From: Planctomycetota bacterium
GTDB taxonomy: Bacteria; Planctomycetota; Phycisphaerae; UBA1845; PWPN01
Reading direction: 5' to 3'
Length of the DNA stretch: 64,000 nt
Assembly: GCA_029550525.1 (NCBI GenBank)
Contig: JAKPHF010000046.1
Location: forward strand, 171,796-235,795
A program made the position numbers and the translations under genes. Below the pieces are notes generated by a model. That model searched no databases, was not told the DNA's origin, and was given only the letters and a program-made list of their open reading frames with translations. This document shows positions 1-64,000 of this stretch, piece after piece; the first letter of the stretch is position 1; the number at the start of each line of letters is the position of its first letter.

Positions 1-1
1 T

Positions 2-2005
2 GGACGGGGCACGTGGCTCCTTTCCACCGTCGCCGGCGATCTGTTCGAATACCGCCAGTCGGACGGGATCGCGGTGGATCATGACCTCGCCGCCCCGGGC
101 ATCCAGGCCCGCCTCATCGGCTCGCCCACGGTCATCGCCTCCGGTTGGACGGTCATCGCTGCGACTGAGTGCAACAATAACGGCATTCCGGACCCGTGCG
201 AGATCGAGTCCGGCGCCGCCGACTGTGACGAGGACCTCATCCCCGACACCTGCGAACTCGACACCGACGGCGACGGTGTGATCAACGACTGCGATCCCGA
301 TTCCGACAACGACGGCATCCCCGACAGCGGCGATGGGGACAGCATCGTCGGCAACCGTCCCTGCCGTGGCAGCAACACGATCGGCTGTGACGACAATTGC
401 CCGTTGGTGCCCAACCCCGACCAGGCCGACCGCGACGGCGACGGGATCGGCGACGCCTGTCAGCGCATCATCTTCGTCAACGCCGCGGCCACCGGCGCGA
501 ACAACGGCACCGACTGGCCCAACGCCTACGTCGATCTGCAAGACGCCCTCGCCGACGCGGCCGCCACCGGCACGGCCCGGCAGATCTGGGTCGCCCGCGG
601 CATCTACCGCCCCGATCGAGGCACCGGCGATCGCACCGCCACGTTCACACTCGTCGGCGGCGTGCGGATTCACGGCGGCTTTGCCGGCACCGAAACCACA
701 CTGGCCCAGCGCAATTCCACGCTACATGCGACCATTCTCAGCGGCGATTTGGCCGGCAACGATGCGGAAGGAACGCCGTTGTCACGGGTCGACAACAGTT
801 ATCACGTGGTGACCAGCGACCGCTCGGCGGGTGCCGTGCTCGAAAGCGTCACCATCTCGGGAGGGCAGGCCGACCATCCGCAGTGGCCGCACGATGCCGG
901 CGGCGGTCTGTTCGACATGGGCGGCGCAGCGAGGATCATCAACTGCAGGTTCGTGGACAATGTCGCCCTTCGCGCCGGCGGTGCCGTCTACAGCGAAGCG
1001 TTCGGCCGTCCCTTGTTCATGAACTGCCTGTTCGTGGGCAACCGGGCGTTCGAGGGCGGAGCCATCGCCTGCGACGCGAGCAGCCCCCGGTTCATCAACT
1101 GCACGATAGCCTTCAATGATGCTGCGACCGGCGGCGGCATCCACGCCCGAAACAGCTATCCCACGCTGACCAACTCCATCCTCTGGGGCAACCGCGGTGG
1201 TGCGCCGGACTCCACGGCGCAGATCGTCACCCACGGCGGTGCCGCCACCGTTACGTTCTCGTGCGTGCAGGACGCCGTGGCCGGCGACGGCACGGTATGC
1301 CCGGGCCAGGGCAACATCGACCTGCCGCCGCTGTTCCGGCTTGACCCCGATGACGGTGGCGATGGTTGGGGCAACGGCGGCAATGACACCTTCGGCGATC
1401 TCCACCTCCAGTCCGGCTCGCCTTGCATCGACGCCGGCAACAGTTGGATCCTGCCGGCCGATGCCGAGGATCTGGACGCCGACGCCAACCGCTCCGAACG
1501 AATCCCCCTCGACCTCGATCTTCACGCCCGCAGCCGCGACGATCCGGCCATGATCGACTCGGGCCTCCGCCGCGGAAGCGATCCGGTCGTGGACATGGGC
1601 GCCTACGAGGCCTGGGAGGACTGCAACAACAACGGCGTGCCCGACTTCTGCGACGTGGACTGCGGCACGCCGGGCGGCGCCTGCGATGTGCCGGGCTGCG
1701 GCCAGAGCGGCGACTGCAATCATGATCGCGTGCCCGACGAATGCCACCCCGACATCGACGAGGACGGCCTGACCGACGTGTGCGAGATGATCTTCGGCGA
1801 TTTCGACCTCGACGGCGATGTCGATCAGGAGGACTACGGCTACTTCCAGCGCTGCCTGGGCCGCTGCTGCTTTCACGTCGACCCGTCGTGTCGAGCTGCC
1901 GACCTCAACTTCAGCGGCGAAGTGGACCGTGACGACTTCAACATCTTCCAACGCTGCCTGAGCGGCCCCGACAACCCGCTCGACCCCACCTGCCGGAATT
2001 GGTGA
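2..2005 (+). CDS. Secreted/cell-surface repeat protein, 5' end probably outside the window. Thrombospondin type-3 (TSP3) Ca-binding repeats, a parallel beta-helix-like core and C-terminal dockerin/EF-hand-like motifs
   Basis: The frame is open from base 2, with no stop before the listed GTG at 74. It carries DxDxDGxxDxxD / NCPLVPNPDQADRDGDGIGDAC motifs. There are many ~22-aa Gly-rich repeats (GGAVYS, GGAIAC, GGGIHA) typical of right-handed beta-helices. The C-terminus has DFDLDGDVDQED and NFSGEVDRDDF. Confidence 0.75.
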   Translation, partial: GRGTWLLSTVAGDLFEYRQSDGIAVDHDLAAPGIQARLIGSPTVIASGWTVIAATECNNNGIPDPCEIESGAADCDEDLIPDTCELDTDGDGVINDCDPDSDNDGIPDSGDGDSIVGNRPCRGSNTIGCDDNCPLVPNPDQADRDGDGIGDACQRIIFVNAAATGANNGTDWPNAYVDLQDALADAAATGTARQIWVARGIYRPDRGTGDRTATFTLVGGVRIHGGFAGTETTLAQRNSTLHATILSGDLAGNDAEGTPLSRVDNSYHVVTSDRSAGAVLESVTISGGQADHPQWPHDAGGGLFDMGGAARIINCRFVDNVALRAGGAVYSEAFGRPLFMNCLFVGNRAFEGGAIACDASSPRFINCTIAFNDAATGGGIHARNSYPTLTNSILWGNRGGAPDSTAQIVTHGGAATVTFSCVQDAVAGDGTVCPGQGNIDLPPLFRLDPDDGGDGWGNGGNDTFGDLHLQSGSPCIDAGNSWILPADAEDLDADANRSERIPLDLDLHARSRDDPAMIDSGLRRGSDPVVDMGAYEAWEDCNNNGVPDFCDVDCGTPGGACDVPGCGQSGDCNHDRVPDECHPDIDEDGLTDVCEMIFGDFDLDGDVDQEDYGYFQRCLGRCCFHVDPSCRAADLNFSGEVDRDDFNIFQRCLSGPDNPLDPTCRNW

Positions 2006-2253
2006 TCAGCCGCCACCACCGTCCCGCCGAGGCGAACGATATTGCCGGACGCCGGGGCGACTCTTCCCTGATGCGGCGGTAGCGAAGATGAGCGCTGACT
2101 GCATTCGCCGTGTCCGGAAGCGGGTACCTGGCCTATATATGGCATGCTCGAGACCGCCTTGATCGGTCTACGGCTTCATGCGGTTCCGCGTCTGAACGCC
2201 CCAGTCCGCGCGAAGCTTCCCGAATTGCTGAAAAGGAAAGCGAGGAGGAGAGA

Positions 2254-3021
2254 ATGTTGAGACTCTGTGTGATGTTCGCGGTTGTGGCCGGTGCGCTGAG
2301 CCTGGCAGCATCGCCGGCGGATGCCACGTTGCTTACCTGGACCTTTGGCAGTGCGACGCTCGAGTTCTACGACACGACGTTGTCCGAGCCGGACTGGGTT
2401 CCGTTTGATGTAACACCGACTGTCAGCGCCAGTCAGTTCGATGGAGGTCTGAAGCTGTTCGGGACGGGTCTGGACAGCCAAGCGTTTTCTTTACCGGCCG
2501 CGGAGTATATCGCCGCGCCGCCGTGGTCCTTCGATGGTGAGGTTCAGGCCAGGCTCCTGCTGAGCGGCACGGGAACGATCAACGGTGCGGCTTGGCAGGA
2601 TCCCGACGACACTATCGTCACCGCATTCGATTTCGGTTTTGATTTCGACAGCGGCCAGTTGGACCTTAATGACGTCAGCACCGGCTTCTTGCTGTTGGAC
2701 GCCGAACAGAGTCCACGGGTCGGTGTGGGTAGCAGCACAGGGCTGGGCCTGCACGACCCCGGGAGCTACGGGTACGGTTTCCAGTTTGTCGATCGTTTCA
2801 ACAGCGGCTACGAGACCGCCGAAACGTTCATCTGGCAAGTCCGACTCGACTTCGAGTGGGTTGATCCGTCTCCCAGCAGCTCGCTGACATTCACCATCCC
2901 CCAGAATTCCATCGACCTCAGCCACGTGTCAGTTCCCGAGCCGGCGAGTGCAGCGCTCTTACTCGCTGGCGGCCTGTTGACCGTCGGCCGGCGGCCGGCC
3001 GCACGGCTGCCCGGTCAATGA
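2254..3021 (+). CDS. PEP-CTERM sorting-domain protein (secreted, exosortase substrate type)
   Basis: Internal ATG at 2254 is preceded by AGGAGGAG. Signal peptide MLRLCVMFAVVAGALSLAASPADA. C-terminus VPEPASAALLLAGGLLTVGRRP matches PEP-CTERM (VPEP, hydrophobic helix, basic tail). Confidence 0.8.
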   Translation: MLRLCVMFAVVAGALSLAASPADATLLTWTFGSATLEFYDTTLSEPDWVPFDVTPTVSASQFDGGLKLFGTGLDSQAFSLPAAEYIAAPPWSFDGEVQARLLLSGTGTINGAAWQDPDDTIVTAFDFGFDFDSGQLDLNDVSTGFLLLDAEQSPRVGVGSSTGLGLHDPGSYGYGFQFVDRFNSGYETAETFIWQVRLDFEWVDPSPSSSLTFTIPQNSIDLSHVSVPEPASAALLLAGGLLTVGRRPAARLPGQ

Positions 3022-3149
3022 GGCGGGGAACGCCGGTGACACCCAGCGGACATGACCAGCACGAATAGAGTTCCGCGGAACCAGATAGCGCGGGTGAATC
3101 TGCAAGGAGACGGCGGGATCAAGCCCCGCCGCTCGCTTGCGCGGAAGCG

Positions 3150-4403
3150 TCAGGATTCCTCGGCGGCGTCGGGGGCGACGCGCAACGACTTGGTGATTTC
3201 GCGCAAGACTGTCGTGGCGTAGCAGCCTGACTCGAGGAAGAACGTCACCTCGATGTAGTCACCGGCGTCATCGCGGCCTGCGGTCACGCCGGCATCGTGC
3301 GGTTTGAAGCGCAAGGGACGCCGGCCGCCCGGCGTGCGGCGCTTGCCATCCTCCAGCCACTCGACGCCGCCGAGGTTCTCCTCCTCCAGCAGTCCGCGCT
3401 CCATGCGGCCCGGCTCGCCGTCCGGCTCGGTCATGCGGTGACCGAACAACGGGCCGGTCGGCGAGATCTCGAACGCGTCGCAACGCGGCTGCTCCTTGGC
3501 TACATCCTCGACGCGAAAGACCGCTCCCTGCGGATGCCGCCAGGCCAGATCGCCGGCCATCAGCGTGTCGAGCGTCTCGATGCGCCGGGCCACGATCTGG
3601 TTGAACAGCATGGATTGAAACGCGGAGATGTAGAACCGCCGGGCTTGCTGATCGACGGCCCGCAGCGCCTTGAACGCCTTGCCGCGCGTCCGGGCCAGCT
3701 CCCGGCAGGCCCGCCGCTCGTTGCGGTACATGTAGGGCCAGGCGGCCGCTGCCGCGTCGTACTCGCCGCGATCGAACAGTTGCCGCGCTTCCAGGATCTT
3801 GCCGCGATCAACGGGCGAGGGCCGGCCCAGCATGACCGCCAGCGCCTCGTCGAAGTCCTTGCGCACCAGGGCCCGGCCGATCTCCCACGTGTCGCCGCGC
3901 ACGCCGAAGCGTTGCGGCCCGAAGTAGTTGGGCACACCACGACGCATGAGCACGTCGAGGATGGACCGGGCGTCGTCCACACGACCCGCGTCCACTTGAC
4001 GCAGCTTGATGGTAAAGCGGTTTCCGCGATGATGGCCCAACTTGAGCTTGTTGGTATGACGCGACACGCTCAACACCTTCACGCCGGGCACACTCAAGGC
4101 TTCGACCCGGGCCGGATCGACGTGCTCGAGGCTCAGCGTTTGCCGCGTCACCGCATCGGCGTCCTTGAGACCCGCGTAGCCGATCTCGTACTTCTGGCGT
4201 CCCAGCGCCCGCGCGATCTCCTGCACCGCCTGCGTGGTGGGCAGCCCGACCTTCTCGATGCGAAAGTACACATGCGTGCCACTGCCTGACGCTTCGTACA
4301 AAGGCACCTCGTCCACGACGAAGTCCTCGGGCCGTTGTTTGATGACGCCGCCCACGCCCGGAATGGCGGAGGTCAGGAAGGGTAATTGATCGACACTGAG
4401 CAT
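3150..4403 (-). CDS. truD: tRNA pseudouridine(13) synthase TruD
   Basis: Family motifs KQRPEDFVVDE, YAGLKDADAVTRQ, GVPNYFGPQRFG and SAFQSMLFNQIV. The length fits TruD. Confidence 0.9.
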   Translation of the reverse strand: MLSVDQLPFLTSAIPGVGGVIKQRPEDFVVDEVPLYEASGSGTHVYFRIEKVGLPTTQAVQEIARALGRQKYEIGYAGLKDADAVTRQTLSLEHVDPARVEALSVPGVKVLSVSRHTNKLKLGHHRGNRFTIKLRQVDAGRVDDARSILDVLMRRGVPNYFGPQRFGVRGDTWEIGRALVRKDFDEALAVMLGRPSPVDRGKILEARQLFDRGEYDAAAAAWPYMYRNERRACRELARTRGKAFKALRAVDQQARRFYISAFQSMLFNQIVARRIETLDTLMAGDLAWRHPQGAVFRVEDVAKEQPRCDAFEISPTGPLFGHRMTEPDGEPGRMERGLLEEENLGGVEWLEDGKRRTPGGRRPLRFKPHDAGVTAGRDDAGDYIEVTFFLESGCYATTVLREITKSLRVAPDAAEES

Positions 4404-4465
4404 AGGATTGGGTCGCCGTTTGTGTGTTGGAGTTTAGTTGTCTGGAGCTGGCCGTTCGACGCCGG

Positions 4466-5401
4466 TTACTTGGACGGGCCTTCCAATCCTCGATTCCGTT
4501 TATCCGCAAACGACGTCAGCCAATACTGCGCCTCGATGGTCGGCACGGGGAAATTTAATCGCCGGGCCCGGCGCACCGGCTCGCCCAAAATCGCCTCGAC
4601 CTCCAGCGGCAAACGGTTCTCGTAATCCACGAGCATGCTGGGTCGATACCGGCCCATGGTGGCGGTGTTGGCCATCATCTTCTCGAGCATCGCCGGCACG
4701 TCGATACGGCAACCATCCGCGTTGCCCGCCTCGCCGGTCTCGACGATCAGCCGCCGGGCCATGGCGTTCAGCCCCGGGTCGTCGATGATCTCCTGCGTGG
4801 TCACGCCGCCCGCGGTCACCGCCAGCGTGCTGAAGGGGATGTTCCACATGAGCTTTTCCCAGCGAGCCTGCCGTAGCGATGGCCGCACCATGGTCTCGAA
4901 GCCGGCGTCGGCGAAGAGCCGGGCCATGTCCTCGACCTGCTTCAAGTCGTCGAGCAGATGGCCGAACGCGATACGCCCGTAGCCAAAATGCTGCACCACG
5001 CCCGGATCGCCCCGGTTGATGCACACGAAGGCCATGCCACCGAAGATTCGCCACGGCTCGAACCATTCGCCGAAACGTTCCTCGATCCCCAGGCCGTTCA
5101 TCATCGCCAACACCCGCGTGGCCGGCCCCATGCACGGGCGGATCAGGGCCTCGGCCACATCCATCGCCGTGGCCTTCAGGGCACACAAGACCAAGTCCAC
5201 CGGGCCGATTTTGCGAGAATCGTCGTAGGCCTGCACGCGAGGCAAGTGGAAGCTGCCCTCGGCGCTCTCGATCCGCAAGCCGCCTCGGCGAACGGCATCG
5301 AGGTCACGGCGCATGAGGAAATGCACGTCGTGGCCCGCCCGCACGAGCCGTGCGCCGTAATAACACCCCACCGCGCCTGAACCGATGACCGCGATCTTCA
5401 T
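4466..5401 (-). CDS. panE: 2-dehydropantoate 2-reductase (ketopantoate reductase, PanE/ApbA)
   Basis: Start moved to the internal ATG at 5401, giving the N-terminal Rossmann motif MKIAVIGSGAVGCYYGARL. Also has WEKLMWNIPFS and SMLVDYENRLPLEVEAI, typical of PanE. Confidence 0.85.
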   Translation of the reverse strand: MKIAVIGSGAVGCYYGARLVRAGHDVHFLMRRDLDAVRRGGLRIESAEGSFHLPRVQAYDDSRKIGPVDLVLCALKATAMDVAEALIRPCMGPATRVLAMMNGLGIEERFGEWFEPWRIFGGMAFVCINRGDPGVVQHFGYGRIAFGHLLDDLKQVEDMARLFADAGFETMVRPSLRQARWEKLMWNIPFSTLAVTAGGVTTQEIIDDPGLNAMARRLIVETGEAGNADGCRIDVPAMLEKMMANTATMGRYRPSMLVDYENRLPLEVEAILGEPVRRARRLNFPVPTIEAQYWLTSFADKRNRGLEGPSK

Positions 5402-5411
5402 GTCAAAAAGA

Positions 5412-5499
5412 GAAGACAGGAGACAGAAGTCAGTGGACAGAAGTAGCAACCAGCCCCATGCCCCCTGTTTCTGTCGTCTGTCTCCTGACTCCTATCCCC
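5412..5499. repeat. Heptamer micro-array pair forming an imperfect hairpin directly 3' of trpS
   Basis: Left arm GAAGACA GGAGACA GAAGTCA GTGGACA GAAGTAG (5412-5446). Right arm CTGTTTC TGTCGTC TGTCTCC TGACTCC TATCCCC (5465-5499). CAGGAGACAG (5417-5426) is perfectly complementary to CTGTCTCCTG (5478-5487). The right arm begins at the trpS stop codon. Confidence 0.8.
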
Positions 5500-6469
5500 C
5501 GATGGTCTTCAGTCCGCAGCACTTGCGGACCTCGCGCATGGTCTGTGCCGCGACCTCCCGGGCCCGCCGCCCACCGTCGGCCAGGATGCGTTCGACCTCC
5601 TCGGGATGTCGGGCGAATTCCTCGTACCGCTTGCGGCACGGCCCGAACGTCTCCTCGAAAAGCTCGGCCAGTCGCTTCTTGGCCTCCCCGTAGCCCATGC
5701 CGCCTTTGCGATATCGAGCGTCCCACTCGGCGACTTCGTCCCGCGAGGCCAGCAGCCGCAGCAACGCGAACACGTTGCACGTCTCAGGGTTCTTGGGCTG
5801 ATCCACCGGCGTGGAATCCGTCTTCATGGACATGATCCGCTTGCGGGCCTGGTTGGGCGGCCCGAACAGCTCGATGGTGTTGTCGTAGCTCTTGCTCATC
5901 TTGCGGCCATCGATGCCCGGCACGACCGCCGCTTCCGCACTGATCAACGGCTCGGGCCGAACCAGGACATTGCAGTTGAACGCCTGGTTGAACTTGCCCT
6001 GGATGTCCTGCGCCATCTCGATGTGTTGAGCCTGGTCCTGGCCCACGGGCACGAGGTTAGCCTTGTAAATCAGGATGTCGGCCGCCTGCAGCACGGGGTA
6101 GGCGAACAGTCCGTGATTGGGCGAAAGCCCCTGGGCCACCTTGTCCTTGTAGGAGTGAGCCCGCTGCAGCAGCCCCATCGGCGTGAGGCACGAGAGAATC
6201 CACATCAACTCGGTGACCTCCGGCACGTCCGACTGCCGGAAGAACACCGCTTTGTTCGGGTCGAGTCCCAGGGCGAGATACGTCAGGGCGACCTCGCGCG
6301 TGAACTCCTCGAGCCGCTCGGCCTGATTGATCGTGGTCAGGGCGTGATAGTTGGCGATGAAATAGAAGCATTCATGCTCGCCCTGAAGCTCGATGTGCTT
6401 GCGCAGCGCGCCGAAGTAGTTTCCCAGGTGCAAGCGTCCCGACGGCTGAATACCCGAAAGAATTCTCAT
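5492..6469 (-). CDS. trpS: Tryptophan--tRNA ligase
   Basis: Class I aaRS signatures: GIQPSGRLHLGNYFG (HIGH-like) and KMSKS. Overall TrpS-like sequence, 325 aa. Confidence 0.95.
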   Translation of the reverse strand: MRILSGIQPSGRLHLGNYFGALRKHIELQGEHECFYFIANYHALTTINQAERLEEFTREVALTYLALGLDPNKAVFFRQSDVPEVTELMWILSCLTPMGLLQRAHSYKDKVAQGLSPNHGLFAYPVLQAADILIYKANLVPVGQDQAQHIEMAQDIQGKFNQAFNCNVLVRPEPLISAEAAVVPGIDGRKMSKSYDNTIELFGPPNQARKRIMSMKTDSTPVDQPKNPETCNVFALLRLLASRDEVAEWDARYRKGGMGYGEAKKRLAELFEETFGPCRKRYEEFARHPEEVERILADGGRRAREVAAQTMREVRKCCGLKTIGG

Positions 6470-6840
6470 TCCCGCAACGTCCTCAAGAGCAGCCCATTTC
6501 TTCCGCAGCGGTGGACCGGTCGTTCAGGTGCTCAGGGCATGTGATCCATCCACCGCTACCACAAAAGGCCCCACGTACCCGGACTCCAGCCCGCGAACTG
6601 CGGCCCTGGCGCCGGGATATCAGGCCCCGCCGGAAGCTGGATCAGCCGTCCGGACGCCCGATCATGACCGGCGCTACAAACTGGTACGACCTCACCGGCG
6701 CGACGTCGTCATCGGCCGCCGCCCGCCCGGCAAAAACAGCTCCATACTAACGTGATCATCTTCCGGAGGGTAGGCCGGGCCCCTTCGGGCTTTCGGCCTG
6801 TGACCGTCCTATCATAAGGCGATTATCGAGGAGTTCTGAC

Positions 6841-7287
6841 GTGAGTAACTGGGTCCACAAATACAAACCCGCGGCATCCCGGCGGACGCACGTGCTGGCG
6901 GCCGCGACGCTCTGGACGCTCGTGGGCGCGGGTCTCCTGACGACTGGATTGACCTGGAACCGTTCGAGCCCGGGGCCGTGGCTCGTCGCATTGCTGGTGG
7001 CCGCCGTCGGCGTGGGGCTGCTCAAAGCACACCTGGCCCTTCGCAAGACCGCCGGCCGCATGGTCGATCGCATCTGCGCTCGCGGTGACGGCCGCTGCCT
7101 GGGCGGCTTCCTGTCCTGGCGCATGTGGTTGGTCGCAGTGGCCATGATGTTCTTCGGCCGATTGATCCGCAGCGGCCCCCTTCCCGATGTGCTGGTGGCC
7201 TTCATCTACCAGGCGGTCGGCGTCGCGTTGCTGGCCGGAGCCGTCAGCCTCTGGCGCGCCTACGCTCGCCTCCCGCGCCCCGCCTGA
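6841..7287 (+). CDS. Small integral membrane protein, function unknown
   Basis: GTG start 6 nt after GAGGAG. About four hydrophobic helices (LAAATLWTLVGAGLLTTGL, WLVALLVAAVGVGLL, MWLVAVAMMFFG, AFIYQAVGVALLAGAV). No recognisable family. Confidence 0.6.
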   Translation: MSNWVHKYKPAASRRTHVLAAATLWTLVGAGLLTTGLTWNRSSPGPWLVALLVAAVGVGLLKAHLALRKTAGRMVDRICARGDGRCLGGFLSWRMWLVAVAMMFFGRLIRSGPLPDVLVAFIYQAVGVALLAGAVSLWRAYARLPRPA

Positions 7288-7391
7288 TTACAGGCCCCCA
7301 TTTTCCACCCGGCGCGCAACGACCTTCCGCGGGTCCACACACACCCCGCGCATAGTGCCACATATCGGACCCTGTAGCCACACTTCATCCC

Positions 7392-7419
7392 CTCAAGTCT
7401 CAAGCCTCAGGTCTCAAGC
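7392..7419. repeat. Heptamer tandem array (CTCAAGY) x4
   Basis: CTCAAGT CTCAAGC CTCAGGT CTCAAGC. Intergenic, about 150 nt upstream of the secreted-protein/TadG-like gene pair. Confidence 0.8.
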
Positions 7420-7566
7420 CCAACTTCACCCCATTTACCGCATCTTCCCCAAATTCTCACGTTTTCGCTTGCTTACCGGCACCTTGGATTGCATATCGCT
7501 ATGGTCAAAACAGGCGGGGAAACACGCAGCAGATTTACCGGCCCTTTTTTGGGGGGAGGCAATGTC

Positions 7567-8235
7567 ATGTTATCGGTTCCGGCAAGAACGTTAAGATGGT
7601 CGCTCGTGCTGGCCACGCTGGCGATGCTCGCCGGCCCTGGCACGTTGCGCGCCCAGGATCCCACCGATCCTGCGTCGCCCAAGGTCATCCGAGTGGAAGA
7701 GGATTGGCTGCTATGGGTCGTGCAGCCGAACGGCGCGATCTATTCGCCGCAGTTCCACACCGTCATGTCCCCCCTGCAGGATCTGGACTCCTACTACTTC
7801 CAGATCACCTGGAACTATCGTGAGCTGCCCGAGTTCATGCCGGGCGGGTTCCAGGTGCAAAGCTGGAATGGTGAAGACAACCTGAACCTCCAGAACATCA
7901 ACAACACCGAGTTGAGCCGGGCGGCTGAGCTCATCACCTGGACCCAGGTCATGGAGACCAACGGCACGCAGATCGCCTTCTCGATCATCAACGGCCTCTC
8001 CTCCACCTGGGGCGCGTTCGGCCATCCGGACACGTTGCTGGTCCACAATGGCGCCATTCCCGATCTCAATCGCTATTCGCCTGACGTCTCGGTGGACAAC
8101 TCGTGGATCACCTTCGGCCAGAACCGGGTGTACCTGCTTAAGGTTTACGCCGTCCGATACTACGGTGAGCACGGGTTGCTGTGGGAGGACACCACCAATC
8201 GCGTCGTGTATCAATACGAACAGGTCGACGACTAA
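7567..8235 (+). CDS. Secreted hypothetical protein (first gene of a two-gene unit with the TadG-like gene)
   Basis: Internal ATG at 7567 follows GGGGAGG. Signal peptide MLSVPARTLRWSLVLATLAMLAGPGTLRA. Coding-like composition, no family recognised. Ends 23 nt before the next gene. Confidence 0.65.
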   Translation: MLSVPARTLRWSLVLATLAMLAGPGTLRAQDPTDPASPKVIRVEEDWLLWVVQPNGAIYSPQFHTVMSPLQDLDSYYFQITWNYRELPEFMPGGFQVQSWNGEDNLNLQNINNTELSRAAELITWTQVMETNGTQIAFSIINGLSSTWGAFGHPDTLLVHNGAIPDLNRYSPDVSVDNSWITFGQNRVYLLKVYAVRYYGEHGLLWEDTTNRVVYQYEQVDD

Positions 8236-8258
8236 ACCGGACGCTCGGAGGAAGAGCC

Positions 8259-9473
8259 ATGCGTCATCCGAAACATTTTCGCAGGAGAGGAGCCGCCGCG
8301 GCCGCCGTGGCCGTGACGGGGACCGTGCTGATCGCGTTTGCCGCTTTGGCCATCGACATGGGTGTGTTCTACAACACGCGCATCGAGGCCCAACGCAGTG
8401 CTGACGCCGGTGCGCTCGCCGGTGCCTGGAAGCTTCTGGGCGACGAACGGGTCAAAGGCGCAACAGGAGTCGCCACGCTGGTCGACCAGGCCCGCCAAGC
8501 CGCGGCCGAGGTCGCGGGACTGAACGAAGTGTTCAAGGCCGGACCGCAGGTCGATCTGAACGTCGCGAACGCGGCCGGCGGAGACATCATCCTCGGTCGG
8601 CTCGACAACCCGTCCAATCTGGCCGAGCCGCTCGCCACCGCCGTCGACCCGTCCGAGTTCAACTCGGTCAGCGTCCTCGTGCGGCGCGACAACGTCCGTA
8701 ACGGCCCCATCCCCTTCTTCTTCGGCCAAATCTTTGGCTTCAGGAACAAGGATATGTCGGCCCGAGCCGTCGCCACCGCGCGGAACACCATCGCCGGCTA
8801 CCGGGTCACCAACAAGACCGGCAACGCTCAACTGCTGCCCTTCACCGTGCATGTCGATGCCTGGAATGGCCTGCTCAACGGCACGGTCACCACGGGTGAC
8901 AACTTCCGCTATGACCCCGTCACCAAGACGGTCTCGCCGGGCAGTGACGGCATCTACGAAATCAATATGTACCCGGGCGCCGGCAACGGACAGGGTAACG
9001 GCAAGAAGCCCAAGGAGAGCAGCGACGGTCAGCTCCCGCCCGGCAACTTCGGCACGGTGGACATCGGAGCCGCCAACAACAGCACCGCCGACATCTCCCG
9101 CCAGATTCGCTACGGCATCAGCGCCGCGGATCTCGCACACCTCGGCGGGGAACTGCGGTTCAACAATGACGGGAAGATCTATTTGAACGGCGACACCGGC
9201 CTGAGCGCCGCGGTCAAGGACGACCTCGAGGCCATCAAGGGACAACCGCGGGCCATCCCGCTGTTCACCCACGTGAGCGGGCCCGGCAACAACGCCACCT
9301 ACACCATCGTGGCCTTCGCGGGTATCCGCGTCATGGATGTGAAGCTCACCGGCTCCATGAGCAGCAAGGCTGTCATCGTTCAGCCCGCGGTGGTGGTCGA
9401 TGACGCCGTCATCGTTGAAGACGTCAACGTGCCGAGCTATTTCGTCTATTATCCTCCTTCTCTCGTGCGCTGA
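8259..9473 (+). CDS. TadG-like (Flp/Tad pilus assembly TadE/G-like N-terminal domain) protein
   Basis: ATG at 8259 follows GGAGGA. The N-terminus RRGAAAAAVAVTGTVLIAFAALAIDMGVFYNTRIEAQRSADAGALAGA matches the TadG-type membrane anchor plus conserved helix. A rho-independent-like terminator follows. Confidence 0.7.
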   Translation: MRHPKHFRRRGAAAAAVAVTGTVLIAFAALAIDMGVFYNTRIEAQRSADAGALAGAWKLLGDERVKGATGVATLVDQARQAAAEVAGLNEVFKAGPQVDLNVANAAGGDIILGRLDNPSNLAEPLATAVDPSEFNSVSVLVRRDNVRNGPIPFFFGQIFGFRNKDMSARAVATARNTIAGYRVTNKTGNAQLLPFTVHVDAWNGLLNGTVTTGDNFRYDPVTKTVSPGSDGIYEINMYPGAGNGQGNGKKPKESSDGQLPPGNFGTVDIGAANNSTADISRQIRYGISAADLAHLGGELRFNNDGKIYLNGDTGLSAAVKDDLEAIKGQPRAIPLFTHVSGPGNNATYTIVAFAGIRVMDVKLTGSMSSKAVIVQPAVVVDDAVIVEDVNVPSYFVYYPPSLVR

Positions 9474-9501
9474 GACGCGGCACTAGCCGTGCCACGAATC
9501 C

Positions 9502-9556
9502 CACAGCCGCCGCAGCCGCCGGTGACCTGACCGTCGCCGCGCGGCTGTGTCTTTTT
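9502..9556 (+). terminator. Rho-independent-type terminator after the TadG-like gene
   Basis: Stem CACAGCCGC (9502-9510) / GCGGCTGTG (9541-9549) followed by TCTTTTT. Confidence 0.55.
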
Positions 9557-9565
9557 CAGCCGGGA

Positions 9566-10705
9566 TCACACCCGCTCGAACGGCTCGAACAACCGTTTGT
9601 ACTCGTCCTGACAGAAACGGTCGGTCATGCCCGCGATGTAGTCGCAGACCACGCGATGAGCGCCTTGCTCGGGAATGCGGGCGGCGAAACGTGGAGGCAG
9701 CATGCGGGGCTCGGCCAGGTAGGCCGCAAACAACTGCCGGATGAACCGGTCGGCCTTGGCGTCCATGCGAATGAGCAGCGGATGACGGTAGACCCGCTCG
9801 AACAGGAACGTCTCGAGCTCGCCAAGACGCGACTCCATGCTCGTCGAAAACGCGACCAGCGGCTGTCCGCATTGCCGCACGTCGTCCACGGTCTCGACCC
9901 GGGCCGCGGCGATGCGGGCTCGCGACTCGGCCACCAGGTCGTCGAGCATCATCTGCTCGAGCCTGTCGAGCACGGGCCGACGGATCGCACCGAGTGGAAG
10001 GTCCGGATACTGCCGGCGTATGTCACCCGCCGCCTCCTGCCACAACTGGATCTCGTTCAGATCCTGCTCGGTGATCAGCCCGGGTTCGAGCGAATCCTCG
10101 AGATCGTGGCAGTCATACGCGATCCGGTCGGCGATGTTGGCAATTTGGCCCTCGATGGGAGCCTGCGTGCCGTCGGCCAGCGGATGCGAGCCGGGCTTGT
10201 CATAGATGGTCGAATGCTTGGCCAGTGACTCGCGCACCTCGTAGCTGAGATTCAGCCCTCGAAACGGCGGATACGGGTGTTCGAGATACTCGATGACCCG
10301 CAGCGACTGGCTGTTGTGCTCGAACCCGCCGTAACTGCTCATCAGCTCCTTCAGCGCCACCTCGCCGGCATGGCCGAACGGCGGATGGCCCAGGTCGTGC
10401 GTCAAAGCGATCAGCTCGCCCACCGACACGTTCACCTGCAGGGCCGTGCACAACCGCCGGGCCACGCTGGCCACCTCCAGCGTGTGCGTCAGTCGCGTGC
10501 GATAGTGGTCGTGCACGCCGGTGACGAATACTTGCGTCTTGTACTCCAGCCGGCGAAACGCCGCCGCGTGCAGCACGCGCTGGCGATCGAGCGCGAACGG
10601 ATCGACCATACGCGGCAGTTGCTCGGGATGAGCCCGCCCTCGCGAATTCTCGGCCGTCACGGCGTAAGGTTTCATCTCAACCGCGCCTCTGGTCATGCAG
10701 CTCAC
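9566..10705 (-). CDS. dgt: dGTP triphosphohydrolase-like HD-domain protein
   Basis: HD motifs YRTRLTHTLEVASVAR and HDLGHPPFGHAGE, C-terminal MTDRF. The GTG at 10705 overlaps the upstream stop as GTGA. Alternative ATGs lie at 10696 and 10675. Confidence 0.85.
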   Translation of the reverse strand: MSCMTRGAVEMKPYAVTAENSRGRAHPEQLPRMVDPFALDRQRVLHAAAFRRLEYKTQVFVTGVHDHYRTRLTHTLEVASVARRLCTALQVNVSVGELIALTHDLGHPPFGHAGEVALKELMSSYGGFEHNSQSLRVIEYLEHPYPPFRGLNLSYEVRESLAKHSTIYDKPGSHPLADGTQAPIEGQIANIADRIAYDCHDLEDSLEPGLITEQDLNEIQLWQEAAGDIRRQYPDLPLGAIRRPVLDRLEQMMLDDLVAESRARIAAARVETVDDVRQCGQPLVAFSTSMESRLGELETFLFERVYRHPLLIRMDAKADRFIRQLFAAYLAEPRMLPPRFAARIPEQGAHRVVCDYIAGMTDRFCQDEYKRLFEPFERV

Positions 10706-11571
10706 GCGAACAACCGGCGCACGTATTCGAGATTCTTCTTCGTATCAGCCACCACGTCATGGCTTGGGCTCGGCGTCTCCAGAACGATCCAACCCTCGTA
10801 GCCGATCTTCCGGATGGCTGCCACCGTCTTCGGCCAATCCACCTTGCCGCTGCCGTCCTCGAGATAGGGTGTGTCCTTGAAATGGATTTGGCAGATGCGC
10901 TCGCGTCCCAGCGTCTCCAACGCGGCGACAGGATCGTGACCGGCATCGGCCATGTTCTTCACGTCGTAGTACACCTGCACGAACTTGGACTTCACCGCAT
11001 CGAGGATCCGCAGGTGATCCTCCGCCGAGAGATAGCTCTCCACACCGAGCACGACACCGGCCTTCTCGGCCCGCGGCGCCAGTTCCGCCAGGACGTCGAT
11101 TGTCCGCCGCATGTCCTCGGCATTCGTGCCCTTCAGTTCCCCCTTGCCGAAAAAGGCGAGCAACATTTTGTTCACCTTCATGCGGCGGGCGACCTCGATG
11201 GCATCCGCCACCCACAAGGCGGCCCGCGGCTCGGACATCAGCGGCACGTGGTTCAACTCGCCCAAGGCCAGCGACGGAATGGCCATGCCCTGGTCGCGGG
11301 CGGCCTGCAGGTACTCCGCCTGCACCTCCTCGCGGCGCAGCCACATGTTGTTCTCGCGCGTGCCCACGCTCACCTCGACGCCGTCCAGGCCGATTTGCCG
11401 GGCCAGCGACATCGCCGACGGATTCATCTGGCCCAGCGACCAATCGCACATGCCGATCTTCGGCACGGTCGATCGCGAGCCCGCCGGCGCGGCGCTGAGG
11501 AGTCGGGCCGTGCCCAGAACGCTGAAGGTCGAAACCGTACCGGCGAGAAATTGCCTCCGCGTGGGTCGCAT
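10702..11571 (-). CDS. Sugar phosphate isomerase/epimerase (xylose isomerase-like TIM barrel) with a TAT signal
   Basis: N-terminus MRPTRRQFLAGTVSTF (twin-arginine motif). Typical AP-endonuclease-2/xylose-isomerase-like body ending in QIHFKD...GWIVLE. Confidence 0.75.
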   Translation of the reverse strand: MRPTRRQFLAGTVSTFSVLGTARLLSAAPAGSRSTVPKIGMCDWSLGQMNPSAMSLARQIGLDGVEVSVGTRENNMWLRREEVQAEYLQAARDQGMAIPSLALGELNHVPLMSEPRAALWVADAIEVARRMKVNKMLLAFFGKGELKGTNAEDMRRTIDVLAELAPRAEKAGVVLGVESYLSAEDHLRILDAVKSKFVQVYYDVKNMADAGHDPVAALETLGRERICQIHFKDTPYLEDGSGKVDWPKTVAAIRKIGYEGWIVLETPSPSHDVVADTKKNLEYVRRLFA

Positions 11572-11838
11572 CGGATAGGCTCCTGTTCATGTGCCGACGA
11601 GCCGGCTATGCCGCCCGGCATGCCGAGCCCGCGCTTGCGCCTGCTGGAAAAGCCGGTTCATTATGCACGGGCCTTTCCCGCCTGCCAATCGAGGAGGGCC
11701 CTCCGACCGCGCATAAACTGCGCCCCGGCTCAGGACGTGACGTCGGCTGCGGCCCGGTGCCGTGGAAACCAGTTGAGCTCGAACCGCCGACTCACCGATA
11801 CCCTGTAACGGGAAACTCAAGGTTCAGGGGAGATGCAC

Positions 11839-12123
11839 ATGAAACCAACGGCATTCAACACCGTGCCAACGACGCGAAAGGCGTTGCGGGCACTCGCCAT
11901 CGGCGCCGGTCTCCTGGTCGCGTCCGCCAGTATGGGCGTCAGTTGCGACCACGACGCCCAGACCGTCTTTCGCCAGACTGCCACCGCCAACATCGGCCAG
12001 GGCGTCAAGGAACTCCTGAGCGGTGACTCCGATCAGGCCGTCAACACCATCGTAAACGCCGCCATTGACGGCGTGGTAGCCAGCATCATCCAGGCCGGCG
12101 ACGGCCCGCCCGCGAGCAAGTAG
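11839..12123 (+). CDS. Small secreted/lipoprotein-like hypothetical protein
   Basis: ATG at 11839 lies 7 nt after GGGGAG (the ORF-track start at 11833 is too close to the SD). Signal-like ALRALAIGAGLLVASASMGVSC. A hairpin terminator lies downstream. Confidence 0.5.
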   Translation: MKPTAFNTVPTTRKALRALAIGAGLLVASASMGVSCDHDAQTVFRQTATANIGQGVKELLSGDSDQAVNTIVNAAIDGVVASIIQAGDGPPASK

Positions 12124-12169
12124 CAGCCGATCCAAGAAGTGGTCGATACTTGGCCCGGCGCTCGTTCCG

Positions 12170-12212
12170 AAAAAAAGCGCAAACGATGCCGGCGACGGCG
12201 CGTTGTTTGCGC
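12170..12212 (-). terminator. Terminator after the GNAT gene (may also serve the convergent plus-strand gene)
   Basis: Stem GCGCAAAC (12177-12184) / GTTTGCGC (12205-12212). The A7 run at 12170-12176 gives a U7 tail on the minus strand. Confidence 0.65.
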
Positions 12213-12233
12213 GTCCATGGATCGCTGCCATCA

Positions 12234-12809
12234 TCAGTGGTAGCGCGGGGCGGGCAAGGAAAGGAACCGTCCGCGGTCGATGGTCATCTGCATCATACGG
12301 TGCTGCTGGCCCGTCGTGCAGAAGTACTTCCACTGGTCGCCGGCATCGACGAACCCGGCGTTGCGATAGCATCGGATGGCGGCGACATTTTCGGGGAAGA
12401 CCACCAGACTGACGCGGTATGCCCGGCGGGTGCGAAACGCCAGCTCGAGCGTGAGTGCGATCATGATTCGGCCGAGGCCCATTCCACGATAATCAGGATG
12501 TGTGACGCAGTGACCGAGCCAATAATGGCCCCAGTCGGCGGGCATGGGATTGAGTTCGAGGTAGCCCAGCGGGTCGGGAGTGTCATCGCGGTAGAACAGG
12601 AGCGGCCGGCCATCCGGCGTGGCCCATGCGACCACTTTGGCCGCGGTCAGCGGCGGTGGCGTCTTGGGGGCCAGCCAGAACAATTCTTGATCGTCGCGAG
12701 CCCAACTGGCGACCAGCGGCCCCATCAGCTTGTCGAAAGGGGCCAGCCGGTACGGCCCGCGCCGGACAAGTGCCTGTTCCTGCGTAGAATGGCTCGCTGC
12801 GCCTTTCAT
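12234..12809 (-). CDS. GNAT family N-acetyltransferase
   Basis: Acetyl-CoA binding motif HPDYRGMGLGRIMI and NVAAIRCYRNAGF. A minus-strand terminator lies just downstream. Confidence 0.8.
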   Translation of the reverse strand: MKGAASHSTQEQALVRRGPYRLAPFDKLMGPLVASWARDDQELFWLAPKTPPPLTAAKVVAWATPDGRPLLFYRDDTPDPLGYLELNPMPADWGHYWLGHCVTHPDYRGMGLGRIMIALTLELAFRTRRAYRVSLVVFPENVAAIRCYRNAGFVDAGDQWKYFCTTGQQHRMMQMTIDRGRFLSLPAPRYH

Positions 12810-12865
12810 AGTCGGCTCCCGTCCTATGATACGCGCTTGTTAATCGGCAAGAAAGGACTTGCGTA

Positions 12866-13552
12866 GTGAACGAATCCGCGCCGAAAGAGGTGGTGCGAGG
12901 CTATGCCGTCCGCCGCGAGATCTGGCAACTCGGGGGACGCCCGATTCAACTCGTCTGGCCCGAGGACATGGACGCTCTCCTCGACTCGCGTCAGACGCAG
13001 GAACGCTTCGCCCGCAACGAGTACATGCCCTACTGGGCCCAGCCCTGGCCGGCCGGTATCCTGCTGGCTGAGCACATCCTCGCCGGCGAGCCCGGCCAAG
13101 GCCGTCACGCCGTCGAGATCGGCTGCGGCGTCGGCCTGGTCAGCGTGGCAGCGGCCATGATGGGCTGGCGCGTGACTGCCAGCGATTACGACGACGATGC
13201 ACTGGCGTTCGCGCGGTTGAATGCCGAACTCAACGGGGTCCGTCTGGAAGCCACGGAGTGGATCGACTTCGTGGAGCAGGCCCCTCCCCGCCGGTACGAC
13301 TGCGTATTCGCAGCCGATTTGCTGTACGAACGTCGACTGTCCGAGCCGGTGGCTCGCTGGATCGCTGCGGCTCTCGAGCCCGGCGGCTACGCCCTGGCCA
13401 GCGACCCCAACCGCTCGGCGGCGTCGAGCTTCCCCGAGTTTCTCGCGGGGTACGGTTTGAACGGCGAGATGCAAGAGGTCCAGACCACGGCCCCGGCCGG
13501 CCTGCTCACGCGCGGCCGCATTTGGCGCATCACCCTTATGGCGAAGCCGTGA
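12866..13552 (+). CDS. Class I SAM-dependent methyltransferase (protein-lysine/PrmA-like type)
   Basis: SAM motif I VEIGCGVGLVSVAAAMMG, acidic post-I residue TASDYDDDAL, and FAADLLYE. Confidence 0.7.
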   Translation: MNESAPKEVVRGYAVRREIWQLGGRPIQLVWPEDMDALLDSRQTQERFARNEYMPYWAQPWPAGILLAEHILAGEPGQGRHAVEIGCGVGLVSVAAAMMGWRVTASDYDDDALAFARLNAELNGVRLEATEWIDFVEQAPPRRYDCVFAADLLYERRLSEPVARWIAAALEPGGYALASDPNRSAASSFPEFLAGYGLNGEMQEVQTTAPAGLLTRGRIWRITLMAKP

Positions 13553-14504
13553 TCGCCGCCGACGTGACCGGTTTGCCCGCTGGATGCAACTTGCGGAGTA
13601 GCGCGAAATAAGGCTCGTACTCGCTCCGGTCGATCGGCTCGGCAAAGCCGCTTACGCCCGGAACGCCCAGCACGACTGCCTTATTGTTGAGTTCTTCGAG
13701 CAGGTAGCGCTTCATAGTCTCGCGCAGTTCCGGCGGCGTCTGCAACGAGGCGAGGAACGGCCCTTCGGGCACGCGGACCGTCCGGCCGATGACCCGCACC
13801 TGCTCCTTTGAAGGCGCGAGCAGCATGAGGCTGCCTCCTCGTTCCGGCCAACTCAGATAGTCCACCTCATCGATCACGCCGACCGCATTCTCCAGGACCA
13901 CGCTTTTGGCCACCTCGAGCGAGTTGATGTGTGACGTATCGAGCCCGAGGCCCAGAATGCCGGCGTCGATTTCATGGCGGGCGATACCCGCCTCCAGCAA
14001 TGCCCCCGCCGCAGCCTCGTTCAGCGCGTCGCCCGCGGGTAGAAAGTGGAAACGCATTCCCTTGGTCTGGCTGACGGATTCAATCCGCGACTGCGGCGAG
14101 ACGATGATGAGCCCCTGCCGATATGTCCGGCCATGAGCGTTCGTCGCCACCGCCAGGATCTCCGCGTTTCCCGCCGGCGCGATCTCGGCGTAGTCGGCAG
14201 CGCTGACCATGGCGAACTTGAGTCGCCCCGTGCCCAAGTGCACGCGGATTTGCCGGGGAGTCATCAAGTCGAACACGACCGGCTCGCCCAGGTGATTTTC
14301 CAGCTCGCGTTGGAAAAGGATTCGCTTGGGCAGGAACGGCGGCAGAGGAGTCAGGTCGAACGAAGTGACGCCGATACGCGTCGGCGATCGAAACTGCGGA
14401 CCGCAGCCGGCTACCAGAGACAACAGCACCGCTCCTCGGCTCAGAGCGATCACAGCCCGGATTCGCCTGGAGGTGTGCCGGGTGTCGGCAGGTTCGAAGT
14501 TCAT
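13536..14504 (-). CDS. PhnD-like periplasmic substrate-binding lipoprotein (phosphonate/phosphate-type ABC SBP fold)
   Basis: Start set at the internal ATG 14504, giving a lipoprotein signal RRIRAVIALSRGAVLLSLVAGC. The body resembles Phosphonate-bd family proteins (FAMVSAADY, RQGLIIVSPQSRI, KGMRFHFLPAGD). An alternative ATG at 14579 overlaps the upstream stop as ATGA. Confidence 0.55.
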   Translation of the reverse strand: MNFEPADTRHTSRRIRAVIALSRGAVLLSLVAGCGPQFRSPTRIGVTSFDLTPLPPFLPKRILFQRELENHLGEPVVFDLMTPRQIRVHLGTGRLKFAMVSAADYAEIAPAGNAEILAVATNAHGRTYRQGLIIVSPQSRIESVSQTKGMRFHFLPAGDALNEAAAGALLEAGIARHEIDAGILGLGLDTSHINSLEVAKSVVLENAVGVIDEVDYLSWPERGGSLMLLAPSKEQVRVIGRTVRVPEGPFLASLQTPPELRETMKRYLLEELNNKAVVLGVPGVSGFAEPIDRSEYEPYFALLRKLHPAGKPVTSAAITASP

Positions 14505-14575
14505 GCCACGACAGTATACCAGTGTGAGGAAACGGACCGCCAAGTGGCTGCTTCGTGCTGCAGGCTTCGGCCGTG

Positions 14576-14773
14576 TCATTCCGCCTGCGCGGCTGGAGCG
14601 GCCGACTTCTTGGCGTTCTTCGTGTTCTCCGCGGTCGGGACGAGGAAGTCCCGGCCGCACTTTCCGCACCGGACCTTGCGACCGCGCGTCGCGTCCGGCA
14701 CCTGGAGAATGCTCCGGCAGAGCAGATTGGGACAAATCAGCGTGATGGGCATACGCGTCTTCACACGATCCAA
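14576..14773 (-). CDS. Small zinc-ribbon protein
   Basis: CPNLLC...x17...CGKCG four-Cys zinc-ribbon followed by a Lys/Ala-rich tail. It lies inside the spurious N-terminal extension of the 415-aa ORF. An alternative start at 14752 gives MPITLICPN. Confidence 0.55.
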   Translation of the reverse strand: MDRVKTRMPITLICPNLLCRSILQVPDATRGRKVRCGKCGRDFLVPTAENTKNAKKSAAPAAQAE

Positions 14774-14946
14774 GTGTGTCCATTCAGTGCATCGGCCCGA
14801 CGGCCGCCATCAATAACATAAAATACGACGCCCCCCACGGCTCTCCGTCCGGCCTGTATCGTTTCCAACACAAGCTCGCAACATGGCCGTCAAATGAAAA
14901 GCTCTTATTTTTCCAAAGGTTACGCTCATTAATCAACCGGTTTTTG

Positions 14947-14974
14947 TTGACAGAGGATAGCCCGCGACTAGAAT
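14947..14974 (+). promoter_or_regulatory. Near-consensus sigma-70-type promoter in an AT-rich island
   Basis: TTGACA (14947-14952), a 16-nt spacer, then TAGAAT (14969-14974). The nearest plus-strand gene is ispE, about 270 nt downstream. Confidence 0.4.
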
Positions 14975-15246
14975 AGGCATACGCGAGTTTACTCAGTGCA
15001 ACTGCATCGTGATCAGCAGCTATGAATCGATTCACCGCACTCTGCCGCGCTAACCCTCTGTTTGCAGCACCGTTCTACCCACCACCGGTCAATAGTCCCT
15101 GTCACCATCGGCGGCTGGAGGCGGCGTGGTTCCGCGCATGGCAGCGACCGGCAGTTGCACCGAGACAGCATGCGGCAGGCCGCTTCTGCAAGCTGCACGA
15201 CTCTTTTCCTGACATGCCCTCGCTCCTCGGAAGGGAGGGCTGACGG

Positions 15247-16122
15247 ATGCCCGACACACCAAATACCCTCCGTGAGGCCGTTGTCGTGCGCTCGCCCGCC
15301 AAAATCAATTGGACGCTGCAGGTCGCGGGCAAGCGGCCGGACGGCTATCACGACATCGCCTCGCTGGTATCGGTGGTAACCCTCTATGATCAGTTGGAGT
15401 TTGCCCCGTCGCCGGTGCCCGGCGTGGCTGTGGAATGTGACGTTCCCGGCCTCCCGACCGACGGCGAGAACCTGATCTGCCGGGCGGCCCGGATGATGGC
15501 CGAGCGGACGAATCGGTCCGCCGGTCTGCGATGCCGGCTGACCAAGCGCATTCCGGTCGGGGGCGGACTCGGTGGCGGCAGCTCGAATGCCGCAGCCACG
15601 CTACTGGCCTTGCGGCGATTGTGGCAATTGGACTGGCCGCCGAACCGTCTGGCCGAACTGGCCGCCGAACTGGGCAGCGACGTATCGTTGTTTCTGGAAG
15701 GCGGATCGGCCGTCATCAGCGGTCGCGGCGAACGCGTCCGCCCGGCACGGTTGGGTTGGACGGGCTGGATCGTCTTAATCATGCCTGGCCTGTCGGTTTC
15801 TACGCCGGCGGTGTACCGCGCGTGGCGGCCGGGCGTGCAGGAACCGCGGGCGGTCGAACCCCCGCCCGCACGCAACGCCGTCGAGTGGATGAACGCAACG
15901 TTTAACATGCTGGAGGCCCCGGCCATCGAGGTGTGCCCGCCACTGGGAGCCCTGCAGCGTGAGGCCTCCCGGATGGCGGACCGGCCGGTGCGGATCTCCG
16001 GCAGCGGTTCGACGATGTTCACCGCTTTCGACACTCGGGATGAAGGCCAGGCCTTCGCCCAGGCCGTCGAGGCCCGGTTGGCCGTACGGACTGAATTGGT
16101 GCAACCAGTGGAGCAAACGTGA
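15247..16122 (+). CDS. ispE: 4-diphosphocytidyl-2-C-methyl-D-erythritol kinase
   Basis: [20 protein letters not shown] and GHMP-kinase motif [31 protein letters not shown] upstream. Confidence 0.9.
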
Positions 16123-16175
16123 ACGGGTCGAAACCTCAGGCCACGAACGCCGAAAGTTTTTCGGGAGGAACCATC

Positions 16176-16946
16176 ATGGACATCACCGAAGTGCGAATCA
16201 AGCTGGTGGCGAATCCGAGCGAACGGTTGCGGGCCTTCTGTAGCATCACGCTGAACGGAGACTTCGTCATACGGGATCTGAAGATCATCGAAGGCGTCAA
16301 TGGCGTTTTCGTGGCCATGCCTTCGAGAAAGCTGGCGGACCGATGCCCGCGTTGCGGGTGCAAGAATCACCTGCGGGCCCGGTACTGCAATGATTGCGGA
16401 CTGCATCTCAAGGAGAACCGCGCCCCCAAGGACAGCCAGGGCCGGGCCAAGCTCCACGCGGACATCGCCCACCCCATCAACGCCGCTTGTCGCGAGCGGA
16501 TTCAGAAGGCAGTGGTCGAGGCCTACCAGAACGAACTGGAACGGTCCAAGTTGCCGGGCTACAAGCCGCAATCATTCGACGATCTGGACGATTACGATTC
16601 GGAGTTCCACGACGTGGAGGAGTCGTATGCCGCACCGTCGGCGACGGCCGACTCCGGCGCACCTGATTCGGCCAGCGACTTCAGCGAATACAACTCGCTC
16701 ATCGCCGATTTGAAGCGCGATGCCGCCAACCGACGTGGCGAGGCCCAGACCGCATCCGCCCCGCTGCCGTCCCGCCCGGCACGCTTGCCCGGCAGCGAAG
16801 GGGAGAACGCCATCGGCAAGCCCATTTACAACCGCAATCGCCGACCCGGCCCGCCTTCGCCGGAATCGCAGCCGGCCCACTCGCCGGCGGGCGAAAGCGC
16901 CGACCGTCGCCAAGACGACGACCCCTTCGGCGCCGGCCTGATCTGA
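16176..16946 (+). CDS. spoVG: SpoVG-family protein with an inserted zinc ribbon and a long Pro/Ala/Asp-rich C-terminal tail
   Basis: ATG at 16176 follows [59 protein letters not shown] and [22 protein letters not shown] match the SpoVG core, which is interrupted by [19 protein letters not shown]. Confidence 0.85.
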
Positions 16947-16985
16947 ACCTGGCCGCGCCCAAACGGAACTGGACAAGAACGAAAA

Positions 16986-17026
16986 AGCCCCGGGTAACCT
17001 ACCGCCCGGGGCTTTCGTGTTTTTGT
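16986..17026. terminator. Bidirectional rho-independent terminator between spoVG and the convergent gene
   Basis: AAAAAGCCCCGGG-taacctaccg-CCCGGGGCTTTCGTGTTTTTG: a 9-bp GC stem with an A-run upstream and a T-run downstream. Confidence 0.8.
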
Positions 17027-17034
17027 CTTTTCTG

Positions 17035-17069
17035 GCTTACAGCTTAGAGCTTATAGCTTACAGCTCATG
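17035..17069. repeat. AGCT-core heptamer array x5 abutting a stop codon
   Basis: Plus strand GCTTACA GCTTAGA GCTTATA GCTTACA GCTCATG. In the sense of the minus-strand gene 17065..18102 it reads TGA-GCTGTA AGCTATA AGCTCTA AGCTGTA AGC, with the stop codon inside the first unit. Confidence 0.85.
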
Positions 17070-18102
17070 ATGACGACGTCGCCGCCTGACGCATGGTGAT
17101 CTCCGCTTCGGTCTTGAAGCCCGCGCGGATACGCAGAATGTCGATGCGCTCGGATACTTCTTGCGCCATCCGGCTGTTCGGGAATTCCTGGCGAATCTGC
17201 AGCCCGATCTCCAAGGCGTCGCGCCATCGATTCTCCGACACTGCCAACCCGAACTGCACGCCCAGATTCAGCAACCGCGCCTTGAAGACGCCACGAGCGG
17301 AGTCCTGCAGGTTCTGAGCTTCCTCGCGCGTGAGGTACTGGTCCAGCTCCGTCAGGATCTCGATACCCTGGTCGATCTCGTTCCGCGCCACCGCCTCGTT
17401 CCAGCGAGCCAGCAACGCCTGCTTCTGCGCCTCGCGGCGGCGTTCCAGTTCCTTGGGCAGGTTCAACACGCGCTCGTGCCGGGGAAACAGCTTGACGAGC
17501 CGGTCGATTTCCGCCCGGGCTCGCTCCCAGCGATGCTCCGACAGGATCTTTTCGATATGCGTCAGAGCCTGGTTGATCTTCTCTTCGATGGTCATCTCCC
17601 GGGCCGCGGCGAGCTCCTGGCGAAGCGTCTCGGCCTCCTGCTTGTAGCCGAACCGCCGCTCCATTTCGTTCACCAGGTAGGTAGCCGCTTCCCAATCGCC
17701 GCTGTACATCTCCTCGCGGATGGCCTGCCGCAGCGCCTCCCGCTCGCTCTCGCGGTGCGTGATGGACCGCACGGCATCGGAGATCTGGCTGTTGTCGGCC
17801 ACGATCTTGACCAGCGGTGCCATTCGCTGCACCACTTCCTGCATCTCCAGCAGCACGTTGTGAATGCGGTTGACGTTGGCCTCGGTCTTGGCCGTCACGA
17901 CCATGATCGCATTGAGAATCAGCGACAGCGAGACCAGGAGCAAACCCGCGCCCAGAGCCACCACTCCGCCGAGCCGAGCCTCCGGCATGAACAGAAGGAT
18001 CAGGCCGGCGATCAGCAACACACCACCCAGAACGCACGCGGCGACGGCGGTGAACAGCGTCGTCTGAAGCGGGCCACGATTGCGCAGAGGCATGTCAGAC
18101 AC
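17065..18102 (-). CDS. Membrane-anchored helical-repeat protein, function unknown
   Basis: GTG start 8 nt after GAGGAG. Two N-terminal TM helices followed by about 250 aa of charged alpha-helical, TPR-like sequence. Confidence 0.65.
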   Translation of the reverse strand: MSDMPLRNRGPLQTTLFTAVAACVLGGVLLIAGLILLFMPEARLGGVVALGAGLLLVSLSLILNAIMVVTAKTEANVNRIHNVLLEMQEVVQRMAPLVKIVADNSQISDAVRSITHRESEREALRQAIREEMYSGDWEAATYLVNEMERRFGYKQEAETLRQELAAAREMTIEEKINQALTHIEKILSEHRWERARAEIDRLVKLFPRHERVLNLPKELERRREAQKQALLARWNEAVARNEIDQGIEILTELDQYLTREEAQNLQDSARGVFKARLLNLGVQFGLAVSENRWRDALEIGLQIRQEFPNSRMAQEVSERIDILRIRAGFKTEAEITMRQAATSSS

Positions 18103-18237
18103 GGGAAAGTCTCCTCACAGGCCGGCGCCCGGTTCGATCAAGCCAATGGTATGTCGGAACAAAATGACCGTCAATGCGAACGTTATCGCCCCCGGACGGC
18201 GAGGCCAGGCCAACCTCATGCGGACCAACCGCTTGCA

Positions 18238-18456
18238 TCAAGCCGCCTGGCTCATCGTATCGGGTGCGTCGGCCGGGTTGCTCGCCTCATCCGCCTCCCC
18301 TTCTTGCTGGGCGCGAGCGGCTTCCATTTCAGCCAGCGCCTTTTCCTGCTCGGCCAACCGCAGCAGGAGGTGGCGATGACGCCGGTTCTTCTCCTTGGCG
18401 ACAATCCGTAGGAAGACGCCCGCACCGAGCAGGCCGATCGCCAAATGGGTCAGCAC
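18238..18456 (-). CDS. Small membrane protein (one TM helix plus a charged coiled tail)
   Basis: GTG start about 10 nt after AGGAG. LAIGLLGAGVFLRIV, then KEKNRRHRH...EQEKALAEMEAARAQQE. Lies just upstream of 17065..18102 on the same strand. Confidence 0.5.
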   Translation of the reverse strand: MLTHLAIGLLGAGVFLRIVAKEKNRRHRHLLLRLAEQEKALAEMEAARAQQEGEADEASNPADAPDTMSQAA

Positions 18457-18633
18457 GTCTGAAAAGCTCCTGAGGCGAAACCGTCGCCGTCATTCCGCCC
18501 CGACCGAGCCGGGATCGGCGACGCGGACAGCACCCCACCTTTTCATCGGCTGCTCCACAGCGCGAATTCACTTGCATGGCCGATAACCCGGCCCGAAACA
18601 TTCGCCCGCCGTCTTCCCTGCCCGTCCCCACTC

Positions 18634-20013
18634 CTACTTCCGTGCCAGCACCGCCCAATAACCGCCGTCGTGCCAGTCGATCGCCGTATCGCCGGCGTCC
18701 GGCAGCGTCAAATAACTGTCAGCGAGCATCCAATCCGGATGAGCCTCGAGAAAACGCACGCAAACCTGCTGGTTTTCCTCGGGATCGATGCTGCACGTGC
18801 TGTACATGATGCGGGTCTGCGGGCCGGCCAGTCTCGCCGCCTGATCGAGCAGGCCCAACTGCACTTCCGCGATCTTGATCAGACCCCGCATGCTGAGCCG
18901 GTAGCGAATCTCCGGACGGCGGGCCAGCACGCCGGAGTTGCTGCACGGCGCGTCGACCAGAATCCAGTCCAGCCGACCCAATGCCCGTACGCGGTCCTCT
19001 AGCTCGTGCATGGGCACGACGTCAACGCTGCGGTAGCCGAGCCGCTGCACGACCTCAGCCAAGCCGTCGAGGCGAGCCGCGTCGATGTCGGTGGCCAGGA
19101 TGCGGCCGTCGTCGCCCATGGCCTCGACCATCTGCGTCGTCTTGGTACCCAGCCCGGCACACAGATCGAGGACGGTTTGGCCGGGCTGTAACTCCATCCG
19201 CCGTACCGGTCGCGTGGCGGTAGGATCCTGGGGCTGAAACAGCCCGGCTCTCAGCAGCGGCGAGCCCGGGAGGGCGGCCGTCTGCTGGACCAGGATCGCT
19301 TCGCCTCCCGCCGCCAACTGCGGCTGGAAGCCCGCCTCGGCAAGCTGCTCGACCATCGTCGCCGCGTCCGTCCGCAGCCGGTTGGGCCGCAGAAAGATCG
19401 GCGGCCGCAGCATGCCCGCCCGGCAGATCGCCCCGGTCCGCTCCGAGCCGAAGGCATCCATCCAGCGGGACACGAGCCAGGCCGGATGCGACGTCGTCTG
19501 CGATAGGTGGTCGATGGGCTGCCGGAGCGGGTCCGCAAAGACGGGATCCGCCAGCTGGCAGCAGGTCGTCCGATCCACCAGGATCGCGCGAACGGGGTCC
19601 GCCTGCGACACGGGCACCCGCCGGTGCTCGATTCGCCGCTCCAACTGCCGCAGAACCGCGTTGACGAACTGGCCGGCCCCCCGGCCCCCCTCGGCCTTGG
19701 CCTGGTTGACCGCTTCGTTGACGGCCGCGAACGCGGGGACCGAGTCGAGCCAGATGAGCTGGTAGGCCCCCAGCATGAGGGTCTGCTGCAGGCGGCGGGA
19801 AACGTGCTTCCATCGGTGATTTGTGAAATGCGCCAGCACCGTCGAGAGCGTCAGCCGGTGCCGGACGACGCCCGTCACCAGCTCCATGGCCAGCGATCGG
19901 TCCCGGTCGGCCAGGCCGTACCGCCCCACCACCGCCTCGATGGCGTGGCGAGCCGTCTGCCTGCCCTCGCGCAAATCTCCCAGCGCTCGTAATGCCGCCG
20001 TCCGTGCGTCCAT
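18634..20013 (-). CDS. rsmB: 16S rRNA (cytosine967-C5)-methyltransferase RsmB/Sun
   Basis: N-terminal NusB-like domain. MTase motifs [32 protein letters not shown] and YSTCSI. Start placed at the internal ATG 20013; the longest ORF reaches 20109. Confidence 0.85.
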
Positions 20014-20197
20014 GCGTCCGTTCCCTCGATCCGCGGCGGAAAGCCCCCCGAGCCCCCGGATCGCTCCGGGCGCACGGGTATTGTTGCGTTCCGCGCCCGC
20101 TACGATCATAATAGATCTCTCTGTAATGTGCCGAAAGCGGTCACCCGGGCTCGCGAGGGATGCGAGCCGGAACCGTTGGTCTTTTAAGGACTCGTCT

Positions 20198-20425
20198 GTG
20201 GCCCAGTCGGATAGTATTCAGTTTGACGCGAAAGTACTCAAGGCTCTGCCCAACGCGCAGTTCATCGTCGAAGCCGATGCGGGCGGAACCAAGCACGAAA
20301 TCCTCGCCCACATCTCGGGGCGAATGCGGAAGAACTTCATCCGCATCGTCCCCGGCGATACCGTGACCGTCGAGGTCTCGCCCTACGACCTGACTCGCGG
20401 TCGCATTGTCTACCGCCAGCGATAG
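20198..20425 (+). CDS. infA: Translation initiation factor IF-1
   Basis: GTG at 20198 is about 8 nt after [18 protein letters not shown]...[43 protein letters not shown] aligns end to end with bacterial IF-1 (75 aa). The rest of the 200-aa ORF is a spurious extension. Confidence 0.9.
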
Positions 20426-20566
20426 TCCTTCTCCCCGCCGCCGATCCCGACCGTCTCACTGCGCTATCCGCTCCCCGGCGAATTCAGCCGTACTCGATTG
20501 GGCCGGGTCCGACGTGCCCTTATAATCGGAGGTGTTCGGCCATCCCCTTTTTTGACAGGATGACGC

Positions 20567-22393
20567 ATGACGCTTCGTGAGCGGGTCAGTGAAGAACTCT
20601 TGCCGTACGTCAAGCAGCCGGGCCAGTACATCGGCGGCGAGTGGAACCAACTCGTGCGCCCCGGCGACTGGCAGCAAGCCGAGGTGAAAGTCGCCATCGG
20701 CTTCCCCGACACGTACGCCATCGGCATGAGCCACCTGGGCTGCCAGATCATCTACTGGATCTGCAACCACATTCCGGGCGTCTGCGCCGAGCGCGTGTAC
20801 GCCCCCTGGCTCGACGCCGAGCAGATCATGCGGCAACGGCAATTGCCCCTGTTCACGTGGGATACCCGCCAGCCGGTCGCCGACGCCGACATTTTCGCCA
20901 TCTCGCTGCAGTACGAGATGGGCTTTTCCAACGTCCTCATGATGCTCGACCTGGCCGGCATCCCGCTGCGCGGCGACGAGCGCTCCGACGCTCACCCGCT
21001 GATCGTCGGCGGCGGCCCCCAGGCCGACAACCCCGAACCGCTGGCCGACTTTCTCGATCTCGTGGTCATCGGCGACGGCGAGCACAGCATGACCGCCCTC
21101 GTCGAACTCGTTCGCGAGATGAAGCGACAGGGTGCGTCGCGGCGCGACATGATTCTCGAAGCCGCCCGGCGGTTCGAGTGGATCTACGCCCCTTCGCTGT
21201 ACGCCTTCGACTACCACGCCGACGGCCGCATCGCCTCGGTCACACCGAGCAGCGCCTGCCCCGCCGGGTTCGTGCCGCGAATGCACATCGAGCGCTGTCA
21301 GACACCCGACTTCGAAACCGTTGCGTTCCCCACGCGGCCGCTCGTGCCGTTCACGCAGATCGTGCACGATCGCATCAGCATCGAGGTGATGCGCGGCTGC
21401 CCGCAGCGCTGCCGGTTCTGCCACGCGGGTTACACCAAGCGGCCGCTCGGACTGCGCAGCGTGGATCGCATTCTCGAGATCGCCGAGGAAGCCTGGCGTG
21501 CGACGGGGCACGAGGAAATCGGCCTACTGAGCCTCTCCACCGCCGACTATCCGCATCTGCGCGTGCTGGCCGAGCGCATGCAGGAGCGATTCGACAGCCG
21601 ACACGTGAACCTGTCCGTGCCGTCGTTGCGCGTGGACAAGATGCTCGCCAACATCCCCTGGCTGGTCAGTTCCGTCCGCAAGAGCGGCCTGACCGTGGCC
21701 GTCGAGGCGGCGGCCGACGACTTGCGAGCCGCCATCCGCAAGAAAGTCACCGACGGCAATCTGCTCGACGGCATGCGAGCCGCCTACGAGGCCGGTTACA
21801 ATTCGGTCAAGCTCTATTTCATGTGCGGCTTCCCCGGCGAACGGCGAGAGGACATCGAAGCGATCTTCGAGCTCGCCCGGCAGGTCAGCGAGGCCAAGCG
21901 CGGCATCCGCGGCGGCCCGGCCAGCGTCAACGCCAGTGTGGGTTGGCTGGTACCCAAGGCACACACACCCTTCCAGTGGGCCGCCCAGAAGACCGTGGAA
22001 TACTTCGAGGAGGCTCGCTCGCTCCTGCGGCAGATCTCCAGCCGATACCGCACGGCCGTGCGCATCAAGACGCATCGCCCGCACCGCAGCATCCTCGAAG
22101 GCGTGTTCGCCCGCGGCGATCGCCGGCTCGGTGCCGCCATCGAGGCCGCCTATCGCCTCGGCGCGCGGATGGACGGGTGGGACGAGGCGTTCAACTACGA
22201 CATCTGGCAGCGTGCGTTCGAGCAGACCGGCATCGACCCGGCCTTCTACGCCCATCGCGAACGCAGTTACACCGAGATCCTCCCCTGGGACCACATCGCC
22301 GGCGGCGGCCGGCGCGAATACCTCCAGGGGCAGTACGACGACGTCTTCGTCAAGCTCGGCACGCCTCGCGAGCCGGCGACCATCGACGGTTAG
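20567..22393 (+). CDS. B12-binding-domain radical SAM protein (TIGR03960-like, function unknown)
   Basis: Radical SAM cluster motif CPQRCRFCHAG. N-terminal B12-binding-like region (VAIGFPDTYAIGMSHLG). Length and C-terminal region are typical of this uncharacterised family. Confidence 0.8.
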   Translation: MTLRERVSEELLPYVKQPGQYIGGEWNQLVRPGDWQQAEVKVAIGFPDTYAIGMSHLGCQIIYWICNHIPGVCAERVYAPWLDAEQIMRQRQLPLFTWDTRQPVADADIFAISLQYEMGFSNVLMMLDLAGIPLRGDERSDAHPLIVGGGPQADNPEPLADFLDLVVIGDGEHSMTALVELVREMKRQGASRRDMILEAARRFEWIYAPSLYAFDYHADGRIASVTPSSACPAGFVPRMHIERCQTPDFETVAFPTRPLVPFTQIVHDRISIEVMRGCPQRCRFCHAGYTKRPLGLRSVDRILEIAEEAWRATGHEEIGLLSLSTADYPHLRVLAERMQERFDSRHVNLSVPSLRVDKMLANIPWLVSSVRKSGLTVAVEAAADDLRAAIRKKVTDGNLLDGMRAAYEAGYNSVKLYFMCGFPGERREDIEAIFELARQVSEAKRGIRGGPASVNASVGWLVPKAHTPFQWAAQKTVEYFEEARSLLRQISSRYRTAVRIKTHRPHRSILEGVFARGDRRLGAAIEAAYRLGARMDGWDEAFNYDIWQRAFEQTGIDPAFYAHRERSYTEILPWDHIAGGGRREYLQGQYDDVFVKLGTPREPATIDG

Positions 22394-22676
22394 CCATCCC
22401 ACGCGATCGCCGCCCCCTTCCCGCCGTAGCACACACCTAGTTGCTCGGGCGGCAGCCGGATTTTGCTTGCCTGCGCCTAGCCCTGCGATACAATGGCCCC
22501 GGAGGTCAAGAGCGTGACAACGTTCCTGGTCATCCACACACGTCGGTCCGATTCCACAGGCCTGCCGTCGAACACGACTGTTCCGCGCGGCCGCTTCTCG
22601 CGCACTGGTCCTCGGCCCCAAGCATCGGGCGCGAGTTATTCACTCCTTTTTCCTCGTTCACATCTCGGAACAAGCC

Positions 22677-22970
22677 ATGAAGCAAGCACTCACCGTCGGA
22701 GTCAAGGTCAAATTGGTGGCCCCCATGCCCGTCCCGCCTTGGTGCGAGTGCGACGACGACCGGGGCCGGGTCTCCAAGCACGTCAAGAACGTCATCCGAG
22801 AACGGTTCTTCAAAGCTGATCCCAAGCTGACGGCCGAAATCGTCCACGTGGCCAAAGAAACCGAGCGGGAGCGACTCCGCAAGGCCGGCCGGACCAAAGT
22901 CCGCGTGCGGTTGCCCAGCGGCGACACCATCGTCATTCCCGTCGAGCTGGATATGCTCACCCGGGCGTGA
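22677..22970 (+). CDS. Hypothetical small protein
   Basis: 97-aa ORF with balanced, coding-like composition (KVKLVAPMPVPPWCECDDD..., KETERERLRKAGRTKVRVRL). No SD and no family recognised. Confidence 0.4.
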   Translation: MKQALTVGVKVKLVAPMPVPPWCECDDDRGRVSKHVKNVIRERFFKADPKLTAEIVHVAKETERERLRKAGRTKVRVRLPSGDTIVIPVELDMLTRA

Positions 22971-23011
22971 TGCTGCACCGGTCGTATCTGCAGCGCGTCG
23001 GCGCATCGAAA

Positions 23012-23048
23012 AGAGCGAGCGACGAGAGGAGATCCCGCCGCTCGCTCT
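23012..23048 (-). terminator. Hairpin terminator after glnN
   Basis: Stem AGAGCGAGCG (23012-23021) / CGCTCGCTCT (23039-23048). On the minus strand it is followed by CTTTTC. Confidence 0.5.
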
Positions 23049-23080
23049 GAGACTCTGCGTGTGCGCCCGAGCAGGGCTGG

Positions 23081-25261
23081 TCACTTGATGAACAGCATTT
23101 CCTGATACGTCGGCAGCGGCCACAGGTCGTCGGCCACCATGCTCTCCAGCGTGTCCGCCACTTTGCGGATCTCCACCATCTTGGGCAGCAGCTTCGTACA
23201 AATGTGTTTGGCTTCCTCTTCCTTCGAGGACGCTTCGTGCCGCATCAGCTCTTCGAGCTCGGCCAGGCTGTCCTGCAGCTCCTTGACCAGCGCGGTCATC
23301 TTGTCCAGTGTGTTCGTGTCGAACGTGTACCCGACCGCCTTGAGATTCGCGCAAGTCGTCGCCAACTCGCTCTGGTAACGAATCGCCGCCGGGAAGATCT
23401 GCGTCCGCCCGAGCTTGAGCATGAGGTTGGCTTCGAGCATGACGGTCTTGCAGTACTGCTCGAGGTAAATCTCGTAGCGGCTGTGCAGCTCACGTCGCGA
23501 CAGCACCTTGTGCCGCTCGAACATGGCGGCCACTTCCTCGTCGAGCAGCGCCGGCAGCGCGTCCACCGTCGTCCGCAGGTTGGGCAGACCGCGTCGCTCG
23601 GCTTCCTTGTGCCACTCTGCCGAGTAGTTGTCGCCGTTGAAGATGATCGCGTCGTGCTCGGTGATGATCTCCTTCAGGATCTTCTGCACGGCCGCGTGCA
23701 GCTTCGACGGATCGCCCTGCGTCTCGGCCTCCAATCGCGTGGCGATGTAGTCGAGCGAGTCGGCCACGATGGTGTTCAACGCCACCAGCGGTCCGGCGAT
23801 CGACTGGCTCGAGCCCACCGCCCGGAACTCGAAGCGGTTACCCGTGAACGCGAACGGGCTCGTGCGGTTGCGGTCCCCGGTGTCCTTGGGCAGCGGCGGC
23901 AGGACATCCACACCCACCGTGAGCACGTCCTTCTTCTTGGACGACTTCAGATCGCCCTTCTTGATCTGGTCGAAGACGTCGGTCAACTGCTCGCCCAGGA
24001 AGATGGAGATGATCGCCGGCGGCGCTTCGTTGGCCCCCAGCCGGTGATCGTTGCCGGCGCTGGCCACGACGGCCCGCAACAGCTTGGCGTGCTTGTGAAC
24101 GGCCCGAATGACCGCGGCACAGAAGACCAGGAACTGGGCGTTGGCGTGGGGCGTGTCACCGGGATCCAGCAGGTTGCCCTGCGTGGCGCTGCCCAGCGAC
24201 CAGTTCAGATGCTTGCCCGACCCGTTGATGCCGGCGAACGGCTTTTCGTGCAGCAGGCAGGCCATACCATACTTTTCCGCCACCCGCTTGAGCGTCAGCA
24301 TGATCAACTGCTGATGATCGGTGGCCACGTTGGCGAACTCGAACGACGGCGCGATCTCGTACTGAGCCGGCGCCACCTCGTTATGGCGGGTCTTGATCGG
24401 CACGCCGAGCTTGAACAGCTCGCGCTCACATTCCAGCATGAACGCCAGCACCCGCTCGGGAATGGCGCCGAAGTAGTGATCTTCGAACTCCTGGCCCTTG
24501 GGTGGCCGGCAGCCGAACAGCGTACGTCCGGCGTTGATCAGATCGGGTCGGGCGAAGAAGAAGTTGCGGTCGATCAGGAAGTACTCCTGCTCCGGACCGG
24601 CCGTGCTCATGACCATCGCCCCGTCGGTGTGGCCGAAGAGCTTCAGGATCCGCTGCGCCTGGCGATTCAACGCCTGGATGGACCGCAGCACGGGGGTTTT
24701 CTTGTCGAGTGCCTCGCCCGTGAACGACACGAACGCCGTGGGAATGCACAACGTCGTGCCGTTGGGATTCTCGAGAATATACGCCGGGCTGGTCACGTCC
24801 CAGGCGGTGTAGCCGCGGGCTTCGAACGTGGCCCGGATACCGCCCGACGGGAAGCTCGACGCATCCGGCTCGCCCTGGATGAGGGCCTTGCCGGTGAACT
24901 CGGCGATCGCGCCGCCGTTGCCGTCCGGCGTCAGGAAGCAATCGTGCTTTTCGGCGGTCAAACCGGTGAGCGGATAGAACACGTGCGCGTAGTGCGTGGC
25001 CCCCTTCTCGATCGCCCAGTCGCGCATGGCCGCGGCCACCGCGTCCGCGATCGACGGATCGAGCTTCTCGCCGCTCTCGATGGTCTTCTGCAGCGACTTC
25101 ACGACGTTCTTCGGCAGCCGCTTCTTCATCTCCGACAAGCCGAAGACGTTGGTACCGAAGAGTTCGCCGGGTTTGGTCTCGGCGAAATTCAAAGGCGGCG
25201 TGATGGGCTTGTAATTCGTTACCGCTGCGATTGCCTGCAGTCTTGTTGCACTACCACTCAT
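23081..25261 (-). CDS. glnN: Glutamine synthetase type III
   Basis: Start at the internal ATG 25261 (SD GAAGGGAG), giving a ~727-aa protein. N-terminus [23 protein letters not shown]...[20 protein letters not shown] and the length are characteristic of GSIII. Confidence 0.9.
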
Positions 25262-25407
25262 CGGTTGCCCGACTCCCTTCGAATAGCCATCGCCTTGCAC
25301 CGGGCCGGATGGAGAACCATCCGCAGGCTCGCCACGGTTTTTTCGCCAGCGTCCGCCGTCCCCTCCCGCCCGGGAGGATAAGCGTACGTGGCACAAGGTG
25401 TCCGCGT

Positions 25408-25441
25408 ATATTATGAAAACTAATATTCGTTGGCAAGTCAA
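25408..25441 (-). promoter_or_regulatory. AT-rich palindrome plus a -35-like hexamer upstream of glnN
   Basis: ATATTA-N7-TAATAT (25408-25426) adjacent to TTGACT on the minus strand (25441-25436), about 150-180 nt upstream of the glnN ATG. Strikingly AT-rich for this GC-rich DNA. Confidence 0.3.
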
Positions 25442-25951
25442 AAATCGGTCGGCCCTGCCTAATGCGCGTCCTTTCGGCCGGCCCGGCCCCCTCCTCGGCC
25501 CCGTCCGCGACGGCGACCCGATTCGCAGAGCCTTGATACACAAAAGGATACAGTAGAACCCTCAATCGCGAAAGACCCGCCGGGCGTGCGCGGTCGACTG
25601 CCCAAAAAACAGACAATCGCTGGCCGCCAACAGGAGCCCGTCCGCTCGGCCGGGACCTCTCTCACGCCCGGTCCACCCTCCCGTCGCTCCTTCCGCACCG
25701 GGGCCGGCGACTCGATTCCACGTGGAAGATCAAACGCCGAGCCGTCCCCCGTTGACCGCGCAAGCGGTGAAGGCGGCCGGGCTTTCTGCCGGCAGGCTCG
25801 CTGGGGTCAGACCTGAAACGTACGCCCGTCCGAGTTGAAGCCACCAGACACGGTGGAAACCCAATCGTCAGCCGACAAGACTCTTTCCAGAACGGGCGAG
25901 TCGCGTCAACCGGAACGCGGCCCGCGCCATCACGTGTAAGGAGTAGTCGAT

Positions 25952-26179
25952 ATGCAACGAATTCACGAAGGTCAGTGCGGGCTGTGTTCGTTCTTCAAGG
26001 ATCACAACGGGCAGCTTCAGCAGGTCATTGAGGACATTCAACGGTCGTATCAGGCGCCGGAGGATCTGGTCGTGGACTGCGACCATCCTCAACACGCGTC
26101 GCTGTCGCTGAGAGTAACACCGATCAGTGGCTGCAAAGGGTTCAAGCCGGCTCCATTGCTGGTGAGCGGCACGGCCTGA
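25952..26179 (+). CDS. Small Cys-containing hypothetical protein
   Basis: Strong SD AAGGAG 8 nt upstream of the ATG. 75 aa with CGLC plus two further Cys. No family recognised. Confidence 0.45.
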   Translation: MQRIHEGQCGLCSFFKDHNGQLQQVIEDIQRSYQAPEDLVVDCDHPQHASLSLRVTPISGCKGFKPAPLLVSGTA

Positions 26180-26328
26180 CACAGACACATACGTGCGACG
26201 CAAGCGTTCAGCCTGCAGGGGATGCCCCACAAGCATGCGGAAGCGCGAGACGAGCCCGAAGCTCGCGAGAGAATACCTCGTGCGGTTCGGGCTCGTTATG
26301 TTGACCCAGTGAACGGCCTGTCGCGGGA

Positions 26329-27453
26329 TCAGCCTTCCGCGAGAACTTCTTCGAGCGTCACCACGCGGCCCTCGGCCAGCGCCTTGCGGCACATGAGGCC
26401 CACGATCACCGCGGCGCGACCACTGTCGGCGTTGGCCAGCGGCTTTGAACCCGACCGGCAGCAGCGGAAGAAGTCGTCCACCGCCAGTTGCGTGGTATCG
26501 CCCTTGGGCTCGGGGCTGACGTCTTCCTTGTTGTCCTTCGACTGGCGGTGATAGATCTTGCCCCCGTGGATGTCCACCGCGCCGTTTGTGCAATAGACAA
26601 ACTCGTTGAAGCCGTCGCAGCCGATGTTGGGCACGGCGATCCACGAGTGCGTGTAGCCCACCACCTTCTTGTCGCCGTAGTCGAGCGACAGCGTGAAGAA
26701 GTCATGCATGGGAGCCTTGCTCGCCCGCATGGCCTGGCCGCCGAACGCCGCCGCCCGCTTGGGCACGCCGCCCAACACGGCGTTGAAGATGTCGAACTCG
26801 TGCACGGCCTGCTCGAGCATGACGTCGCCCGACTGCACAGGATCTTCGAACCAGCCGTTCCGCGGGAAGTCACCGGCATTGTTGCGGTAGGCCCGGATCA
26901 TGATGGGCTTGCCGAGCTTGCCCGAGGTGATGGTCTCGATGGCGGGCCGCCACGGGCTGCCGTATCGCAACTGCGTGCCGATCTGGAAGATGCCCTTGGC
27001 CTTCTGCGTGGCCGCGTAGATGGCGTTGAGCTCGGCCATGGTGATGGCCATGGGCTTTTCCAGATAACAGTGACGGCCCGACTCCAACACCGCGATACCC
27101 ATCTCGGCGTGCAGGTTGCACGGCGTGGCGATGAACACCGCGTCGAGCTCCTTGAAGTCGATCAGTTCCCGATAGTTCTCGAACAACCGGGGCTTGTCGT
27201 CGCTCACCGCTTTGGCGGCCCGCTCGAGGTTGCTCCGGTTGATGTCGCACAGCGCGGTCACGCGCACGCCCGGCGACTTGTGAATCGCGTTGAGCACGCC
27301 GAAGCCGCGGCCGCCGACGCCGATGAACCCGCACCGGATGTCATCCGGGCTGTCAGCCGCCCGTACATGCTGCGACGCCATGAGCACCGCCGAACCGGCG
27401 GCCACTCCCGTGCCCAGAAAACGCCGACGGGAAATACTCGTGTGGTCAGACAT
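26329..27453 (-). CDS. Gfo/Idh/MocA family oxidoreductase with a TAT signal
   Basis: Internal ATG at 27453 gives MSDHTSISRRRFLGTGVAAGSAV (twin-arginine), followed by the Rossmann motif CGFIGVGGRGFG and EKPMA. Confidence 0.85.
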   Translation of the reverse strand: MSDHTSISRRRFLGTGVAAGSAVLMASQHVRAADSPDDIRCGFIGVGGRGFGVLNAIHKSPGVRVTALCDINRSNLERAAKAVSDDKPRLFENYRELIDFKELDAVFIATPCNLHAEMGIAVLESGRHCYLEKPMAITMAELNAIYAATQKAKGIFQIGTQLRYGSPWRPAIETITSGKLGKPIMIRAYRNNAGDFPRNGWFEDPVQSGDVMLEQAVHEFDIFNAVLGGVPKRAAAFGGQAMRASKAPMHDFFTLSLDYGDKKVVGYTHSWIAVPNIGCDGFNEFVYCTNGAVDIHGGKIYHRQSKDNKEDVSPEPKGDTTQLAVDDFFRCCRSGSKPLANADSGRAAVIVGLMCRKALAEGRVVTLEEVLAEG

Positions 27454-27622
27454 ATGCGCAACCTCTCTCTCGAAGAATGCCGGACGTTTCGCCCGACACG
27501 GGTCCATGATGCTGAAACAACCGACCAAGCGAACAAACGCGGTTCGCGTTTCCGGGAAGGCGAGATCCACGCGAGCCTGAGAAACACGATCAATCCACCG
27601 CGGCCACCAACAGGCAAAGGCT

Positions 27623-28486
27623 CTATTCGAACTGCCCGATCGACCGCATGTATGCGGTGGACTTTTCGATATCCGCCTTGATCTGCGCCTCCGAGCGCTG
27701 CACCCCTTTGACGCCCTCGATCTCCATGGTGACCGGACCGCGATAGCCCCTTTCCTGCAGCAGCCGAATCACGCCCGGCAAATCCACCTTGCCCTCACCC
27801 AGCGGTGGAAAAACCCATGCTTCGAACTCGCCGTTGTGGTCCTTGACTTCGACCGTGGCGACGTAGTCGACGCACTTTTCGAGCTCCGCCACTGCCGTCG
27901 TACCCCGGTTGTAAAACGTGATGTTGCCGGTGTCGAAGTTGACGCGGATATTGGGATGATTCACCTGCCGCATGGTCTCGACGTGTACGTCGCCGTTGGT
28001 GCCGAATTCCGGATGCGTTTCCAACGAGATGATCACGCCGTTTCGGGCCGCGGCGTCGCCGGCCTCACGCAGCCGCCGGTAAACGTCGGCTTTGGGCGCA
28101 CCGTGGTGCTTGACCGACAGGAACAAATACTTGACGCCCATGTCCCGGCAGATCGCCGTCTGCGCCGCCAGTTCCTCGACCGCCGAGTCTTTCGAGAAGT
28201 CGGCCGTCCCCCGCATGACCAGCGGGGTGAGCTGATGCGCGCGAAGCTTGGCCTGGACGGCCTGAACCGTCTCGGGCGAGGGCACATTGATGAACACGTA
28301 TCGAATCCCGAGAGACTGCAGGTGGGCCCAGCCCGCCTCCTCATTAGGGGCGTAATTGGCGAGACGACACGCCAGCTTCATCGGCTGATCGCTGGAACCG
28401 GTGCGGACCTCGGTCGTCGCACAACCACTGACCAACGACGCCGCGATCACGCTTCCAGCCAAGGCGAGAAAACCGGCGGCTCTCAT
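27623..28486 (-). CDS. Sugar phosphate isomerase/epimerase (xylose isomerase-like TIM barrel) lipoprotein
   Basis: ATG at 28486 follows AAGGAGAAGAGG (the ORF-track start is a TTG). Lipoprotein signal MRAAGFLALAGSVIAASLVSGC. TIM-barrel family body (ISLETHPE, NFDTGN). Confidence 0.75.
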   Translation of the reverse strand: MRAAGFLALAGSVIAASLVSGCATTEVRTGSSDQPMKLACRLANYAPNEEAGWAHLQSLGIRYVFINVPSPETVQAVQAKLRAHQLTPLVMRGTADFSKDSAVEELAAQTAICRDMGVKYLFLSVKHHGAPKADVYRRLREAGDAAARNGVIISLETHPEFGTNGDVHVETMRQVNHPNIRVNFDTGNITFYNRGTTAVAELEKCVDYVATVEVKDHNGEFEAWVFPPLGEGKVDLPGVIRLLQERGYRGPVTMEIEGVKGVQRSEAQIKADIEKSTAYMRSIGQFE

Positions 28487-28604
28487 CCTCTTCTCCTTTT
28501 CTCCTTGCAACCCCCGTTGCCGCCGGTCGGAAAGCCCGGCATCTGTGAGGCCTAAAATACGCCGCTCAGTCTATGACACCTGTGCATGGAGATCAACGGA
28601 TGAA

Positions 28605-28817
28605 TCACGCGCCGTCCCGGTAGTACTCAGCCAGGAACGGTTCGTAGTTGTACTCGGTTGTCGAGAAGCGCTGCTCGTAATACTGCTCTTCGTTCAGGTT
28701 CGGCGAGTCTGCTCGCGCCGCATCGCCCCCCTGTCGGCCGGCCGATCGACTGCATCCCACGTGCAAGCCGGTCACGACCGCCCCCACGAGTGCCAACGTC
28801 AGCAGTCTGGCCATCAT
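28605..28817 (-). CDS. Small lipoprotein, function unknown
   Basis: SD AAGGAGG 6 nt upstream. Signal MMARLLTLALVGAVVTGLHVGC with a lipobox, followed by a Tyr/Glu-rich tail. Confidence 0.55.
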   Translation of the reverse strand: MMARLLTLALVGAVVTGLHVGCSRSAGRQGGDAARADSPNLNEEQYYEQRFSTTEYNYEPFLAEYYRDGA

Positions 28818-28956
28818 GGCGATCCTCCTTGACTGTCCCCTCGGCTGCCCGATGACCGCCGGGCAGCACTTTCCAGCCAGGCTCGATTCCGCCGGGTTGA
28901 CAGCCCGGCTCCATTACCCATCCGAAGTAATAGACACGGCACAATTGTTTACGTTA

Positions 28957-28998
28957 GAAAATTATCTCCGGATTGGCGGGGAAAATTACCCCGGATTT
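28957..28998. promoter_or_regulatory. Direct repeat of an 18-nt AT-rich motif upstream of the HDOD-GGDEF gene
   Basis: GAAAATTATCTCCGGATT (28957-28974) and GAAAATTACCCCGGATTT (28981-28998), 24 nt start to start, in the divergent intergenic region. Confidence 0.4.
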
Positions 28999-29202
28999 GA
29001 ACTGATGTTGAAAAAAATCGCCCAACTCCAGAAGCACCCAGGCCCAACCGATCGTACAGTTGGTGAAATTTTCACCAACAGCGCTTCCGCGATCCGGACT
29101 TTCCGGGGCATTGCATATCGCCCCAGTCAGACCGCGACGACCCGCCTCGCTCAAGGCATGGACGGTCGTACGTCGTGCGGTCGGGAAAGAGGTTGGCAAG
29201 AC

Positions 29203-30786
29203 ATGAGCGTTACCATGGTCGACAAGGTCCGCGCGGCGGAAACGCTGCCGTCACTCCCGGGGGTTGCCGTCGAGATCCTGGAGCTCACCCGTAGCGAGAC
29301 GGCCTCAGTGAGCGATATCGCCCGCGTGATCGAGCACGACCCCGCCCTCACGAGCAAGATCCTGAAGGTCGCCAACTCCGCGCTGTTTGGTATGGCCCGC
29401 CAGGTCTCCTCCGTGCATCAGGCCATCGTCATCCTCGGCCTGCGAACGGTGAAAGTGATGGCCCTCACGTTCTCGCTCGTCGAGGCGGTCCAGGACGACC
29501 GGCCCGGCGGGTTTGATTATCAGTCGTTCTGGCGGCGATCGCTGACCAGCGCTGTGGCCGGCCGCGTGCTCGCCGGCCACGTCCGATCGCCGCGCGCCGA
29601 GGAGATCTTCATCGGAGCTCTGCTCAGCGACATTGGCATGCTCGCCGCGTTCCATGCCGACAAGGCCACCTATCGCCAAGTTCTGGCCGATCATCAATCC
29701 AGCCTCGAACCCATTCAGGTGTTGGAGCAACGGCATCTGGGCGCTACCCATGCCGAGTTTTCCGGTCAACTGCTTGACGCCTGGGGATTGCCCGCGGAAC
29801 TCGTCCGTGCCATCACGCATCACCACCAGGATCCCCGACAGTTGTACCGGCCCGATTCGCCGGCCGACGAACTCGACCGGGCGGTCGCGGCGGCCGCGCT
29901 CATCGCCGATCTGTTCTGCGCGGCCGACGGACCGGCTCGCCTGGACGACGTTCGCACGCACGTTCCCCGGCTCCTGCCCATCTCCGAGGACGATTTGGAA
30001 CAGGTCCTCAAAGACCTGCAGGTGCAGGTCCAGGAAACCGCTTCCAAGTGGGCGATCGACATCGGCGCGGCGCGCTCGTACAAGGAAATCCAGGCCGAAG
30101 CCGTCGTGCAATTGGCCAGGCTCACCATGGCCGCGGAGTTGGAGCGGGCCCATCTGGCTGCCCGCGAACAGGAACTCCATACGCAGAATCGGACGCTCGC
30201 CCGCAAGGCCACTACTGACGGCCTCACCGGCATCGCCAATCGCATCGCCTTTGAAGAGCATCTGGCCAAGGTCTGCACCACGGCCCGGGCTCACGGACAT
30301 GCGATCGGCATGCTGCTGCTCGACATTGATCGGTTCAAGAAGCTCAACGACACGTTCGGGCACCAGGCCGGCGATGCCGCATTGCGATGCGTGGGTGAAT
30401 ACCTTCAGCGCCTGAATGACACGCGGCGCCTGGCCGCTCGCTACGGCGGCGAGGAATTCGCCGTCGTTGTGGTCGATCCTGCCCCCGACGAACTACGCTG
30501 CCTCGCCGAGCAAATCCGCCTTGAAATCCAGCAGAGTCGCATTTTCTGCCACGATCAACAGATCCGCATCACCGTGAGCATCGGCGGCGCCGTACTCGAC
30601 CCGGCTTGTCCGGAGCTCGAGCCTGCAGACTTGATCGCCCGGGCCGACAAGTGCCTGTACAGGGCCAAGCAAACCGGTCGAAATCGGGCCATCTGCGATG
30701 AGACGGCACATCCGTCGGTCAGGCCGGGCCATGTGTGCCACGGGACCGCATTCAAAAGAGAATCAGCGGGACGAAAAACAGCGTGA
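29203..30786 (+). CDS. HDOD domain / GGDEF diguanylate cyclase signalling protein
   Basis: Internal ATG at 29203. HDOD-like N-terminus (LPSLPGVAVEILELT...HDPALTSKILKVANSALFG...LGLRTVKVMAL). C-terminal GGDEF domain (DGLTGIANR, DIDRFKKLND, active site GGEEF). Confidence 0.85.
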   Translation: MSVTMVDKVRAAETLPSLPGVAVEILELTRSETASVSDIARVIEHDPALTSKILKVANSALFGMARQVSSVHQAIVILGLRTVKVMALTFSLVEAVQDDRPGGFDYQSFWRRSLTSAVAGRVLAGHVRSPRAEEIFIGALLSDIGMLAAFHADKATYRQVLADHQSSLEPIQVLEQRHLGATHAEFSGQLLDAWGLPAELVRAITHHHQDPRQLYRPDSPADELDRAVAAAALIADLFCAADGPARLDDVRTHVPRLLPISEDDLEQVLKDLQVQVQETASKWAIDIGAARSYKEIQAEAVVQLARLTMAAELERAHLAAREQELHTQNRTLARKATTDGLTGIANRIAFEEHLAKVCTTARAHGHAIGMLLLDIDRFKKLNDTFGHQAGDAALRCVGEYLQRLNDTRRLAARYGGEEFAVVVVDPAPDELRCLAEQIRLEIQQSRIFCHDQQIRITVSIGGAVLDPACPELEPADLIARADKCLYRAKQTGRNRAICDETAHPSVRPGHVCHGTAFKRESAGRKTA

Positions 30787-31240
30787 GAGCCAGGAACATG
30801 GTCAGCAGGCCCAACGCGATGTTCGGCGGTGGATCGCCCATGAATGAACGCGCCCAGGAAGGAATGCGCCGGACGTTGAGCACCTGCGAGCCGAGCACGA
30901 GGGCCATGAGCGCGGCGATCATGACCAGGATCCAGACGAAACCCGTGAGGTACGTACTGCCGACCAGTTTGGCGAAGCCCAGGGCAAACCAGCTCGACAA
31001 GGCGATGATCAACCCGGTCATGGCATCCTGGTTGGCGTGACGAAGCCGCAGCGTCATGCCCCAAATACGCCGCACGCGCTGCCGAACCTCGCGCCAGGTG
31101 AATGGTGTCCCGCACTCGGGGCAGCGCTGCTCGGAAAGACCGGTCAGGTTGTAGGCGCACTTCCGGCACGTAGGGGGCAGCGGATAGCGCCACTCGTCCG
31201 TGGGACGAAGTCGCTCGAGCTCTTCCCAAGTCATGCTCAT
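30752..31240 (-). CDS. Zinc-ribbon membrane protein, function unknown
   Basis: N-terminal CRKC...x13...CPECG zinc ribbon followed by 3-4 TM helices. Its 3' end overlaps the convergent GGDEF gene by 35 nt. Confidence 0.6.
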   Translation of the reverse strand: MSMTWEELERLRPTDEWRYPLPPTCRKCAYNLTGLSEQRCPECGTPFTWREVRQRVRRIWGMTLRLRHANQDAMTGLIIALSSWFALGFAKLVGSTYLTGFVWILVMIAALMALVLGSQVLNVRRIPSWARSFMGDPPPNIALGLLTMFLALTLFFVPLILF

Positions 31241-31250
31241 GATGTGCGAC

Positions 31251-32330
31251 CTATCGCGGCACGGAAGTCTTGAATTGCCGGGCCGCCTTCTCCACGTCGT
31301 CGGCCGAGATCACCGCCGAACACACGCACACGCAGCGGCAGCCGGCCTGATACAGTATACCGGCGTTTTCGGGAACAATCCCGCCGATGGGAACAATCGG
31401 AATCCCGGTCCGCGCGGTAGCGTAAGCCGCCAAATCGGGGCCGGGCACATGGTCCTGCGGTTTGGTGGATGATTGAAACATCGGGCCGACCGCGATGTAG
31501 TCCGGCCCCGAGGCCACCGCGGCGTCGAACTGCTCGCGGTTGTGCGTGCTGACGCCGATGAGCCGATCCGGCCCCAGAATCCGCCGGGCATCGACCATGG
31601 GCATATCGGTCTGGCCCAAGTGGACGCCGTCGGCATCGGCGAGACGGGCGATGTCCGGCCGATCGTTCACGATGAACAGCACATCGTGCTCGCGGCACAG
31701 CTCGCGCAGCCGGCGGGCGCGACTCAGCAACTCGCCGTCGTCGAGGTTCTTTTCGCGCAACTGCAGACAGTCCGCGCCGCCGGCAATAGCCGCGCGCGCC
31801 ACGGACAGCCAATCGTCCCGACACAGCGACTCGGTCACCAGAACGTAAAGTTGCACACGGGCAAAGCGGGCCGATCGATCGCCTCGCATCATCATCCGCT
31901 GCTCGAGATCGTACGCCCGGTATCGCAACGCCTCGATCTCGGCCGCCACGGCAGCGTCGAGCGTCTTGCCGTATTCCTCCAGCGTTCGCAGCGCTTCGGG
32001 CAACCGCTTCAAGGCCGCGACGCAGACGTCGCGAGCATCGGCGCGATGCTGCTCGGACTCCGTGACAATGTGCGTGCCCACGTCCCCCGGCGTGTCGCGG
32101 GCGGCCAGGAGCGCGTCAGCCAGTCGCTCCGCGGATGCATCACCCCAGGCCGCGTGGACGCTTCCCGCCAACCGGCGGATACATCCGGCCAGATCGTGCC
32201 GCAGGTGCTTGACTCGCTCACATCCGACCGGATCGTCCTGGACAAACCGCGCGTAGTCTTCGATGACTCGCAACGCCTCGCGAGCCCGGTTGAAATTGGC
32301 GTCCAGTATTCGAGCGACCGGTTCGTTCAT
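31251..32330 (-). CDS. thiE: Thiamine-phosphate synthase (ThiE) with an N-terminal extension of about 140 aa
   Basis: The C-terminal ~210 aa match ThiE (LYVLVTE, LQLREK, FIVNDRPDIA, DGVHLGQTD, IGVSTH, DYIAVGPMF.S.TK, IPIVPIGGI). The N-terminal domain (ARILDANFNRAREALRVIEDYARF) has unknown function. Confidence 0.85.
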   Translation of the reverse strand: MNEPVARILDANFNRAREALRVIEDYARFVQDDPVGCERVKHLRHDLAGCIRRLAGSVHAAWGDASAERLADALLAARDTPGDVGTHIVTESEQHRADARDVCVAALKRLPEALRTLEEYGKTLDAAVAAEIEALRYRAYDLEQRMMMRGDRSARFARVQLYVLVTESLCRDDWLSVARAAIAGGADCLQLREKNLDDGELLSRARRLRELCREHDVLFIVNDRPDIARLADADGVHLGQTDMPMVDARRILGPDRLIGVSTHNREQFDAAVASGPDYIAVGPMFQSSTKPQDHVPGPDLAAYATARTGIPIVPIGGIVPENAGILYQAGCRCVCVCSAVISADDVEKAARQFKTSVPR

Positions 32331-32331
32331 T

Positions 32332-32359
32332 GATGAGCTATGAGCTGTGAGCTATGAGC
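32332..32359. repeat. AGCT-core heptamer array x4, ending 1 nt upstream of the thiE start codon
   Basis: GATGAGC TATGAGC TGTGAGC TATGAGC on the plus strand. It occupies the position where a thiE SD would be expected. Confidence 0.85.
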
Positions 32360-32461
32360 CAGACATTGGACGCACATCCGAGAATTTATGGCGTGCGCAA
32401 TTAAAACGAACTCGATCGTACACGAAACACGCACCATCCGGCGAGTGGCTGAGATCCGATG

Positions 32462-32517
32462 GCTGACAGCTGAGAGCTCATAGCTGATAGCTGATAGCTG
32501 ATAGCTGACAGCTTCAA
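32462..32517. repeat. AGCT-core heptamer array x8 overlapping the ribBA stop codon
   Basis: GCTGACA GCTGAGA GCTCATA GCTGATA GCTGATA GCTGATA GCTGACA GCTTCAA. The ribBA stop (32514-32516) lies in the last unit. GCTCATAGCT is complementary to AGCTATGAGC in the 32332 array. Confidence 0.9.
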
Positions 32518-33743
32518 TCCAACAAATGCCCCATCTTCTCCTTCTTGGTCTGGAGATAGCGCCGATTCACCTCGTTCGGCGGAATTTTGATGGGCACCTG
32601 TTTGACGATTTCGATCCCGTACAACGAGAGTCGATGCACCTTCTTGGGATTGTTGGTCAGGATCTCCAGCCGTCGCAGCCCCAGGTCGCGGAGAATCTGC
32701 GCCCCGATGCCGTAATCCCGCTTGTCGGGCGGAAAACCGAGCTTCTCGTTCGCCTCCACCGTGTCCAGCCCCTGGTCCTGAAGCAGGTAAGCCTTGATCT
32801 TGTTGTGCAGCCCGATGCCGCGCCCTTCCTGGCGGAGGTAGACGATGGCCCCCTTGCCCGCTTGCTGAACGAGTCGCATGGCCGTGTGCAACTGGCTGCC
32901 GCAGTCGCAACGCATCGAACCGAACAGATCGCCCGTAATGCACTCCGAGTGCACCCGCACGAGGACCGGCTCTTCGTGCACGATGGGCTGGCCGTTGGGC
33001 TGTCGCTCGCCCACACCGCCGCAACACAGCGCCAGGTGCAGGTCGGGCTCAACCAGCGACTTGTACGCGTGCATGGTGAACGGGCCGAACTCCGTCGGCA
33101 GCTGAACCGTCCCCACCCGCTCCACGAGCGACTCGCGCTGCTCGCGGTACTCGATGAGCGAGGCGATCGTGCACATCTTGATCTGGTGCTTGGCGCAGAA
33201 CCGTTCCAGATCGGGCACGCGAGCCATCGTGCCGTCCTCATTCATGATCTCGATGAGCGCCCCCACCGGCCGCAGCCCGGCCAGCCGCAGCAGGTCCACC
33301 GTCCCTTCGGTCTGCCCCGCCCGCACGAGCACGCCTCCATCGCGGGCCATCAGCGGGTTCACATGGCCCGGACGCAGGAAGTCGTCCGGCTGGGCCATGG
33401 GATCGGCCAGGCGGCGAATGGTGGTCGCCCGATCGAACGCGGACACGCCCGTGGTCACGCCGAACTGCGGCGCGGCGTCGATGGTTACCGTGAACGCCGT
33501 CCCCAGTTGAGCCGTGTTCTCGTGCGTCTGCGAGTGCAACTCGAGGTGCCGGCATATCTGCCGCGGCATGGCCACGCACAGAACGCCCCGCGCGACGGTC
33601 AGCATGAAGTTGACCATCTCCGGCGTGATGAATTCGGCGGCGCAGATCAGGTCGCCCTCGTTCTCCCGGCGTTCGTCGTCGACGAGGACGACGAACCGGC
33701 CGGCGCGAAGTTCGGACAGCGCTTCGTCAATGGTGCAGAACAC
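32514..33743 (-). CDS. ribBA: Bifunctional 3,4-dihydroxy-2-butanone-4-phosphate synthase / GTP cyclohydrolase II
   Basis: RibB motifs (VVLVDDERRENEGDLI, RAGQTEG) and RibA motifs (VRVHSECITGD, CDCGSQL, GRGIGL). Start placed at the GTG 33743, 9 nt after AGGA. The longest ORF extends to a GTG at 33797. Confidence 0.9.
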   Translation of the reverse strand: MFCTIDEALSELRAGRFVVLVDDERRENEGDLICAAEFITPEMVNFMLTVARGVLCVAMPRQICRHLELHSQTHENTAQLGTAFTVTIDAAPQFGVTTGVSAFDRATTIRRLADPMAQPDDFLRPGHVNPLMARDGGVLVRAGQTEGTVDLLRLAGLRPVGALIEIMNEDGTMARVPDLERFCAKHQIKMCTIASLIEYREQRESLVERVGTVQLPTEFGPFTMHAYKSLVEPDLHLALCCGGVGERQPNGQPIVHEEPVLVRVHSECITGDLFGSMRCDCGSQLHTAMRLVQQAGKGAIVYLRQEGRGIGLHNKIKAYLLQDQGLDTVEANEKLGFPPDKRDYGIGAQILRDLGLRRLEILTNNPKKVHRLSLYGIEIVKQVPIKIPPNEVNRRYLQTKKEKMGHLLD

Positions 33744-34090
33744 TCTATGAATCCTCGCTTGTGGCGGGCTCTCCCGCGGGCCGATCGGCAGCCCCACAGT
33801 GGATTACGCTAGGGTCCAATCCGGGCGTGCTGAGGTCTGCAAGACCCGCGGTCGGGCCGAGGCGGAGAGAGCACACGTGGGCATTGTAACCCATTCCGCC
33901 CCGCGCCGGAACTGCCCGGGCCTCCGGCCACCGAAAGACAGACCGCCGAGTGGCGGTCGCCGGGTGACAGGCCAGCGGGTGGCGGACGCGCCCCGCCATC
34001 GCTACCATGAAAATTGAGGGGCCCTCCGCCGCTGTCGCGGTCACCGGGGCGGCTGGCTCCAACTCTGTCTCCCGAAAGGAATTTACGACC

Positions 34091-35395
34091 ATGCACCTGC
34101 CGAGGTTGGCGCTGCGGCCGGCGTTTTGTCTTCTTTCTTGCGCGGCATTCCTGGTTTTGGTCATTGGGTGTCCTCCCGCCGACGATTCCGACGGCGACGG
34201 CGTGCCCAACTCCATCGACAACTGCCCGCTGGCCCCCAATCCCGACCAGGCTGACGTGAACGGCAACGGACTGGGCGATGCATGCGATCCCGAGACGCTG
34301 GACAGCGACGCGGACGGCATCGTGGACGCCGCCGACAACTGCCCGGCCGCTTTCAACCCCAACCAGGTGGATTCGGACAATGACGGGTTGGGCGACGCTT
34401 GCGACCCCGACCTGATCGATTCCGACGGCGACGGATACGTGGACGCCCTGGACAACTGCCCCAGTGTGGCCAATCCGACGCAGGCCGACATCGACAACGA
34501 CGGCATCGGCGACGCCTGCGATTCAGACTTCGTGGACACCGACAACGACGGCATCATGGACTCGCTCGACAACTGCCCCACGGTCGCCAATCCCAACCAG
34601 GCTGACGCCGACAACGATGGCGTGGGCGACGCGTGCGATCCCGACCTGATCGACACCGACGGCGACGGCGTCGTCGACGCCCTCGACAACTGCCCCACCG
34701 TGGCCAATCCCACACAAACCGACGCTGACGGCGACGATGTCGGTAACGCCTGCGACAATTGCCCCACCGTCTTTAACCCGACGCAAGCCGACGCCGACAA
34801 CGACGGCATCGGCGACGCCTGCGACGCCGTCACGGGAACCGACACGGACGGCGACGGAGTCCCTGACGCCACGGACAACTGTCCCAATGTCGCCAACGCG
34901 AATCAGCTGGACACGGACGGCGATGGCCGCGGCAACGCCTGCGACAATTGCCCTACCGTCGCCAACGCCAACCAGCAGGATACCGACGGCGACGGTGTTG
35001 GAGACGTTTGCGACAACTGTCCCACCGTCGCCAACCCCAATCAGGCGGATACCAACCAGAACGGCATCGGCGATGCCTGCGAAAGCGGAACGGTGCTGGT
35101 CAACCTGCCCAACGCTCCCAGTGCACCGAACGCAACTTTTACGCCCAGCGCCGTCGGGCGGCTGATCACCATCATCGTCAGGACCACACCTCCGGTCGGC
35201 CAAGTGCAAATTGTGGTCACGAATTTCCAGAACGGCCCTGAACAGACGGTCGCGCAGCTGTTGACGCCGACCTCTCCCGGCTTCTCGACGCTGTCGTTCA
35301 GAAGCACGGCCGCCATCGTGCACAATGTCAGGACCAACGAGTTGGTCGGCGGCTTCCCGCCGAGCCAATATCAACTGATCGTCACCGAGCAGTAA
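34091..35395 (+). CDS. Lipoprotein made of ~13 thrombospondin type-3 (Ca-binding) repeats plus a C-terminal beta-rich domain
   Basis: ATG at 34091 follows GAAAGGAA. Signal with lipobox AFLVLVIGC. Tandem units D.DGDG..D..DNCP.V.NP.Q.D.D.DG.GD.CD. Confidence 0.85.
34181..35080 (+). repeat. Intragenic tandem repeats encoding TSP3 units (~69-72 nt period)
   Basis: Recurrent GACAACTGCCC...AACCC..CAGGC.GAC...GACGGC.TCGGCGACGC.TGCGA blocks throughout the gene. Confidence 0.8.
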
Positions 35396-35403
35396 CCCCA
35401 GCC

Positions 35404-35428
35404 GGGGGGCGGGCGTCTCGCCCGCCTC
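35404..35428. repeat. 25-nt GC hairpin element, copy 1 (REP-like, 9 nt after the stop of the TSP3 lipoprotein gene)
   Basis: GGGGGGCGGGCGTCTCGCCCGCCTC, with stem GGCGGGCG/CGCCCGCC and loop TCT. Identical to 61302-61326. Confidence 0.85.
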
Positions 35429-35536
35429 TGGAGGTCTCGGGCCCGATCGTCCATAGGAACAACAGCACCGAGTCGATTGCGCGCGTTCGGCCGAAGGAGT
35501 CCGCGCGTCAGGCGAGCAGGATGCCCGCCCCCTCCG

Positions 35537-35557
35537 GCTCAAAGCTCATAGCTACAA
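35537..35557. repeat. AGCT-core heptamer array x3 next to a minus-strand terminator
   Basis: GCTCAAA GCTCATA GCTACAA, 5 nt from the 35563-35598 hairpin. Confidence 0.7.
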
Positions 35558-35562
35558 ACAAA

Positions 35563-35598
35563 GAATCCGCCGGCGCCTTCATAGACGCCGGCGGATTC
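35563..35598 (-). terminator. Strong hairpin with a U-rich tail on the minus strand only
   Basis: 13-bp perfect stem GAATCCGCCGGCG / CGCCGGCGGATTC with a 10-nt loop. On the minus strand it is followed by TTTGTTTG; on the plus strand by CATGCGGG. Confidence 0.6.
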
Positions 35599-36098
35599 CA
35601 TGCGGGCTCACGCCCACACGGCCCGTCACAGGTCCGATGGAGGCAGACCCGTCCCCGACTGCTTCCCATTGAGCCGATGGCCAAACCGCCATACGCCGAA
35701 AGACTCGCCCGGCCGTCGCGCTTGGCACGGGGGATCGATCCGGCCAGTCGGACCGCGCCAATGGAGGCACATGTTATCGCAGACGGAGGCCGTTTTCACC
35801 GGGCGGTCCTACGAAGATAAGGTCGGTGGAGCCGCTGAGATGAACCGGGGAGATTGCCGACGCTGGCGCAGGGTCGGCCGACCGAATGAAGCGTGCCACA
35901 AGCACGAAGCGTGTCAGAATGAATTTCCGCGCTGAATGAGACTTCAGCCGGTTGACCCGGCGACCGGTCCGGCTCATGATGGCGATGCGGACGGCAACCG
36001 CGGCAGTCTTCGCGCAGACCACGCGGAATCGGCGTAGCCGCTTGTGTCCATGAGATTATGCGATCCTTGGGAACCGGCCGGCACGCCGGGCGTCTAAC

Positions 36099-36701
36099 AT
36101 GGCAGATAAATCGGCAACCATGCCCGCCAGTCCCATTGCCCTGGAAGACGCTGCCGCCGTGCGCCAGGTGCAGGACGGCGACATGGGAGCGTTCAGCCGG
36201 CTCGTCGCCAAGTACCAGGACCGGGTCGTGAACATCTGCTGGCGAGTGTGCGGTAACCTCGAGGACGCTCAGGATCTGGCCCAGGAGACGTTCCTGCAAG
36301 CCCTGCAGAAGATCGGCTCGTACCGGTTTGCGGCGAGCTTTTACACGTGGTTGTTTCGCATCGCCGTGAACCAAGCGTTGTCACATCGACGCAAGAGCAG
36401 GAGAATCACTTTGTCGCTGCACGACGGCGATGGCGAATGGCCGGAAGGCGCAGCCGAGGGCCGGACGCCCGCCGACGAGGAACCGCTGGCCCGCCTGGCA
36501 GCACGCGAATTACAGCAGCGGCTGCTCAGGGGCCTGGACAGCCTCGATGATGATTATCGGGCCATCATCGTCCTGCGAGACATTGAATCGCTCGACTATC
36601 AGGAGATCGCCGAGATATTGGAGATCAGCGTGGGCACAGTGAAGTCCCGACTGCACCGGGCTCGGATGGCTTTGCGGGAAAAGATCAAAGCGACGGACTG
36701 A
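36099..36701 (+). CDS. ECF (sigma-70 family, group 4) RNA polymerase sigma factor
   Basis: Region 2 (DAQDLAQETFLQAL...FYTWLFRIAVNQAL) and region 4 (DDYRAIIVLRDIESLDYQEIAEILEISVGTVKSRLHRAR). Confidence 0.9.
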   Translation: MADKSATMPASPIALEDAAAVRQVQDGDMGAFSRLVAKYQDRVVNICWRVCGNLEDAQDLAQETFLQALQKIGSYRFAASFYTWLFRIAVNQALSHRRKSRRITLSLHDGDGEWPEGAAEGRTPADEEPLARLAARELQQRLLRGLDSLDDDYRAIIVLRDIESLDYQEIAEILEISVGTVKSRLHRARMALREKIKATD

Positions 36702-36741
36702 GAACCGCCGCCGACCTTGCTTCTGTGGCTTCTGTGACATC

Positions 36742-38325
36742 ATGAAACAGCGTCCTGAACAGTTCGAAGCCGATCTGTCGGCTTATCTCGACAACGAGCT
36801 GTCGCCCGCGCAGCGCGACCGTGTCGAAGCCGTGCTGTCTCGGGATCCGGCGGCCCGTGCCCTGTTGGCCGATCTGCAAGCGATGCGGTCGGGCCTGCAG
36901 GCCTTGCCGCGAGCACGGGCGAGCGCGGACATGATGGAGGCCATTCGCGCCCGCATGGAACGGGACGCGCTGTTGGGGCCGGCACCCGCCGTCACTCGCC
37001 GGCAGACGGGATCATTCGGGTCGGCTACCCGCTGGGCTGCCGCCGCCAGCATCGTCCTGGCCGTATCGCTCGGCGGCTACTTGTTGTGGAACTCGAGTCA
37101 GCCGGAGGCCCTCCGCGAGAATCGCGAGCTGGCTTTGTCAAATGCACCGGATGCATCGGGTGGTCATCTCGCCGATGACAGCGCTACCGTGTCGGCAACC
37201 GATCGGGCAGCACGCTGGCAATATGAATCGGCCGACGCCGAAGAGTCCGGCCGTTTGGCGCAATCGCAAGAGCGTCGGGAGGATGTGGGTCTGTTCGGCG
37301 TGCCCTTCCAGCCGCCCGCCGCTTCGCCGAGTACGCCGGCGGCCGCTCCGCCGCCTCTTGCCCTCACGTCGCCCCACGAAGCTGCTGACGGACTGACAGT
37401 CGCCGACCGTGCGACCGAGCAGAACGGCGTAACCGAGCAGGATCGAGAGCGCATCTACCTCGACCTGACCCGCGAACGTGGGATGTCTGCTGTTCCGGGA
37501 CAGCTCCTGCAGTCCGACATCGCGAGCGATCTATCCGACGCCGACGCGCGGGTCGTGACGGTGTCGCTGGCCGACGCAGGCAGCAAGCAATGGCTGCTCG
37601 ATGAGCTCTCCGCGCGTGCCGTGCTCATTCGGCAACTGAAATCCACCGACGGAACCGCAAGATCGCCGGTCGCCCGATCCGCCTCACCGGCGAGCCCCGC
37701 TCAAAAGGCGAGGGCCGCAGACCCCAGCGCTCCGATCGAAGAGACTCCAGAGTACGTCACGGCTCTTCCGTCAGCACCGGAGCAGCAGGTTGCCACAACC
37801 ACCGGTGATGGCGAAGTTGCACCGACCGAACCCGTACGGGCGCGGCGCCGCGAACAGGCAGCCACCGACCTGCTCGTCGTCGTGCCCGACGAGCGGGCTC
37901 GCGATGAGATGCTTGCCCGGCTCAACCAGTCGGCCGCGGCGACGAGCCGTGATGACGACGTCGACGCCGCCGCCGCCGAAGGCGAACCGCAGGCATTGCC
38001 AGTCGAGAGTCAACCGACGGTGCTACGGGCCAACATGCCGGCCGCGGAAATGTCGGTACTCACGCCGCCGGGGCGACCTCGGACCGCCCCGGCCGATATC
38101 GTCCACATTGTGAGACGCTTTGGAGCCGGGCAGATCGTGCGTCTCCACATTCGCGTGCAGGAAGAGCCGACGGACGCGAGACGAGCCACAAGACAGGGCG
38201 ATAAGGCCGCGAGCTCGGCCACTGCTCCGGCCGACATCCTGCCGCTCGATCCATCCGTGCTCGATCTCGGCGGCCGGCGCCGAACCGAAGCCGCCAGTCA
38301 ACCCGCCGCCAGTCAGCCGCGATAA
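36742..38325 (+). CDS. Anti-sigma factor (single-pass membrane protein with a long low-complexity extracytoplasmic region)
   Basis: Lies 40 nt downstream of the ECF sigma. N-terminal anti-sigma-like helix region (LSAYLDNELSPAQRDRVEAVLSRDPAARALLADL). One TM helix (WAAAASIVLAVSLGGYLLW). Confidence 0.75.
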   Translation: MKQRPEQFEADLSAYLDNELSPAQRDRVEAVLSRDPAARALLADLQAMRSGLQALPRARASADMMEAIRARMERDALLGPAPAVTRRQTGSFGSATRWAAAASIVLAVSLGGYLLWNSSQPEALRENRELALSNAPDASGGHLADDSATVSATDRAARWQYESADAEESGRLAQSQERREDVGLFGVPFQPPAASPSTPAAAPPPLALTSPHEAADGLTVADRATEQNGVTEQDRERIYLDLTRERGMSAVPGQLLQSDIASDLSDADARVVTVSLADAGSKQWLLDELSARAVLIRQLKSTDGTARSPVARSASPASPAQKARAADPSAPIEETPEYVTALPSAPEQQVATTTGDGEVAPTEPVRARRREQAATDLLVVVPDERARDEMLARLNQSAAATSRDDDVDAAAAEGEPQALPVESQPTVLRANMPAAEMSVLTPPGRPRTAPADIVHIVRRFGAGQIVRLHIRVQEEPTDARRATRQGDKAASSATAPADILPLDPSVLDLGGRRRTEAASQPAASQPR

Positions 38326-38408
38326 GCGAGCCTTTCTTTAGTGACATTATTGCGACGCCACCATTTGGTGAGACGCGGCCGCTCAGTACGACGAGCAAAC
38401 GCCCACCG

Positions 38409-38443
38409 GCTCAGAGCTCATAGCTCACAGCTGATAGCTGCCG
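38409..38443. repeat. AGCT-core heptamer array x5, 1 nt from a stop codon
   Basis: GCTCAGA GCTCATA GCTCACA GCTGATA GCTGCCG. The stop of gene 38445..39479 lies at 38445-38447. Confidence 0.85.
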
Positions 38444-38444
38444 A

Positions 38445-39479
38445 CTAACACGACCTCCGCACGCCGTTGCCGCCGACTCGCTCCGAATGGGCCAGCTTGA
38501 ACCGCACGCGCAGCAGATCGCCGGGCGACATGAGCACCTCTTCGTACACGCGGGTGATGATCTCCTCATTGATCCGTTCGAAATCGGTTCCGCGTGGCAG
38601 GATGAGCAGACCCGCGACGTCCACCGCGCCGGGGCTGATGAGGAATTCGTCCGGACCCAAGCCGTAGAAGCTCGGCCGATGAGCCGCCCGCGGGTAGAGC
38701 CAGACGGTCCAGCAGTTGTCGGCGTACCCGACGAACAGGTTGAGCATGGGCTCGGGCCGGGCCGGGCGAACCTCGGCGAGAACTTCCAGCACCCACTCGA
38801 GCGCGCTCAGCAGTTCGTCCCGAGACCGGCTCATGAGGAAGATCGCCGACCGGTGGCCGGGCCGGCTGACACCGATGCGCACCGGCTCGCAGTGCACCCA
38901 ATCGATCCAGCCCGGGCTCTCGGCGGTCCGACCACAGCAGATGTTGCGAACCAGCTCTTTTTCGTGCGGTAACAACGCCACCGGCGCGGCCTGCAGGTGC
39001 AGATGGTCGGGCGCCGATGCCCCACTGCTCGGGCCGTTGTAGAAAATGGTGTAGTGGCCGTCCAGATCGCGAGCCAGGTCCAGCATCACCGGAGCGGCGA
39101 CCTGCACCGATTGCGGCTGGTGCGTCATCGAACTGATGGTGAAATGGGGCTCGAAGATCGGAGCCGGGTTGCACAGGATCAGCCAGTCCTTCCGGTAGAC
39201 GATCCCACACTGCGACTTGGGCAGATTGTCTTTGCAGAGAAAGCAAGGCCGGGCCGCCAGTGAGGCCGCGTCCACCTTGGCCGCGCTGCTGGCCTCGCGC
39301 CCGGGATTGTATTGGACGACGACCGTCGAGAGCCCCAGGCGGAAGCTGCGGGTGCGCACTTTACGGAGCCCGTCGAGCGCCTCCCGCAATCGGGGCCAGT
39401 CTTCCACCTGCTGACGCCAGAGCGCCGGCACGAGATTAGCCAGCGAGCCGGGGCCGATAAAGCTGCGATCGAAAGCCAT
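38445..39479 (-). CDS. HIT/GalT-superfamily nucleotidyltransferase- or phosphorylase-like protein (DUF4922-like)
   Basis: Internal ATG at 39479. Histidine motif APDHLHLQA (HxHxQ), preceded by CFLC and ILCNPAPIFEPHFTI. This resembles Ap4A-phosphorylase/GDP-hexose-phosphorylase-type folds. The family assignment is from memory, not a search. Confidence 0.5.
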   Translation of the reverse strand: MAFDRSFIGPGSLANLVPALWRQQVEDWPRLREALDGLRKVRTRSFRLGLSTVVVQYNPGREASSAAKVDAASLAARPCFLCKDNLPKSQCGIVYRKDWLILCNPAPIFEPHFTISSMTHQPQSVQVAAPVMLDLARDLDGHYTIFYNGPSSGASAPDHLHLQAAPVALLPHEKELVRNICCGRTAESPGWIDWVHCEPVRIGVSRPGHRSAIFLMSRSRDELLSALEWVLEVLAEVRPARPEPMLNLFVGYADNCWTVWLYPRAAHRPSFYGLGPDEFLISPGAVDVAGLLILPRGTDFERINEEIITRVYEEVLMSPGDLLRVRFKLAHSERVGGNGVRRSC

Positions 39480-39753
39480 AGGAATCGAATACTCACTCAA
39501 GACGAGCGGCCCGATTGTGCGATCGGCCGACCCCGTTTCGTGCCGCCATGGCATGCCCCGTTCGTCCCCCGCCCGCTCCGCAGCCAAGGGCCGCCGGCCG
39601 AGCCACCCGGGGACGACAACACAAGCGCCTATCATACGACGGGGCCCCCCGGTCGCCAAACCGGCGCCGACCGCCCCCAATTTCCGGGGATGGCAGATGT
39701 GTGACCAGCCGGCGCATGGCGCAACCAACCCTCGGCCGCCAGCCGACGCCGGC

Positions 39754-39809
39754 AGCTGTGCGAGCTGAAAGCCGATAGCCGACAGCTGACAGCTGATTGC
39801 CGATAGCTT
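39754..39809. repeat. AGCT/AGCC-core heptamer array x8, 2 nt from a stop codon
   Basis: CAGCTGT GCGAGCT GAAAGCC GATAGCC GACAGCT GACAGCT GATTGCC GATAGCT. The stop of the HMA gene lies at 39812-39814. Confidence 0.85.
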
Positions 39810-39811
39810 TC

Positions 39812-40168
39812 TTAACGCATCTCGAGCTTGGTCAGCACGTAACCCGTTCGCTCGATGGCCTGTACGAGTTGTTCGCGGGTGGGCGGCTTGCCGGAGGCCA
39901 GTGTCACCGTCGCCTGTTCATGCTCGTAGTCCACGTCGATCTGCTCGACGCCTCGAACCGCCTGCAACTCTTTCTTGATCGCCTGCACGCACAACGGGCA
40001 ACTGAGGCCCTTCACCCAGATGACGGCCGAGCGCGGTTGCGGACTGGCCGGCGCCGACTCGAACGTCCCGGCCGGCTGCACCATCCGTTCGGGCTCACCC
40101 TGGGGCCGATTACATCCGACGAGGCTCAGCGAGCAGAGCACGACTGTCGCACACATCCACTTCGCCAT
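39812..40168 (-). CDS. Heavy-metal-associated (HMA) domain lipoprotein
   Basis: ATG at 40168 follows AGGAGAAG. Lipobox LSLVGC. HMA-like VKGLSCPLCVQAIKKEL...VTLASG....L..AIERTGY. Confidence 0.7.
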   Translation of the reverse strand: MAKWMCATVVLCSLSLVGCNRPQGEPERMVQPAGTFESAPASPQPRSAVIWVKGLSCPLCVQAIKKELQAVRGVEQIDVDYEHEQATVTLASGKPPTREQLVQAIERTGYVLTKLEMR

Positions 40169-40323
40169 ACCGCTTCTCCTTTCCGCATTCAGAATTGAAC
40201 GCACCACTCAAGCTTAGGCCTGCGCGGTTCGGAGCAGCAGCAACAGGAAAAAGCCATCAGGAAGAATGGCGCGAATGACGCTTGTGCGTCGCACGCTCAC
40301 CCGCTGAACCTGCCAAATGACAC

Positions 40324-40647
40324 TCACGCCTCGGCGTCGTATGCGGCCAGCGCTGCCGGCAGACACTGGACGACGCCGTGGCCCGCCGCGGGCAGGCCGA
40401 GCAGGATGGCGCTCAGTACTTCCTCTCGAGAAGCCCCTCTTCTTGGCCAACCCGACATGGAACGGGATGCCGCTTTCCAATCTCATCGCTGCCAGTACGG
40501 CCAGGTAGGCCAGTTCCTTGGTCTTGGCGTCGAGGGCACACGCGCTGTCGAGCCCCCGGACCGCCCCATCCAGGCTTCGGCATGTCCGGCCGCTTCGGTT
40601 AAGACTGCCTGGAACGCTGGACTGACCTTCGTGTTCGCATTGCTCAT
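40324..40647 (-). pseudogene. Carboxymuconolactone decarboxylase (CMD/AhpD-like) family gene interrupted by a -1/+1 frameshift pair
   Basis: Three segments read MSNANTKVSPAFQAVLTEAAGHAEAWMG (frame 0), AVRGLDSACALDAKTKELAYLAVLAAMRLESGIPFHVGLAKKR (frame +1) and ASREEVLSAILLGLPAAGHGVVQCLPAALAAYDAEA* (frame 0 again). The shifts map to C/G homopolymers near 40553-40567 and 40434-40437. Confidence 0.6.
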
Positions 40648-40658
40648 GGGTGCGCCCT

Positions 40659-40686
40659 TAGCTATGAGCTATAGGAAGCTCTAAGT
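40659..40686. repeat. Short degenerate AGCT-core heptamer array (2-3 units)
   Basis: TTAGCTATG AGCTATA GGAAGCT CTAAG, located between the CMD pseudogene start and the tRNA-Ala flank. Confidence 0.5.
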
Positions 40687-40737
40687 TACAAAAGATTAAC
40701 GTGGCGAGCGAACGCTCAACTACCTGACACAACTGTT

Positions 40738-40831
40738 TCACCCAAATAAAATCGGCTTCGCCCCAATCTTGTTTGGGTGAAGCCGGAGATGACGGGAAAA
40801 CTCAATCTTTTCGGGTGACTGTTTCGGGTGA
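40738..40831. promoter_or_regulatory. Cluster of four TTYGGGTGA motifs (one inverted, three direct) in the AT-rich 3' flank of tRNA-Ala
   Basis: TCACCCAAA (40738-40746, inverted), TTTGGGTGA (40772-40780), TTTTCGGGTGA (40808-40818), TTTCGGGTGA (40822-40831). Confidence 0.35.
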
Positions 40832-40861
40832 GACACCTCTATTTTCTTCGTAAGTCCTTAA

Positions 40862-40934
<73 letters not shown>

Positions 40935-41217
40935 GGGGATCCTAATTGAGGTAGAATATCGTCCTGCACATCCGGCGGGCTCGAGCCCACCCGCAGGCAA
41001 CAGATCCACATTAGAACACGAATCCGGTCCGGCGCCAAGGGGTCGGCGAACCGAATTTTTTGAGGCACTCCCCCCACCTCGCGGCGGCAGGACGAACAAC
41101 GGGCCGGGACGAAGCGTGCCGTGGCCCAGCAGCACCGGCGCTGCCGACGTCCGATCACGCAGCCTCGACTGCTGCTCCTCACTGAAACGGCTGCCGACGG
41201 CCGCTCGCCGCCACGTC

Positions 41218-41634
41218 CTAGTCCTCACTGTACAGCGTGCGGTCACGCATCTGCTTGGCGTCCTCGAGCAGTTGCTCGGCATCGACCGGCTTGGCGGGCT
41301 CCAGCGTGTACGTCAATTCCCGCTGGTCGTGGATGGTCCAGGGAACCAGCACCTCGGAGATAAAGTCGAGGCCGGGCAGTTCGTACCAAGGCGCGTCGAT
41401 TCGCTCGTGCGTCGAGAGCGTCTGGTAGCCTTCCTTGCGGATCACCACGTCATAGTCGCCGTACCAGGTGAAGTCGGTGGACACCGGCGTGGTGCCGATC
41501 GTCTGGTCGTTGAGGTGCACGGTGGCTCCCTGCGGATCGGTGCGAATGGTGACGGTCCGGCGAACGCAGCCCGTCAGGCCGCCCGCCAGGACGGCCGCGG
41601 CCAGAATGCCCACAGAAGCCCGTCGTGCAGTCAT
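41218..41634 (-). CDS. PEGA domain lipoprotein
   Basis: Lipobox LAGGLTGC. PEGA-like VTIRTDPQGATVHLNDQTIGTTPVSTDFTWYGDYDVVIRKEGYQ. The start overlaps the upstream stop as ATGA. Confidence 0.75.
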   Translation of the reverse strand: MTARRASVGILAAAVLAGGLTGCVRRTVTIRTDPQGATVHLNDQTIGTTPVSTDFTWYGDYDVVIRKEGYQTLSTHERIDAPWYELPGLDFISEVLVPWTIHDQRELTYTLEPAKPVDAEQLLEDAKQMRDRTLYSED

Positions 41635-42110
41635 TGCGGTACCTCGATGATCTCAGCGGTCAGCGTGTCGGTGTCGAGAACCGCCACCGTGCATCGTCCG
41701 GTCAGCCAGCCGCAACATTCCCCCGGATTCAGGAACAGCCGGCCGTCCCGCGTCTCGTTCACCACCTCATGCGTGTGGCCGGTCACCACGGCGTCCGCCC
41801 GGGCGATCTCGCTCGGCGGACACCAGTCCACAAAATGGTGCAGGAGGATGCGCCGCCCGCCCAATTCGACCCACATAGGCCCGTCCTGGATCTGCGGAAG
41901 AACCGACTTGAGGCCCTTACGCTCGCCGTCATTGTTCCCGTACGTGATGTACAACGGCCCCGTCCAGGCGAGCAGCCGTTTGGCGGCGAACGGTGCCACC
42001 ACGTCCCCCGGATGCAGCACAGCCTGCACGCCGCGGTCGCGGAGAATCTGTAGCCCCCGATCGAGCGTCGGAAGCCGGTCGTGCGTATCAGAGATCACGC
42101 CGATCAGCAT
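41631..42110 (-). CDS. YfcE/MJ0936-family metallophosphoesterase
   Basis: Internal ATG at 42110 gives MLIGVISDTHD. Also GDVV, GNND and GHTH metallophosphatase motifs. Confidence 0.8.
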   Translation of the reverse strand: MLIGVISDTHDRLPTLDRGLQILRDRGVQAVLHPGDVVAPFAAKRLLAWTGPLYITYGNNDGERKGLKSVLPQIQDGPMWVELGGRRILLHHFVDWCPPSEIARADAVVTGHTHEVVNETRDGRLFLNPGECCGWLTGRCTVAVLDTDTLTAEIIEVPQ

Positions 42111-42214
42111 GCCGATCTTATACCGGCCCCGCGGGCCGCCGACAAGAACGGCACCGCACCGGCAGCGGCTCGTTGAGAGCCCTTCTGCGGTCAATTACAA
42201 TCCCCGGCACGAGA

Positions 42215-45200
42215 ATGACCCCGGCACTCTCACCGCCATTGGCAGCCGCTGCCGCCGCGCACCGGCGGCGCTGGGCCATTCGGGCCGGAGCCGCCCTGCT
42301 GTTGACGTTCGCACTGGGCTACCTGGCGCTGCCCCTGTGGCTTCCCACCGAATACATCCGGCTGCAGTTGCAATCGCAACTGTCGCTCGATCTCGGCACG
42401 CCCGTGCAGATCGATCGGCTGCGGGCGGGCTGGCTGGAGGGCGTGGTCATCGAGGGACTGACCGTCGTGGACAACACGAGCCGCGACGGTGAAGCCTTTG
42501 CCCGCATTGGGCGCATCCGCTGCGACTTCTCGCCCTTCACGCTCTTGGCCGGTAAACGGGTTCGCGTGCTGGAGTTCTTCGATCCGCAGATCTGGATTCA
42601 TATCGACGAGACGGGCGCCCTGCGGCTGCCCCAGTTCAACGACCAGCAGAGCCCACGTCTGCCGAGCTTGAACTACGCCGTGAACGGGCTGACCTGTCAC
42701 GTCCTCACGCCGGGCGTCAGCCAAAGCTTCCGCATCGATCGGCTCGACCTGCAACTCGACCCACCCAGCGGCTTGCTCCACCTGGCCAGCGTCACGCGCG
42801 TTCAGCGACCCCGGTCTGACACTGACGAGCCTGCCGCCGGACGGCTCGACTTTGACGCCAACATCCGCATCCCACGGCTCAAGGCGACCGAGCGGCTGAA
42901 CGGCACGTTCGAAGCCGAGTGGACCGACTTGGCCCTGAACGACCTGCCAGTGCCGCTCATCTCGCACGTGCCGGTCGAGCAGGTGGACGGAATCACCAGC
43001 GGCCGTGTGATCATTCGGACCCACCCGGACCTGGGCATCGATTACGCGGTCACGATCGCCATGGACGGCGTGCGGATCATGCGGCCCGACCTCAACCGTC
43101 CGGCTCAAGTGCCCGACGCCGAGCTGTCCTGCCGCGGACGGTGGAATCCGAATAGTGGGTTGGTCGTCATGGACGAACTGACCTGCGAGACGCCGTCGAT
43201 CCGACTGGAAGCGGGCAGCCCGGGCGAGCCGGCCTGCCGTCTGGAAGAAAACGACGAGCATCCGGCCGAACTCCATCTGCGCGGCACGATCAAAGACTGG
43301 CACGGCTTGCGCCAGGAAATTCCCGAAGTCGATCACTTCGCCCGTTTGGCCGGTGTGGAGATTGAGGGCAGCGCGCAATTCACGCTCACCGCCATCCGGG
43401 GGTTGCGCGAGGATTTCCTGGCCGTGACGCTCGACGCGAACGATTCTGACTGCACAATCCGCGGCGGTGGCACGGAAGTCGTTCGCGCCGGCGAGGGCGT
43501 CGCCAAGCATTTGGAGTTGGAGATTCACCGCGAACGAACCACCGGCCGAATCCGCCAGCCCGGGTTCTCGTTGACGCTGGGTGATACCACACTGTCGGCC
43601 AGCGGCGAGCTTGTGTTGCCTGCCGGTTACGGTGATCCAACCGGGGCCGAGGACGCGACCCTCGCCACCGATCGACTGGCCGAGATCCTGCCCACCTTGG
43701 CCGGCCAGCTGCACGTGCGATGCAACGACGCGGGGAAGCTGCGGCAGCTCCTGCCCGTGCTGGCCACGCTCCGCGAGCTGGATGAACTATCGGGCCCGAT
43801 GGAGTTCAGCGCGACGCTCGAACCACGCGAAACCTGTACGCGTCTGCATGTCTCAGCCAGCCTGGCTTCCGAATCGGCCGCCCGCTACGGCGATCGGTTT
43901 TACAAGCGTCGAGGCCGCCCGCTAAACCTGCGTGCCGTCGCAGAAATCCCCTTCACCGCCCGCGGCCGCATCGATCCGTTGAATCTCCAACTGCGACATG
44001 GGACAGGCATGCTGGAACTCGCGTCGCGCAACGGCAGCCTCGACTACCAGTTCGATCTGCGCGAGACACTAACCGGGTTCGCCCTGGTCGCTGCGGGCGG
44101 CCGCTGGCAAGCCGATCTCCGCGTGACAGCGATCGAGGACCTGCTCGATCTGATGCCGACAGCCGCAAGCGCTTTGAAAATCGGCGGCCTGAATTTCCTC
44201 GCCGGTGGTATCCGCGCCGATCTGCGCACTGAGTTTTCCTATCGCCCAGGTGACGCCGTCATCCGCAGCAACGCGCACGTCATCGCGGACGGCATCGCAC
44301 TCGACTTGGATCGCAGGTTCACCAAGCGCGCGGGCGAACGAATGAGCATCGATCTAGCCCACAGCGTGCGTCATGCGTCACAGCAGTTCGAGACGGCGTG
44401 GGATGCGACGCTGTCGACGTCCGCGGGCAAGCTCAGCGCTTCATGGACCACATGCGAGGCCGATCCTTCAGAGCCGGTCAGCCGCTTCGAAATGCTGGCC
44501 GCTCGGGCCGACATTTATCAACTGGCCGACTGTCTACCCGCCATCCCCGACGTGGCAGAGCGGCTCGGACTCCGCGGCGCCGGCAAGCTGACCGTTGAGT
44601 TGCACCGGTTAGCCTTGGGCGAATGGACAACGTCCACCGCCCGTTTCGACGCCACGCAGGCGGACCTGGCCGACATACGGCGGATCGGCTGGCGCAAACC
44701 GCCGGGTGTGCCGGTGCAGGGCGAAGTGGCTTGGACGAGCGTGCCTGAGACCACGGGTTCCGGTCGTCGGACGTACCACATCACGAAAGGAACTGGTCGA
44801 TTGGCCGGCGCCACCATCGACACGGTTGAGGGAAGCATCACGCTAAATCCCGACGCTCTGCGAGCGTTCGATCTTTCCCACAATCTCGGCACTATCGAGC
44901 TAACCGGCAGCATCGACTTCGACCAATCGTTCGACGCGTTGCACCCACGCCTTGGTGAGTATGTGCGAGCCCATGAACTGGCGGGCCGGCTGGACTGGCG
45001 ACTGGAGACGAGCATCGCCTCCGATTCGATCTCGCTGGGCGGTGCGTGCGATGCGTCCGGACTGCAGTTCAAAACCGCATGGAACGATCGCAGCCCATGG
45101 TTCATCGAAAAGCCGGCGGATTATCCGTTGGCCGCCTCGTGCGTCGTTTCGTTGAGACCTCCGGCGAACGGTCACCCGCTCTCGATCACGCTGCACGATG

Positions 45201-46588
45201 TCGCCGTGTCCGCTGCGGGCAACACCATCTCCGCCCGGGGCGAGCTGCCATTGAGCCTCAACGATGGCCAGGCTGCCGGCCGGACGGCCCTGCAAGTTGC
45301 CGCCGACCTGCCGCGTCTGGAGGAGTTGCGAAAGCTCGTGCCGGCCGCCCCCGTCGAGACGCTGTCGGGCCGTACGCAGGTGGAGTTCGCGCTGGCGAGC
45401 GACGGACGCTCCGTGGAAATCGACGACGGGCACATCGAATTCGATGATGTTCGGGTTGGCTCGGCAGCACGGCCGCTCCAACTGACCGGATCGGCACAGC
45501 TCGACGGGACCCGCGGGCTCAACCTCGAGCGCTTGCAATGGAGCTGGGGACGATCGGCGGGAACGTTCTCCGGCCTGTTCGCCTCACAGGCCGGGCAGTA
45601 CGACGTGCTCCTGGGCATCGGCGGTGACGAACTGTACATCGAGGATCTGCTGGACTGTGTCGATGAGTTCATGGCCGGCTTCAAGACGCCGGAGCAGCAG
45701 GCTTCGCCATCGCCTGCAAAGCCCGGCCAGGATCCCGTCCAACTCGTCATGGACCTGCTTCGCCGAACCAAGGCGAACGTCACTGCCCACGTAAAGACCG
45801 CTGTAACGCCGCTGCCGCTGGGCATGAGAGCGACCACCGACGCGGGCTGGCAGGAGTTGACCATCGACCGTGGTCGCATCGAGTTGCAGTTCGGCTGCCT
45901 GGTGGACGGAGGCTGCGTGGACGGCCGCGTCACCGCCGACCTCACCACCGACGATCCGCAGTATCGCCTGACGTACACCGCCGATCGAATCGCCCCCGGC
46001 AGCCTCGTCGATGCTTACCTGCGGCGAACCTTCCCCGGCATGACCGCGACCGGCCCGCTGACGCTCATCGACGAGTCAATCCAAAAGCTCAGGCCTGCCC
46101 CGGGCGAACCCAACTACGAGGTGGGCAAGGGCGAACTGATCATCGACGGCGGCGTCGTCTCGGGCCGGGCTGCCCCCCTGTGGATGGCTCGCATCTTCCC
46201 CAACCTGAACCTGGCCAGCTTCGAGTTCTCGCGTATGCACAGTTGGTTCGACAAGTCGGTTGACGGGCGCGTTCAGCACCAGATGATCTATCACGGGGCT
46301 TACTACAACGTGTACATGATCGGCTGGAGCAACCCGGAGGGCTACTTCGACTACGAGGTCGGCATCGACTTCCTCGCCGGCCTGGAGAGCGAGTACTGGG
46401 CCAACACCGGTCAGGGGCGGGTACCCCTATTCAGCAAGACCGGCCAAGTCCGCCCTGACGGCTCGCTCGCAGACGAAACCGTCACGTTCGTCTCGTTCCG
46501 TCGCGTCCTCGAAACGCTCTTCGTCCGAAACAATCCCGTCGTCACCGCCTATCACGCCGTCCGGAAGCGGGCGATGGCGAATGAATAG
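42215..46588 (+). CDS. Giant (~1457 aa) membrane-anchored AsmA/TamB-like envelope protein. The functional label is tentative
   Basis: Internal ATG at 42215. N-terminal anchor WAIRAGAALLLTFALGYLALPLW followed by AsmA-like N-terminal sequence (IRLQLQSQLSLDLGTPVQIDRLRAGWLEGVVIEGLTV) and more than 1300 aa of beta-rich sequence. Confidence 0.7.
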   Translation: MTPALSPPLAAAAAAHRRRWAIRAGAALLLTFALGYLALPLWLPTEYIRLQLQSQLSLDLGTPVQIDRLRAGWLEGVVIEGLTVVDNTSRDGEAFARIGRIRCDFSPFTLLAGKRVRVLEFFDPQIWIHIDETGALRLPQFNDQQSPRLPSLNYAVNGLTCHVLTPGVSQSFRIDRLDLQLDPPSGLLHLASVTRVQRPRSDTDEPAAGRLDFDANIRIPRLKATERLNGTFEAEWTDLALNDLPVPLISHVPVEQVDGITSGRVIIRTHPDLGIDYAVTIAMDGVRIMRPDLNRPAQVPDAELSCRGRWNPNSGLVVMDELTCETPSIRLEAGSPGEPACRLEENDEHPAELHLRGTIKDWHGLRQEIPEVDHFARLAGVEIEGSAQFTLTAIRGLREDFLAVTLDANDSDCTIRGGGTEVVRAGEGVAKHLELEIHRERTTGRIRQPGFSLTLGDTTLSASGELVLPAGYGDPTGAEDATLATDRLAEILPTLAGQLHVRCNDAGKLRQLLPVLATLRELDELSGPMEFSATLEPRETCTRLHVSASLASESAARYGDRFYKRRGRPLNLRAVAEIPFTARGRIDPLNLQLRHGTGMLELASRNGSLDYQFDLRETLTGFALVAAGGRWQADLRVTAIEDLLDLMPTAASALKIGGLNFLAGGIRADLRTEFSYRPGDAVIRSNAHVIADGIALDLDRRFTKRAGERMSIDLAHSVRHASQQFETAWDATLSTSAGKLSASWTTCEADPSEPVSRFEMLAARADIYQLADCLPAIPDVAERLGLRGAGKLTVELHRLALGEWTTSTARFDATQADLADIRRIGWRKPPGVPVQGEVAWTSVPETTGSGRRTYHITKGTGRLAGATIDTVEGSITLNPDALRAFDLSHNLGTIELTGSIDFDQSFDALHPRLGEYVRAHELAGRLDWRLETSIASDSISLGGACDASGLQFKTAWNDRSPWFIEKPADYPLAASCVVSLRPPANGHPLSITLHDVAVSAAGNTISARGELPLSLNDGQAAGRTALQVAADLPRLEELRKLVPAAPVETLSGRTQVEFALASDGRSVEIDDGHIEFDDVRVGSAARPLQLTGSAQLDGTRGLNLERLQWSWGRSAGTFSGLFASQAGQYDVLLGIGGDELYIEDLLDCVDEFMAGFKTPEQQASPSPAKPGQDPVQLVMDLLRRTKANVTAHVKTAVTPLPLGMRATTDAGWQELTIDRGRIELQFGCLVDGGCVDGRVTADLTTDDPQYRLTYTADRIAPGSLVDAYLRRTFPGMTATGPLTLIDESIQKLRPAPGEPNYEVGKGELIIDGGVVSGRAAPLWMARIFPNLNLASFEFSRMHSWFDKSVDGRVQHQMIYHGAYYNVYMIGWSNPEGYFDYEVGIDFLAGLESEYWANTGQGRVPLFSKTGQVRPDGSLADETVTFVSFRRVLETLFVRNNPVVTAYHAVRKRAMANE

Positions 46589-46630
46589 CTGTCAGCTGTG
46601 AGCTATGAGCTGTGAGCTGTGAGCTATCAG
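46587..46630. repeat. AGCT-core heptamer array x6 overlapping the stop codon of the AsmA-like gene
   Basis: AGCTGTC AGCTGTG AGCTATG AGCTGTG AGCTGTG AGCTATC AG. The TAG stop (46586-46588) overlaps the first unit. TGA triplets at 46599, 46606, 46613 and 46620 cover all three frames. Confidence 0.9.
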
Positions 46631-46757
46631 TCTTGAACCGATGGCTGCCGGTTCAGGGGGACATCTTGCCCGCCTCAAATCATTCTTGCCATTACTCGGT
46701 CACAGCACAGGCATCGCGTCCGGCGTACAGACCCTTCTCGACCCACAGCAGCAGAGG

Positions 46758-48515
46758 TCAATCGCCGTACGCTCGCGCCGTCGGCTGTTGACTTTCGCGC
46801 CCTTTCGGGGCGGAATCAACTTCCGCCACCTGCCGGACGATCTGGAGAAGCCGATCGACGTCGACCGGTTTGAGGATGTGTGTGGCGAAGCCGGCATCCA
46901 TACTGTGGTGAACATCTTTTTCCTGACCGAAGCCGCTCAAGGCAATGCCAGGTAGTAGGCACCCGCTGGCTCGCAGCTTGCGCATGAGGTCCACGCCGCT
47001 GCCGTCCGGCAGCCCCAGATCGCTGATGAGCAGGTCGAACGGCTCGCGGGAAGCCAACTCCAGCGCACCGGCCACGTCCACCGCCCTTACCACCCGGTGT
47101 CCTTCCGCCGCAAGCACGATCTCCATCATCTCCGCCGTGTCGTCGTGATCCTCCACCAGGAGAACGCACAGACTGCGTGACGGCGGCTGCCGGGCTGTCG
47201 TGGCCGGCGGACTCGCCGACGCGGACGGCTCCGGCGCCTCGGCGAGCGGCAGGCGGACAACGAACGTAGCCCCCAATCCCGGGCCGTCGCTATGCGCCTC
47301 GAGACGCCCACCGTGCATCTCTACGAGCCCCTTGCTGATCGACAAGCCGAGGCCAAGCCCGCCGTACGCCCGATTCGTATCGCGCGGCCCCCGCTCGAAC
47401 GCGTCGAAGATGCCGTCCAACGCTTCCGCCTCGATGCCGATACCGTTGTCGCGGACTTCGATCACCGCCTCATCGCCGTCTGTCCCGCAGCGCACGTCAA
47501 TATGACCGCCGCCAGGCGTGAACTTGGCCGCATTTCGCAGCAGGTTCCACACCACCTGCGAGACTCGCGCCGCGTCCGCGTCGACGATGCAGGGCTCGCC
47601 GCCTAGCTCGACGTTCAGTTGCAGGCTGCGACTCTCGATCTCCCCGCGACACGTGTCGATCGCCCAGCGTACGGCTGTCCGCACATCCACCGGCGACCGA
47701 TGCAGCTCCATCCTGCCCTTGGAGATACGAGCCAGGTCCAGCAAATCGTCGATCAGCCGCGCTTCCAGCTCGAGATTGCGGCGGGCCATGTCCAGCGTGT
47801 CGTGCACATCGGCCGCCAAATCCTCCCGCTTTTGTAGCATGGAGATGGCGGCCAGCACGGGCGTCAACGGTGTGCGCAACTCGTGCGAGAGCACGGCCAG
47901 GAACCGGTCCTTGGCAGCGCTGGCCTGCTCGGCAGCCATCCGAGCCTCTTGCTCTCGAATGCGCCTTGCCGTCTCCGCCTCGGCCCGCTGCCGGTCGGTC
48001 AGATCCACCAGGGCGATGCGGCATGTGCGTCGCGGTTCCGCGACGATGCCCTCTGTCCGAACGGGAATCGGATCCCGCCCGTAAGGCTGAATCCAGATGT
48101 CTTCGACCTGCCGGTCCGCGCCGTCGAACACCGCATCAAGAAGCGCCACGAAGCGGCCCCGGCTATCCGGCGCGATGAACTCGGCCAACCGCCGTCCGGC
48201 CAGCCGTCCGTGCTCCAGCCCGAGCAGTCCCGCCCCTGCCGGATTCGCTTCGAGGATCAGCCCGTCGCGGCCCAGCGTGAAATAGCCGATCGGCGCGGTA
48301 TCGCACAGATCCGTGTAGCGGCGCCGCCAGGCGTCGATCTCCCGACGGGCCCGTTGCAGTTCCTCGTTCTGCAAATCCAGCGCGATCCGTTGGATCTGCA
48401 GTTCGGCGAGCAGCCGGCGCAGCTCCTGCGGGCTCACCTCGCTTGTCGAGGCATGCTGAACCTCGAACTGCTGTTCGGCCCGGCGGCGAAGCTCCATGGG
48501 GTATCGGTTTTCCAC
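46758..48515 (-). CDS. Hybrid sensor histidine kinase/response regulator (coiled coil, PAS, HisKA, HATPase, REC)
   Basis: H-box FLAVLSHELRTPLTPVL, N/G boxes (NLLRNAAKFTP, DNGIGI, GGLGLGLSI), receiver domain (VLLVEDHDD...DLLISDLGLPDGSG...ILKP). Confidence 0.9.
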   Translation of the reverse strand: MENRYPMELRRRAEQQFEVQHASTSEVSPQELRRLLAELQIQRIALDLQNEELQRARREIDAWRRRYTDLCDTAPIGYFTLGRDGLILEANPAGAGLLGLEHGRLAGRRLAEFIAPDSRGRFVALLDAVFDGADRQVEDIWIQPYGRDPIPVRTEGIVAEPRRTCRIALVDLTDRQRAEAETARRIREQEARMAAEQASAAKDRFLAVLSHELRTPLTPVLAAISMLQKREDLAADVHDTLDMARRNLELEARLIDDLLDLARISKGRMELHRSPVDVRTAVRWAIDTCRGEIESRSLQLNVELGGEPCIVDADAARVSQVVWNLLRNAAKFTPGGGHIDVRCGTDGDEAVIEVRDNGIGIEAEALDGIFDAFERGPRDTNRAYGGLGLGLSISKGLVEMHGGRLEAHSDGPGLGATFVVRLPLAEAPEPSASASPPATTARQPPSRSLCVLLVEDHDDTAEMMEIVLAAEGHRVVRAVDVAGALELASREPFDLLISDLGLPDGSGVDLMRKLRASGCLLPGIALSGFGQEKDVHHSMDAGFATHILKPVDVDRLLQIVRQVAEVDSAPKGRESQQPTARAYGD

Positions 48516-49495
48516 TGCTTATCTCCGGCGATCGTCGACGTAACGGCACGGTCGCCGTCCATCGCTGTTGCATTCCTGGCATTAACCGAAATGAGAGCAG
48601 GCGCAGCGATCGACTCGCCTGCCCCCCGGTTACGCGAATCGAACCGCGCGGCTTGTATGTTGTTTCGCTTGGTGACGCCAGGAGTTCCCCCACCAACCCC
48701 TCAATCTCGTCCTCCATTGTTGATAGGGCAGCGCCCGGATCCCATGCCAGTCACCGCCCCGTATGGCCAGTGTCTTTTCAAGAGGGCCGCCCATGCCCGG
48801 CGTTCCCGTCGCCCCCCCCCGAGAATTCGGTCGCTTCTTGCTCGACACGACACCGGATCTCCGTTCCCCTCGCGCCGTGCAATGGGATGTTGCGCTCAAA
48901 GTGGTGATCAACCGTGCAGACCTGCTTGGTCCCATCAGCCCTGGCTTGGGGAGTCTAAGAGAACCACCCGAGCCCTGCAAGCAGAATGTCTCCGTAATTT
49001 GTCAACCGGGGTTTTATGGGTTCCGGCCGCGGATTCTCCCCGACCCCTTTTGTTCCCTTCTTCACTCATGCCGTCGATGAAATGTTGTCCAGGATTGCAG
49101 CGCACGGGTGACACCATACTGTACGGGCGGACGGCTCACCGGCCATTCCGGGATGGCGATAATGTGGCACAGGTGCCGCGCATGACGGATCGCAGCTCGA
49201 CGGCGCTTCACTGGGATCAAGCTTGAACGTCTTTTTTCGAGCGCATCGTACCTGGCATCCAGGCGACGCCGGCGTCAACAGCCAGCCCCCGACTGGCGGA
49301 ATCGTGGCCAGGGCGCCCAGCTCCGGGACGGGACGGGTGGGCGTCTCGGCTCGTGCTCGCCTAGAATCCGGCCGGGTCGCAAAACAGGCTTGCGAGATTC
49401 GTGGTCTCGGTTCGCCGTCCACAGACGTGGAATGTCTGGCGGCGACGATCATCGTCCGTTTCGCCCGTTCTGTTTTCTTGACGGGCGAGCACGCT

Positions 49496-52375
49496 ATGTG
49501 TGAAGACAGACAGGAGTTCGTGCCCATCTTCGCCGCCGTCGCGGCCGTCATCGTCGCTCTCGTGGCCGTCGCGGCGAGTCTCTGGCAGGTTCCCATTCTC
49601 GAGACGCCCCTCTGGCTGGCCGCGGTCGCAAGTCTGGCCGCACTGGGTTGTCTTGGGTGGGCCGCCCGGAGCATTTCACGAAAGAGCGCTCGCGCGGAGC
49701 AGGCGACGGCCGCACTGCGCGCCAAAGAAGCCGCATTGCGCGAAACCGAGAATCGATTCCGCGCCGTGTGCGACAATGCCCGAGCCGCCTTCGGCATTCT
49801 GGACGGCACGCGGCTGATCTACGCGAACCGGTACTTCTCCGAGTTGACGGGTTACAGCAACGAAGAAATCCTGTCCATGGATTTTCGTCAGATGACACAC
49901 CCGTCGTTTCACGAACTGATGCTCGAGCGGGCACGCAAGCGGTTGGCCGGCGAGCCCGTACCCAGTCATTACGAGTTCCTGAGCATCACCAAAAACGGAG
50001 AAGAACGCTGGGTCGACTTCTCGCCCGCCGCAACCGAACTGAACGGCAAGCGAGTCATCATCGGGACCGGTTTCGACATCACCGAACGCAAGCGGGCCGA
50101 GGTTGCCCTCAGGGAAAGCGAGGAGAAGTTCCGCCTGCTCGCGGAAAACTGCAAGGTGTTGATCTGCATCTGCCGGGACCGCCAGGTCCTGTACGCGAAT
50201 CCCTATCTGCTTGAACTGAGCGGATACACCCAAGAGGAACTGACGTGTCTCGACCTGGCCCAGATGATTCCGCCTGAAGACCGCGACATGGTCCTCGATC
50301 GAGCCCGGCGACGGCAGAACGGCGAGCCGCTGGACCCCAGCTACGAGTACAAGCTCCTGGATAAAGGCGGCAAGCTTCACTGGGTCGAACTCTGGGGCGT
50401 CCGTATCGAATACCAGGGCCGCCCCGCCATCCTCGCCGCCGGAATCGATATTACCGAGCGCAAGCGCGCCGAGGAGGCGCTGCGGGAAAGCCAGGAGCGA
50501 TTCCGCATCGTCGCCGAGAACGCGCGGGCCGCTTTCGGGATCGTCCAAGGCAACCGATTCGTCTACGCCAACCCGTACCTGGCCGAGATCAGCGGCTACA
50601 CCATCGACGAGATCCTTTCGATGGACTTCGTCGAGTTGATTCGCCCGGACCAGCGCGAAGCAGTGGCCGACTCCGCCCGTCGGCGCCAGCTCGGCGAGCC
50701 CGTGCCCACCAATTACGAAGTGGCTTTGCTCACCAAAGATGGACAGATCCGCTGGCTGGACATGTCCCTCGGGCGCATCGAGTACAACGGCCGACCGGCG
50801 ATCGTAGGGGCAGCCTACGACGTCACTTTCCGCAAGCAGGCCGAACAGGAACTCCGCCGCCGAGAAGAGCATTTTCGGCTGCTCGCCGAGGCCATGCCCC
50901 AGATGGTCTGGATCGCACGCCCCGACGGCTACCTCGAGTACTTCAACAGCCGCTGCTACGAGTACGGGGGCGCCACCTTCGATCAGGGAAAGGGTGATGA
51001 CTGGATGAGGTGGCTGCACCCCGATGACCTCGAGCGAACCAAACGCCGATGGCATCACAGCCTGACCACCGGCGAGCCGTACGAAATCGAGTATCGCTTC
51101 CGGCGAGCCCACGACGGGACCTACCGATGGTTCCTGGGGCGGGCCCTGCCGGTACGCGACGAATCGGGCCAGATCGTCAGTTGGTTCGGCACCAGTACCG
51201 AGATCCACGAGCAAAAGCAGTTGCAGGAGCAGTTGGCGGCGGCTCAACAGGCTGCCGAACACGCCCGGCAGGTGGCCGAGGATGCCAGCCGGGCCAAGGA
51301 CCGGTTCATCGCCGTCCTCTCGCACGAGTTGCGAACGCCTCTCACCCCCGTCCTGGCAGCCGTATCATTGCTCCAGCGCAGACCGGAGCTCGACAGTCAG
51401 ACAGTCAAAGACCTCGAGATGATTCGCCGCAACGTGGAACTCGAAGCCCGGCTCATCGACGACCTGCTGGACATGACGCGGATTGCCCGCGGCAGGATCG
51501 ACCTGGATCGTCGGCGGGTGGAATTGGATACGATCATCCGCCGCGCCGCCGAGGTCTGCGGCCCCGACTTCAAGAATCGCGATCTGAACTTCGGCGTGGA
51601 CTGGGGGAGCGATCCGCCCTACGTCGTGGAGGCGGACGTGGCTCGCCTGCAGCAGGTGTTTTGGAATCTGCTGAAGAATTCCATCAAGTTCACGCCCCAC
51701 GGCGGATGCATCGGCATCCGCTGTCGAGCCGAACCCGGGCACGTGGTGGTCGAGGTGAACGACAGCGGGATGGGCATCGAGCCCGAAGCGCTCCAGCACA
51801 TCTTCGACGCATTCTCACAGGCGCCCGTTGCACGGCAGTTCGGCGGCCTGGGTCTCGGTCTGGCAATCACCAAGTCGCTCGTGGAACTCCACGGCGGCAC
51901 CATCGAAGCCTGCAGCGAAGGCAGGGGAAAAGGAGCGACCTTCACGGTGCGACTGCCCCGCGTCGACGCCGCTGTCACGGCCGCTCCGCCACCCGAGCCG
52001 CCCTCGGCTCAACACCGCGGATTGCGGATGATGCTGGTCGAGGACCACGGTGACACCGCGGACATGATGAAGCTCGTCCTGGAATCCGAGGGCCACCAGG
52101 TCACGCTGGCCGGCGATGTCCAGACGGCCCTGGAGAAGGCCGAGCAGGACGAGTTCGATCTGCTGATCAGCGATCTGGGGCTGCCCGACGGCACGGGCGT
52201 GGACCTCTTGCGGGAACTGCACGCGCGCGGACGCGAGATGCCGGCCATCGCCCTCAGCGGGTACGGGCGAGAGCAGGATGTCGAACAGAGCCGCAGCGCT
52301 GGATTCGCCGCCCATCTGATCAAGCCCGTCGATACCGACCGGCTCGTGCAGGTCGTGTCGCAGATCAAGCGCTGA
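49496..52375 (+). CDS. Hybrid sensor histidine kinase/response regulator (2 TM, four PAS/PAC modules, HisKA, HATPase, REC)
   Basis: Internal ATG at 49496. TM helices, then four PAS modules each introduced by E.RFR/E.FRLLAE. H-box FIAVLSHELRTPLTPVL, GGLGLGLAI, and REC domain DLLISDLGLPDGTG...LIKP. The core is closely paralogous to 46758..48515. Confidence 0.9.
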   Translation: MCEDRQEFVPIFAAVAAVIVALVAVAASLWQVPILETPLWLAAVASLAALGCLGWAARSISRKSARAEQATAALRAKEAALRETENRFRAVCDNARAAFGILDGTRLIYANRYFSELTGYSNEEILSMDFRQMTHPSFHELMLERARKRLAGEPVPSHYEFLSITKNGEERWVDFSPAATELNGKRVIIGTGFDITERKRAEVALRESEEKFRLLAENCKVLICICRDRQVLYANPYLLELSGYTQEELTCLDLAQMIPPEDRDMVLDRARRRQNGEPLDPSYEYKLLDKGGKLHWVELWGVRIEYQGRPAILAAGIDITERKRAEEALRESQERFRIVAENARAAFGIVQGNRFVYANPYLAEISGYTIDEILSMDFVELIRPDQREAVADSARRRQLGEPVPTNYEVALLTKDGQIRWLDMSLGRIEYNGRPAIVGAAYDVTFRKQAEQELRRREEHFRLLAEAMPQMVWIARPDGYLEYFNSRCYEYGGATFDQGKGDDWMRWLHPDDLERTKRRWHHSLTTGEPYEIEYRFRRAHDGTYRWFLGRALPVRDESGQIVSWFGTSTEIHEQKQLQEQLAAAQQAAEHARQVAEDASRAKDRFIAVLSHELRTPLTPVLAAVSLLQRRPELDSQTVKDLEMIRRNVELEARLIDDLLDMTRIARGRIDLDRRRVELDTIIRRAAEVCGPDFKNRDLNFGVDWGSDPPYVVEADVARLQQVFWNLLKNSIKFTPHGGCIGIRCRAEPGHVVVEVNDSGMGIEPEALQHIFDAFSQAPVARQFGGLGLGLAITKSLVELHGGTIEACSEGRGKGATFTVRLPRVDAAVTAAPPPEPPSAQHRGLRMMLVEDHGDTADMMKLVLESEGHQVTLAGDVQTALEKAEQDEFDLLISDLGLPDGTGVDLLRELHARGREMPAIALSGYGREQDVEQSRSAGFAAHLIKPVDTDRLVQVVSQIKR

Positions 52376-52398
52376 CAGACCCGAATAGCGACAGAAAT

Positions 52399-52520
52399 CC
52401 GAATGTCGAAGCCGAATGTCGAATGAAGCCCGAATGCCGAAGCCTAAGTCAATAACAGCGTCCGGCCACAGCTCATAACTTCATTCGTCATTCGTCATTC
52501 GGACTTCGACATTTCATTCG
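52399..52520. repeat. Inverted pair of CGAATG-type heptamer arrays (~120-bp imperfect hairpin) 3' of the hybrid kinase gene
   Basis: Left arm CCGAATG TCGAAGC CGAATG TCGAATG AAGCC CGAATG CCGAAGCC (52399-52444). Right arm TCATTCG x3, then GACTTCG ACATTTC ATTCG (52481-52520), which is the reverse complement of the left-arm unit. The loop contains one GCTCATA unit. Confidence 0.85.
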
Positions 52521-53076
52521 TGCGGCTTCAACACCGAGCAGGCCGTGCGATTGATTTTGTACGGGCCGGCGTTCATGCGAACGTACCAGGTCGTCACTGC
52601 TGGGGACGTCCGGGTTCCAGCAGTGCACGTGCAGAAGCTTGCCCGCCGGCGGACGCATCGAGACGGTCATGCCCTCGATGCTTTCGAGTGTCAAATCGTC
52701 CAGCGTGTCGCCGGGCTTCAGTGCCGCGTGTTCGGCGGCATACAGCCCGCTGCACAGCCCGAGACCGACAAGGCTGCCCCACCGGCAGACGAATCGCCAG
52801 GCGTTACGCCCGCCGGTCCAACCACCGGTCGCTCGCCAGATGGACGTGTCAGACCTTTCCGAATGGTTTGATACTCACCGCGCCGTTTGAGCAGCAACTC
52901 GTCTCCCTAGACACGTTCCAGGGACAGAAGGTTTCGGTTCCGCGTTCTATTTCTACAGAATTTTACCCAGAAGGGCAAGAAGAAGGCCTGCCGGAATCGA
53001 GATCCCGACAGGCCTGTCGCTCTATCCCTGATTGACGGGGGCCGGCTCGTGGACCGGGCCGAGACTACACCCCGAG

Positions 53077-55074
53077 TCAGGACGCCGCCTGCCCAGCCGG
53101 CTCGCCCTGCTGGTCCGCCTGCTCCGGACTCTGCTCCGGCTGAGTAGGCTTCCAATCCGTCCGGGCGTGGATGCTCTCGGGTGAGAACCAGTCGAACAGG
53201 AAGGCGATCCGCCGCTGCGTCAACAGGTAGTCCCTCGCGAGATCACGGTACTGGTTGTATTCCTCCTGCGTGACCGGCAGTGTCTGCTTGTATTGGATGA
53301 CGATGTGCCGGCCGCGGTTGTCCTTATGCGTGGTCACCGGCGAAGGCTGCGTCGTGGTCGCCCGGCTGGCCAGCTCGAAAGCCGCGTCTACCAGTTGCGG
53401 ATCGAAGCCCACGCCGGGCACGAACGTGCCATACACCTGAGGCATGCCGCCGTTGCGTCCCGGGAACACGCTCTGCCGAGCGAACGGCTCGGGCTGCAAC
53501 AGGGCACTGCTCTCCAGCTTGGCCGCCAGCGCGGCATCGGACTGGAACGCGGTCTTCAGATCCGATCCCTTGGCTCGCTCGGCCAGATTCTGGGCCGTCT
53601 GTTCCGCCTGCTCGCCGGCACGAATGGTCCGCAGATCCTCGACGAGCTTGTCGCGCACCTCCTCGAACGAGGCCGGAGCCTCGGCCGGCTGTGTGGCGAT
53701 GTTGCGGAAGACAAACACGTTCCCCAACGCATCCACCAGCGGCTCGGCTGAGGTCTCGTAGACGTTCCGGAAGAGCCGGGCATTGGCATCGTTGCGCCCC
53801 TCGACCGCACTCAGGCCCGCCACCATGAACGCTGCCTGCTGGAACGGCACGGTCTGCGGCGTGCCGGCGAAGGCTCTGGCCCGCCCGATCCGGGGGTTGC
53901 TTGCCAGTTGGTCCGCGGGAGCCAGCTCGGTACGACCGTAGCTCAAGACACCGGGGTATCGCTCCTGGTACCGGGCGACCAGCTTCTCATACAGATCGCC
54001 GGCCATTTCGCTCTCGGGCGGCTGCTTGAAGTTGCCCGGCTGCGTGGTGGGCTGGTTCGCCCACGGCCGTGACAATTGCCGAATCAGGTCGGTTGCCAAG
54101 CGATTGGCCGCCTGCTTGGCCTTGTCCTGCTGCAGCTTCTGGCGGACCAGGGATTTGGCCTCGGTGAACGTATCGTAAGGCTTGGGCTGCTCGGGACGAG
54201 TGGTCGGCTGCGTCGAGGCCGGCTGCGTCGCAGGCCTCTTGAACTCCGTCTTGTGGGCAAGCCAGTAGCTATAGGCCTCGTCGTCAGTCACCTCCTGCGT
54301 CTTGGCCAACTCATCCACCGAGATCTCGATGTACTCGACCTGCGTGGCCTCCGGCTTCTGATAGCCGAAGTCCCCCGGCCCCCCCGCCGGTTGGTCCTTA
54401 TACTTCTCGAACTGCGCTTTCAGTTCCTCTTCCGTCGGCTGGTACGTCGTGTCGATCAGCTTCTGCGGATCGACCACCACCATCTCGACCTGGATCTTCT
54501 CGCCCACGTTCCGGACGAAGTCCCGGATGTCCGCCTCAGAAACGTTCACCGCATCCACTGCTCGCGCCGCGGCTTTATACACCCGCAGGTAGGCCAGCAG
54601 GGCATCGTCGATTTGCCGAATGGAAACCTTGAACTGCTCGCGGAACGCGTTCAGGGCCTCGGCCGGCAAAGCGGCCTTCAATTCGTTGACCTCCGCCTGC
54701 GAGACGTGTACCCCCTGGCGCTTGGCCTCCGTCTCCAGCAGATACCACTCTTCGGCGCTGAGCCGGTCGCGCCCCCGGGCCTGGAGGAACTGGATGACCT
54801 GCAGGTCATTCGTGGCGCGCGGCAGAATGGCGTTCCACGGCTGAGACCAGTATTGGCCGATTAGCCGGGCCCCAATCTCTTCCTGGCTCGTGATCCGGGC
54901 GAGATCCGCCGTCTTGACTGGCTGACCGTAGGCATGGCCGACCACGAACTCGGCGAAGTCGTTGCTGCGGTTCAGGAAGCTGGTAAGGGCTTCCCCCCCC
55001 AACCAGACAATCAGCAACAGGGCCATGAACACGGCCAACATGGTCTTCATGTACTTACGGAAGAATTTCATCAT
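53077..55074 (-). CDS. PpiD/SurA-N-like periplasmic chaperone (membrane-anchored)
   Basis: N-terminus MMKFFRKYMKTMLAVFMALLLIVWLGGE is typical of PpiD anchors. A long SurA_N-like helical region follows. I could not verify a clear parvulin signature. Confidence 0.65.
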   Translation of the reverse strand: MMKFFRKYMKTMLAVFMALLLIVWLGGEALTSFLNRSNDFAEFVVGHAYGQPVKTADLARITSQEEIGARLIGQYWSQPWNAILPRATNDLQVIQFLQARGRDRLSAEEWYLLETEAKRQGVHVSQAEVNELKAALPAEALNAFREQFKVSIRQIDDALLAYLRVYKAAARAVDAVNVSEADIRDFVRNVGEKIQVEMVVVDPQKLIDTTYQPTEEELKAQFEKYKDQPAGGPGDFGYQKPEATQVEYIEISVDELAKTQEVTDDEAYSYWLAHKTEFKRPATQPASTQPTTRPEQPKPYDTFTEAKSLVRQKLQQDKAKQAANRLATDLIRQLSRPWANQPTTQPGNFKQPPESEMAGDLYEKLVARYQERYPGVLSYGRTELAPADQLASNPRIGRARAFAGTPQTVPFQQAAFMVAGLSAVEGRNDANARLFRNVYETSAEPLVDALGNVFVFRNIATQPAEAPASFEEVRDKLVEDLRTIRAGEQAEQTAQNLAERAKGSDLKTAFQSDAALAAKLESSALLQPEPFARQSVFPGRNGGMPQVYGTFVPGVGFDPQLVDAAFELASRATTTQPSPVTTHKDNRGRHIVIQYKQTLPVTQEEYNQYRDLARDYLLTQRRIAFLFDWFSPESIHARTDWKPTQPEQSPEQADQQGEPAGQAAS

Positions 55075-55247
55075 GGCAGTAATTTCCTGGGATCTCGCGA
55101 GCGTTCCTTTATAGTGACAAAGGAGTTAAGGATACTGGACCGGACCATAAAAGCAAGGGCAGGGGGCCATGCGAGCCGCCGCCCCCCGCCCCGGGGCCCA
55201 CACTGATCCCGTTTGCGATTCATTTTCAGCTTTAACCGAACCTGACA

Positions 55248-55274
55248 TTGACTCCGGACGAAACTGTCTATAAT
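55248..55274 (+). promoter_or_regulatory. Candidate promoter upstream of topA
   Basis: TTGACT (55248-55253), a 15-nt spacer (short), then TATAAT (55269-55274), about 180 nt upstream of the topA ATG. Confidence 0.35.
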
Positions 55275-55451
55275 ACTCCCGCTCCAGGGACCGCCCGACC
55301 CCGCCGATAACTGTCAGGAGGGGTGGCGCTTCAAAAAAGGCCGCTGGGCTTGAGCCCACATGTTTGTCGGCAATCACTCACGCGGCCCGGCGTAAAAACA
55401 GGGACATTCAAGCGCAAGCGGGCCACAGCCCCAGCCGGTGACCAACCACTG

Positions 55452-58223
55452 ATGCCAGATAAACAGACCCAAACGGCGACTGCCAGCGACAAGAAACCGT
55501 CTCGAGGACGTTCCGACGGGATCGCCCTGGTCATCGTCGAGTCGCCGGCCAAAGCCAAGACCATCTCCAAGTACCTGGGGCCTGGCTTCGTCGTCGAATC
55601 CTCCATCGGGCACATCCGCGACCTGCCCTCGACCGCCGCCGAAATTCCGTCCGAATACAAGGACGCCGAGTGGGCTCGTATTGGGGTGGATGTCGCGCAC
55701 GATTTCAAGCCCTTGTACATCGTTCCGGCCAAGAAGAAGGCCCAGGTCAAGAAGCTCAAAGATCTCGTCAAGAAAGCCTCAATGGTCTATCTCGCGACTG
55801 ACGAGGACCGGGAAGGCGAGGCCATCGCCTGGCACCTCATGGAGGAACTGAAGCCCAAGGTGCCGGTCAAGCGGATGGTGTTCGACGAGATCACCCGCAA
55901 CGCGATTCAGGCCGCCCTGGCCAATCCGCGCGACCTCGATCAACAGTTGGTCAACGCCCAGGAAGCCCGGCGCATCCTCGATCGGTTGTACGGCTACGAG
56001 GTTTCGCCTGTTCTGTGGCGAAAGGTCGGTCCCAAGCTTTCGGCCGGCCGCGTGCAATCGGTGGCGACCCGACTTATCGTCGATCGCGAACGCGAACGCA
56101 TGCGCTTCGTCAGCTCCGAATACTGGGATGTCGAAGCGACACTCCGGCTGACTGGAGGCCCGGCCGACCCGATGCTGACCCGGCTGGTGGAACTGCAGGG
56201 CAAACGGGTCGCGACCGGCAAAGATTTCAACGAACAGGGCCGATTCACCGGCGAAGGATCCGCCATTGCTCTCGACGGTGTAGCCGCTCGATCCGTCGCC
56301 GATGAACTGCAGTCGGCGGTTTTCACCGTCACCGACATCGCCGAGAAGCCGTTCACGCAACGCGCGCATCCGCCGTTCATTACTTCGACGCTACAGCAAG
56401 AGGCTGCTCGTAAGCTGCGCTACCCGGTGGCCCGGACCATGCGGCTGGCCCAGAGCCTGTATGAGAACGGCTACATCACCTATATGCGTACGGACTCGAC
56501 CCACCTGTCCACGCAAGCGATCCATGCCGCCCGGACACAGGTGGCTGAGTTGTACGGGCCGGACTACCTGCCCGCCCAGCCGAAGATCTACGCCACCAAG
56601 GCCAAGGGTGCCCAGGAAGCCCACGAGGCCATTCGGCCGGCGGGTGAAGTCTTCCGCACTCCTCAGGAAGTCCGAGGAGAATTGGACGACGACGCTTACG
56701 CCCTCTACGACCTCATCTGGAAGCGCACCGTCGCCTGCCAGATGAAAGACGCCATCGGCCAGCGGACGACCGTGCGCATCGACGCGCCCACTCGCAGCCA
56801 CGGCACTGCCACGTTCACCGTCTCTGGAAAGGTCATCACCTTCCCGGGCTTCTTGCGAGCCTACGTCCAGGGCGCTGACGATCCCGACGCCGAACTCGAA
56901 GATCAGGAGCGCGTGCTGCCCGCCATGAAGCGCGGCGACCGGCTCGATCCGGTCAAGATCGAACCGCGTCAACACGCCACCACGCCGCCGGCGCGGTTCA
57001 CCGAAGCGAGCCTCATCAAGGAATTGGAAGATCGCGGCATCGGCCGGCCTTCCACCTACGCCAGCATCATCCAGACCATCCAGGACCGGGGTTACGTGTG
57101 GAAGAAAGGTACCGCCCTGGTCCCCACGTTCACCGCGTTCGCCGTGGTGAACCTGCTCGAGTCGCACTTCACCGATCTGGTCGACTTCGAGTTCACAGCC
57201 CGGATGGAGAACGATCTCGACGCCATCGCCTCCGGAAAGCTCGAGCCCAAGCCGTGGCTGCACGTTTTCTATTTCGGCAAGAGCGACGGGTCCAACGGCC
57301 AGGAAGACATCGGCCACGTCGGACTCAAGCGGCGAATCGGCAGCGGCTGGGAGGAGATCGATGCCCGCAAGGTGTCCACCATCGAACTGGGCACCGACGA
57401 GAACGGTCAGACGATCGCCGCCCGGATCGGCCGCTACGGACCGTACATTCAGGTGGGCGACTCCGAAATCCGAGCCAATATCCCCGAGGATATCGCTCCC
57501 GACGAGTTGAGCCTCGAGCGGGCCAAGAGCCTGCTCGCTCAGGCGGCCACCGGCGACCGCGTGCTGGGCCACGATCCGGCTACCGGCAAGCCCGTGTTCC
57601 TCAAGAAAGGCCGCTTCGGTCCCTACGTGCAGCTCGGCGAAGCCGAACGGACCGAGTCGGGCAAGCTCAAGCGCGGCGGCAAGCCCAAGATGGCCAGTCT
57701 CTGGCCGTCCATGTCCGAGCAGACCATCACGCTCGACGAGGCGCTGATGCTTCTGTCGTTCCCGCGGGTCATCGGTCAACACCCCGACACCGGTGAAGAG
57801 ATCACTGTCCAGGACGGCAAGTACGGCCCCTACCTCAAGTGCGGCGAGGAGACGCGCAGCCTCGAGAATCACGAGCAACTGCGGTCGATCGATCTGGCCG
57901 GGGCGCTCGAACTGCTTGCGCAACCCAAGAAAGGCCGTCGTGGCGGCCCCGCCCGCGGCACGTCCATCGAACTCGGCGTGCACCCGGAGTCCGGCGCCAA
58001 GCTTCAGATCAAGAGCGGCCGATTCGGTCCCTACGTGACCGACGGTGTCGTGAACGCATCCGTTCCCAAGGGCACCGATCCTGCCACGCTCACCGTCGAT
58101 CGGGCGGTCGAACTGTTGAAGGCTCGCGAAGCCAAGCTCATCGAGCAAGGCAAGGATCCCCGCGCGCCCAAACCGGAAAAAGCCAAGCGCTCCAGCCGCA
58201 AGAAGCCGGCCGGCCAGAGCTGA
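55452..58223 (+). CDS. topA: DNA topoisomerase I (type IA)
   Basis: Internal ATG at 55452. TOPRIM LVIVESPAKAKTISKYLG...SIGHIRDLP, DEDREGEAI, and active-site region YITYMRTDS. The C-terminus has four G[RK][FY]GPY repeats and a Lys-rich tail instead of zinc fingers. Confidence 0.93.
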   Translation: MPDKQTQTATASDKKPSRGRSDGIALVIVESPAKAKTISKYLGPGFVVESSIGHIRDLPSTAAEIPSEYKDAEWARIGVDVAHDFKPLYIVPAKKKAQVKKLKDLVKKASMVYLATDEDREGEAIAWHLMEELKPKVPVKRMVFDEITRNAIQAALANPRDLDQQLVNAQEARRILDRLYGYEVSPVLWRKVGPKLSAGRVQSVATRLIVDRERERMRFVSSEYWDVEATLRLTGGPADPMLTRLVELQGKRVATGKDFNEQGRFTGEGSAIALDGVAARSVADELQSAVFTVTDIAEKPFTQRAHPPFITSTLQQEAARKLRYPVARTMRLAQSLYENGYITYMRTDSTHLSTQAIHAARTQVAELYGPDYLPAQPKIYATKAKGAQEAHEAIRPAGEVFRTPQEVRGELDDDAYALYDLIWKRTVACQMKDAIGQRTTVRIDAPTRSHGTATFTVSGKVITFPGFLRAYVQGADDPDAELEDQERVLPAMKRGDRLDPVKIEPRQHATTPPARFTEASLIKELEDRGIGRPSTYASIIQTIQDRGYVWKKGTALVPTFTAFAVVNLLESHFTDLVDFEFTARMENDLDAIASGKLEPKPWLHVFYFGKSDGSNGQEDIGHVGLKRRIGSGWEEIDARKVSTIELGTDENGQTIAARIGRYGPYIQVGDSEIRANIPEDIAPDELSLERAKSLLAQAATGDRVLGHDPATGKPVFLKKGRFGPYVQLGEAERTESGKLKRGGKPKMASLWPSMSEQTITLDEALMLLSFPRVIGQHPDTGEEITVQDGKYGPYLKCGEETRSLENHEQLRSIDLAGALELLAQPKKGRRGGPARGTSIELGVHPESGAKLQIKSGRFGPYVTDGVVNASVPKGTDPATLTVDRAVELLKAREAKLIEQGKDPRAPKPEKAKRSSRKKPAGQS

Positions 58224-58259
58224 TTCGCCCCAACCGCGCGGCAGTGATGCCGGTGCCAG

Positions 58260-58520
58260 ATGCCGGAGCGCAACACGATGGTCACGCGCGCACGCCCCCC
58301 CCCCGCACACATTCGATGATTTCCTCGAGTTTGGAGCATTGATCCCGACGAGAAGCGGGCGACCTTCCTGATCAGAGAGCCCGACGGGTTTGTCGATGCA
58401 ACTCCCCAGTACGGCACGTTTGCCAGCCGCGTGCTCCCGGGTCTGAAGCTGGAAACGCAGTGGCTTTGGCAACGACCGTTGCCGTCAACGCTGGGCATCA
58501 TCACCTCGCTGCTTGCCTGA
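58260..58520 (+). pseudogene. Remnant of a Uma2-family (DUF820) endonuclease gene
   Basis: The frame-0 reading FPRVWSIDPDEKRATFLIREPDGFVDATPQYGTFASRVLPGLKLETQWLW resembles the conserved C-terminal half of Uma2 proteins (..EYWIVDP....v.v......Y.........S.vLPGl.l....lf). It is preceded by an in-frame TGA (58317) and a C10 tract. There is no room for the N-terminal ~100 aa. Confidence 0.4.
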
Positions 58521-59239
58521 ACAACTCGCCATCCCTGACCTGAATGCGCGTGGAGACGCGGCATAGTAGCACGGATAGGACCGCTGCCACGGATGAACAA
58601 AGAAGAAGATATCGGTCTGCACTTCTGAGCCATGCCACTTCTCGTGTGCACCATAAGTGTCCGAAATACGTCACACCATCAGGGATCCACTGATGCATTG
58701 CGTAAGGGTTTAGATTTCCGCGAAAACCTGAGCGATCAGACGGCAATTCCTCCGTTTTCGTGGCTGTAGGCTGCTTTTGCTGAAGATTGGCCGTTTGATC
58801 AGCCGAGCCATGCATGGCCCGCTATAGTATTTCAAAGGGCAGCACTGGAAGCGGTTTCCTTCGCAAAACGTTGCTGCGGCTTCACTTACGACCTGGATTG
58901 GTTGTCTGGGCCATCAGGTGCCACTATGATCGGTTGGGTCCAGTCTGACAGCTCATCGATCCGCCTGGTTCAAGGCGTGCGACGCGCTACACGCGTCCCT
59001 GGCGTTTTGTGCAGGGGCCGTGGTTTGCCGTGCGCGGATCCGTCCTGAACGACTGAACCCGCCTTCAGACGATAACCGGCCGGAACCGGCAGTCCGGCGG
59101 GAGAGAGACTTTCGGCCCGCACTCTTGTCTGCATCGCAGGCATGAGCGTGCAGCCGGCCAGACAAGACGGGTCGTCGCGACGACGTTTCACGGCCGCGGC
59201 CGCCCAGTTCGAAACTGGGACACGAACGAGGTGTACACA

Positions 59240-61300
59240 ATGGCGGACAGAAAAACGATTTTGTCCATTGTCGATTCGACCATCGATCAGAAGCAATTCC
59301 TGAGCCATCACTGGGAAGGCTCATTCAACGACTATCTGGAACTGGTCACGCAAAACCCCGGCGTGGCCCGTAACGCGTTCCAGCGGATCTACGACATGGT
59401 CCTGTACTTCGGGTTCGAGCGGTACACGTACCTCAAGCAGGATTACGTGCGATACCACTTCTTCTCGGATCCGATCGAAAACGGCAAGGATGCCATTTTC
59501 GGGCTGGACGCACCGCTCATGCAGCTCGTCGATTTCTTCAAATCGGCGGCGCACGGCTACGGGACCGACCGCCGCATTCTCCTGCTTCACGGTCCGGTCG
59601 GCTCCAGCAAGAGCACCATCACCCGCCTGCTCAAGAAGGGCCTGGAGTACTACTCCCGGCTCGACGAAGGCGCGTTGTACACCTTCGCCTGGAAACTCGA
59701 GGGCGAGGACGGCCACAAGCACGTCTACCCCTGCCCCATGCACGAAGAGCCGCTCAAGCTGATTCCGGCTGAGGCCCGGCCCGCCGTGCTCAAGACGCTC
59801 AACGCCGACCTGCCGGAAGGCCGTGAGATCCGCATCGAGGGCGATCTCGACCCGTTCTGCCGCAAGAACTTCGAGGATCTGCTCATCAAGTACAACGGCG
59901 ACTGGCGACGGGTCATGGATCACGTGGTGGTTCGCCGCGTCATCCTGTCGGAGAAAGATCGTCGCGGCATCGGCACGTTCCAGCCCAAGGACGAGAAGAA
60001 TCAGGACAGCACCGAACTCACCGGCGACATCAATTATCGCAAGATCGCCGAGTACGGTTCGGACAGCGATCCGCGAGCTTTCAACTTCGACGGCGAACTC
60101 AACATCGCCAATCGCGGGCTCATCGAGTTCATCGAGGTGCTCAAGCTCGACGTGGCGTTTCTCTACGACCTGCTGGGAGCTTCGCAGGAACACGTCATCA
60201 AGCCGAAGAAGTTCGCCCAGACGCCCATCGACGAGGTGATCATCGGGCACACCAATGAACCGGAGTACAAGAAACTCCAGAACAACGAACTCATGGAAGC
60301 GTTCCGCGACCGGACCATCAAGATCGACGTGCCCTACAACACCCGCTTGTCCGACGAAATCCGCATTTACGAGAAGGATTTCGGCAAGCACCGGGTCCGC
60401 GGCGTCCACATCGCGCCTCACACCATCGAGGTGGCGGCCATGTGGGCCGTTCTCACTCGGCTCGAGCCCCCCAAGAAGGCCGGCCTGACGCTCATGCAGA
60501 AGCTCAAGCTGTACAACGGCAAGAGCATCCCCGGCTACACCGAGGACAGCATCCGTGAACTGCGGGCGGAAGCCCCCCGTGAGGGCATGCAGGGCATCAG
60601 CCCGCGATACATTCAGGACAAAATCTCCAACTGCCTGGTCAGCGACACCGCCATGCAGGACCGGACCATCAACCCGTTCATGCTGCTGAATGAGCTGGAG
60701 GCCGGCCTGAGCCATCACAGCCTGATCAGCGACGAGGAGATCAAAAAGCATTACCGGGAGTTGCTCAACGTGGTACGCGAGGAATACGAGGACATCGTCA
60801 AGACGGAGGTCCAGCGGGCCATCAGCGCCGACGAGGACGCCATCAAGCGCCTCTGCGCCAACTACATCGAGAACGTGCGGGCCTACACCCAGCACGAGAA
60901 GGTCCGCAACAAGTACACCGGCCGCGACGAGGAGCCCGACGAGCGCCTCATGCGAAGCATCGAGGAGAAGATCGACATCCCGGATTCCCGGAAGGACGAC
61001 TTCCGGCAGGAGATCATGAACTACATCGGCTCGCTCGCCCTGGACGGCAAGAAGTTCGAGTACCAGACCAACGCCCGGCTGCAAAAGGCTTTGGAACTCA
61101 AGCTGTTCGAGGATCAGCGGGATACAATCAAGCTCAAGAACGTCGTCAGCGGAGTCGTCGATGATGAGACGCAGGCCAAGATCGACGTGGTCAAGCAGCG
61201 GCTCATCAAGTACTTCGGCTACAACGAGACCAGTGCCACCGACGTGCTCAACTTCGTGGCCAGCATCTTCGCCCGCGGCGACAGCAAGCAGGAGGACTAA
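59240..61300 (+). CDS. prkA: PrkA family serine protein kinase (AAA+ type)
   Basis: ATG at 59240 follows GAGG. N-terminus [15 protein letters not shown]...[11 protein letters not shown], Walker [14 protein letters not shown], and a length (~686 aa) typical of PrkA/YeaG. Confidence 0.9.
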
Positions 61301-61301
61301 C

Positions 61302-61326
61302 GGGGGGCGGGCGTCTCGCCCGCCTC
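61302..61326. repeat. 25-nt GC hairpin element, copy 2 (2 nt after the prkA stop)
   Basis: Identical 25-mer GGGGGGCGGGCGTCTCGCCCGCCTC. Confidence 0.85.
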
Positions 61327-61354
61327 AATCCCCGTGCTGACCGCGGACAACGGG

Positions 61355-61378
61355 CAACTGACCACTGACAACTGACAG
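61355..61378. repeat. Heptamer array (CAACTGA CCACTGA CAACTGA) just upstream of the yeaH start
   Basis: Three exact-period units followed by CAGGT-ATG. The unit ACTGACA is one mismatch from the GCTGACA units seen elsewhere. Confidence 0.75.
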
Positions 61379-61380
61379 GT

Positions 61381-62481
61381 ATGCTACTGAAGATCCAAAA
61401 AGACCATCAACGCTTCCGCCAGATCGTCAAAGGACGAATCCGGGAGGATCTGCGCAAATTCATCACGCGCGGTGAGTTGATCGGCAAGGAAGGCAAACAC
61501 CTGATCAGCATTCCCGTGCGAGGCATCGACATCCCCAACTTCCGTTACGGAGACAACTCCGACACGGGCGTCGGAGCGGGCGACGGCAAGCCGGGTGATG
61601 AAGTCGACGCCAACGGCGAAGGCATCGGCCCCGGCGGCACGGAACCCGGCCAGCACCTGCTCGAGGTGGACATCACGCTGGACGAACTTGCCGACATCCT
61701 CGGCGAGGAACTGCGGCTGCCTCGTATCAAACCCAAGGGCCGACACTCGTTGACCAGCCAAAAGGATCGCTACAGCGGCGTCCGTCAGGCCGGCCCCGAG
61801 TCGCTCCGCCACTTCAAGCGGACGTTCCGCCGGGCCTTGAGACGTCAGATTATCAGCGGCGTGTACGACCCCGAGCGGCCGCGGATCATCTTCGAGCGTG
61901 CCGACAAGGTCTACCGCAGTTGGAAAACCATTCTCCAGCCCCAGTCCAATGCCGTCATCATCTACATGATGGACATCTCGGGCTCCATGGGCGACGAACA
62001 GAAGGAGCTCGTGCGGCTGGAGGCGTTCTGGATCGACGCCTGGCTCCGCCGCAACTATCAGGGGGTGGAAAGCCGCTACATCGTTCACGACGTGCGGGCG
62101 GCCGAGGTGGACCGCCACACCTTCTTCCACCTCCGCGAGGATGGGGGCACCAAGATCAGCAGCGCGTTCAAGTGTGCCCAGGAGATGCTCAAGAGTCATT
62201 ACGCCTCGGATGAGTGGAACATCTACCTGTTCCACTTCTCCGACGGCGACAACAGCAGCGAGTCTGACAACCGCGACTGCTGCCGCATTCTCCGCGAGGA
62301 TCTCCTGCCCCACGTGAACATGTTCGGATACTGCCAGGTGGCCAGCGCCTACGGCAGCGGGAACTTCATCAACGTGCTGCACGACTATCTGCACGACGAT
62401 GAGAGAGTGATTACCACCCGGGTCAACGGGAAGGATGATATTTACGACAGTATCAAGAGTTTCTTTGCGCCCGGAAAGTGA
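61381..62481 (+). CDS. yeaH: YeaH/YhbH family protein (DUF444, vWA-like)
   Basis: N-terminus DHQRFRQIVKGRIREDLRKFI and the vWA-type region IIYMMDISGSMG...LFHFSDGDN. It holds the conserved position between prkA and spoVR. Confidence 0.85.
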   Translation: MLLKIQKDHQRFRQIVKGRIREDLRKFITRGELIGKEGKHLISIPVRGIDIPNFRYGDNSDTGVGAGDGKPGDEVDANGEGIGPGGTEPGQHLLEVDITLDELADILGEELRLPRIKPKGRHSLTSQKDRYSGVRQAGPESLRHFKRTFRRALRRQIISGVYDPERPRIIFERADKVYRSWKTILQPQSNAVIIYMMDISGSMGDEQKELVRLEAFWIDAWLRRNYQGVESRYIVHDVRAAEVDRHTFFHLREDGGTKISSAFKCAQEMLKSHYASDEWNIYLFHFSDGDNSSESDNRDCCRILREDLLPHVNMFGYCQVASAYGSGNFINVLHDYLHDDERVITTRVNGKDDIYDSIKSFFAPGK

Positions 62482-62532
62482 TCCCGACCGGCGAACCGCG
62501 CGCCGCGGCCAACCGGCGGATCACTACAACGG

Positions 62533-64000
62533 ATGACCAACAGACTCATGTACAGAGCCTTGCCCCGAGAGATTGCCGAGCAGATCGAGACCATCGCCGG
62601 GTACGCCCGCGACGAGGGCCTGGACTTTTACGAGACCGTCTTCGAACTACTCGACTTTGACCAGATGAACCAGGTGGCGGCCTACGGCGGATTCCCCCAA
62701 CGCTACCCTCACTGGCGGTTCGGGATGGAATACGAGCGACTGCGCAAGACGCACTCGTACGGCCTGGGCAAGATCTACGAGATGGTCATCAACAACGACC
62801 CCTGCTACGCCTACCTGCTGAACGACAATGACCTCGTCGACCACAAGACGGTCATCGCCCACGTATACGGCCACTGCGATTTCTTCAAGAACAACATCTG
62901 GTTCCAGCACACCAACCGCCGCATGATGGACGAGATGGCCAACCATGCCACCCGCATCCGGCGGTACATCGACCGCTACGGCTTCGACGAGGTTGAGGAG
63001 TTCCTCGATGTCTGCCTCACCATGGAGGACCTCATCGACCCGCACAGCGTGTTCATGCGCCGAATGCCTCATGAGCATCCGACCAACATGCCGCGGCCCC
63101 GGCACATCGAGGAAGAGGTCGTGCGTTACCCGGCCAAGCGCTACATGGACCGGTTCATCAACCCGCCCGAAAGACTGGCCCGCGAGCGCGAACGGCTCCG
63201 CCGCGATCATGAGAAGGACCGCAAGGCCGAGCCGCCCAAGCCTGTTCGCGACGTCCTGCTCTATCTCCTGGAGAACGCCCCTCTGGAGGACTGGCAGTCC
63301 GACATCCTGTCCATCATCCGCGAAGAGGCCTACTACTACGCCCCCCAGGGCCAGACCAAGATCATGAACGAGGGCTGGGCGACATATTGGCACTCGACCA
63401 TCATGACCCGCTACTGCCTCCGCGACGACGAGGTGGTCACCTACTGCGACCACCACTCCGGAACCGTCGCCACGTCGCCGGGCCGGCTCAACCCCTACAA
63501 ACTGGGGCTCGAACTGTTCCGCGACATCGAGGAACGCTGGGATCTGGGCCGCTATGGCAAGGAGTACGAGAGTCTGGAGGACATCGAGGCCCGCCGAAAC
63601 TGGAACAAGGACCGCAAGCGTCCTCAACGGGTCAAGGGCAAGGAGTCGCCGGGGCGCGAAAAGATCTTCGACATCCGCCGCATCTACAACGACGTGACCT
63701 TCGTCGACGAGTTCCTCACGCCCGAACTGGTGGACCGCCTGAACCTGTATCACTATCGCTACGACCCCAACACCCGCCGCATGGTGGTGGTCAACCGCGA
63801 CTTCGACAAGATCAAGCAGCAGCTACTGTTCTCGCTCAGCAACTACGGCCGGCCTTACATCTACGTGCTGGACGGCAACTACGCCAATCGCGGCGAACTG
63901 TACCTCGGCCACAAGCACAACGGCGTGGACCTCCAGATCCGCTACGCCATCGAGACCCTCAAGAACGTCTACCGGATCTGGCAGCGGCCCGTACACCTAC
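62533..64000 (+). CDS. spoVR: SpoVR/YcgB family protein (3' end beyond the window)
   Basis: Not in the ORF track because no stop occurs before base 64000. My own translation from ATG 62533 gives MTNRLMYRALPREIAEQIETIAGYARDEGLDFYETVFELLDFDQMNQVAAYGGFPQRYPHWRFGMEYERL...KIYEMVINNDPCYAYLL...VIAHVYGHCDFFKNN, which is diagnostic of SpoVR. Confidence 0.85.
   Translation, partial: MTNRLMYRALPREIAEQIETIAGYARDEGLDFYETVFELLDFDQMNQVAAYGGFPQRYPHWRFGMEYERLRKTHSYGLGKIYEMVINNDPCYAYLLNDNDLVDHKTVIAHVYGHCDFFKNNIWFQHTNRRMMDEMANHATRIRRYIDRYGFDEVEEFLDVCLTMEDLIDPHSVFMRRMPHEHPTNMPRPRHIEEEVVRYPAKRYMDRFINPPERLARERERLRRDHEKDRKAEPPKPVRDVLLYLLENAPLEDWQSDILSIIREEAYYYAPQGQTKIMNEGWATYWHSTIMTRYCLRDDEVVTYCDHHSGTVATSPGRLNPYKLGLELFRDIEERWDLGRYGKEYESLEDIEARRNWNKDRKRPQRVKGKESPGREKIFDIRRIYNDVTFVDEFLTPELVDRLNLYHYRYDPNTRRMVVVNRDFDKIKQQLLFSLSNYGRPYIYVLDGNYANRGELYLGHKHNGVDLQIRYAIETLKNVYRIWQRPVHL

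Follow-up and report, generated by a model that had tools for sequence, protein, structure and literature searches.

Short tandem arrays of heptanucleotides are scattered through the non-coding DNA of an uncultured planctomycete of the Phycisphaerae, and they are probably simple-sequence-repeat arrays of the STRR-like, 'long SSR' kind, made by slippage. This lineage is a new host, at the level of phylum, for a known class of heptanucleotide repeat. The window—the whole stretch of DNA analyzed—is 64 kb from a Planctomycetota bacterium (Phycisphaerae), contig JAKPHF010000046.1, and the genomes closest to it are Phycisphaerae and Planctomycetota MAGs. A sequence-only reading of the window had supposed that such elements were undescribed in planctomycetes, and a literature search indeed found no report of heptamer arrays of this kind in Planctomycetota or Phycisphaerae.

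Tandem Repeats Finder (TRF) reports repeats of period 7, or of 14 or 21, at 5411, 7392, 17035, 32333, 32458, 38409, 39770, 46587, 52400, 52481 and 61346 (Table 1). A lag scan, with at least 15 matches required in 18-nt windows, detects nine arrays at lag 7, none at each of lags 4–6 and 9–11, and a single one, in coding DNA, at lag 8; at lag 14 it detects two, at 5411 and 7389. About 0.02 lag-7 arrays are expected from block shuffles, against the nine observed, and an alternative scoring scheme gives the same excess of period 7 (6 versus 0).

The sequence-only reading had spoken of at least 12 sites, each with 3–8 copies of an exact 7-bp period, at a density near one per 5 kb. Its arrays are present and their sequences match the description, period 7 is commoner in the window than period 6 or 8, and the density is about right (11 sites in 64 kb, or ~1 per 5.8 kb). 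The details need adjustment. Although exact in period, the arrays consist of units that are not identical copies but vary at set positions; 5412/5470, 32333/32458 and 52399/52481 are inverted pairs rather than separate arrays; those at 35537 and 40659 have only 2–3 units in the window and are longer in other strains; and the arm at 52399 mixes units of 6 and 7 nt. Looking for the units in Rfam, as had been suggested, revealed no known RNA family at the arrays: the sole match in the window at the gathering threshold of Rfam 15 is the tRNA at 40862–40934. TRF also lists a weak CCGGCGG run of period 7 at 2981–3011, within a called gene.

Table 1. Heptamer arrays in the 64-kb window
Feature	Position	Strand	Detection and context
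GRAGWCA-type arm 1 of inverted pair	5412..5444	-	TRF period 14; ends 10 nt upstream of panE start codon (5401)
TGWCNCC-type arm 2, partner of 5412-5444	5470..5499	-	overlaps trpS stop codon (5492); scored as inverted pair
CTCAAGY array, ~4 units	7392..7418	+	TRF, lag scan; co-directional spacer 7288-7566
AGCTTAN array, 5 units	17035..17065	+	TRF, lag scan; abuts stop codon of minus-strand gene 17065-18102
AGCTCAY array, 4 units	32333..32359	-	TRF, lag scan; 2 nt upstream of thiE-fusion gene start codon
AGCTSAN array, 8 units	32458..32513	+	TRF, lag scan; abuts ribBA stop codon (32514); strain-polymorphic
AGCTCAN array, short, 3 units	35537..35557	+	sequence; adjoins 17-bp-stem hairpin 35562-35599; strain-polymorphic
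AGCTSAN array, 5 units	38409..38439	+	TRF, lag scan; convergent spacer, 5 nt from DUF4922 gene stop codon
AGCYGAN array, ~7 units	39754..39808	+	TRF, lag scan; 3 nt past HMA gene stop codon; strain-polymorphic
Decayed AGCT array	40659..40690	-	sequence; between tRNA 40862-40934 and HMA gene
AGCTSAY array, 6 units (minus-strand reading)	46587..46625	-	TRF, lag scan; overlaps stop of 1457-aa DUF748 gene, convergent spacer
CGAATGN/CGAAG arm of inverted pair	52399..52441	+	TRF; 23 nt past PAS histidine kinase gene stop codon
TCATTCG arm, partner of 52399-52441	52481..52520	+	TRF, lag scan
ACTGACM array, ~4.5 units	61346..61377	+	TRF, lag scan; 3 nt upstream of yeaH (DUF444) start, prkA-yeaH-spoVR operon

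Gene calls taken from public assemblies make the window 83.7% coding and ~16% non-coding. All 11 sites fall in the non-coding part (P ~1e-7 to 1e-9), as had been noticed beforehand from open reading frames. They occupy 7 of the 25 co-directional spacers and 4 of the 11 convergent ones, and none of the 11 divergent ones (P = 0.016 by length); across phyla, array spacers are convergent in 15 cases and divergent in 6. In the window every array spacer faces at least one gene 3' end, and is 3' UTR or intercistronic DNA. A stop codon is found no more than 25 nt from seven of the sites, and a start codon no more than 10 nt from only three of the 11 (5412, 32333 and 61346). The array at 17035 follows the spoVG terminator hairpin (16984–17015) by ~20 nt. 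Apart from the heptamer units themselves, array-bearing spacers have nothing in common. The AGCT arrays are oriented at random with respect to the direction in which genes are read. The split is 3 to 2 within the window and 20 to 23 across phyla, a result that speaks against strand-specific RNA recognition.

Arrays that neighbor one another are more often inverted than direct (38 versus 19 across loci), and the three inverted pairs of the window are predicted to fold strongly, into imperfect hairpins of 30–45 bp. The 5412/5470 pair would form a minus-strand hairpin of -43.8 kcal/mol (z = -3.2), followed by UUUUU; the spacer in which 32333–32359 and 32458–32513 are inverted partners is predicted to fold in its entirety (-67.9 kcal/mol, z = -3.4); and the 52399/52481 pair, the same in six strains, has a predicted hairpin of -49.1 kcal/mol (z = -4.9). 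Single AGCT arrays fold weakly (z = -0.2 to -2.2), and hairpin potential is absent at 7392 (z = +0.4) and 61346.

Near-identical strains recovered from separate metagenomes amount to a natural experiment, in which units are seen to be gained and lost at defined arrays. The arrays recur in 26 extracts of this locus, taken from public assemblies of the one species and 99.8–99.99% identical. Relative to the window, seven strains have two further AGCTGAC units at 39781 (+14 bp), strain L269 lacks one AGCTGAT unit at 32480 (-7 bp), and strain L266 has one additional GCTCAAA unit at 35537 (+7 bp). At 40676, strain L263 has a 6-unit GCTNTAA array, and the window allele is shorter by 11 bp; this +11 bp change is no multiple of 7. 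Four of the 10 distinct indels fall within arrays, that is, within 222 bp of 20,967 bp (~1%; P = 2.5e-6). The copy-number polymorphism that the sequence-only reading proposed to look for is therefore there, at four arrays, and whole-unit differences between strains 99.9% identical bear out its suggestion of an active generating mechanism. Gain and loss are found where at least two identical units adjoin; the arrays at 5412, 7392 and 17035 have no adjacent identical units and are constant across eight strains. The array at 46587, for which TRF reports a 21-bp super-period (95% match), is identical in two other assemblies. Whole-unit change where identical units adjoin is the signature of slipped-strand mispairing in replication or repair.

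Indels of this kind between near-identical strains also mean that the arrays are genuine and that they mutate in steps of a whole unit. They are difficult to assemble and interrupt MAGs—one from NCBI has a scaffold N-gap within the 39754 array—and they could serve as strain markers. But the same arrays recur in independent assemblies from NCBI, JGI and ENA, made from different samples with different assemblers, and with the shuffle counts and the strain comparison this already refutes any origin of the arrays in chance or in artefacts of assembly or polishing, a reading to which we give virtually no credence.

At least five unit families occur in the window: AGCTNAN, ACTGACM, CGAATGN, CTCAAGY and GRAGWCA. 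The first, in the form AGCT-n-A-n, is common to eight sites, with positions 1–4 and 6 near-invariant and positions 5 and 7 free. This degenerate family is found in many phyla and outnumbers two control cores, TGCA and AGTC, although these also give many arrays. Arrays of AGCT-n-A-n are also some three times as likely as control arrays to be internally mixed, position 7 varying in 66% of the former against 21–25% of the latter. Slippage with neutral point mutation accounts neither for the fixed core with its free positions 5 and 7, nor for the roughly threefold excess of mixed arrays.

The arrays are no trait of GC-rich planctomycetes as a group: of 53 related Phycisphaerae loci, no more than 3 carry any. 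Among diverse loci they occur in 13 of 80, strongly clustered in few genomes. In 830 kb from genomes picked only for having an AGCT array, 127 non-AGCT arrays are found at lag 7 and four at lag 6; in array-bearing genomes of any phylum the period is 7, irrespective of unit. A single operon spacer shows that one unit family can persist across genera. The ACTGACM family occupies the prkA–yeaH spacer in the window and also in L215 and L209, two relatives that belong to another genus or family. The proteins encoded on either side of the spacer are 80–91% identical, and in both relatives the family forms an inverted pair. With the pair, this spacer measures 133–196 nt; in two further genomes (L210 and L220) it is 25 nt long, and empty.

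The slippage explanation, to which we incline, would work as follows. Slipped-strand mispairing would add or remove whole 7-nt units where identical units adjoin, and the arrays survive only in non-coding spacers that face at least one gene 3' end. They would be kept out of coding DNA by the frameshift that each step of 7 nt causes, and out of promoter-only spacers because promoter geometry would be disturbed. Unrelated unit families with one period, here and across the many phyla that include heptamer-rich genomes, suggest that the genome's mutational machinery, and no single sequence, sets the 7-nt period. Many arrays can form structure, as inverted pairs or through the self-complementary AGCT core, and this hints that selection might keep some of them. 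Structured arrays would probably behave like extragenic hairpins of the REP type, or else unstructured spacers, and by analogy with REP elements a hairpin or spacer role is our best, if tentative, guess at function: as barriers at transcript 3' ends, perhaps, insulation between cistrons, or leaders free of a Shine-Dalgarno (SD) sequence.

Two alternative readings concern the AGCT core and the 7-nt period. One, which we consider rather unlikely, is that the arrays are sites bound by a trans-acting factor whose register is 7 nt, selection for binding, not slippage bias, setting both the period and the conserved positions; the factor might be a single-strand nucleic-acid binder (such as a cold-shock domain, S1 or RRM protein) or a DNA-binding protein that recognizes AGCT-n-A. 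Retention of the core while positions 5 and 7 wobble would fit, as would the abundance and mixed composition of AGCT-n-A-n arrays in many phyla relative to control cores, the placement of arrays directly beside start or stop codons, and the persistence of a unit family at the orthologous prkA–yeaH site; single-strand binders have, moreover, been proposed for TAACTGA repeats (PMC4679880). Yet this genome alone contains at least five unit families that are unrelated, AGCT arrays take both orientations relative to transcription, control cores also yield many arrays, copy number shows no evident constraint as it drifts from strain to strain, and most relatives are without arrays, with orthologous spacers that can be empty. 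The fixed core, random orientation, avoidance of divergent spacers and inverted pairing together speak against strand-specific RNA recognition, and favor a cause at the level of DNA or structure. The other reading, which strikes us as unlikely too, and more so, is that dedicated, patchily inherited machinery, rather than generic polymerase slippage, accounts for the universal period of 7 nt and for an AGCT-n-A-n family shared by many phyla; it might be an enzyme that generates repeats, or a protein that binds nucleic acid with a footprint of 7 nt. The fixed core with wobble at positions 5 and 7, the excess over two control cores, the threefold frequency of mixed arrays and the frequent inverted pairing support this reading, and presence or absence of the machinery would explain why whole genomes are heptamer-rich or else heptamer-free.

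Two further readings have less to recommend them. The inverted pairs might be small mobile or REP/MITE-like palindromic insertions, the heptamers being only their internal structure. The window has three such pairs and other genomes have many, the contrast between short and long prkA–yeaH spacers resembles an insertion, and arrays, like REPs, are confined to extragenic, probably transcribed DNA; but array spacers share only repeat units, whose family varies between sites, most AGCT arrays stand alone, strains differ by unit steps rather than by presence or absence of an element, and the sequences show neither terminal inverted repeats nor target duplications nor GTAG/CGTC heads. No transposase appears among the Pfam annotations of called genes in the public assemblies that cover most of the window. 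We rate this very unlikely, and find it hardly easier to believe—somewhat harder, if anything—that phase variation is at work, with the arrays as contingency loci whose copy number switches or tunes adjacent genes. Copy number is polymorphic between near-identical strains, and three arrays do come within 10 nt of a start codon, but the polymorphic ones follow stop codons, outside promoters and reading frames, none lies in a divergent promoter spacer, and the neighbors are housekeeping genes (trpS, panE, ribBA, thiE, the prkA operon, histidine kinases) with no surface or antigen genes among them. Xanthomonas repeats were likewise negative in this respect (PMC4692102).

An excess of heptanucleotides in bacteria was recorded as early as 1990 (STRR) and again by genome surveys in 2007, and to our knowledge nobody has explained why the unit length should be seven; an origin in the polymerase footprint is published speculation, not a result. 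STRR had been named as the only comparable class. The likeness holds: the 11 sites are tandem heptamers dispersed in extragenic DNA, of several families with one period, and at high density, as in Cyanobacteria. The host is not cyanobacterial, however, the arrays are shorter (3–8 units), and the classical STRR units—CCCCAGT, TTGGTCA and CAACAGT—are not those of the window. Nor is STRR alone, for further heptamer families are known from Xanthomonas and Nostoc (PMC4692102), Beggiatoaceae (PMC4679880) and Chloroflexus (PMC6749651).

The Xanthomonas GGGAATC and Nostoc GGGGAYT repeats resemble ours in their strong non-coding bias, their position near ORF ends, their occasional inverted pairs, their under-representation between divergent ORFs and their lack of any link to gene class, but they are G-rich and form G-quadruplexes (PMC4692102), whereas units in the window have no G-tracts. 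TAACTGA repeats of marine Beggiatoaceae, some Cyanobacteria and Bacteroidetes are likewise 2–6-copy heptamer arrays in spacers, some of them directly 5' of start codons without a Shine-Dalgarno sequence, a placement also seen here at 5412, 32333 and 61346; that system has one dominant unit, almost always direct, on the sense strand and upstream of starts (PMC4679880), whereas the window has several families, in both orientations, with most arrays beside stop codons, and TAACTGA is absent from its arrays. The (GATAGRA)n satellites of Chloroflexus aurantiacus are also heptamers with a degenerate position at many loci of one genome, differ in unit and phylum, and have been presented simply as satellites, with no analysis of their positions (PMC6749651). 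In possible mode of action the inverted pairs most resemble REP/BIME elements, extragenic hairpins in probably transcribed spacers that face a gene 3' end and are rare between divergent genes (PMC3733652), although their stems are of tandem heptamers, and neither a GTAG/CGTC head nor a shared REP consensus is found in the array arms.

Heptanucleotide repeats are the most abundant class of long simple-sequence repeat in most bacterial genomes, according to the survey of Mrázek, Guo and Shah (2007) as summarized in PMC4679880 and PMC4692102. In that account, 7-nt units far outnumber other lengths, are mostly intergenic and sporadic among genomes, and change length by whole units, for which slippage is the explanation. 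The arrays described here are of the same kind, with tandem units in the 5–11-nt range above chance, length 7 predominant, unit number unstable and distribution sporadic; what sets them apart from the class as so summarized is their Phycisphaerae host, the AGCT-n-A-n unit with its fixed and free positions, and their frequent inverted pairing.

The sequence-only reading had described arrays of 7-base repeats between genes, and the raw sequence agrees with that description. When the window was compared with itself at lags of 4 to 15 (18-nt windows, at least 15 self-matches required), nine arrays were found at lag 7 and none at lags 4–6 or 9–11; lag 8 gave a single array, in coding DNA, and lag 14 gave two, at 5411 and 7389. 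About 0.02 arrays are expected from block shuffles, and an alternative scoring scheme gave 6 versus 0. These counts contradict the proposition that period 7 is no more frequent than 6 or 8: with nine arrays against ~0.02 in shuffles, and at most one at any other lag from 4 to 11, the excess is both real and specific. A weak period-7 run of CCGGCGG at 2981–3011 (4.3 copies, 80% match, with indels, by Tandem Repeats Finder) failed the lag scan; it lies inside a hypothetical gene called at 2254–3021 (255 aa), in its 3' end, and may reflect GC-rich, low-complexity sequence.

The window comes from an uncultured planctomycete of the Phycisphaerae, whose nearest species representatives, judged by one lineage-specific protein, are only ~57% identical in amino acids. 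For the species itself we drew 26 locus extracts from NCBI, JGI and ENA assemblies of different samples made with different assemblers. All are 99.8–99.99% identical to the window except strain L270, at 98.1%, largely on account of a 239-bp deletion. Every array is reproduced in these independent assemblies, and so the arrays are not artefacts. They do confuse assemblers, however: in one NCBI MAG of the species (GCA_035349915.1) a scaffold gap of 116 Ns falls exactly inside the AGCTGAC array, at 39781, which suggests that heptamer arrays can break metagenome assemblies.

Copy number varies, and it varies by the unit. Ten strains were surveyed for indels over a 21-kb stretch (21251–42217), and 4 of the 10 distinct events fell within arrays (Table), which make up 222 of its 20,967 bp (P = 2.5e-6). 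The whole-unit differences between near-identical strains occur where identical units adjoin; arrays composed only of non-identical units (5412, 7392 and 17035) show no variation among eight strains. Such a pattern is the signature of slipped-strand mispairing. A thrombospondin type-3 repeat protein gene (34007–35395) contains tandem repeats of 69, 117 and 234 bp at 34272–35082; the L270 deletion falls in this gene and gene calls differ in other strains, so this coding repeat, too, is strain-variable.

Heptamer arrays in the window, the codons adjoining them, and the strain differences within them (arrays as reported by Tandem Repeats Finder, with a period of 7 or a 14- or 21-nt multiple)
Position	Feature	Unit	Remark
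5411	array	GRAGWCA/TGWCNCC	inverted pair, 5412/5470
7392	array	CTCAAGY	
17035	array		
32333	array		inverted pair with 32458
32458	array		inverted pair with 32333
38409	array		
39763–39808	array		
46587	array		
52400	array	CGAATGN/TCATTCG	inverted pair, 52399/52481
52481	array	CGAATGN/TCATTCG	inverted pair, 52399/52481
61346	array	ACTGACM	
5492	stop codon		touched or overlapped by array
17065	stop codon		touched or overlapped by array
32514	stop codon		touched or overlapped by array
46588	stop codon		touched or overlapped by array
5401	panE start codon		no Shine-Dalgarno, 2–10 nt past array end
32330	thiE start codon		no Shine-Dalgarno, 2–10 nt past array end
61381	yeaH start codon		no Shine-Dalgarno, 2–10 nt past array end
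32480	indel, -7 bp	one AGCTGAT	one strain
35537	indel, +7 bp	one GCTCAAA	one strain
39781	indel, +14 bp	two AGCTGAC	seven strains
40676	indel, 11 bp		six-unit array kept in one strain; 11 bp lost from window

Eight of the sites belong to one family, whose 39 core-phased units give the consensus AGCT-n-A-n. The core is almost invariant (A34/G5, G39, C39, T37), as is the adenine at position 6 (A34), while positions 5 (C16 G14 T6 A3) and 7 (T17 C14 A4 G4) are free. AGCT being palindromic, the strands of such an array are distinguished only by the central A/T of the 3-nt spacer; the family is present in both orientations. Three sites are inverted pairs, and as transcribed-sense RNA these are predicted to fold well: 5402–5505 at -43.8 kcal/mol (z = -3.2), followed by UUUUU; 52385–52530 at -49.1 kcal/mol (z = -4.9); and the entire ribBA–thiE spacer at -67.9 kcal/mol (z = -3.4). 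Lone AGCT arrays form only weak ladders of 4-bp AGCU helices (z = -0.2 to -2.2), and no RNA structure is predicted for the arrays at 7392 and 61346. Strong hairpins adjoin arrays in only two places, 16984–17015 and 35562–35599. There are two identical copies of a 26-nt GC-rich hairpin, CGGGGGGCGGGCGTCTCGCCCGCCTC (35403–35428 and 61301–61326): one immediately follows the stop codon of prkA, and the other follows that of the TSP3-repeat gene at a distance of 7 nt. The hairpin may belong to a small class of REP-like or terminator elements in this genome.

On a gene map rebuilt from gene calls on public assemblies of the same organism, 83.7% of the window is coding, and every array lies in the remainder (P ~1e-7 to 1e-9), as the sequence-only reading had it. 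The window has 47 spacers; arrays occupy 7 of the 25 co-directional, 4 of the 11 convergent and none of the 11 divergent ones (P = 0.016 by length). Across phyla, AGCT arrays likewise lie in 15 convergent versus 6 divergent spacers. At seven sites a stop codon is no more than 25 nt away. The neighbours are ordinary genes: trpS, panE, spoVG, ribBA, a ThiD2–ThiE fusion, an HMA protein, histidine kinases and the prkA–yeaH–spoVR operon.

One site can be followed into relatives. The proteins flanking the prkA–yeaH spacer are 80–91% identical, and the spacer itself is 25 nt, without an array, in two relatives (L210 and L220); 133 and 196 nt, with an inverted GTCAGTN/ACTGACN pair, in two others (L215 and L209); and 80 nt in the window, where only the ACTGACM arm and a GC-rich hairpin are retained. 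The shared ACTGAC-type units imply that the unit family has persisted across a divergence of genus or family rank, its copy number and arrangement changing meanwhile. Persistence of sites with similar turnover is reported for Xanthomonas (PMC4692102). In the short-spacer relatives the end of prkA (…GAGGAGGAATAA) provides an SD-like GGAGGA ~20 nt ahead of the start of yeaH. The window (59240–64000), L215 and L209 have the inserted repeat spacer between the two, and their yeaH lacks an SD, beginning directly downstream of a G-poor heptamer array. The spacer downstream of a 665-aa gene has no arrays in relatives, and scanning metagenomes with the ThiE-fusion protein turned up no relatives.

Elsewhere the arrays turn up sporadically: among 53 Phycisphaerae loci (869 kb), just 3 carry any. 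One, from a Phycisphaeraceae MAG (CAZBRD010000004.1; L235, 12841–19940), has six in 22 kb, with units TTTAGGY and GTAAYTN unlike the window's; TTTAGGY resembles the plant telomere repeat. A ribBA-anchored genome scan gave distant phyla only and served as background: its 80 loci (1.27 Mb) contain 36 lag-7 arrays, confined to 13 loci. Heptamer density is extreme in two genomes: a Bacteroidia MAG (JAUHWY010000039.1; L198) packs 13 GAATGRT/ATCATTC arrays into 15 kb, and Geobacter sp. UBA9964 (L132) has five of GTTCAAN/TTGAACN, inverted pairs included. GAATG/CATTC is also the motif found at 52399–52520 of the window and in locus L239.

The pattern (AGCTNAN)4AGCT occurs at no fewer than 119 loci among 185,579 species genomes scanned, the matches listed including Acidobacteriota, Bacteroidota, Cyanobacteriota, Planctomycetota, Omnitrophota, Gemmatimonadota, Chloroflexota and others, and many of those listed have mixed units, like the window. 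The 830 kb around the listed loci, chosen solely for carrying an AGCT array, contain 127 lag-7 arrays of unrelated units, whereas lags 5, 6 and 8 give 3, 4 and 31. Period 7 whatever the unit, the key point of the earlier reading, therefore characterises entire genomes across many phyla. Inverted pairing is widespread too: across loci, neighbouring arrays within 200 nt of one another are inverted in 38 cases and direct in 19. AGCT cannot be singled out as the one cross-phylum unit, a suggestion weakened by the control cores AGTC and TGCA in viral contigs (core stretches: AGCT 110, AGTC 70, TGCA 45); AGCT arrays are nevertheless clearly the more mixed internally, 66% of them varying at position 7 as against 21–25% for control cores. 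Two IMG/VR contigs have 13 and 9 AGCT-n-A-n arrays within ~12–14 kb, and so heptamer-rich sequence is also found in viral-classified contigs, unless these are host fragments mis-binned as viral.

What might the arrays do? A strand-specific RNA element is rejected, since AGCT arrays are close to randomly oriented relative to the flanking genes: in the window three are sense and two antisense, and across phyla the figures are 20 and 23. A stop-codon device was also rejected. The T-N-A of AGCT-N-A-N is a stop on one or other strand, and a 7-nt period cycles all three frames, but the stop-bearing strand is often antisense to its neighbours (7392, 32458, 39754), and sense-strand stops are few or absent in the GRAGWCA and CTCAAGY families. 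Rfam matches only a tRNA in the window, scans for canonical intrinsic terminators give counts close to shuffles, and the array-bearing spacers have nothing in common beyond the repeat units, on which ground a MITE or shared element was rejected. Nor is AGCT avoided or enriched as a restriction-type palindrome outside arrays (211 observed, 213 expected). CTAG is under-represented about four-fold in the window (11 versus 43 expected from trinucleotides); the remaining 4-nt palindromes occur at roughly their expected frequency.

As observed, the arrays gain and lose whole units, stay out of coding DNA and divergent spacers, and have a period that goes with the genome; all this suggests slippage as their source. 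The cost of frameshifts and the constraints on promoters would then confine them, and some might be retained as hairpin or spacer elements acting like REP sequences. Slippage accounts neither for the number 7 nor for the fixed core and free wobble of AGCT; a trans factor or dedicated generating enzyme might stand behind these, though we think it unlikely, and for the AGCT family random orientation counts against a strand-specific RNA-binding site. The interpretation in the sequence-only reading is supported in part.

The observation is confirmed. The arrays match the published heptanucleotide long simple sequence repeats, of which the cyanobacterial STRR are a named example; our literature search found no description of heptamer arrays in Planctomycetota. 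Isosphaera, a planctomycete, is rich in G-patterns, like Nostoc, and PMC4060949 says no more of it. As PMC4679880 and PMC4692102 relate, a 2007 study by Mrázek and colleagues found that in most genomes no repeat class is more abundant than the heptanucleotides, whose distribution is sporadic, and proposed that ~7 nt is the stretch contacting DNA polymerase, favouring slippage. Other members are TAACTGA in Beggiatoaceae (PMC4679880) and GATAGRA in Chloroflexus (PMC6749651). Xanthomonas GGGAATC and Nostoc GGGGAYT have a non-coding bias, lie near ORF ends, are depleted between divergent ORFs, form inverted repeats and show no link to gene class (PMC4692102).

Follow-up and report, generated by a model that had tools for sequence, protein, structure and literature searches.

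The STRR sequences of cyanobacteria, as Mazel and colleagues are said to have described them in 1990, are tandem heptanucleotides dispersed in non-coding DNA whose variability allows strains to be fingerprinted. In enterobacteria, RAYT transposases mobilise the REP/BIME elements, a single palindrome of 20-40 nt present in scattered copies. Heptameric repeats have been characterised as GGGAATC, or (GGGANTN)n, in Xanthomonas and as GGGGA(C/T)T in Nostoc, where arrays hold 2-26 units and about 90% are intergenic (Rehm et al. 2015, PLoS One, PMC4692102). TAACTGA direct repeats occur in marine Beggiatoaceae, cyanobacteria and Bacteroidetes (MacGregor 2015, Front Microbiol, PMC4679880). They end about 1 nt before starts, with a minority class "toward stop codon" and one Flexibacter array in reverse orientation directly behind a stop, and they have been proposed to spread horizontally and to act as a translational regulator (PMC4679880). 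The position right after a stop codon is also that of the ribosome termination structure (RTS), for which folding energy is the defining property (Chemla et al. 2020, Nat Commun, PMC7518266).

The 64,000-nt window (the whole stretch of planctomycete DNA analysed here, probably of Phycisphaerae) contains tandem heptamers with an AGCT core. AGCT pairs spaced by 7 nt occur 22 times and pairs at any other spacing at most 4 times, and AGCTN3AGCTN3AGCT has 14 matches against 0.00 expected, with no three-unit match in any of 100 dinucleotide-preserving shuffles of the window. TRF run on the arrays gives a period of 7 and 4.4-8 copies. All eight AGCT arrays are intergenic, between called genes, and five of the eight lie behind a stop codon; these five had been located in the initial annotation, and each is present where it was placed. 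Their start 0-2 nt from the stop, as annotated, agrees with the sequence once degenerate end units are counted, while the distance from the stop to the first AGCT ranges from -2 to +5 nt. The array at 17035..17069 (minus strand) follows the gene at 17065-18102 at a distance of -1; the stop TGA at 17065-17067 is itself T6-G7-A1 of the first unit, and in gene sense the array reads TGA-GCTGTA AGCTATA AGCTCTA AGCTGTA AGCC. Behind ribBA (32458..32517, minus strand; stop TGA 32514-32516, distance 0) there are eight AGCT-N-T-C/G units. The array of a DUF4922 gene (38409..38443, minus strand; stop TAG 38445-38447, distance +5) reads TAG TCGGC AGCTATC AGCTGTG AGCTATG AGCTCTG AGCC, and that of an HMA-domain gene (39754..39809, minus strand; stop TAA 39812-39814, distance +3) consists of degenerate AGCT/GGCT-N-T-C units whose sense strand is free of stops. 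The last, behind a gene of 1531 aa (46587..46630, plus strand; stop TAG 46586-46588, distance -2), has six AGCT-N-T-G/C units, the stop overlapping the first AGCT. Pfam matches support three of the five terminating genes (RibBA, DUF4922 and HMA); a Pfam search with gene 17065-18102 returned no match, and this gene and gene 41993-46588 are the best GC3-supported ORFs.

In the reading direction of the gene that ends there, all five arrays have the form AGCT-N-T-N, as had been claimed. Taken alone this agreement is weak (two-sided p about 0.06), so support for the polarity has to come from other genomes. The window also holds three AGCT arrays beyond these five. A leader array on the minus strand (32333..32359), which in gene sense reads GGCTCAT AGCTCAC AGCTCAT AGCTCAT, ends 2 nt before the ATG of thiD2/thiE (32330-32328), and a two-unit array on the same strand (40660..40673; AGCTCAT AGCTAAG) lies 12 nt upstream of the ATG at 40648 of a putative ORF identified by eye. 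Since these two read AGCT-N-A-N upstream of starts, one polarity relative to the upstream gene, while correct for the five, describes only half of the pattern. The third is a short orphan (35537..35556, no strand assigned; GGCTCAA AGCTCAT AGCTACA on the plus strand) in a 700-nt spacer, where it adjoins a minus-strand hairpin with a T-run. Heptamer arrays with other cores are present as well. A CAACTGA-type array (61346..61377, plus strand) terminates 4 nt upstream of the ATG at 61381 and, in the rotation AACTGAC, has the form core4-N-A-N, which makes it the same heptamer class with another core. Inverted pairs are formed by TCGA-A-T-G units at 52399-52441 and TCGT-C-A-T units at 52481-52501 (plus strand, flanked by a stop at 52375 and a start at 52520), and by AGGAGAC-type arrays at 5407..5492 (minus strand, between two minus-strand genes).

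Outside the window, two scans with strand-symmetric patterns were made, one of a genome set and one of an independent metagenome set, and genes in the scanned loci were called with a crude GC3/longest-ORF caller. Both scans bore out the annotated polarity as an excess of N-T-N behind stops: within 20 nt of a stop, N-T-N and N-A-N arrays numbered 22 and 4 in the genome set and 36 and 15 in the metagenome set (58:19 overall). Behind stops without a near start the counts were 52 and 14 (p 2.8e-6), and 6:5 where a co-directional start lay within 60 nt downstream of the stop-adjacent array; the polarity has a strength of about 4:1 and is not absolute. Pfam matches were obtained for 11 of the 15 exceptions, NusG and L10 among them, and the arrays behind these exception genes resemble leader arrays, the spacers being short. 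Of 147 arrays, 104 have their closer ORF on the 5′ side of the N-T-N strand; median distances are 20-25 nt on that side and 92-110 nt on the other. Start-adjacent arrays conformed to the same arrangement by 13:4 in the genome set (a hand count that includes one in the window) and by 17:6 in the metagenome set, counts that carry the bias of the called start positions, since the N-A-N strand has stops in all frames. At other loci N-A-N arrays end 3-8 nt before starts, and the genes that follow them are ones we take, from N-termini recognised by eye, to be tdk, rpsI, leuA and iscS. Position 6 is A or T at a purity of at least 75% in 81 of 147 arrays (genome-scan loci and window), and because the scan pattern fixes AGCT it is the only position informative for a unit consensus. 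Arrays inside ORFs made up 7 of 77 and 6 of 146 in the two scans, and arrays sometimes extend into the last codons of an ORF. These data show a class-wide rule, that the core4-N-T-N strand reads away from the nearest ORF. Assuming transcription, the rule puts AGCUNUN in mRNA directly behind stops and the complementary, A-rich AGCURAN directly before starts, and the five arrays of the initial annotation are the behind-the-stop half of it.

On all six points compared, the arrays behave as intergenic heptameric simple repeats of the type described by Rehm et al. (2015). Shared features are tandem 7-nt units with T at position 6 and conservation of positions 1-4 and 6; a nearer ORF on the 5′ side, whatever its orientation (28 versus 160 nt for the Rehm repeats, next to the medians given above); the coding strand behind or overlapping stops and the non-coding strand before starts; many convergent inverted pairs; and variability between close relatives. 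The units themselves differ, for the Rehm repeats have a G-tract core able to form a G-quadruplex or i-motif and the present arrays a palindromic AGCT core, which lacks a G-tract and so makes either structure impossible; a G-quadruplex repeat, for which four tracts of at least three G are required, was rejected on the single G of the core. Stop triplets occur on one strand of AGCT units and are absent from GGGAATC units, and the hosts of AGCT-core arrays are Planctomycetota, Acidobacteriota and many other phyla, unlike the Xanthomonas and Nostoc of the Rehm repeats. As to TAACTGA, its rotation AACTGAT is one base apart from AGCTGAT, and at one locus (L001) a single array switches from AGCTGAN to AACTGAN units. 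The CAACTGA array of the window, 4 nt before its start, resembles TAACTGA in placement, and N-A-N arrays, like TAACTGA, end a few nt before starts without an obvious SD. The five after-stop arrays correspond instead to the "toward stop codon" minority and the Flexibacter case: TAACTGA repeats lie mostly before starts, the AGCT arrays of the window mostly behind stops. The five do not have the TAACTGA unit, showing AGCT where it has AACT, nor its stop-rich forward orientation near a start, which is found at 32333-32359, 40660-40673 and 61346-61377. STRR have other unit sequences (e.g. CCCCAGT) and a cyanobacterial host. Like REP/BIME, the arrays recur in spacers behind genes, often as inverted pairs, with mRNA hairpins possible, but unlike them they are tandem 7-mers with unique spacers. 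A MITE or other dispersed mobile element was rejected, since neither spacers nor flanks recur elsewhere in the window or in the loci fetched.

Three stop-to-start spacers of the window contain paired arrays (ribBA-thiE, 52399..52501 and 5407..5492), and each is predicted to fold into a hairpin. The ribBA-thiE structure has a predicted energy of -70.7 kcal/mol (z -3.6), with 32458..32517 as 5′ arm and 32333..32359 as 3′ arm, so placed that the UGA stop pairs with the UCA immediately 5′ of the AUG. The 98-nt spacer between the arms (32360..32457, minus strand), the predicted loop region, is unique: no second copy was found in the window or the fetched loci, and it matched no Rfam family. The pair at 52399..52501 gives a long predicted hairpin of -47.5 kcal/mol (z -3.35) and that at 5407..5492 one of -44.8 kcal/mol (z -2.87) with the stop codon within the stem; inverted pairs at other loci have comparable predicted folds. 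Adjacent arrays are almost always inverted relative to each other, and the order within pairs, N-T-N and then N-A-N, held by 12:0 in the genome scan and 21:6 in the metagenome scan. A complementary partner downstream was seen for about 12 of 27 stop-adjacent arrays; about half, including three of the five after-stop arrays of the window, have none, so hairpins cannot be the general mechanism. Unpaired arrays are found, for instance, between convergent genes. The predicted folds of single arrays are no more stable than those of shuffled sequence (z -0.14 to -2.65, versus -2.9 to -3.6 for paired spacers). The predicted stop-to-start hairpins occupy the place of an RTS, right after the stop, although RTS are not defined by repeats and unpaired AGCT arrays are predicted to be no more stable than shuffled sequence. 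The hairpins fold equally from either strand, so that no G-U signature marks an RNA. The two strands of one array also fold equally and neither pairs with the anti-SD, so no physical property was found that explains the preference for N-T-N behind stops.

Variation was followed in 10 strain contigs over three aligned spacers, where the only difference between strains is the number of units. The array behind ribBA has one unit fewer in one strain (L127), the HMA array has 2 or 4 AGCTGTC units depending on the strain, with an assembly gap inside it in another (L121), and the DUF4922 array at 38409 is identical in all 10. Such whole-unit differences fit replication slippage. Relatives at 81-92% RibBA identity have no arrays, arrays of other polarity or different heptamers; in one close relative (L132) the arrays behind the corresponding ribBA stop are N-A-N.

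On balance we think it somewhat more likely than not that the arrays are an AGCT-core family of intergenic heptanucleotide repeats, made by slippage and residing in untranslated regions of transcripts, where they often pair into stop-to-start hairpins. Array edges lie within a few nt of stop and start codons and not of promoters or terminators, from which we infer that they act on, or are selected through, the transcript and its translation. A rule blind to ORF orientation is also expected from a DNA-level or a purely mutational process, an observation that speaks against a transcript-level reading.

The most serious competitor, which we hold possible but would not expect to be correct, is that the arrays are a neutral by-product without function: heptamers, as the unit length most prone to polymerase slippage, would arise and grow in any unconstrained DNA, and their position and polarity would reflect tolerance, or polar growth halted where the constrained bases of an ORF begin. 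The strain differences in unit number and the relatives with no arrays, or with another polarity or sequence, are what this predicts, as are the intrusion of arrays on final ORF codons and the indifference of the rule to ORF orientation, which Rehm et al. (2015) also found; their study cites a slippage hypothesis for heptamers, and transcriptome analysis in Xanthomonas revealed no function (PMC4692102). Tolerance alone, however, does not predict a position 0-5 nt from the stop within a 150-250-nt spacer, and it gives no reason for a stop-free orientation beside the 3′ ends of ORFs. Nor was the gradient of unit homogeneity expected of polar growth seen (end units 0.71 vs 0.60 differences, p 0.08), and the core4-N-T-N template recurs with different cores in unrelated phyla.

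The initial annotation had offered RNA 3′ ends or processing as an alternative function. In such a reading the pyrimidine-rich AGCUNUN would mark the end or a cut of the transcript, for example by termination-factor loading, RNase E entry or a non-canonical terminator. The arrays do occupy the first untranslated RNA behind the stop, the N-T-N strand is 58% pyrimidine and 34% T, some arrays finish in AGCTTTTT, and in Xanthomonas, transcript starts or stops are more frequent at G4-capable repeats than at control repeats (Rehm 2015, PMC4692102). A classical terminator is nevertheless not favoured. A scan of the one spacer of ribBA-thiE (32300-32540) detected no terminator-like site, T-runs of at least 4 follow just 19 of 210 arrays (9%, vs 5% on the other strand), and single arrays, as noted, do not fold better than shuffles. 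An intrinsic (Rho-independent) terminator, a G+C-rich hairpin with a U-tract directly after it, was rejected, with no T-run behind any of the five window arrays. The strong T-run hairpin near 17035 is a separate one, about 20-50 nt farther downstream, which places that array inside the 3′ UTR, ahead of the hairpin. The same arrays also occur in cyanobacteria, which are not known to have Rho. With the mirror arrays before starts also left unexplained, a signal for the 3′ end seems to us unlikely.

Still less can be said for a DNA-level element, in which oriented protein-binding sites or cruciform pairs would mark or insulate ORF boundaries. It would account for a rule set by ORF position rather than direction and for the dyad symmetry of inverted pairs, whose two strands fold equally; TRF also gives a period of 21 bp for three arrays, and 21 bp is two helical turns. 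Edges that are nucleotide-exact at stop and start codons point to translation and not to DNA topology, however, no candidate protein is known, and with a spacing of 7 bp neighbouring sites would face different sides of the helix, so that we regard this explanation as quite improbable.

The arrays had further been suggested to form an all-frame translational barrier on at least one strand, halting ribosomes after read-through or frameshift or on the opposite strand. The arithmetic behind this is right: a stop triplet in a 7-nt unit recurs in all three frames, the TGA at 46599/46606/46613 and the four TAA of the 17035 array are correctly read and cover three frames, and three-frame stops are found on one strand of every one of the five. 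The bridging triplet T6-N7-A1 (TGA or TAA) nevertheless gives each unit a stop on exactly one strand, with selection or without: the written strand carries it when N7 is a purine and the complementary strand when N7 is a pyrimidine. In gene sense, all-frame stops are present in three of the five window arrays, with one array lacking stops and one having a single stop. On the N-T-N strand (the sense strand behind stops), 34 of 83 arrays have all-frame stops and 26 have none, compared with all-frame stops in 63 for the N-A-N strand. For ribosomes that leave the upstream gene such a barrier fails; it follows from motif arithmetic, is usually antisense and does not explain the geometry. Although off-frame stops are scarce at the 64% G+C of the window, a barrier as general cause is largely refuted and very improbable, since GGGAATC units are stop-free on both strands and hug stops with equal geometry (Rehm 2015, PMC4692102), and since a study of fail-safe additional stops reports no evidence for their selection in bacteria (PMC6764699).

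Under the preferred reading, that of slippage-made repeats in untranslated regions, arrays would gain and lose whole units by replication slippage and would act, or be filtered by selection, at the level of transcript and translation, transcription being assumed in this uncultured organism. Where both halves of the rule share a spacer, the long predicted hairpin would have its base close to or at the stop of the upstream gene on one side and the start of the downstream gene on the other. On reaching that stop, a terminating ribosome could then melt the 5′ arm, so that leader and start codon of the following gene become accessible, and the opened arm may provide translational coupling or gating; alternatively, the hairpin may protect or mark intercistronic RNA. 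The AGCT-core version is new, and it belongs to a class of repeats already described in Xanthomonas, cyanobacteria and Beggiatoa.

Five arrays of AGCT-core 7-nt repeats had been reported by the initial annotation, at 17035-17069, 32462-32517, 38409-38443, 39754-39809 and 46587-46630, and all five were present at these positions, Tandem Repeats Finder giving a period of 7 for each. The window (64% G+C) contains 211 AGCT sites, matching the expectation from base composition; 22 of the distances between consecutive sites are 7 nt, every other distance occurring at most four times, and three AGCTs at 7-nt spacing were matched 14 times, compared with none in 100 dinucleotide-preserving shuffles. 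Judged from RibBA homologues, the host is an uncultured member of the Planctomycetota, probably of the Phycisphaerae. The genes that end at the arrays include those for RibBA (32517-33797), a DUF4922 protein (38448-39728) and an HMA-domain protein (39815-40207), each on the minus strand and identified by Pfam. The other two are the best GC3-supported ORFs, at 17065-18102, where a Pfam search gave no match, and at 41993-46588, called from GC3. Pfam-supported neighbours encode ThiD2/ThiE, a SpoVG-like protein, an anti-sigma factor and a hybrid histidine kinase.

The distance from the stop codon to the first AGCT is -1, 0, +5, +3 and -2 nt in the five arrays. A single polarity relative to the upstream gene had been claimed, and behind stops this is correct, all five arrays reading AGCT-N-T-N in the sense of the terminating gene, but it is only half of the pattern, the other half being AGCT-N-A-N before starts. 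An additional array at 32333-32359, of AGCTCAT and AGCTCAC units (N-A-N), lies on the same transcript strand as the ribBA array, 98 nt away, and ends 2 nt before the thiD2/thiE ATG, a start shared by the public gene call and with a Pfam domain from residue 7. A second N-A-N array (40660-40673) lies 12 nt upstream of an ATG, and an orphan array was found at 35537-35556. Read as mRNA, a four-base core followed by N-T-N (core4-N-T-N) stands behind stops, and its complement, core4-N-A-N, ahead of starts. The sole Rfam or ARAGORN match in the window, a tRNA-Ala (GGC) at 40862-40934 on the minus strand, has the 40660-40673 array ∼190 nt downstream. Long plus-strand antisense ORFs opposite ribBA (32526-33812), the HMA gene (39797-40198) and the 17065 gene (17161-18411) open just past the arrays, right after the stop-rich N-A-N reading, and are probably the usual spurious ORFs of G+C-rich genes.

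Since five arrays of five are not significant by themselves, genomes were scanned more widely, one per species, with the pattern AGCTN3 x4, which is strand-symmetric and therefore leaves polarity unbiased. At least 120 loci were obtained, and the matches listed came from many phyla, about one third being Acidobacteriota. Genes in these loci were called crudely, by GC3 or longest ORF, and arrays were oriented to read N-T-N. Among the matches listed, a co-directional gene ended within 20 nt of the 5′ side of 22 N-T-N versus 4 N-A-N arrays. In a second test, for which the hypotheses were fixed first and an independent metagenome scan was made, again with a symmetric pattern, stop-adjacent arrays were N-T-N in 36 cases and N-A-N in 15. 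Eleven of these 15 exceptions have a Pfam match (including NusG, ribosomal protein L10, NadA, a DnaB-like helicase and AccA), and for several the spacer appears to be short and the array may be a leader for the gene that follows. Among the matches listed from both scans, the N-T-N:N-A-N ratio was 52:14 where no co-directional start lay within 60 nt (binomial p 2.8e-6) and 6:5 where one did. Polarity relative to the upstream gene is non-random beyond the window, and the initial observation is confirmed and generalises.

Array position follows the same orientation. Among the matches listed, the nearer ORF lay on the 5′ side of the N-T-N strand in 104 of 147 arrays, with a median ORF distance of 20-25 nt on that side versus 92-110 nt on the other. 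The stop codon repeatedly overlaps or abuts the first unit ('tag CT', 'taa GCT', 'tga GCT'), and N-A-N arrays end 3-8 nt ahead of the starts of genes that we take, from N-termini recognised by eye, to encode thymidine kinase, S9, LeuA and IscS. Start-side counts of 13:4 (genome scan, among the matches listed, plus the window; counted by hand) and 17:6 (metagenome scan) depend on biased start calls, and their support for polarity ahead of starts is suggestive only. Arrays no more than 250 nt apart were inverted with the N-T-N member first in 12:0 cases in the genome scan, among the matches listed, and 21:6 in the metagenome scan. In L149, a metagenome contig, one array, (AGCTGTC)4(AGCTGAC)1, fills the whole spacer of a convergent gene pair and is overlapped at its ends by both stop codons; it therefore has the N-T-N sense, for the most part, relative to one gene and the N-A-N sense relative to its partner. 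By coincidence, the junction of L025, another locus outside the window, looked identical to that at 46587; it was rejected as a match, its array preceding a start on the other strand.

Bacterial tandem heptanucleotides have been known since 1990. Rehm et al. (2015; PMC4692102) described (GGGANTN)n arrays in Xanthomonas and GGGGA(C/T)T arrays in Nostoc, conserved at unit positions 1-4 and 6, ∼90% intergenic, variable in length among close relatives and 'almost exclusively' nearer the ORF on their 5′ side (28 versus 160 nt), whichever its orientation. Coding-strand arrays lay within 50 bp of a stop or overlapped it, non-coding-strand arrays lay ahead of starts, convergent inverted pairs numbered 70-75 per genome, and a function was looked for and none found. 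The TAACTGA repeats of MacGregor (2015; PMC4679880) are mostly 'forward', ending ∼1 nt before start codons; a 'toward stop codon' class is a minority, and one Flexibacter array lies directly behind a stop in reverse orientation. The five window arrays are the behind-the-stop class of this repeat type, which has been described but is unexplained; their core and their hosts are new. In the part of the literature searched, neither AGCT-core heptamers nor any planctomycete or acidobacterial repeats of this type were described. The TAACTGA rotation AACTGAT differs from AGCTGAT by one base, and at L001, a locus outside the window, a single array switches from AGCTGAN to AACTGAN units. The window itself carries a CAACTGA-type array (61346-61377; units GGACAAC, GGGCAAC, TGACCAC, TGACAAC and TGACAGG), one base apart from the published repeat and with the same forward placement, ending 4 nt before the ATG at 61381.

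Other repeats were noted in the window. A G+C-rich hairpin, GGCGGGCG-TCTC-GCCCGCC, possibly a small repeated element resembling a terminator or a REP, is identical at 35408-35426 and 61306-61324, both times a few nt past a TAA stop and without a T-run; both strands together give four matches versus 0.38 expected. The plus-strand gene at 34007-35395 has internal repeats of 69, 117 and 234 nt at 34272-35082, encoding thrombospondin type 3-like Asp-rich repeats, and public gene calls split or shorten it in L126, L128 and L129, strain contigs of the same species.

Three spacers in the window contain inverted heptamer pairs, all between co-directional genes and with unit sequences that differ among the three: ribBA-thiE (32333-32359 and 32458-32517) and two further stop-to-start spacers (52399-52441 and 52481-52501; 5407-5444 and 5458-5492). 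Predicted folds reach -70.7 kcal/mol for 32333-32517 (z -3.6), -47.5 for 52399-52501 (z -3.35) and -44.8 for 5407-5492 (z -2.9), with the hairpin feet predicted at or near the upstream stop and the downstream start. In the ribBA-thiE prediction the helix continues into the two genes, with the UGA stop paired to the UCA just ahead of the AUG. Array pairs of other loci gave similar predicted folding, and for about 12 of 27 stop-adjacent arrays the 160 nt downstream contain a strongly complementary partner (z < -2). Single arrays folded no better than shuffles (z -0.14 to -2.65). The ribBA-thiE spacer gave neither an Rfam match (to a TPP riboswitch ahead of thiE, for example) nor a promoter in a consensus scan, and G-U asymmetry did not identify the RNA strand of paired hairpins.

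Taken together, these findings show that the five arrays form a new AGCT-core family of intergenic heptameric repeats obeying the polarity rule of the class. Because stop and start codons set array edges to the nucleotide, we infer that mRNA and translation are the level at which the rule is imposed. Where both halves share a spacer, they would form a stop-to-start hairpin, which the terminating ribosome may open, thereby coupling or gating translation of the next gene; alternatively, the hairpin might protect the intercistronic RNA. A closely related idea is the ribosome termination structure (Chemla et al. 2020; PMC7518266). This account leaves aside unpaired arrays, including three of the five, and the choice of the N-T-N strand over its complement as the one pointing away from the ORF.

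A serious rival to this account is neutral, namely that slippage-prone repeats are filtered or halted by selection at ORF edges. Among 10 same-species contigs from different samples, three aligned spacers were identical save for unit number: the ribBA array has one AGCTATC unit fewer in one strain, and AGCTGTC units number two or four in the HMA array. Length changes are of whole units, as replication slippage would give; a gradient of unit homogeneity expected of polar growth was not significant. Between species, the ribBA-thiE spacer differs in every relative compared (L131-L134; 81-92% RibBA identity). The array is absent from L131; L132 has two N-A-N arrays between ribBA and thiE (5768-5867); L133 has an extra gene within the spacer and, at 12568-12670, an array of 15 AGCTAAG units that runs from the thiE stop, which it overlaps, to 7 nt short of the next ATG; and L134 has, behind the ribBA stop (11345-11406), GTCCGTT/GTCAGTG units, the reverse of AACTGAC, which read core4-N-T-N. 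No conservation by descent was found at the ribBA-thiE spacer, relatives having no array, other polarities or other heptamers; the arrays are therefore gained and lost fast rather than inherited as sequence. In practice, arrays mark true ORF ends, vary between strains and break or confuse short-read assemblies. The public MAG assembly of L121, another strain contig, has a run of N exactly within the HMA array (∼3850-3950, corresponding to window 39754-39809).

A transcript 3′-end or processing signal has lower odds than the neutral reading. The 17035 array lies inside a 3′ UTR, since a separate strong hairpin with a T-run comes after it. This hairpin (16985-17025, GCCCCGGG...CCCGGGGC) stands between two convergent genes, with an A-run and a T-run on its flanks, and resembles an intrinsic terminator that acts in both directions. 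T-runs follow 9% of arrays, versus 5% on the other strand, and no terminator-like site was found in ribBA-thiE, the one spacer scanned; on these scans, intrinsic termination was rejected as a general reading. A DNA-level element likewise has lower odds than the neutral account. No second copy of the spacers occurs in the window or in the loci compared, and on that ground a reading of the array pairs as MITE terminal repeats or as ends of a dispersed element was rejected.

The stop triplets quoted for the arrays were correct on re-checking, and the arithmetic of an all-frame translational barrier is true: where N7 is a purine, T6-N7-A1 reads TGA or TAA on the written strand, and where it is a pyrimidine, the stop falls on the complement; three like units then fill three frames. 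This is built into the motif, and as a cause it was not supported. Only three of the five window arrays have all-frame stops on the sense strand, and one has no stop at all; among 83 arrays in the matches listed, the N-T-N strand had stops in every frame in 34 and no stop in 26, and the opposite strand had stops in every frame in 63. The GGGAATC unit, read directly, is stop-free on both strands and has the same geometry. On these counts and this unit, a sense-strand stop barrier was rejected as the cause.

Greater structure of N-T-N RNA would suit a site behind stops and harm one before starts; it was excluded by mean MFEs of -14.1 versus -14.7 kcal/mol (227 arrays, p 0.18). Shine-Dalgarno mimicry by the N-A-N strand was also excluded, neither array strand pairing with the anti-SD (mean duplex -1.1 versus 0.0 kcal/mol; 4 of 229 reach -6). 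Replication-strand bias was rejected because polarity flips from stop side to start side for genes on the same strand, and Rehm et al. (2015; PMC4692102) found no leading or lagging strand preference.

The main value of these results is a family under the same rule that is not G-quadruplex-forming, and the unification of before-start and behind-stop arrays. Since the AGCT family cannot form G-quadruplexes yet obeys the position and polarity rule of the G-rich family, the quadruplex is not the cause of the rule. The behind-stop rule and the published before-start rule of TAACTGA become two mirror halves of one geometry, which holds in Planctomycetota, Acidobacteriota, Bacteroidota, cyanobacteria and other groups, and paired arrays with predicted stop- and start-footed hairpins would provide a concrete, testable mechanism. 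Cores AGCT, AGTT/AACT, GGGA, GGGG, TCGA and GTCM, in at least six phyla, share one core4-N-T-N template pointing away from the nearest ORF as well as stop-start inverted pairs, and it is conceivable, if improbable, that a single conserved machinery reads or writes the arrays. Candidates would be an OB-fold RNA-binding protein of S1 or Csp type, with 7 nt per domain, or the terminating ribosome itself. If so, heptamer arrays would be widespread punctuation marks at ORF ends, coupling or insulating the translation of adjacent genes in lineages where Shine-Dalgarno sites and classical terminators are scarce.
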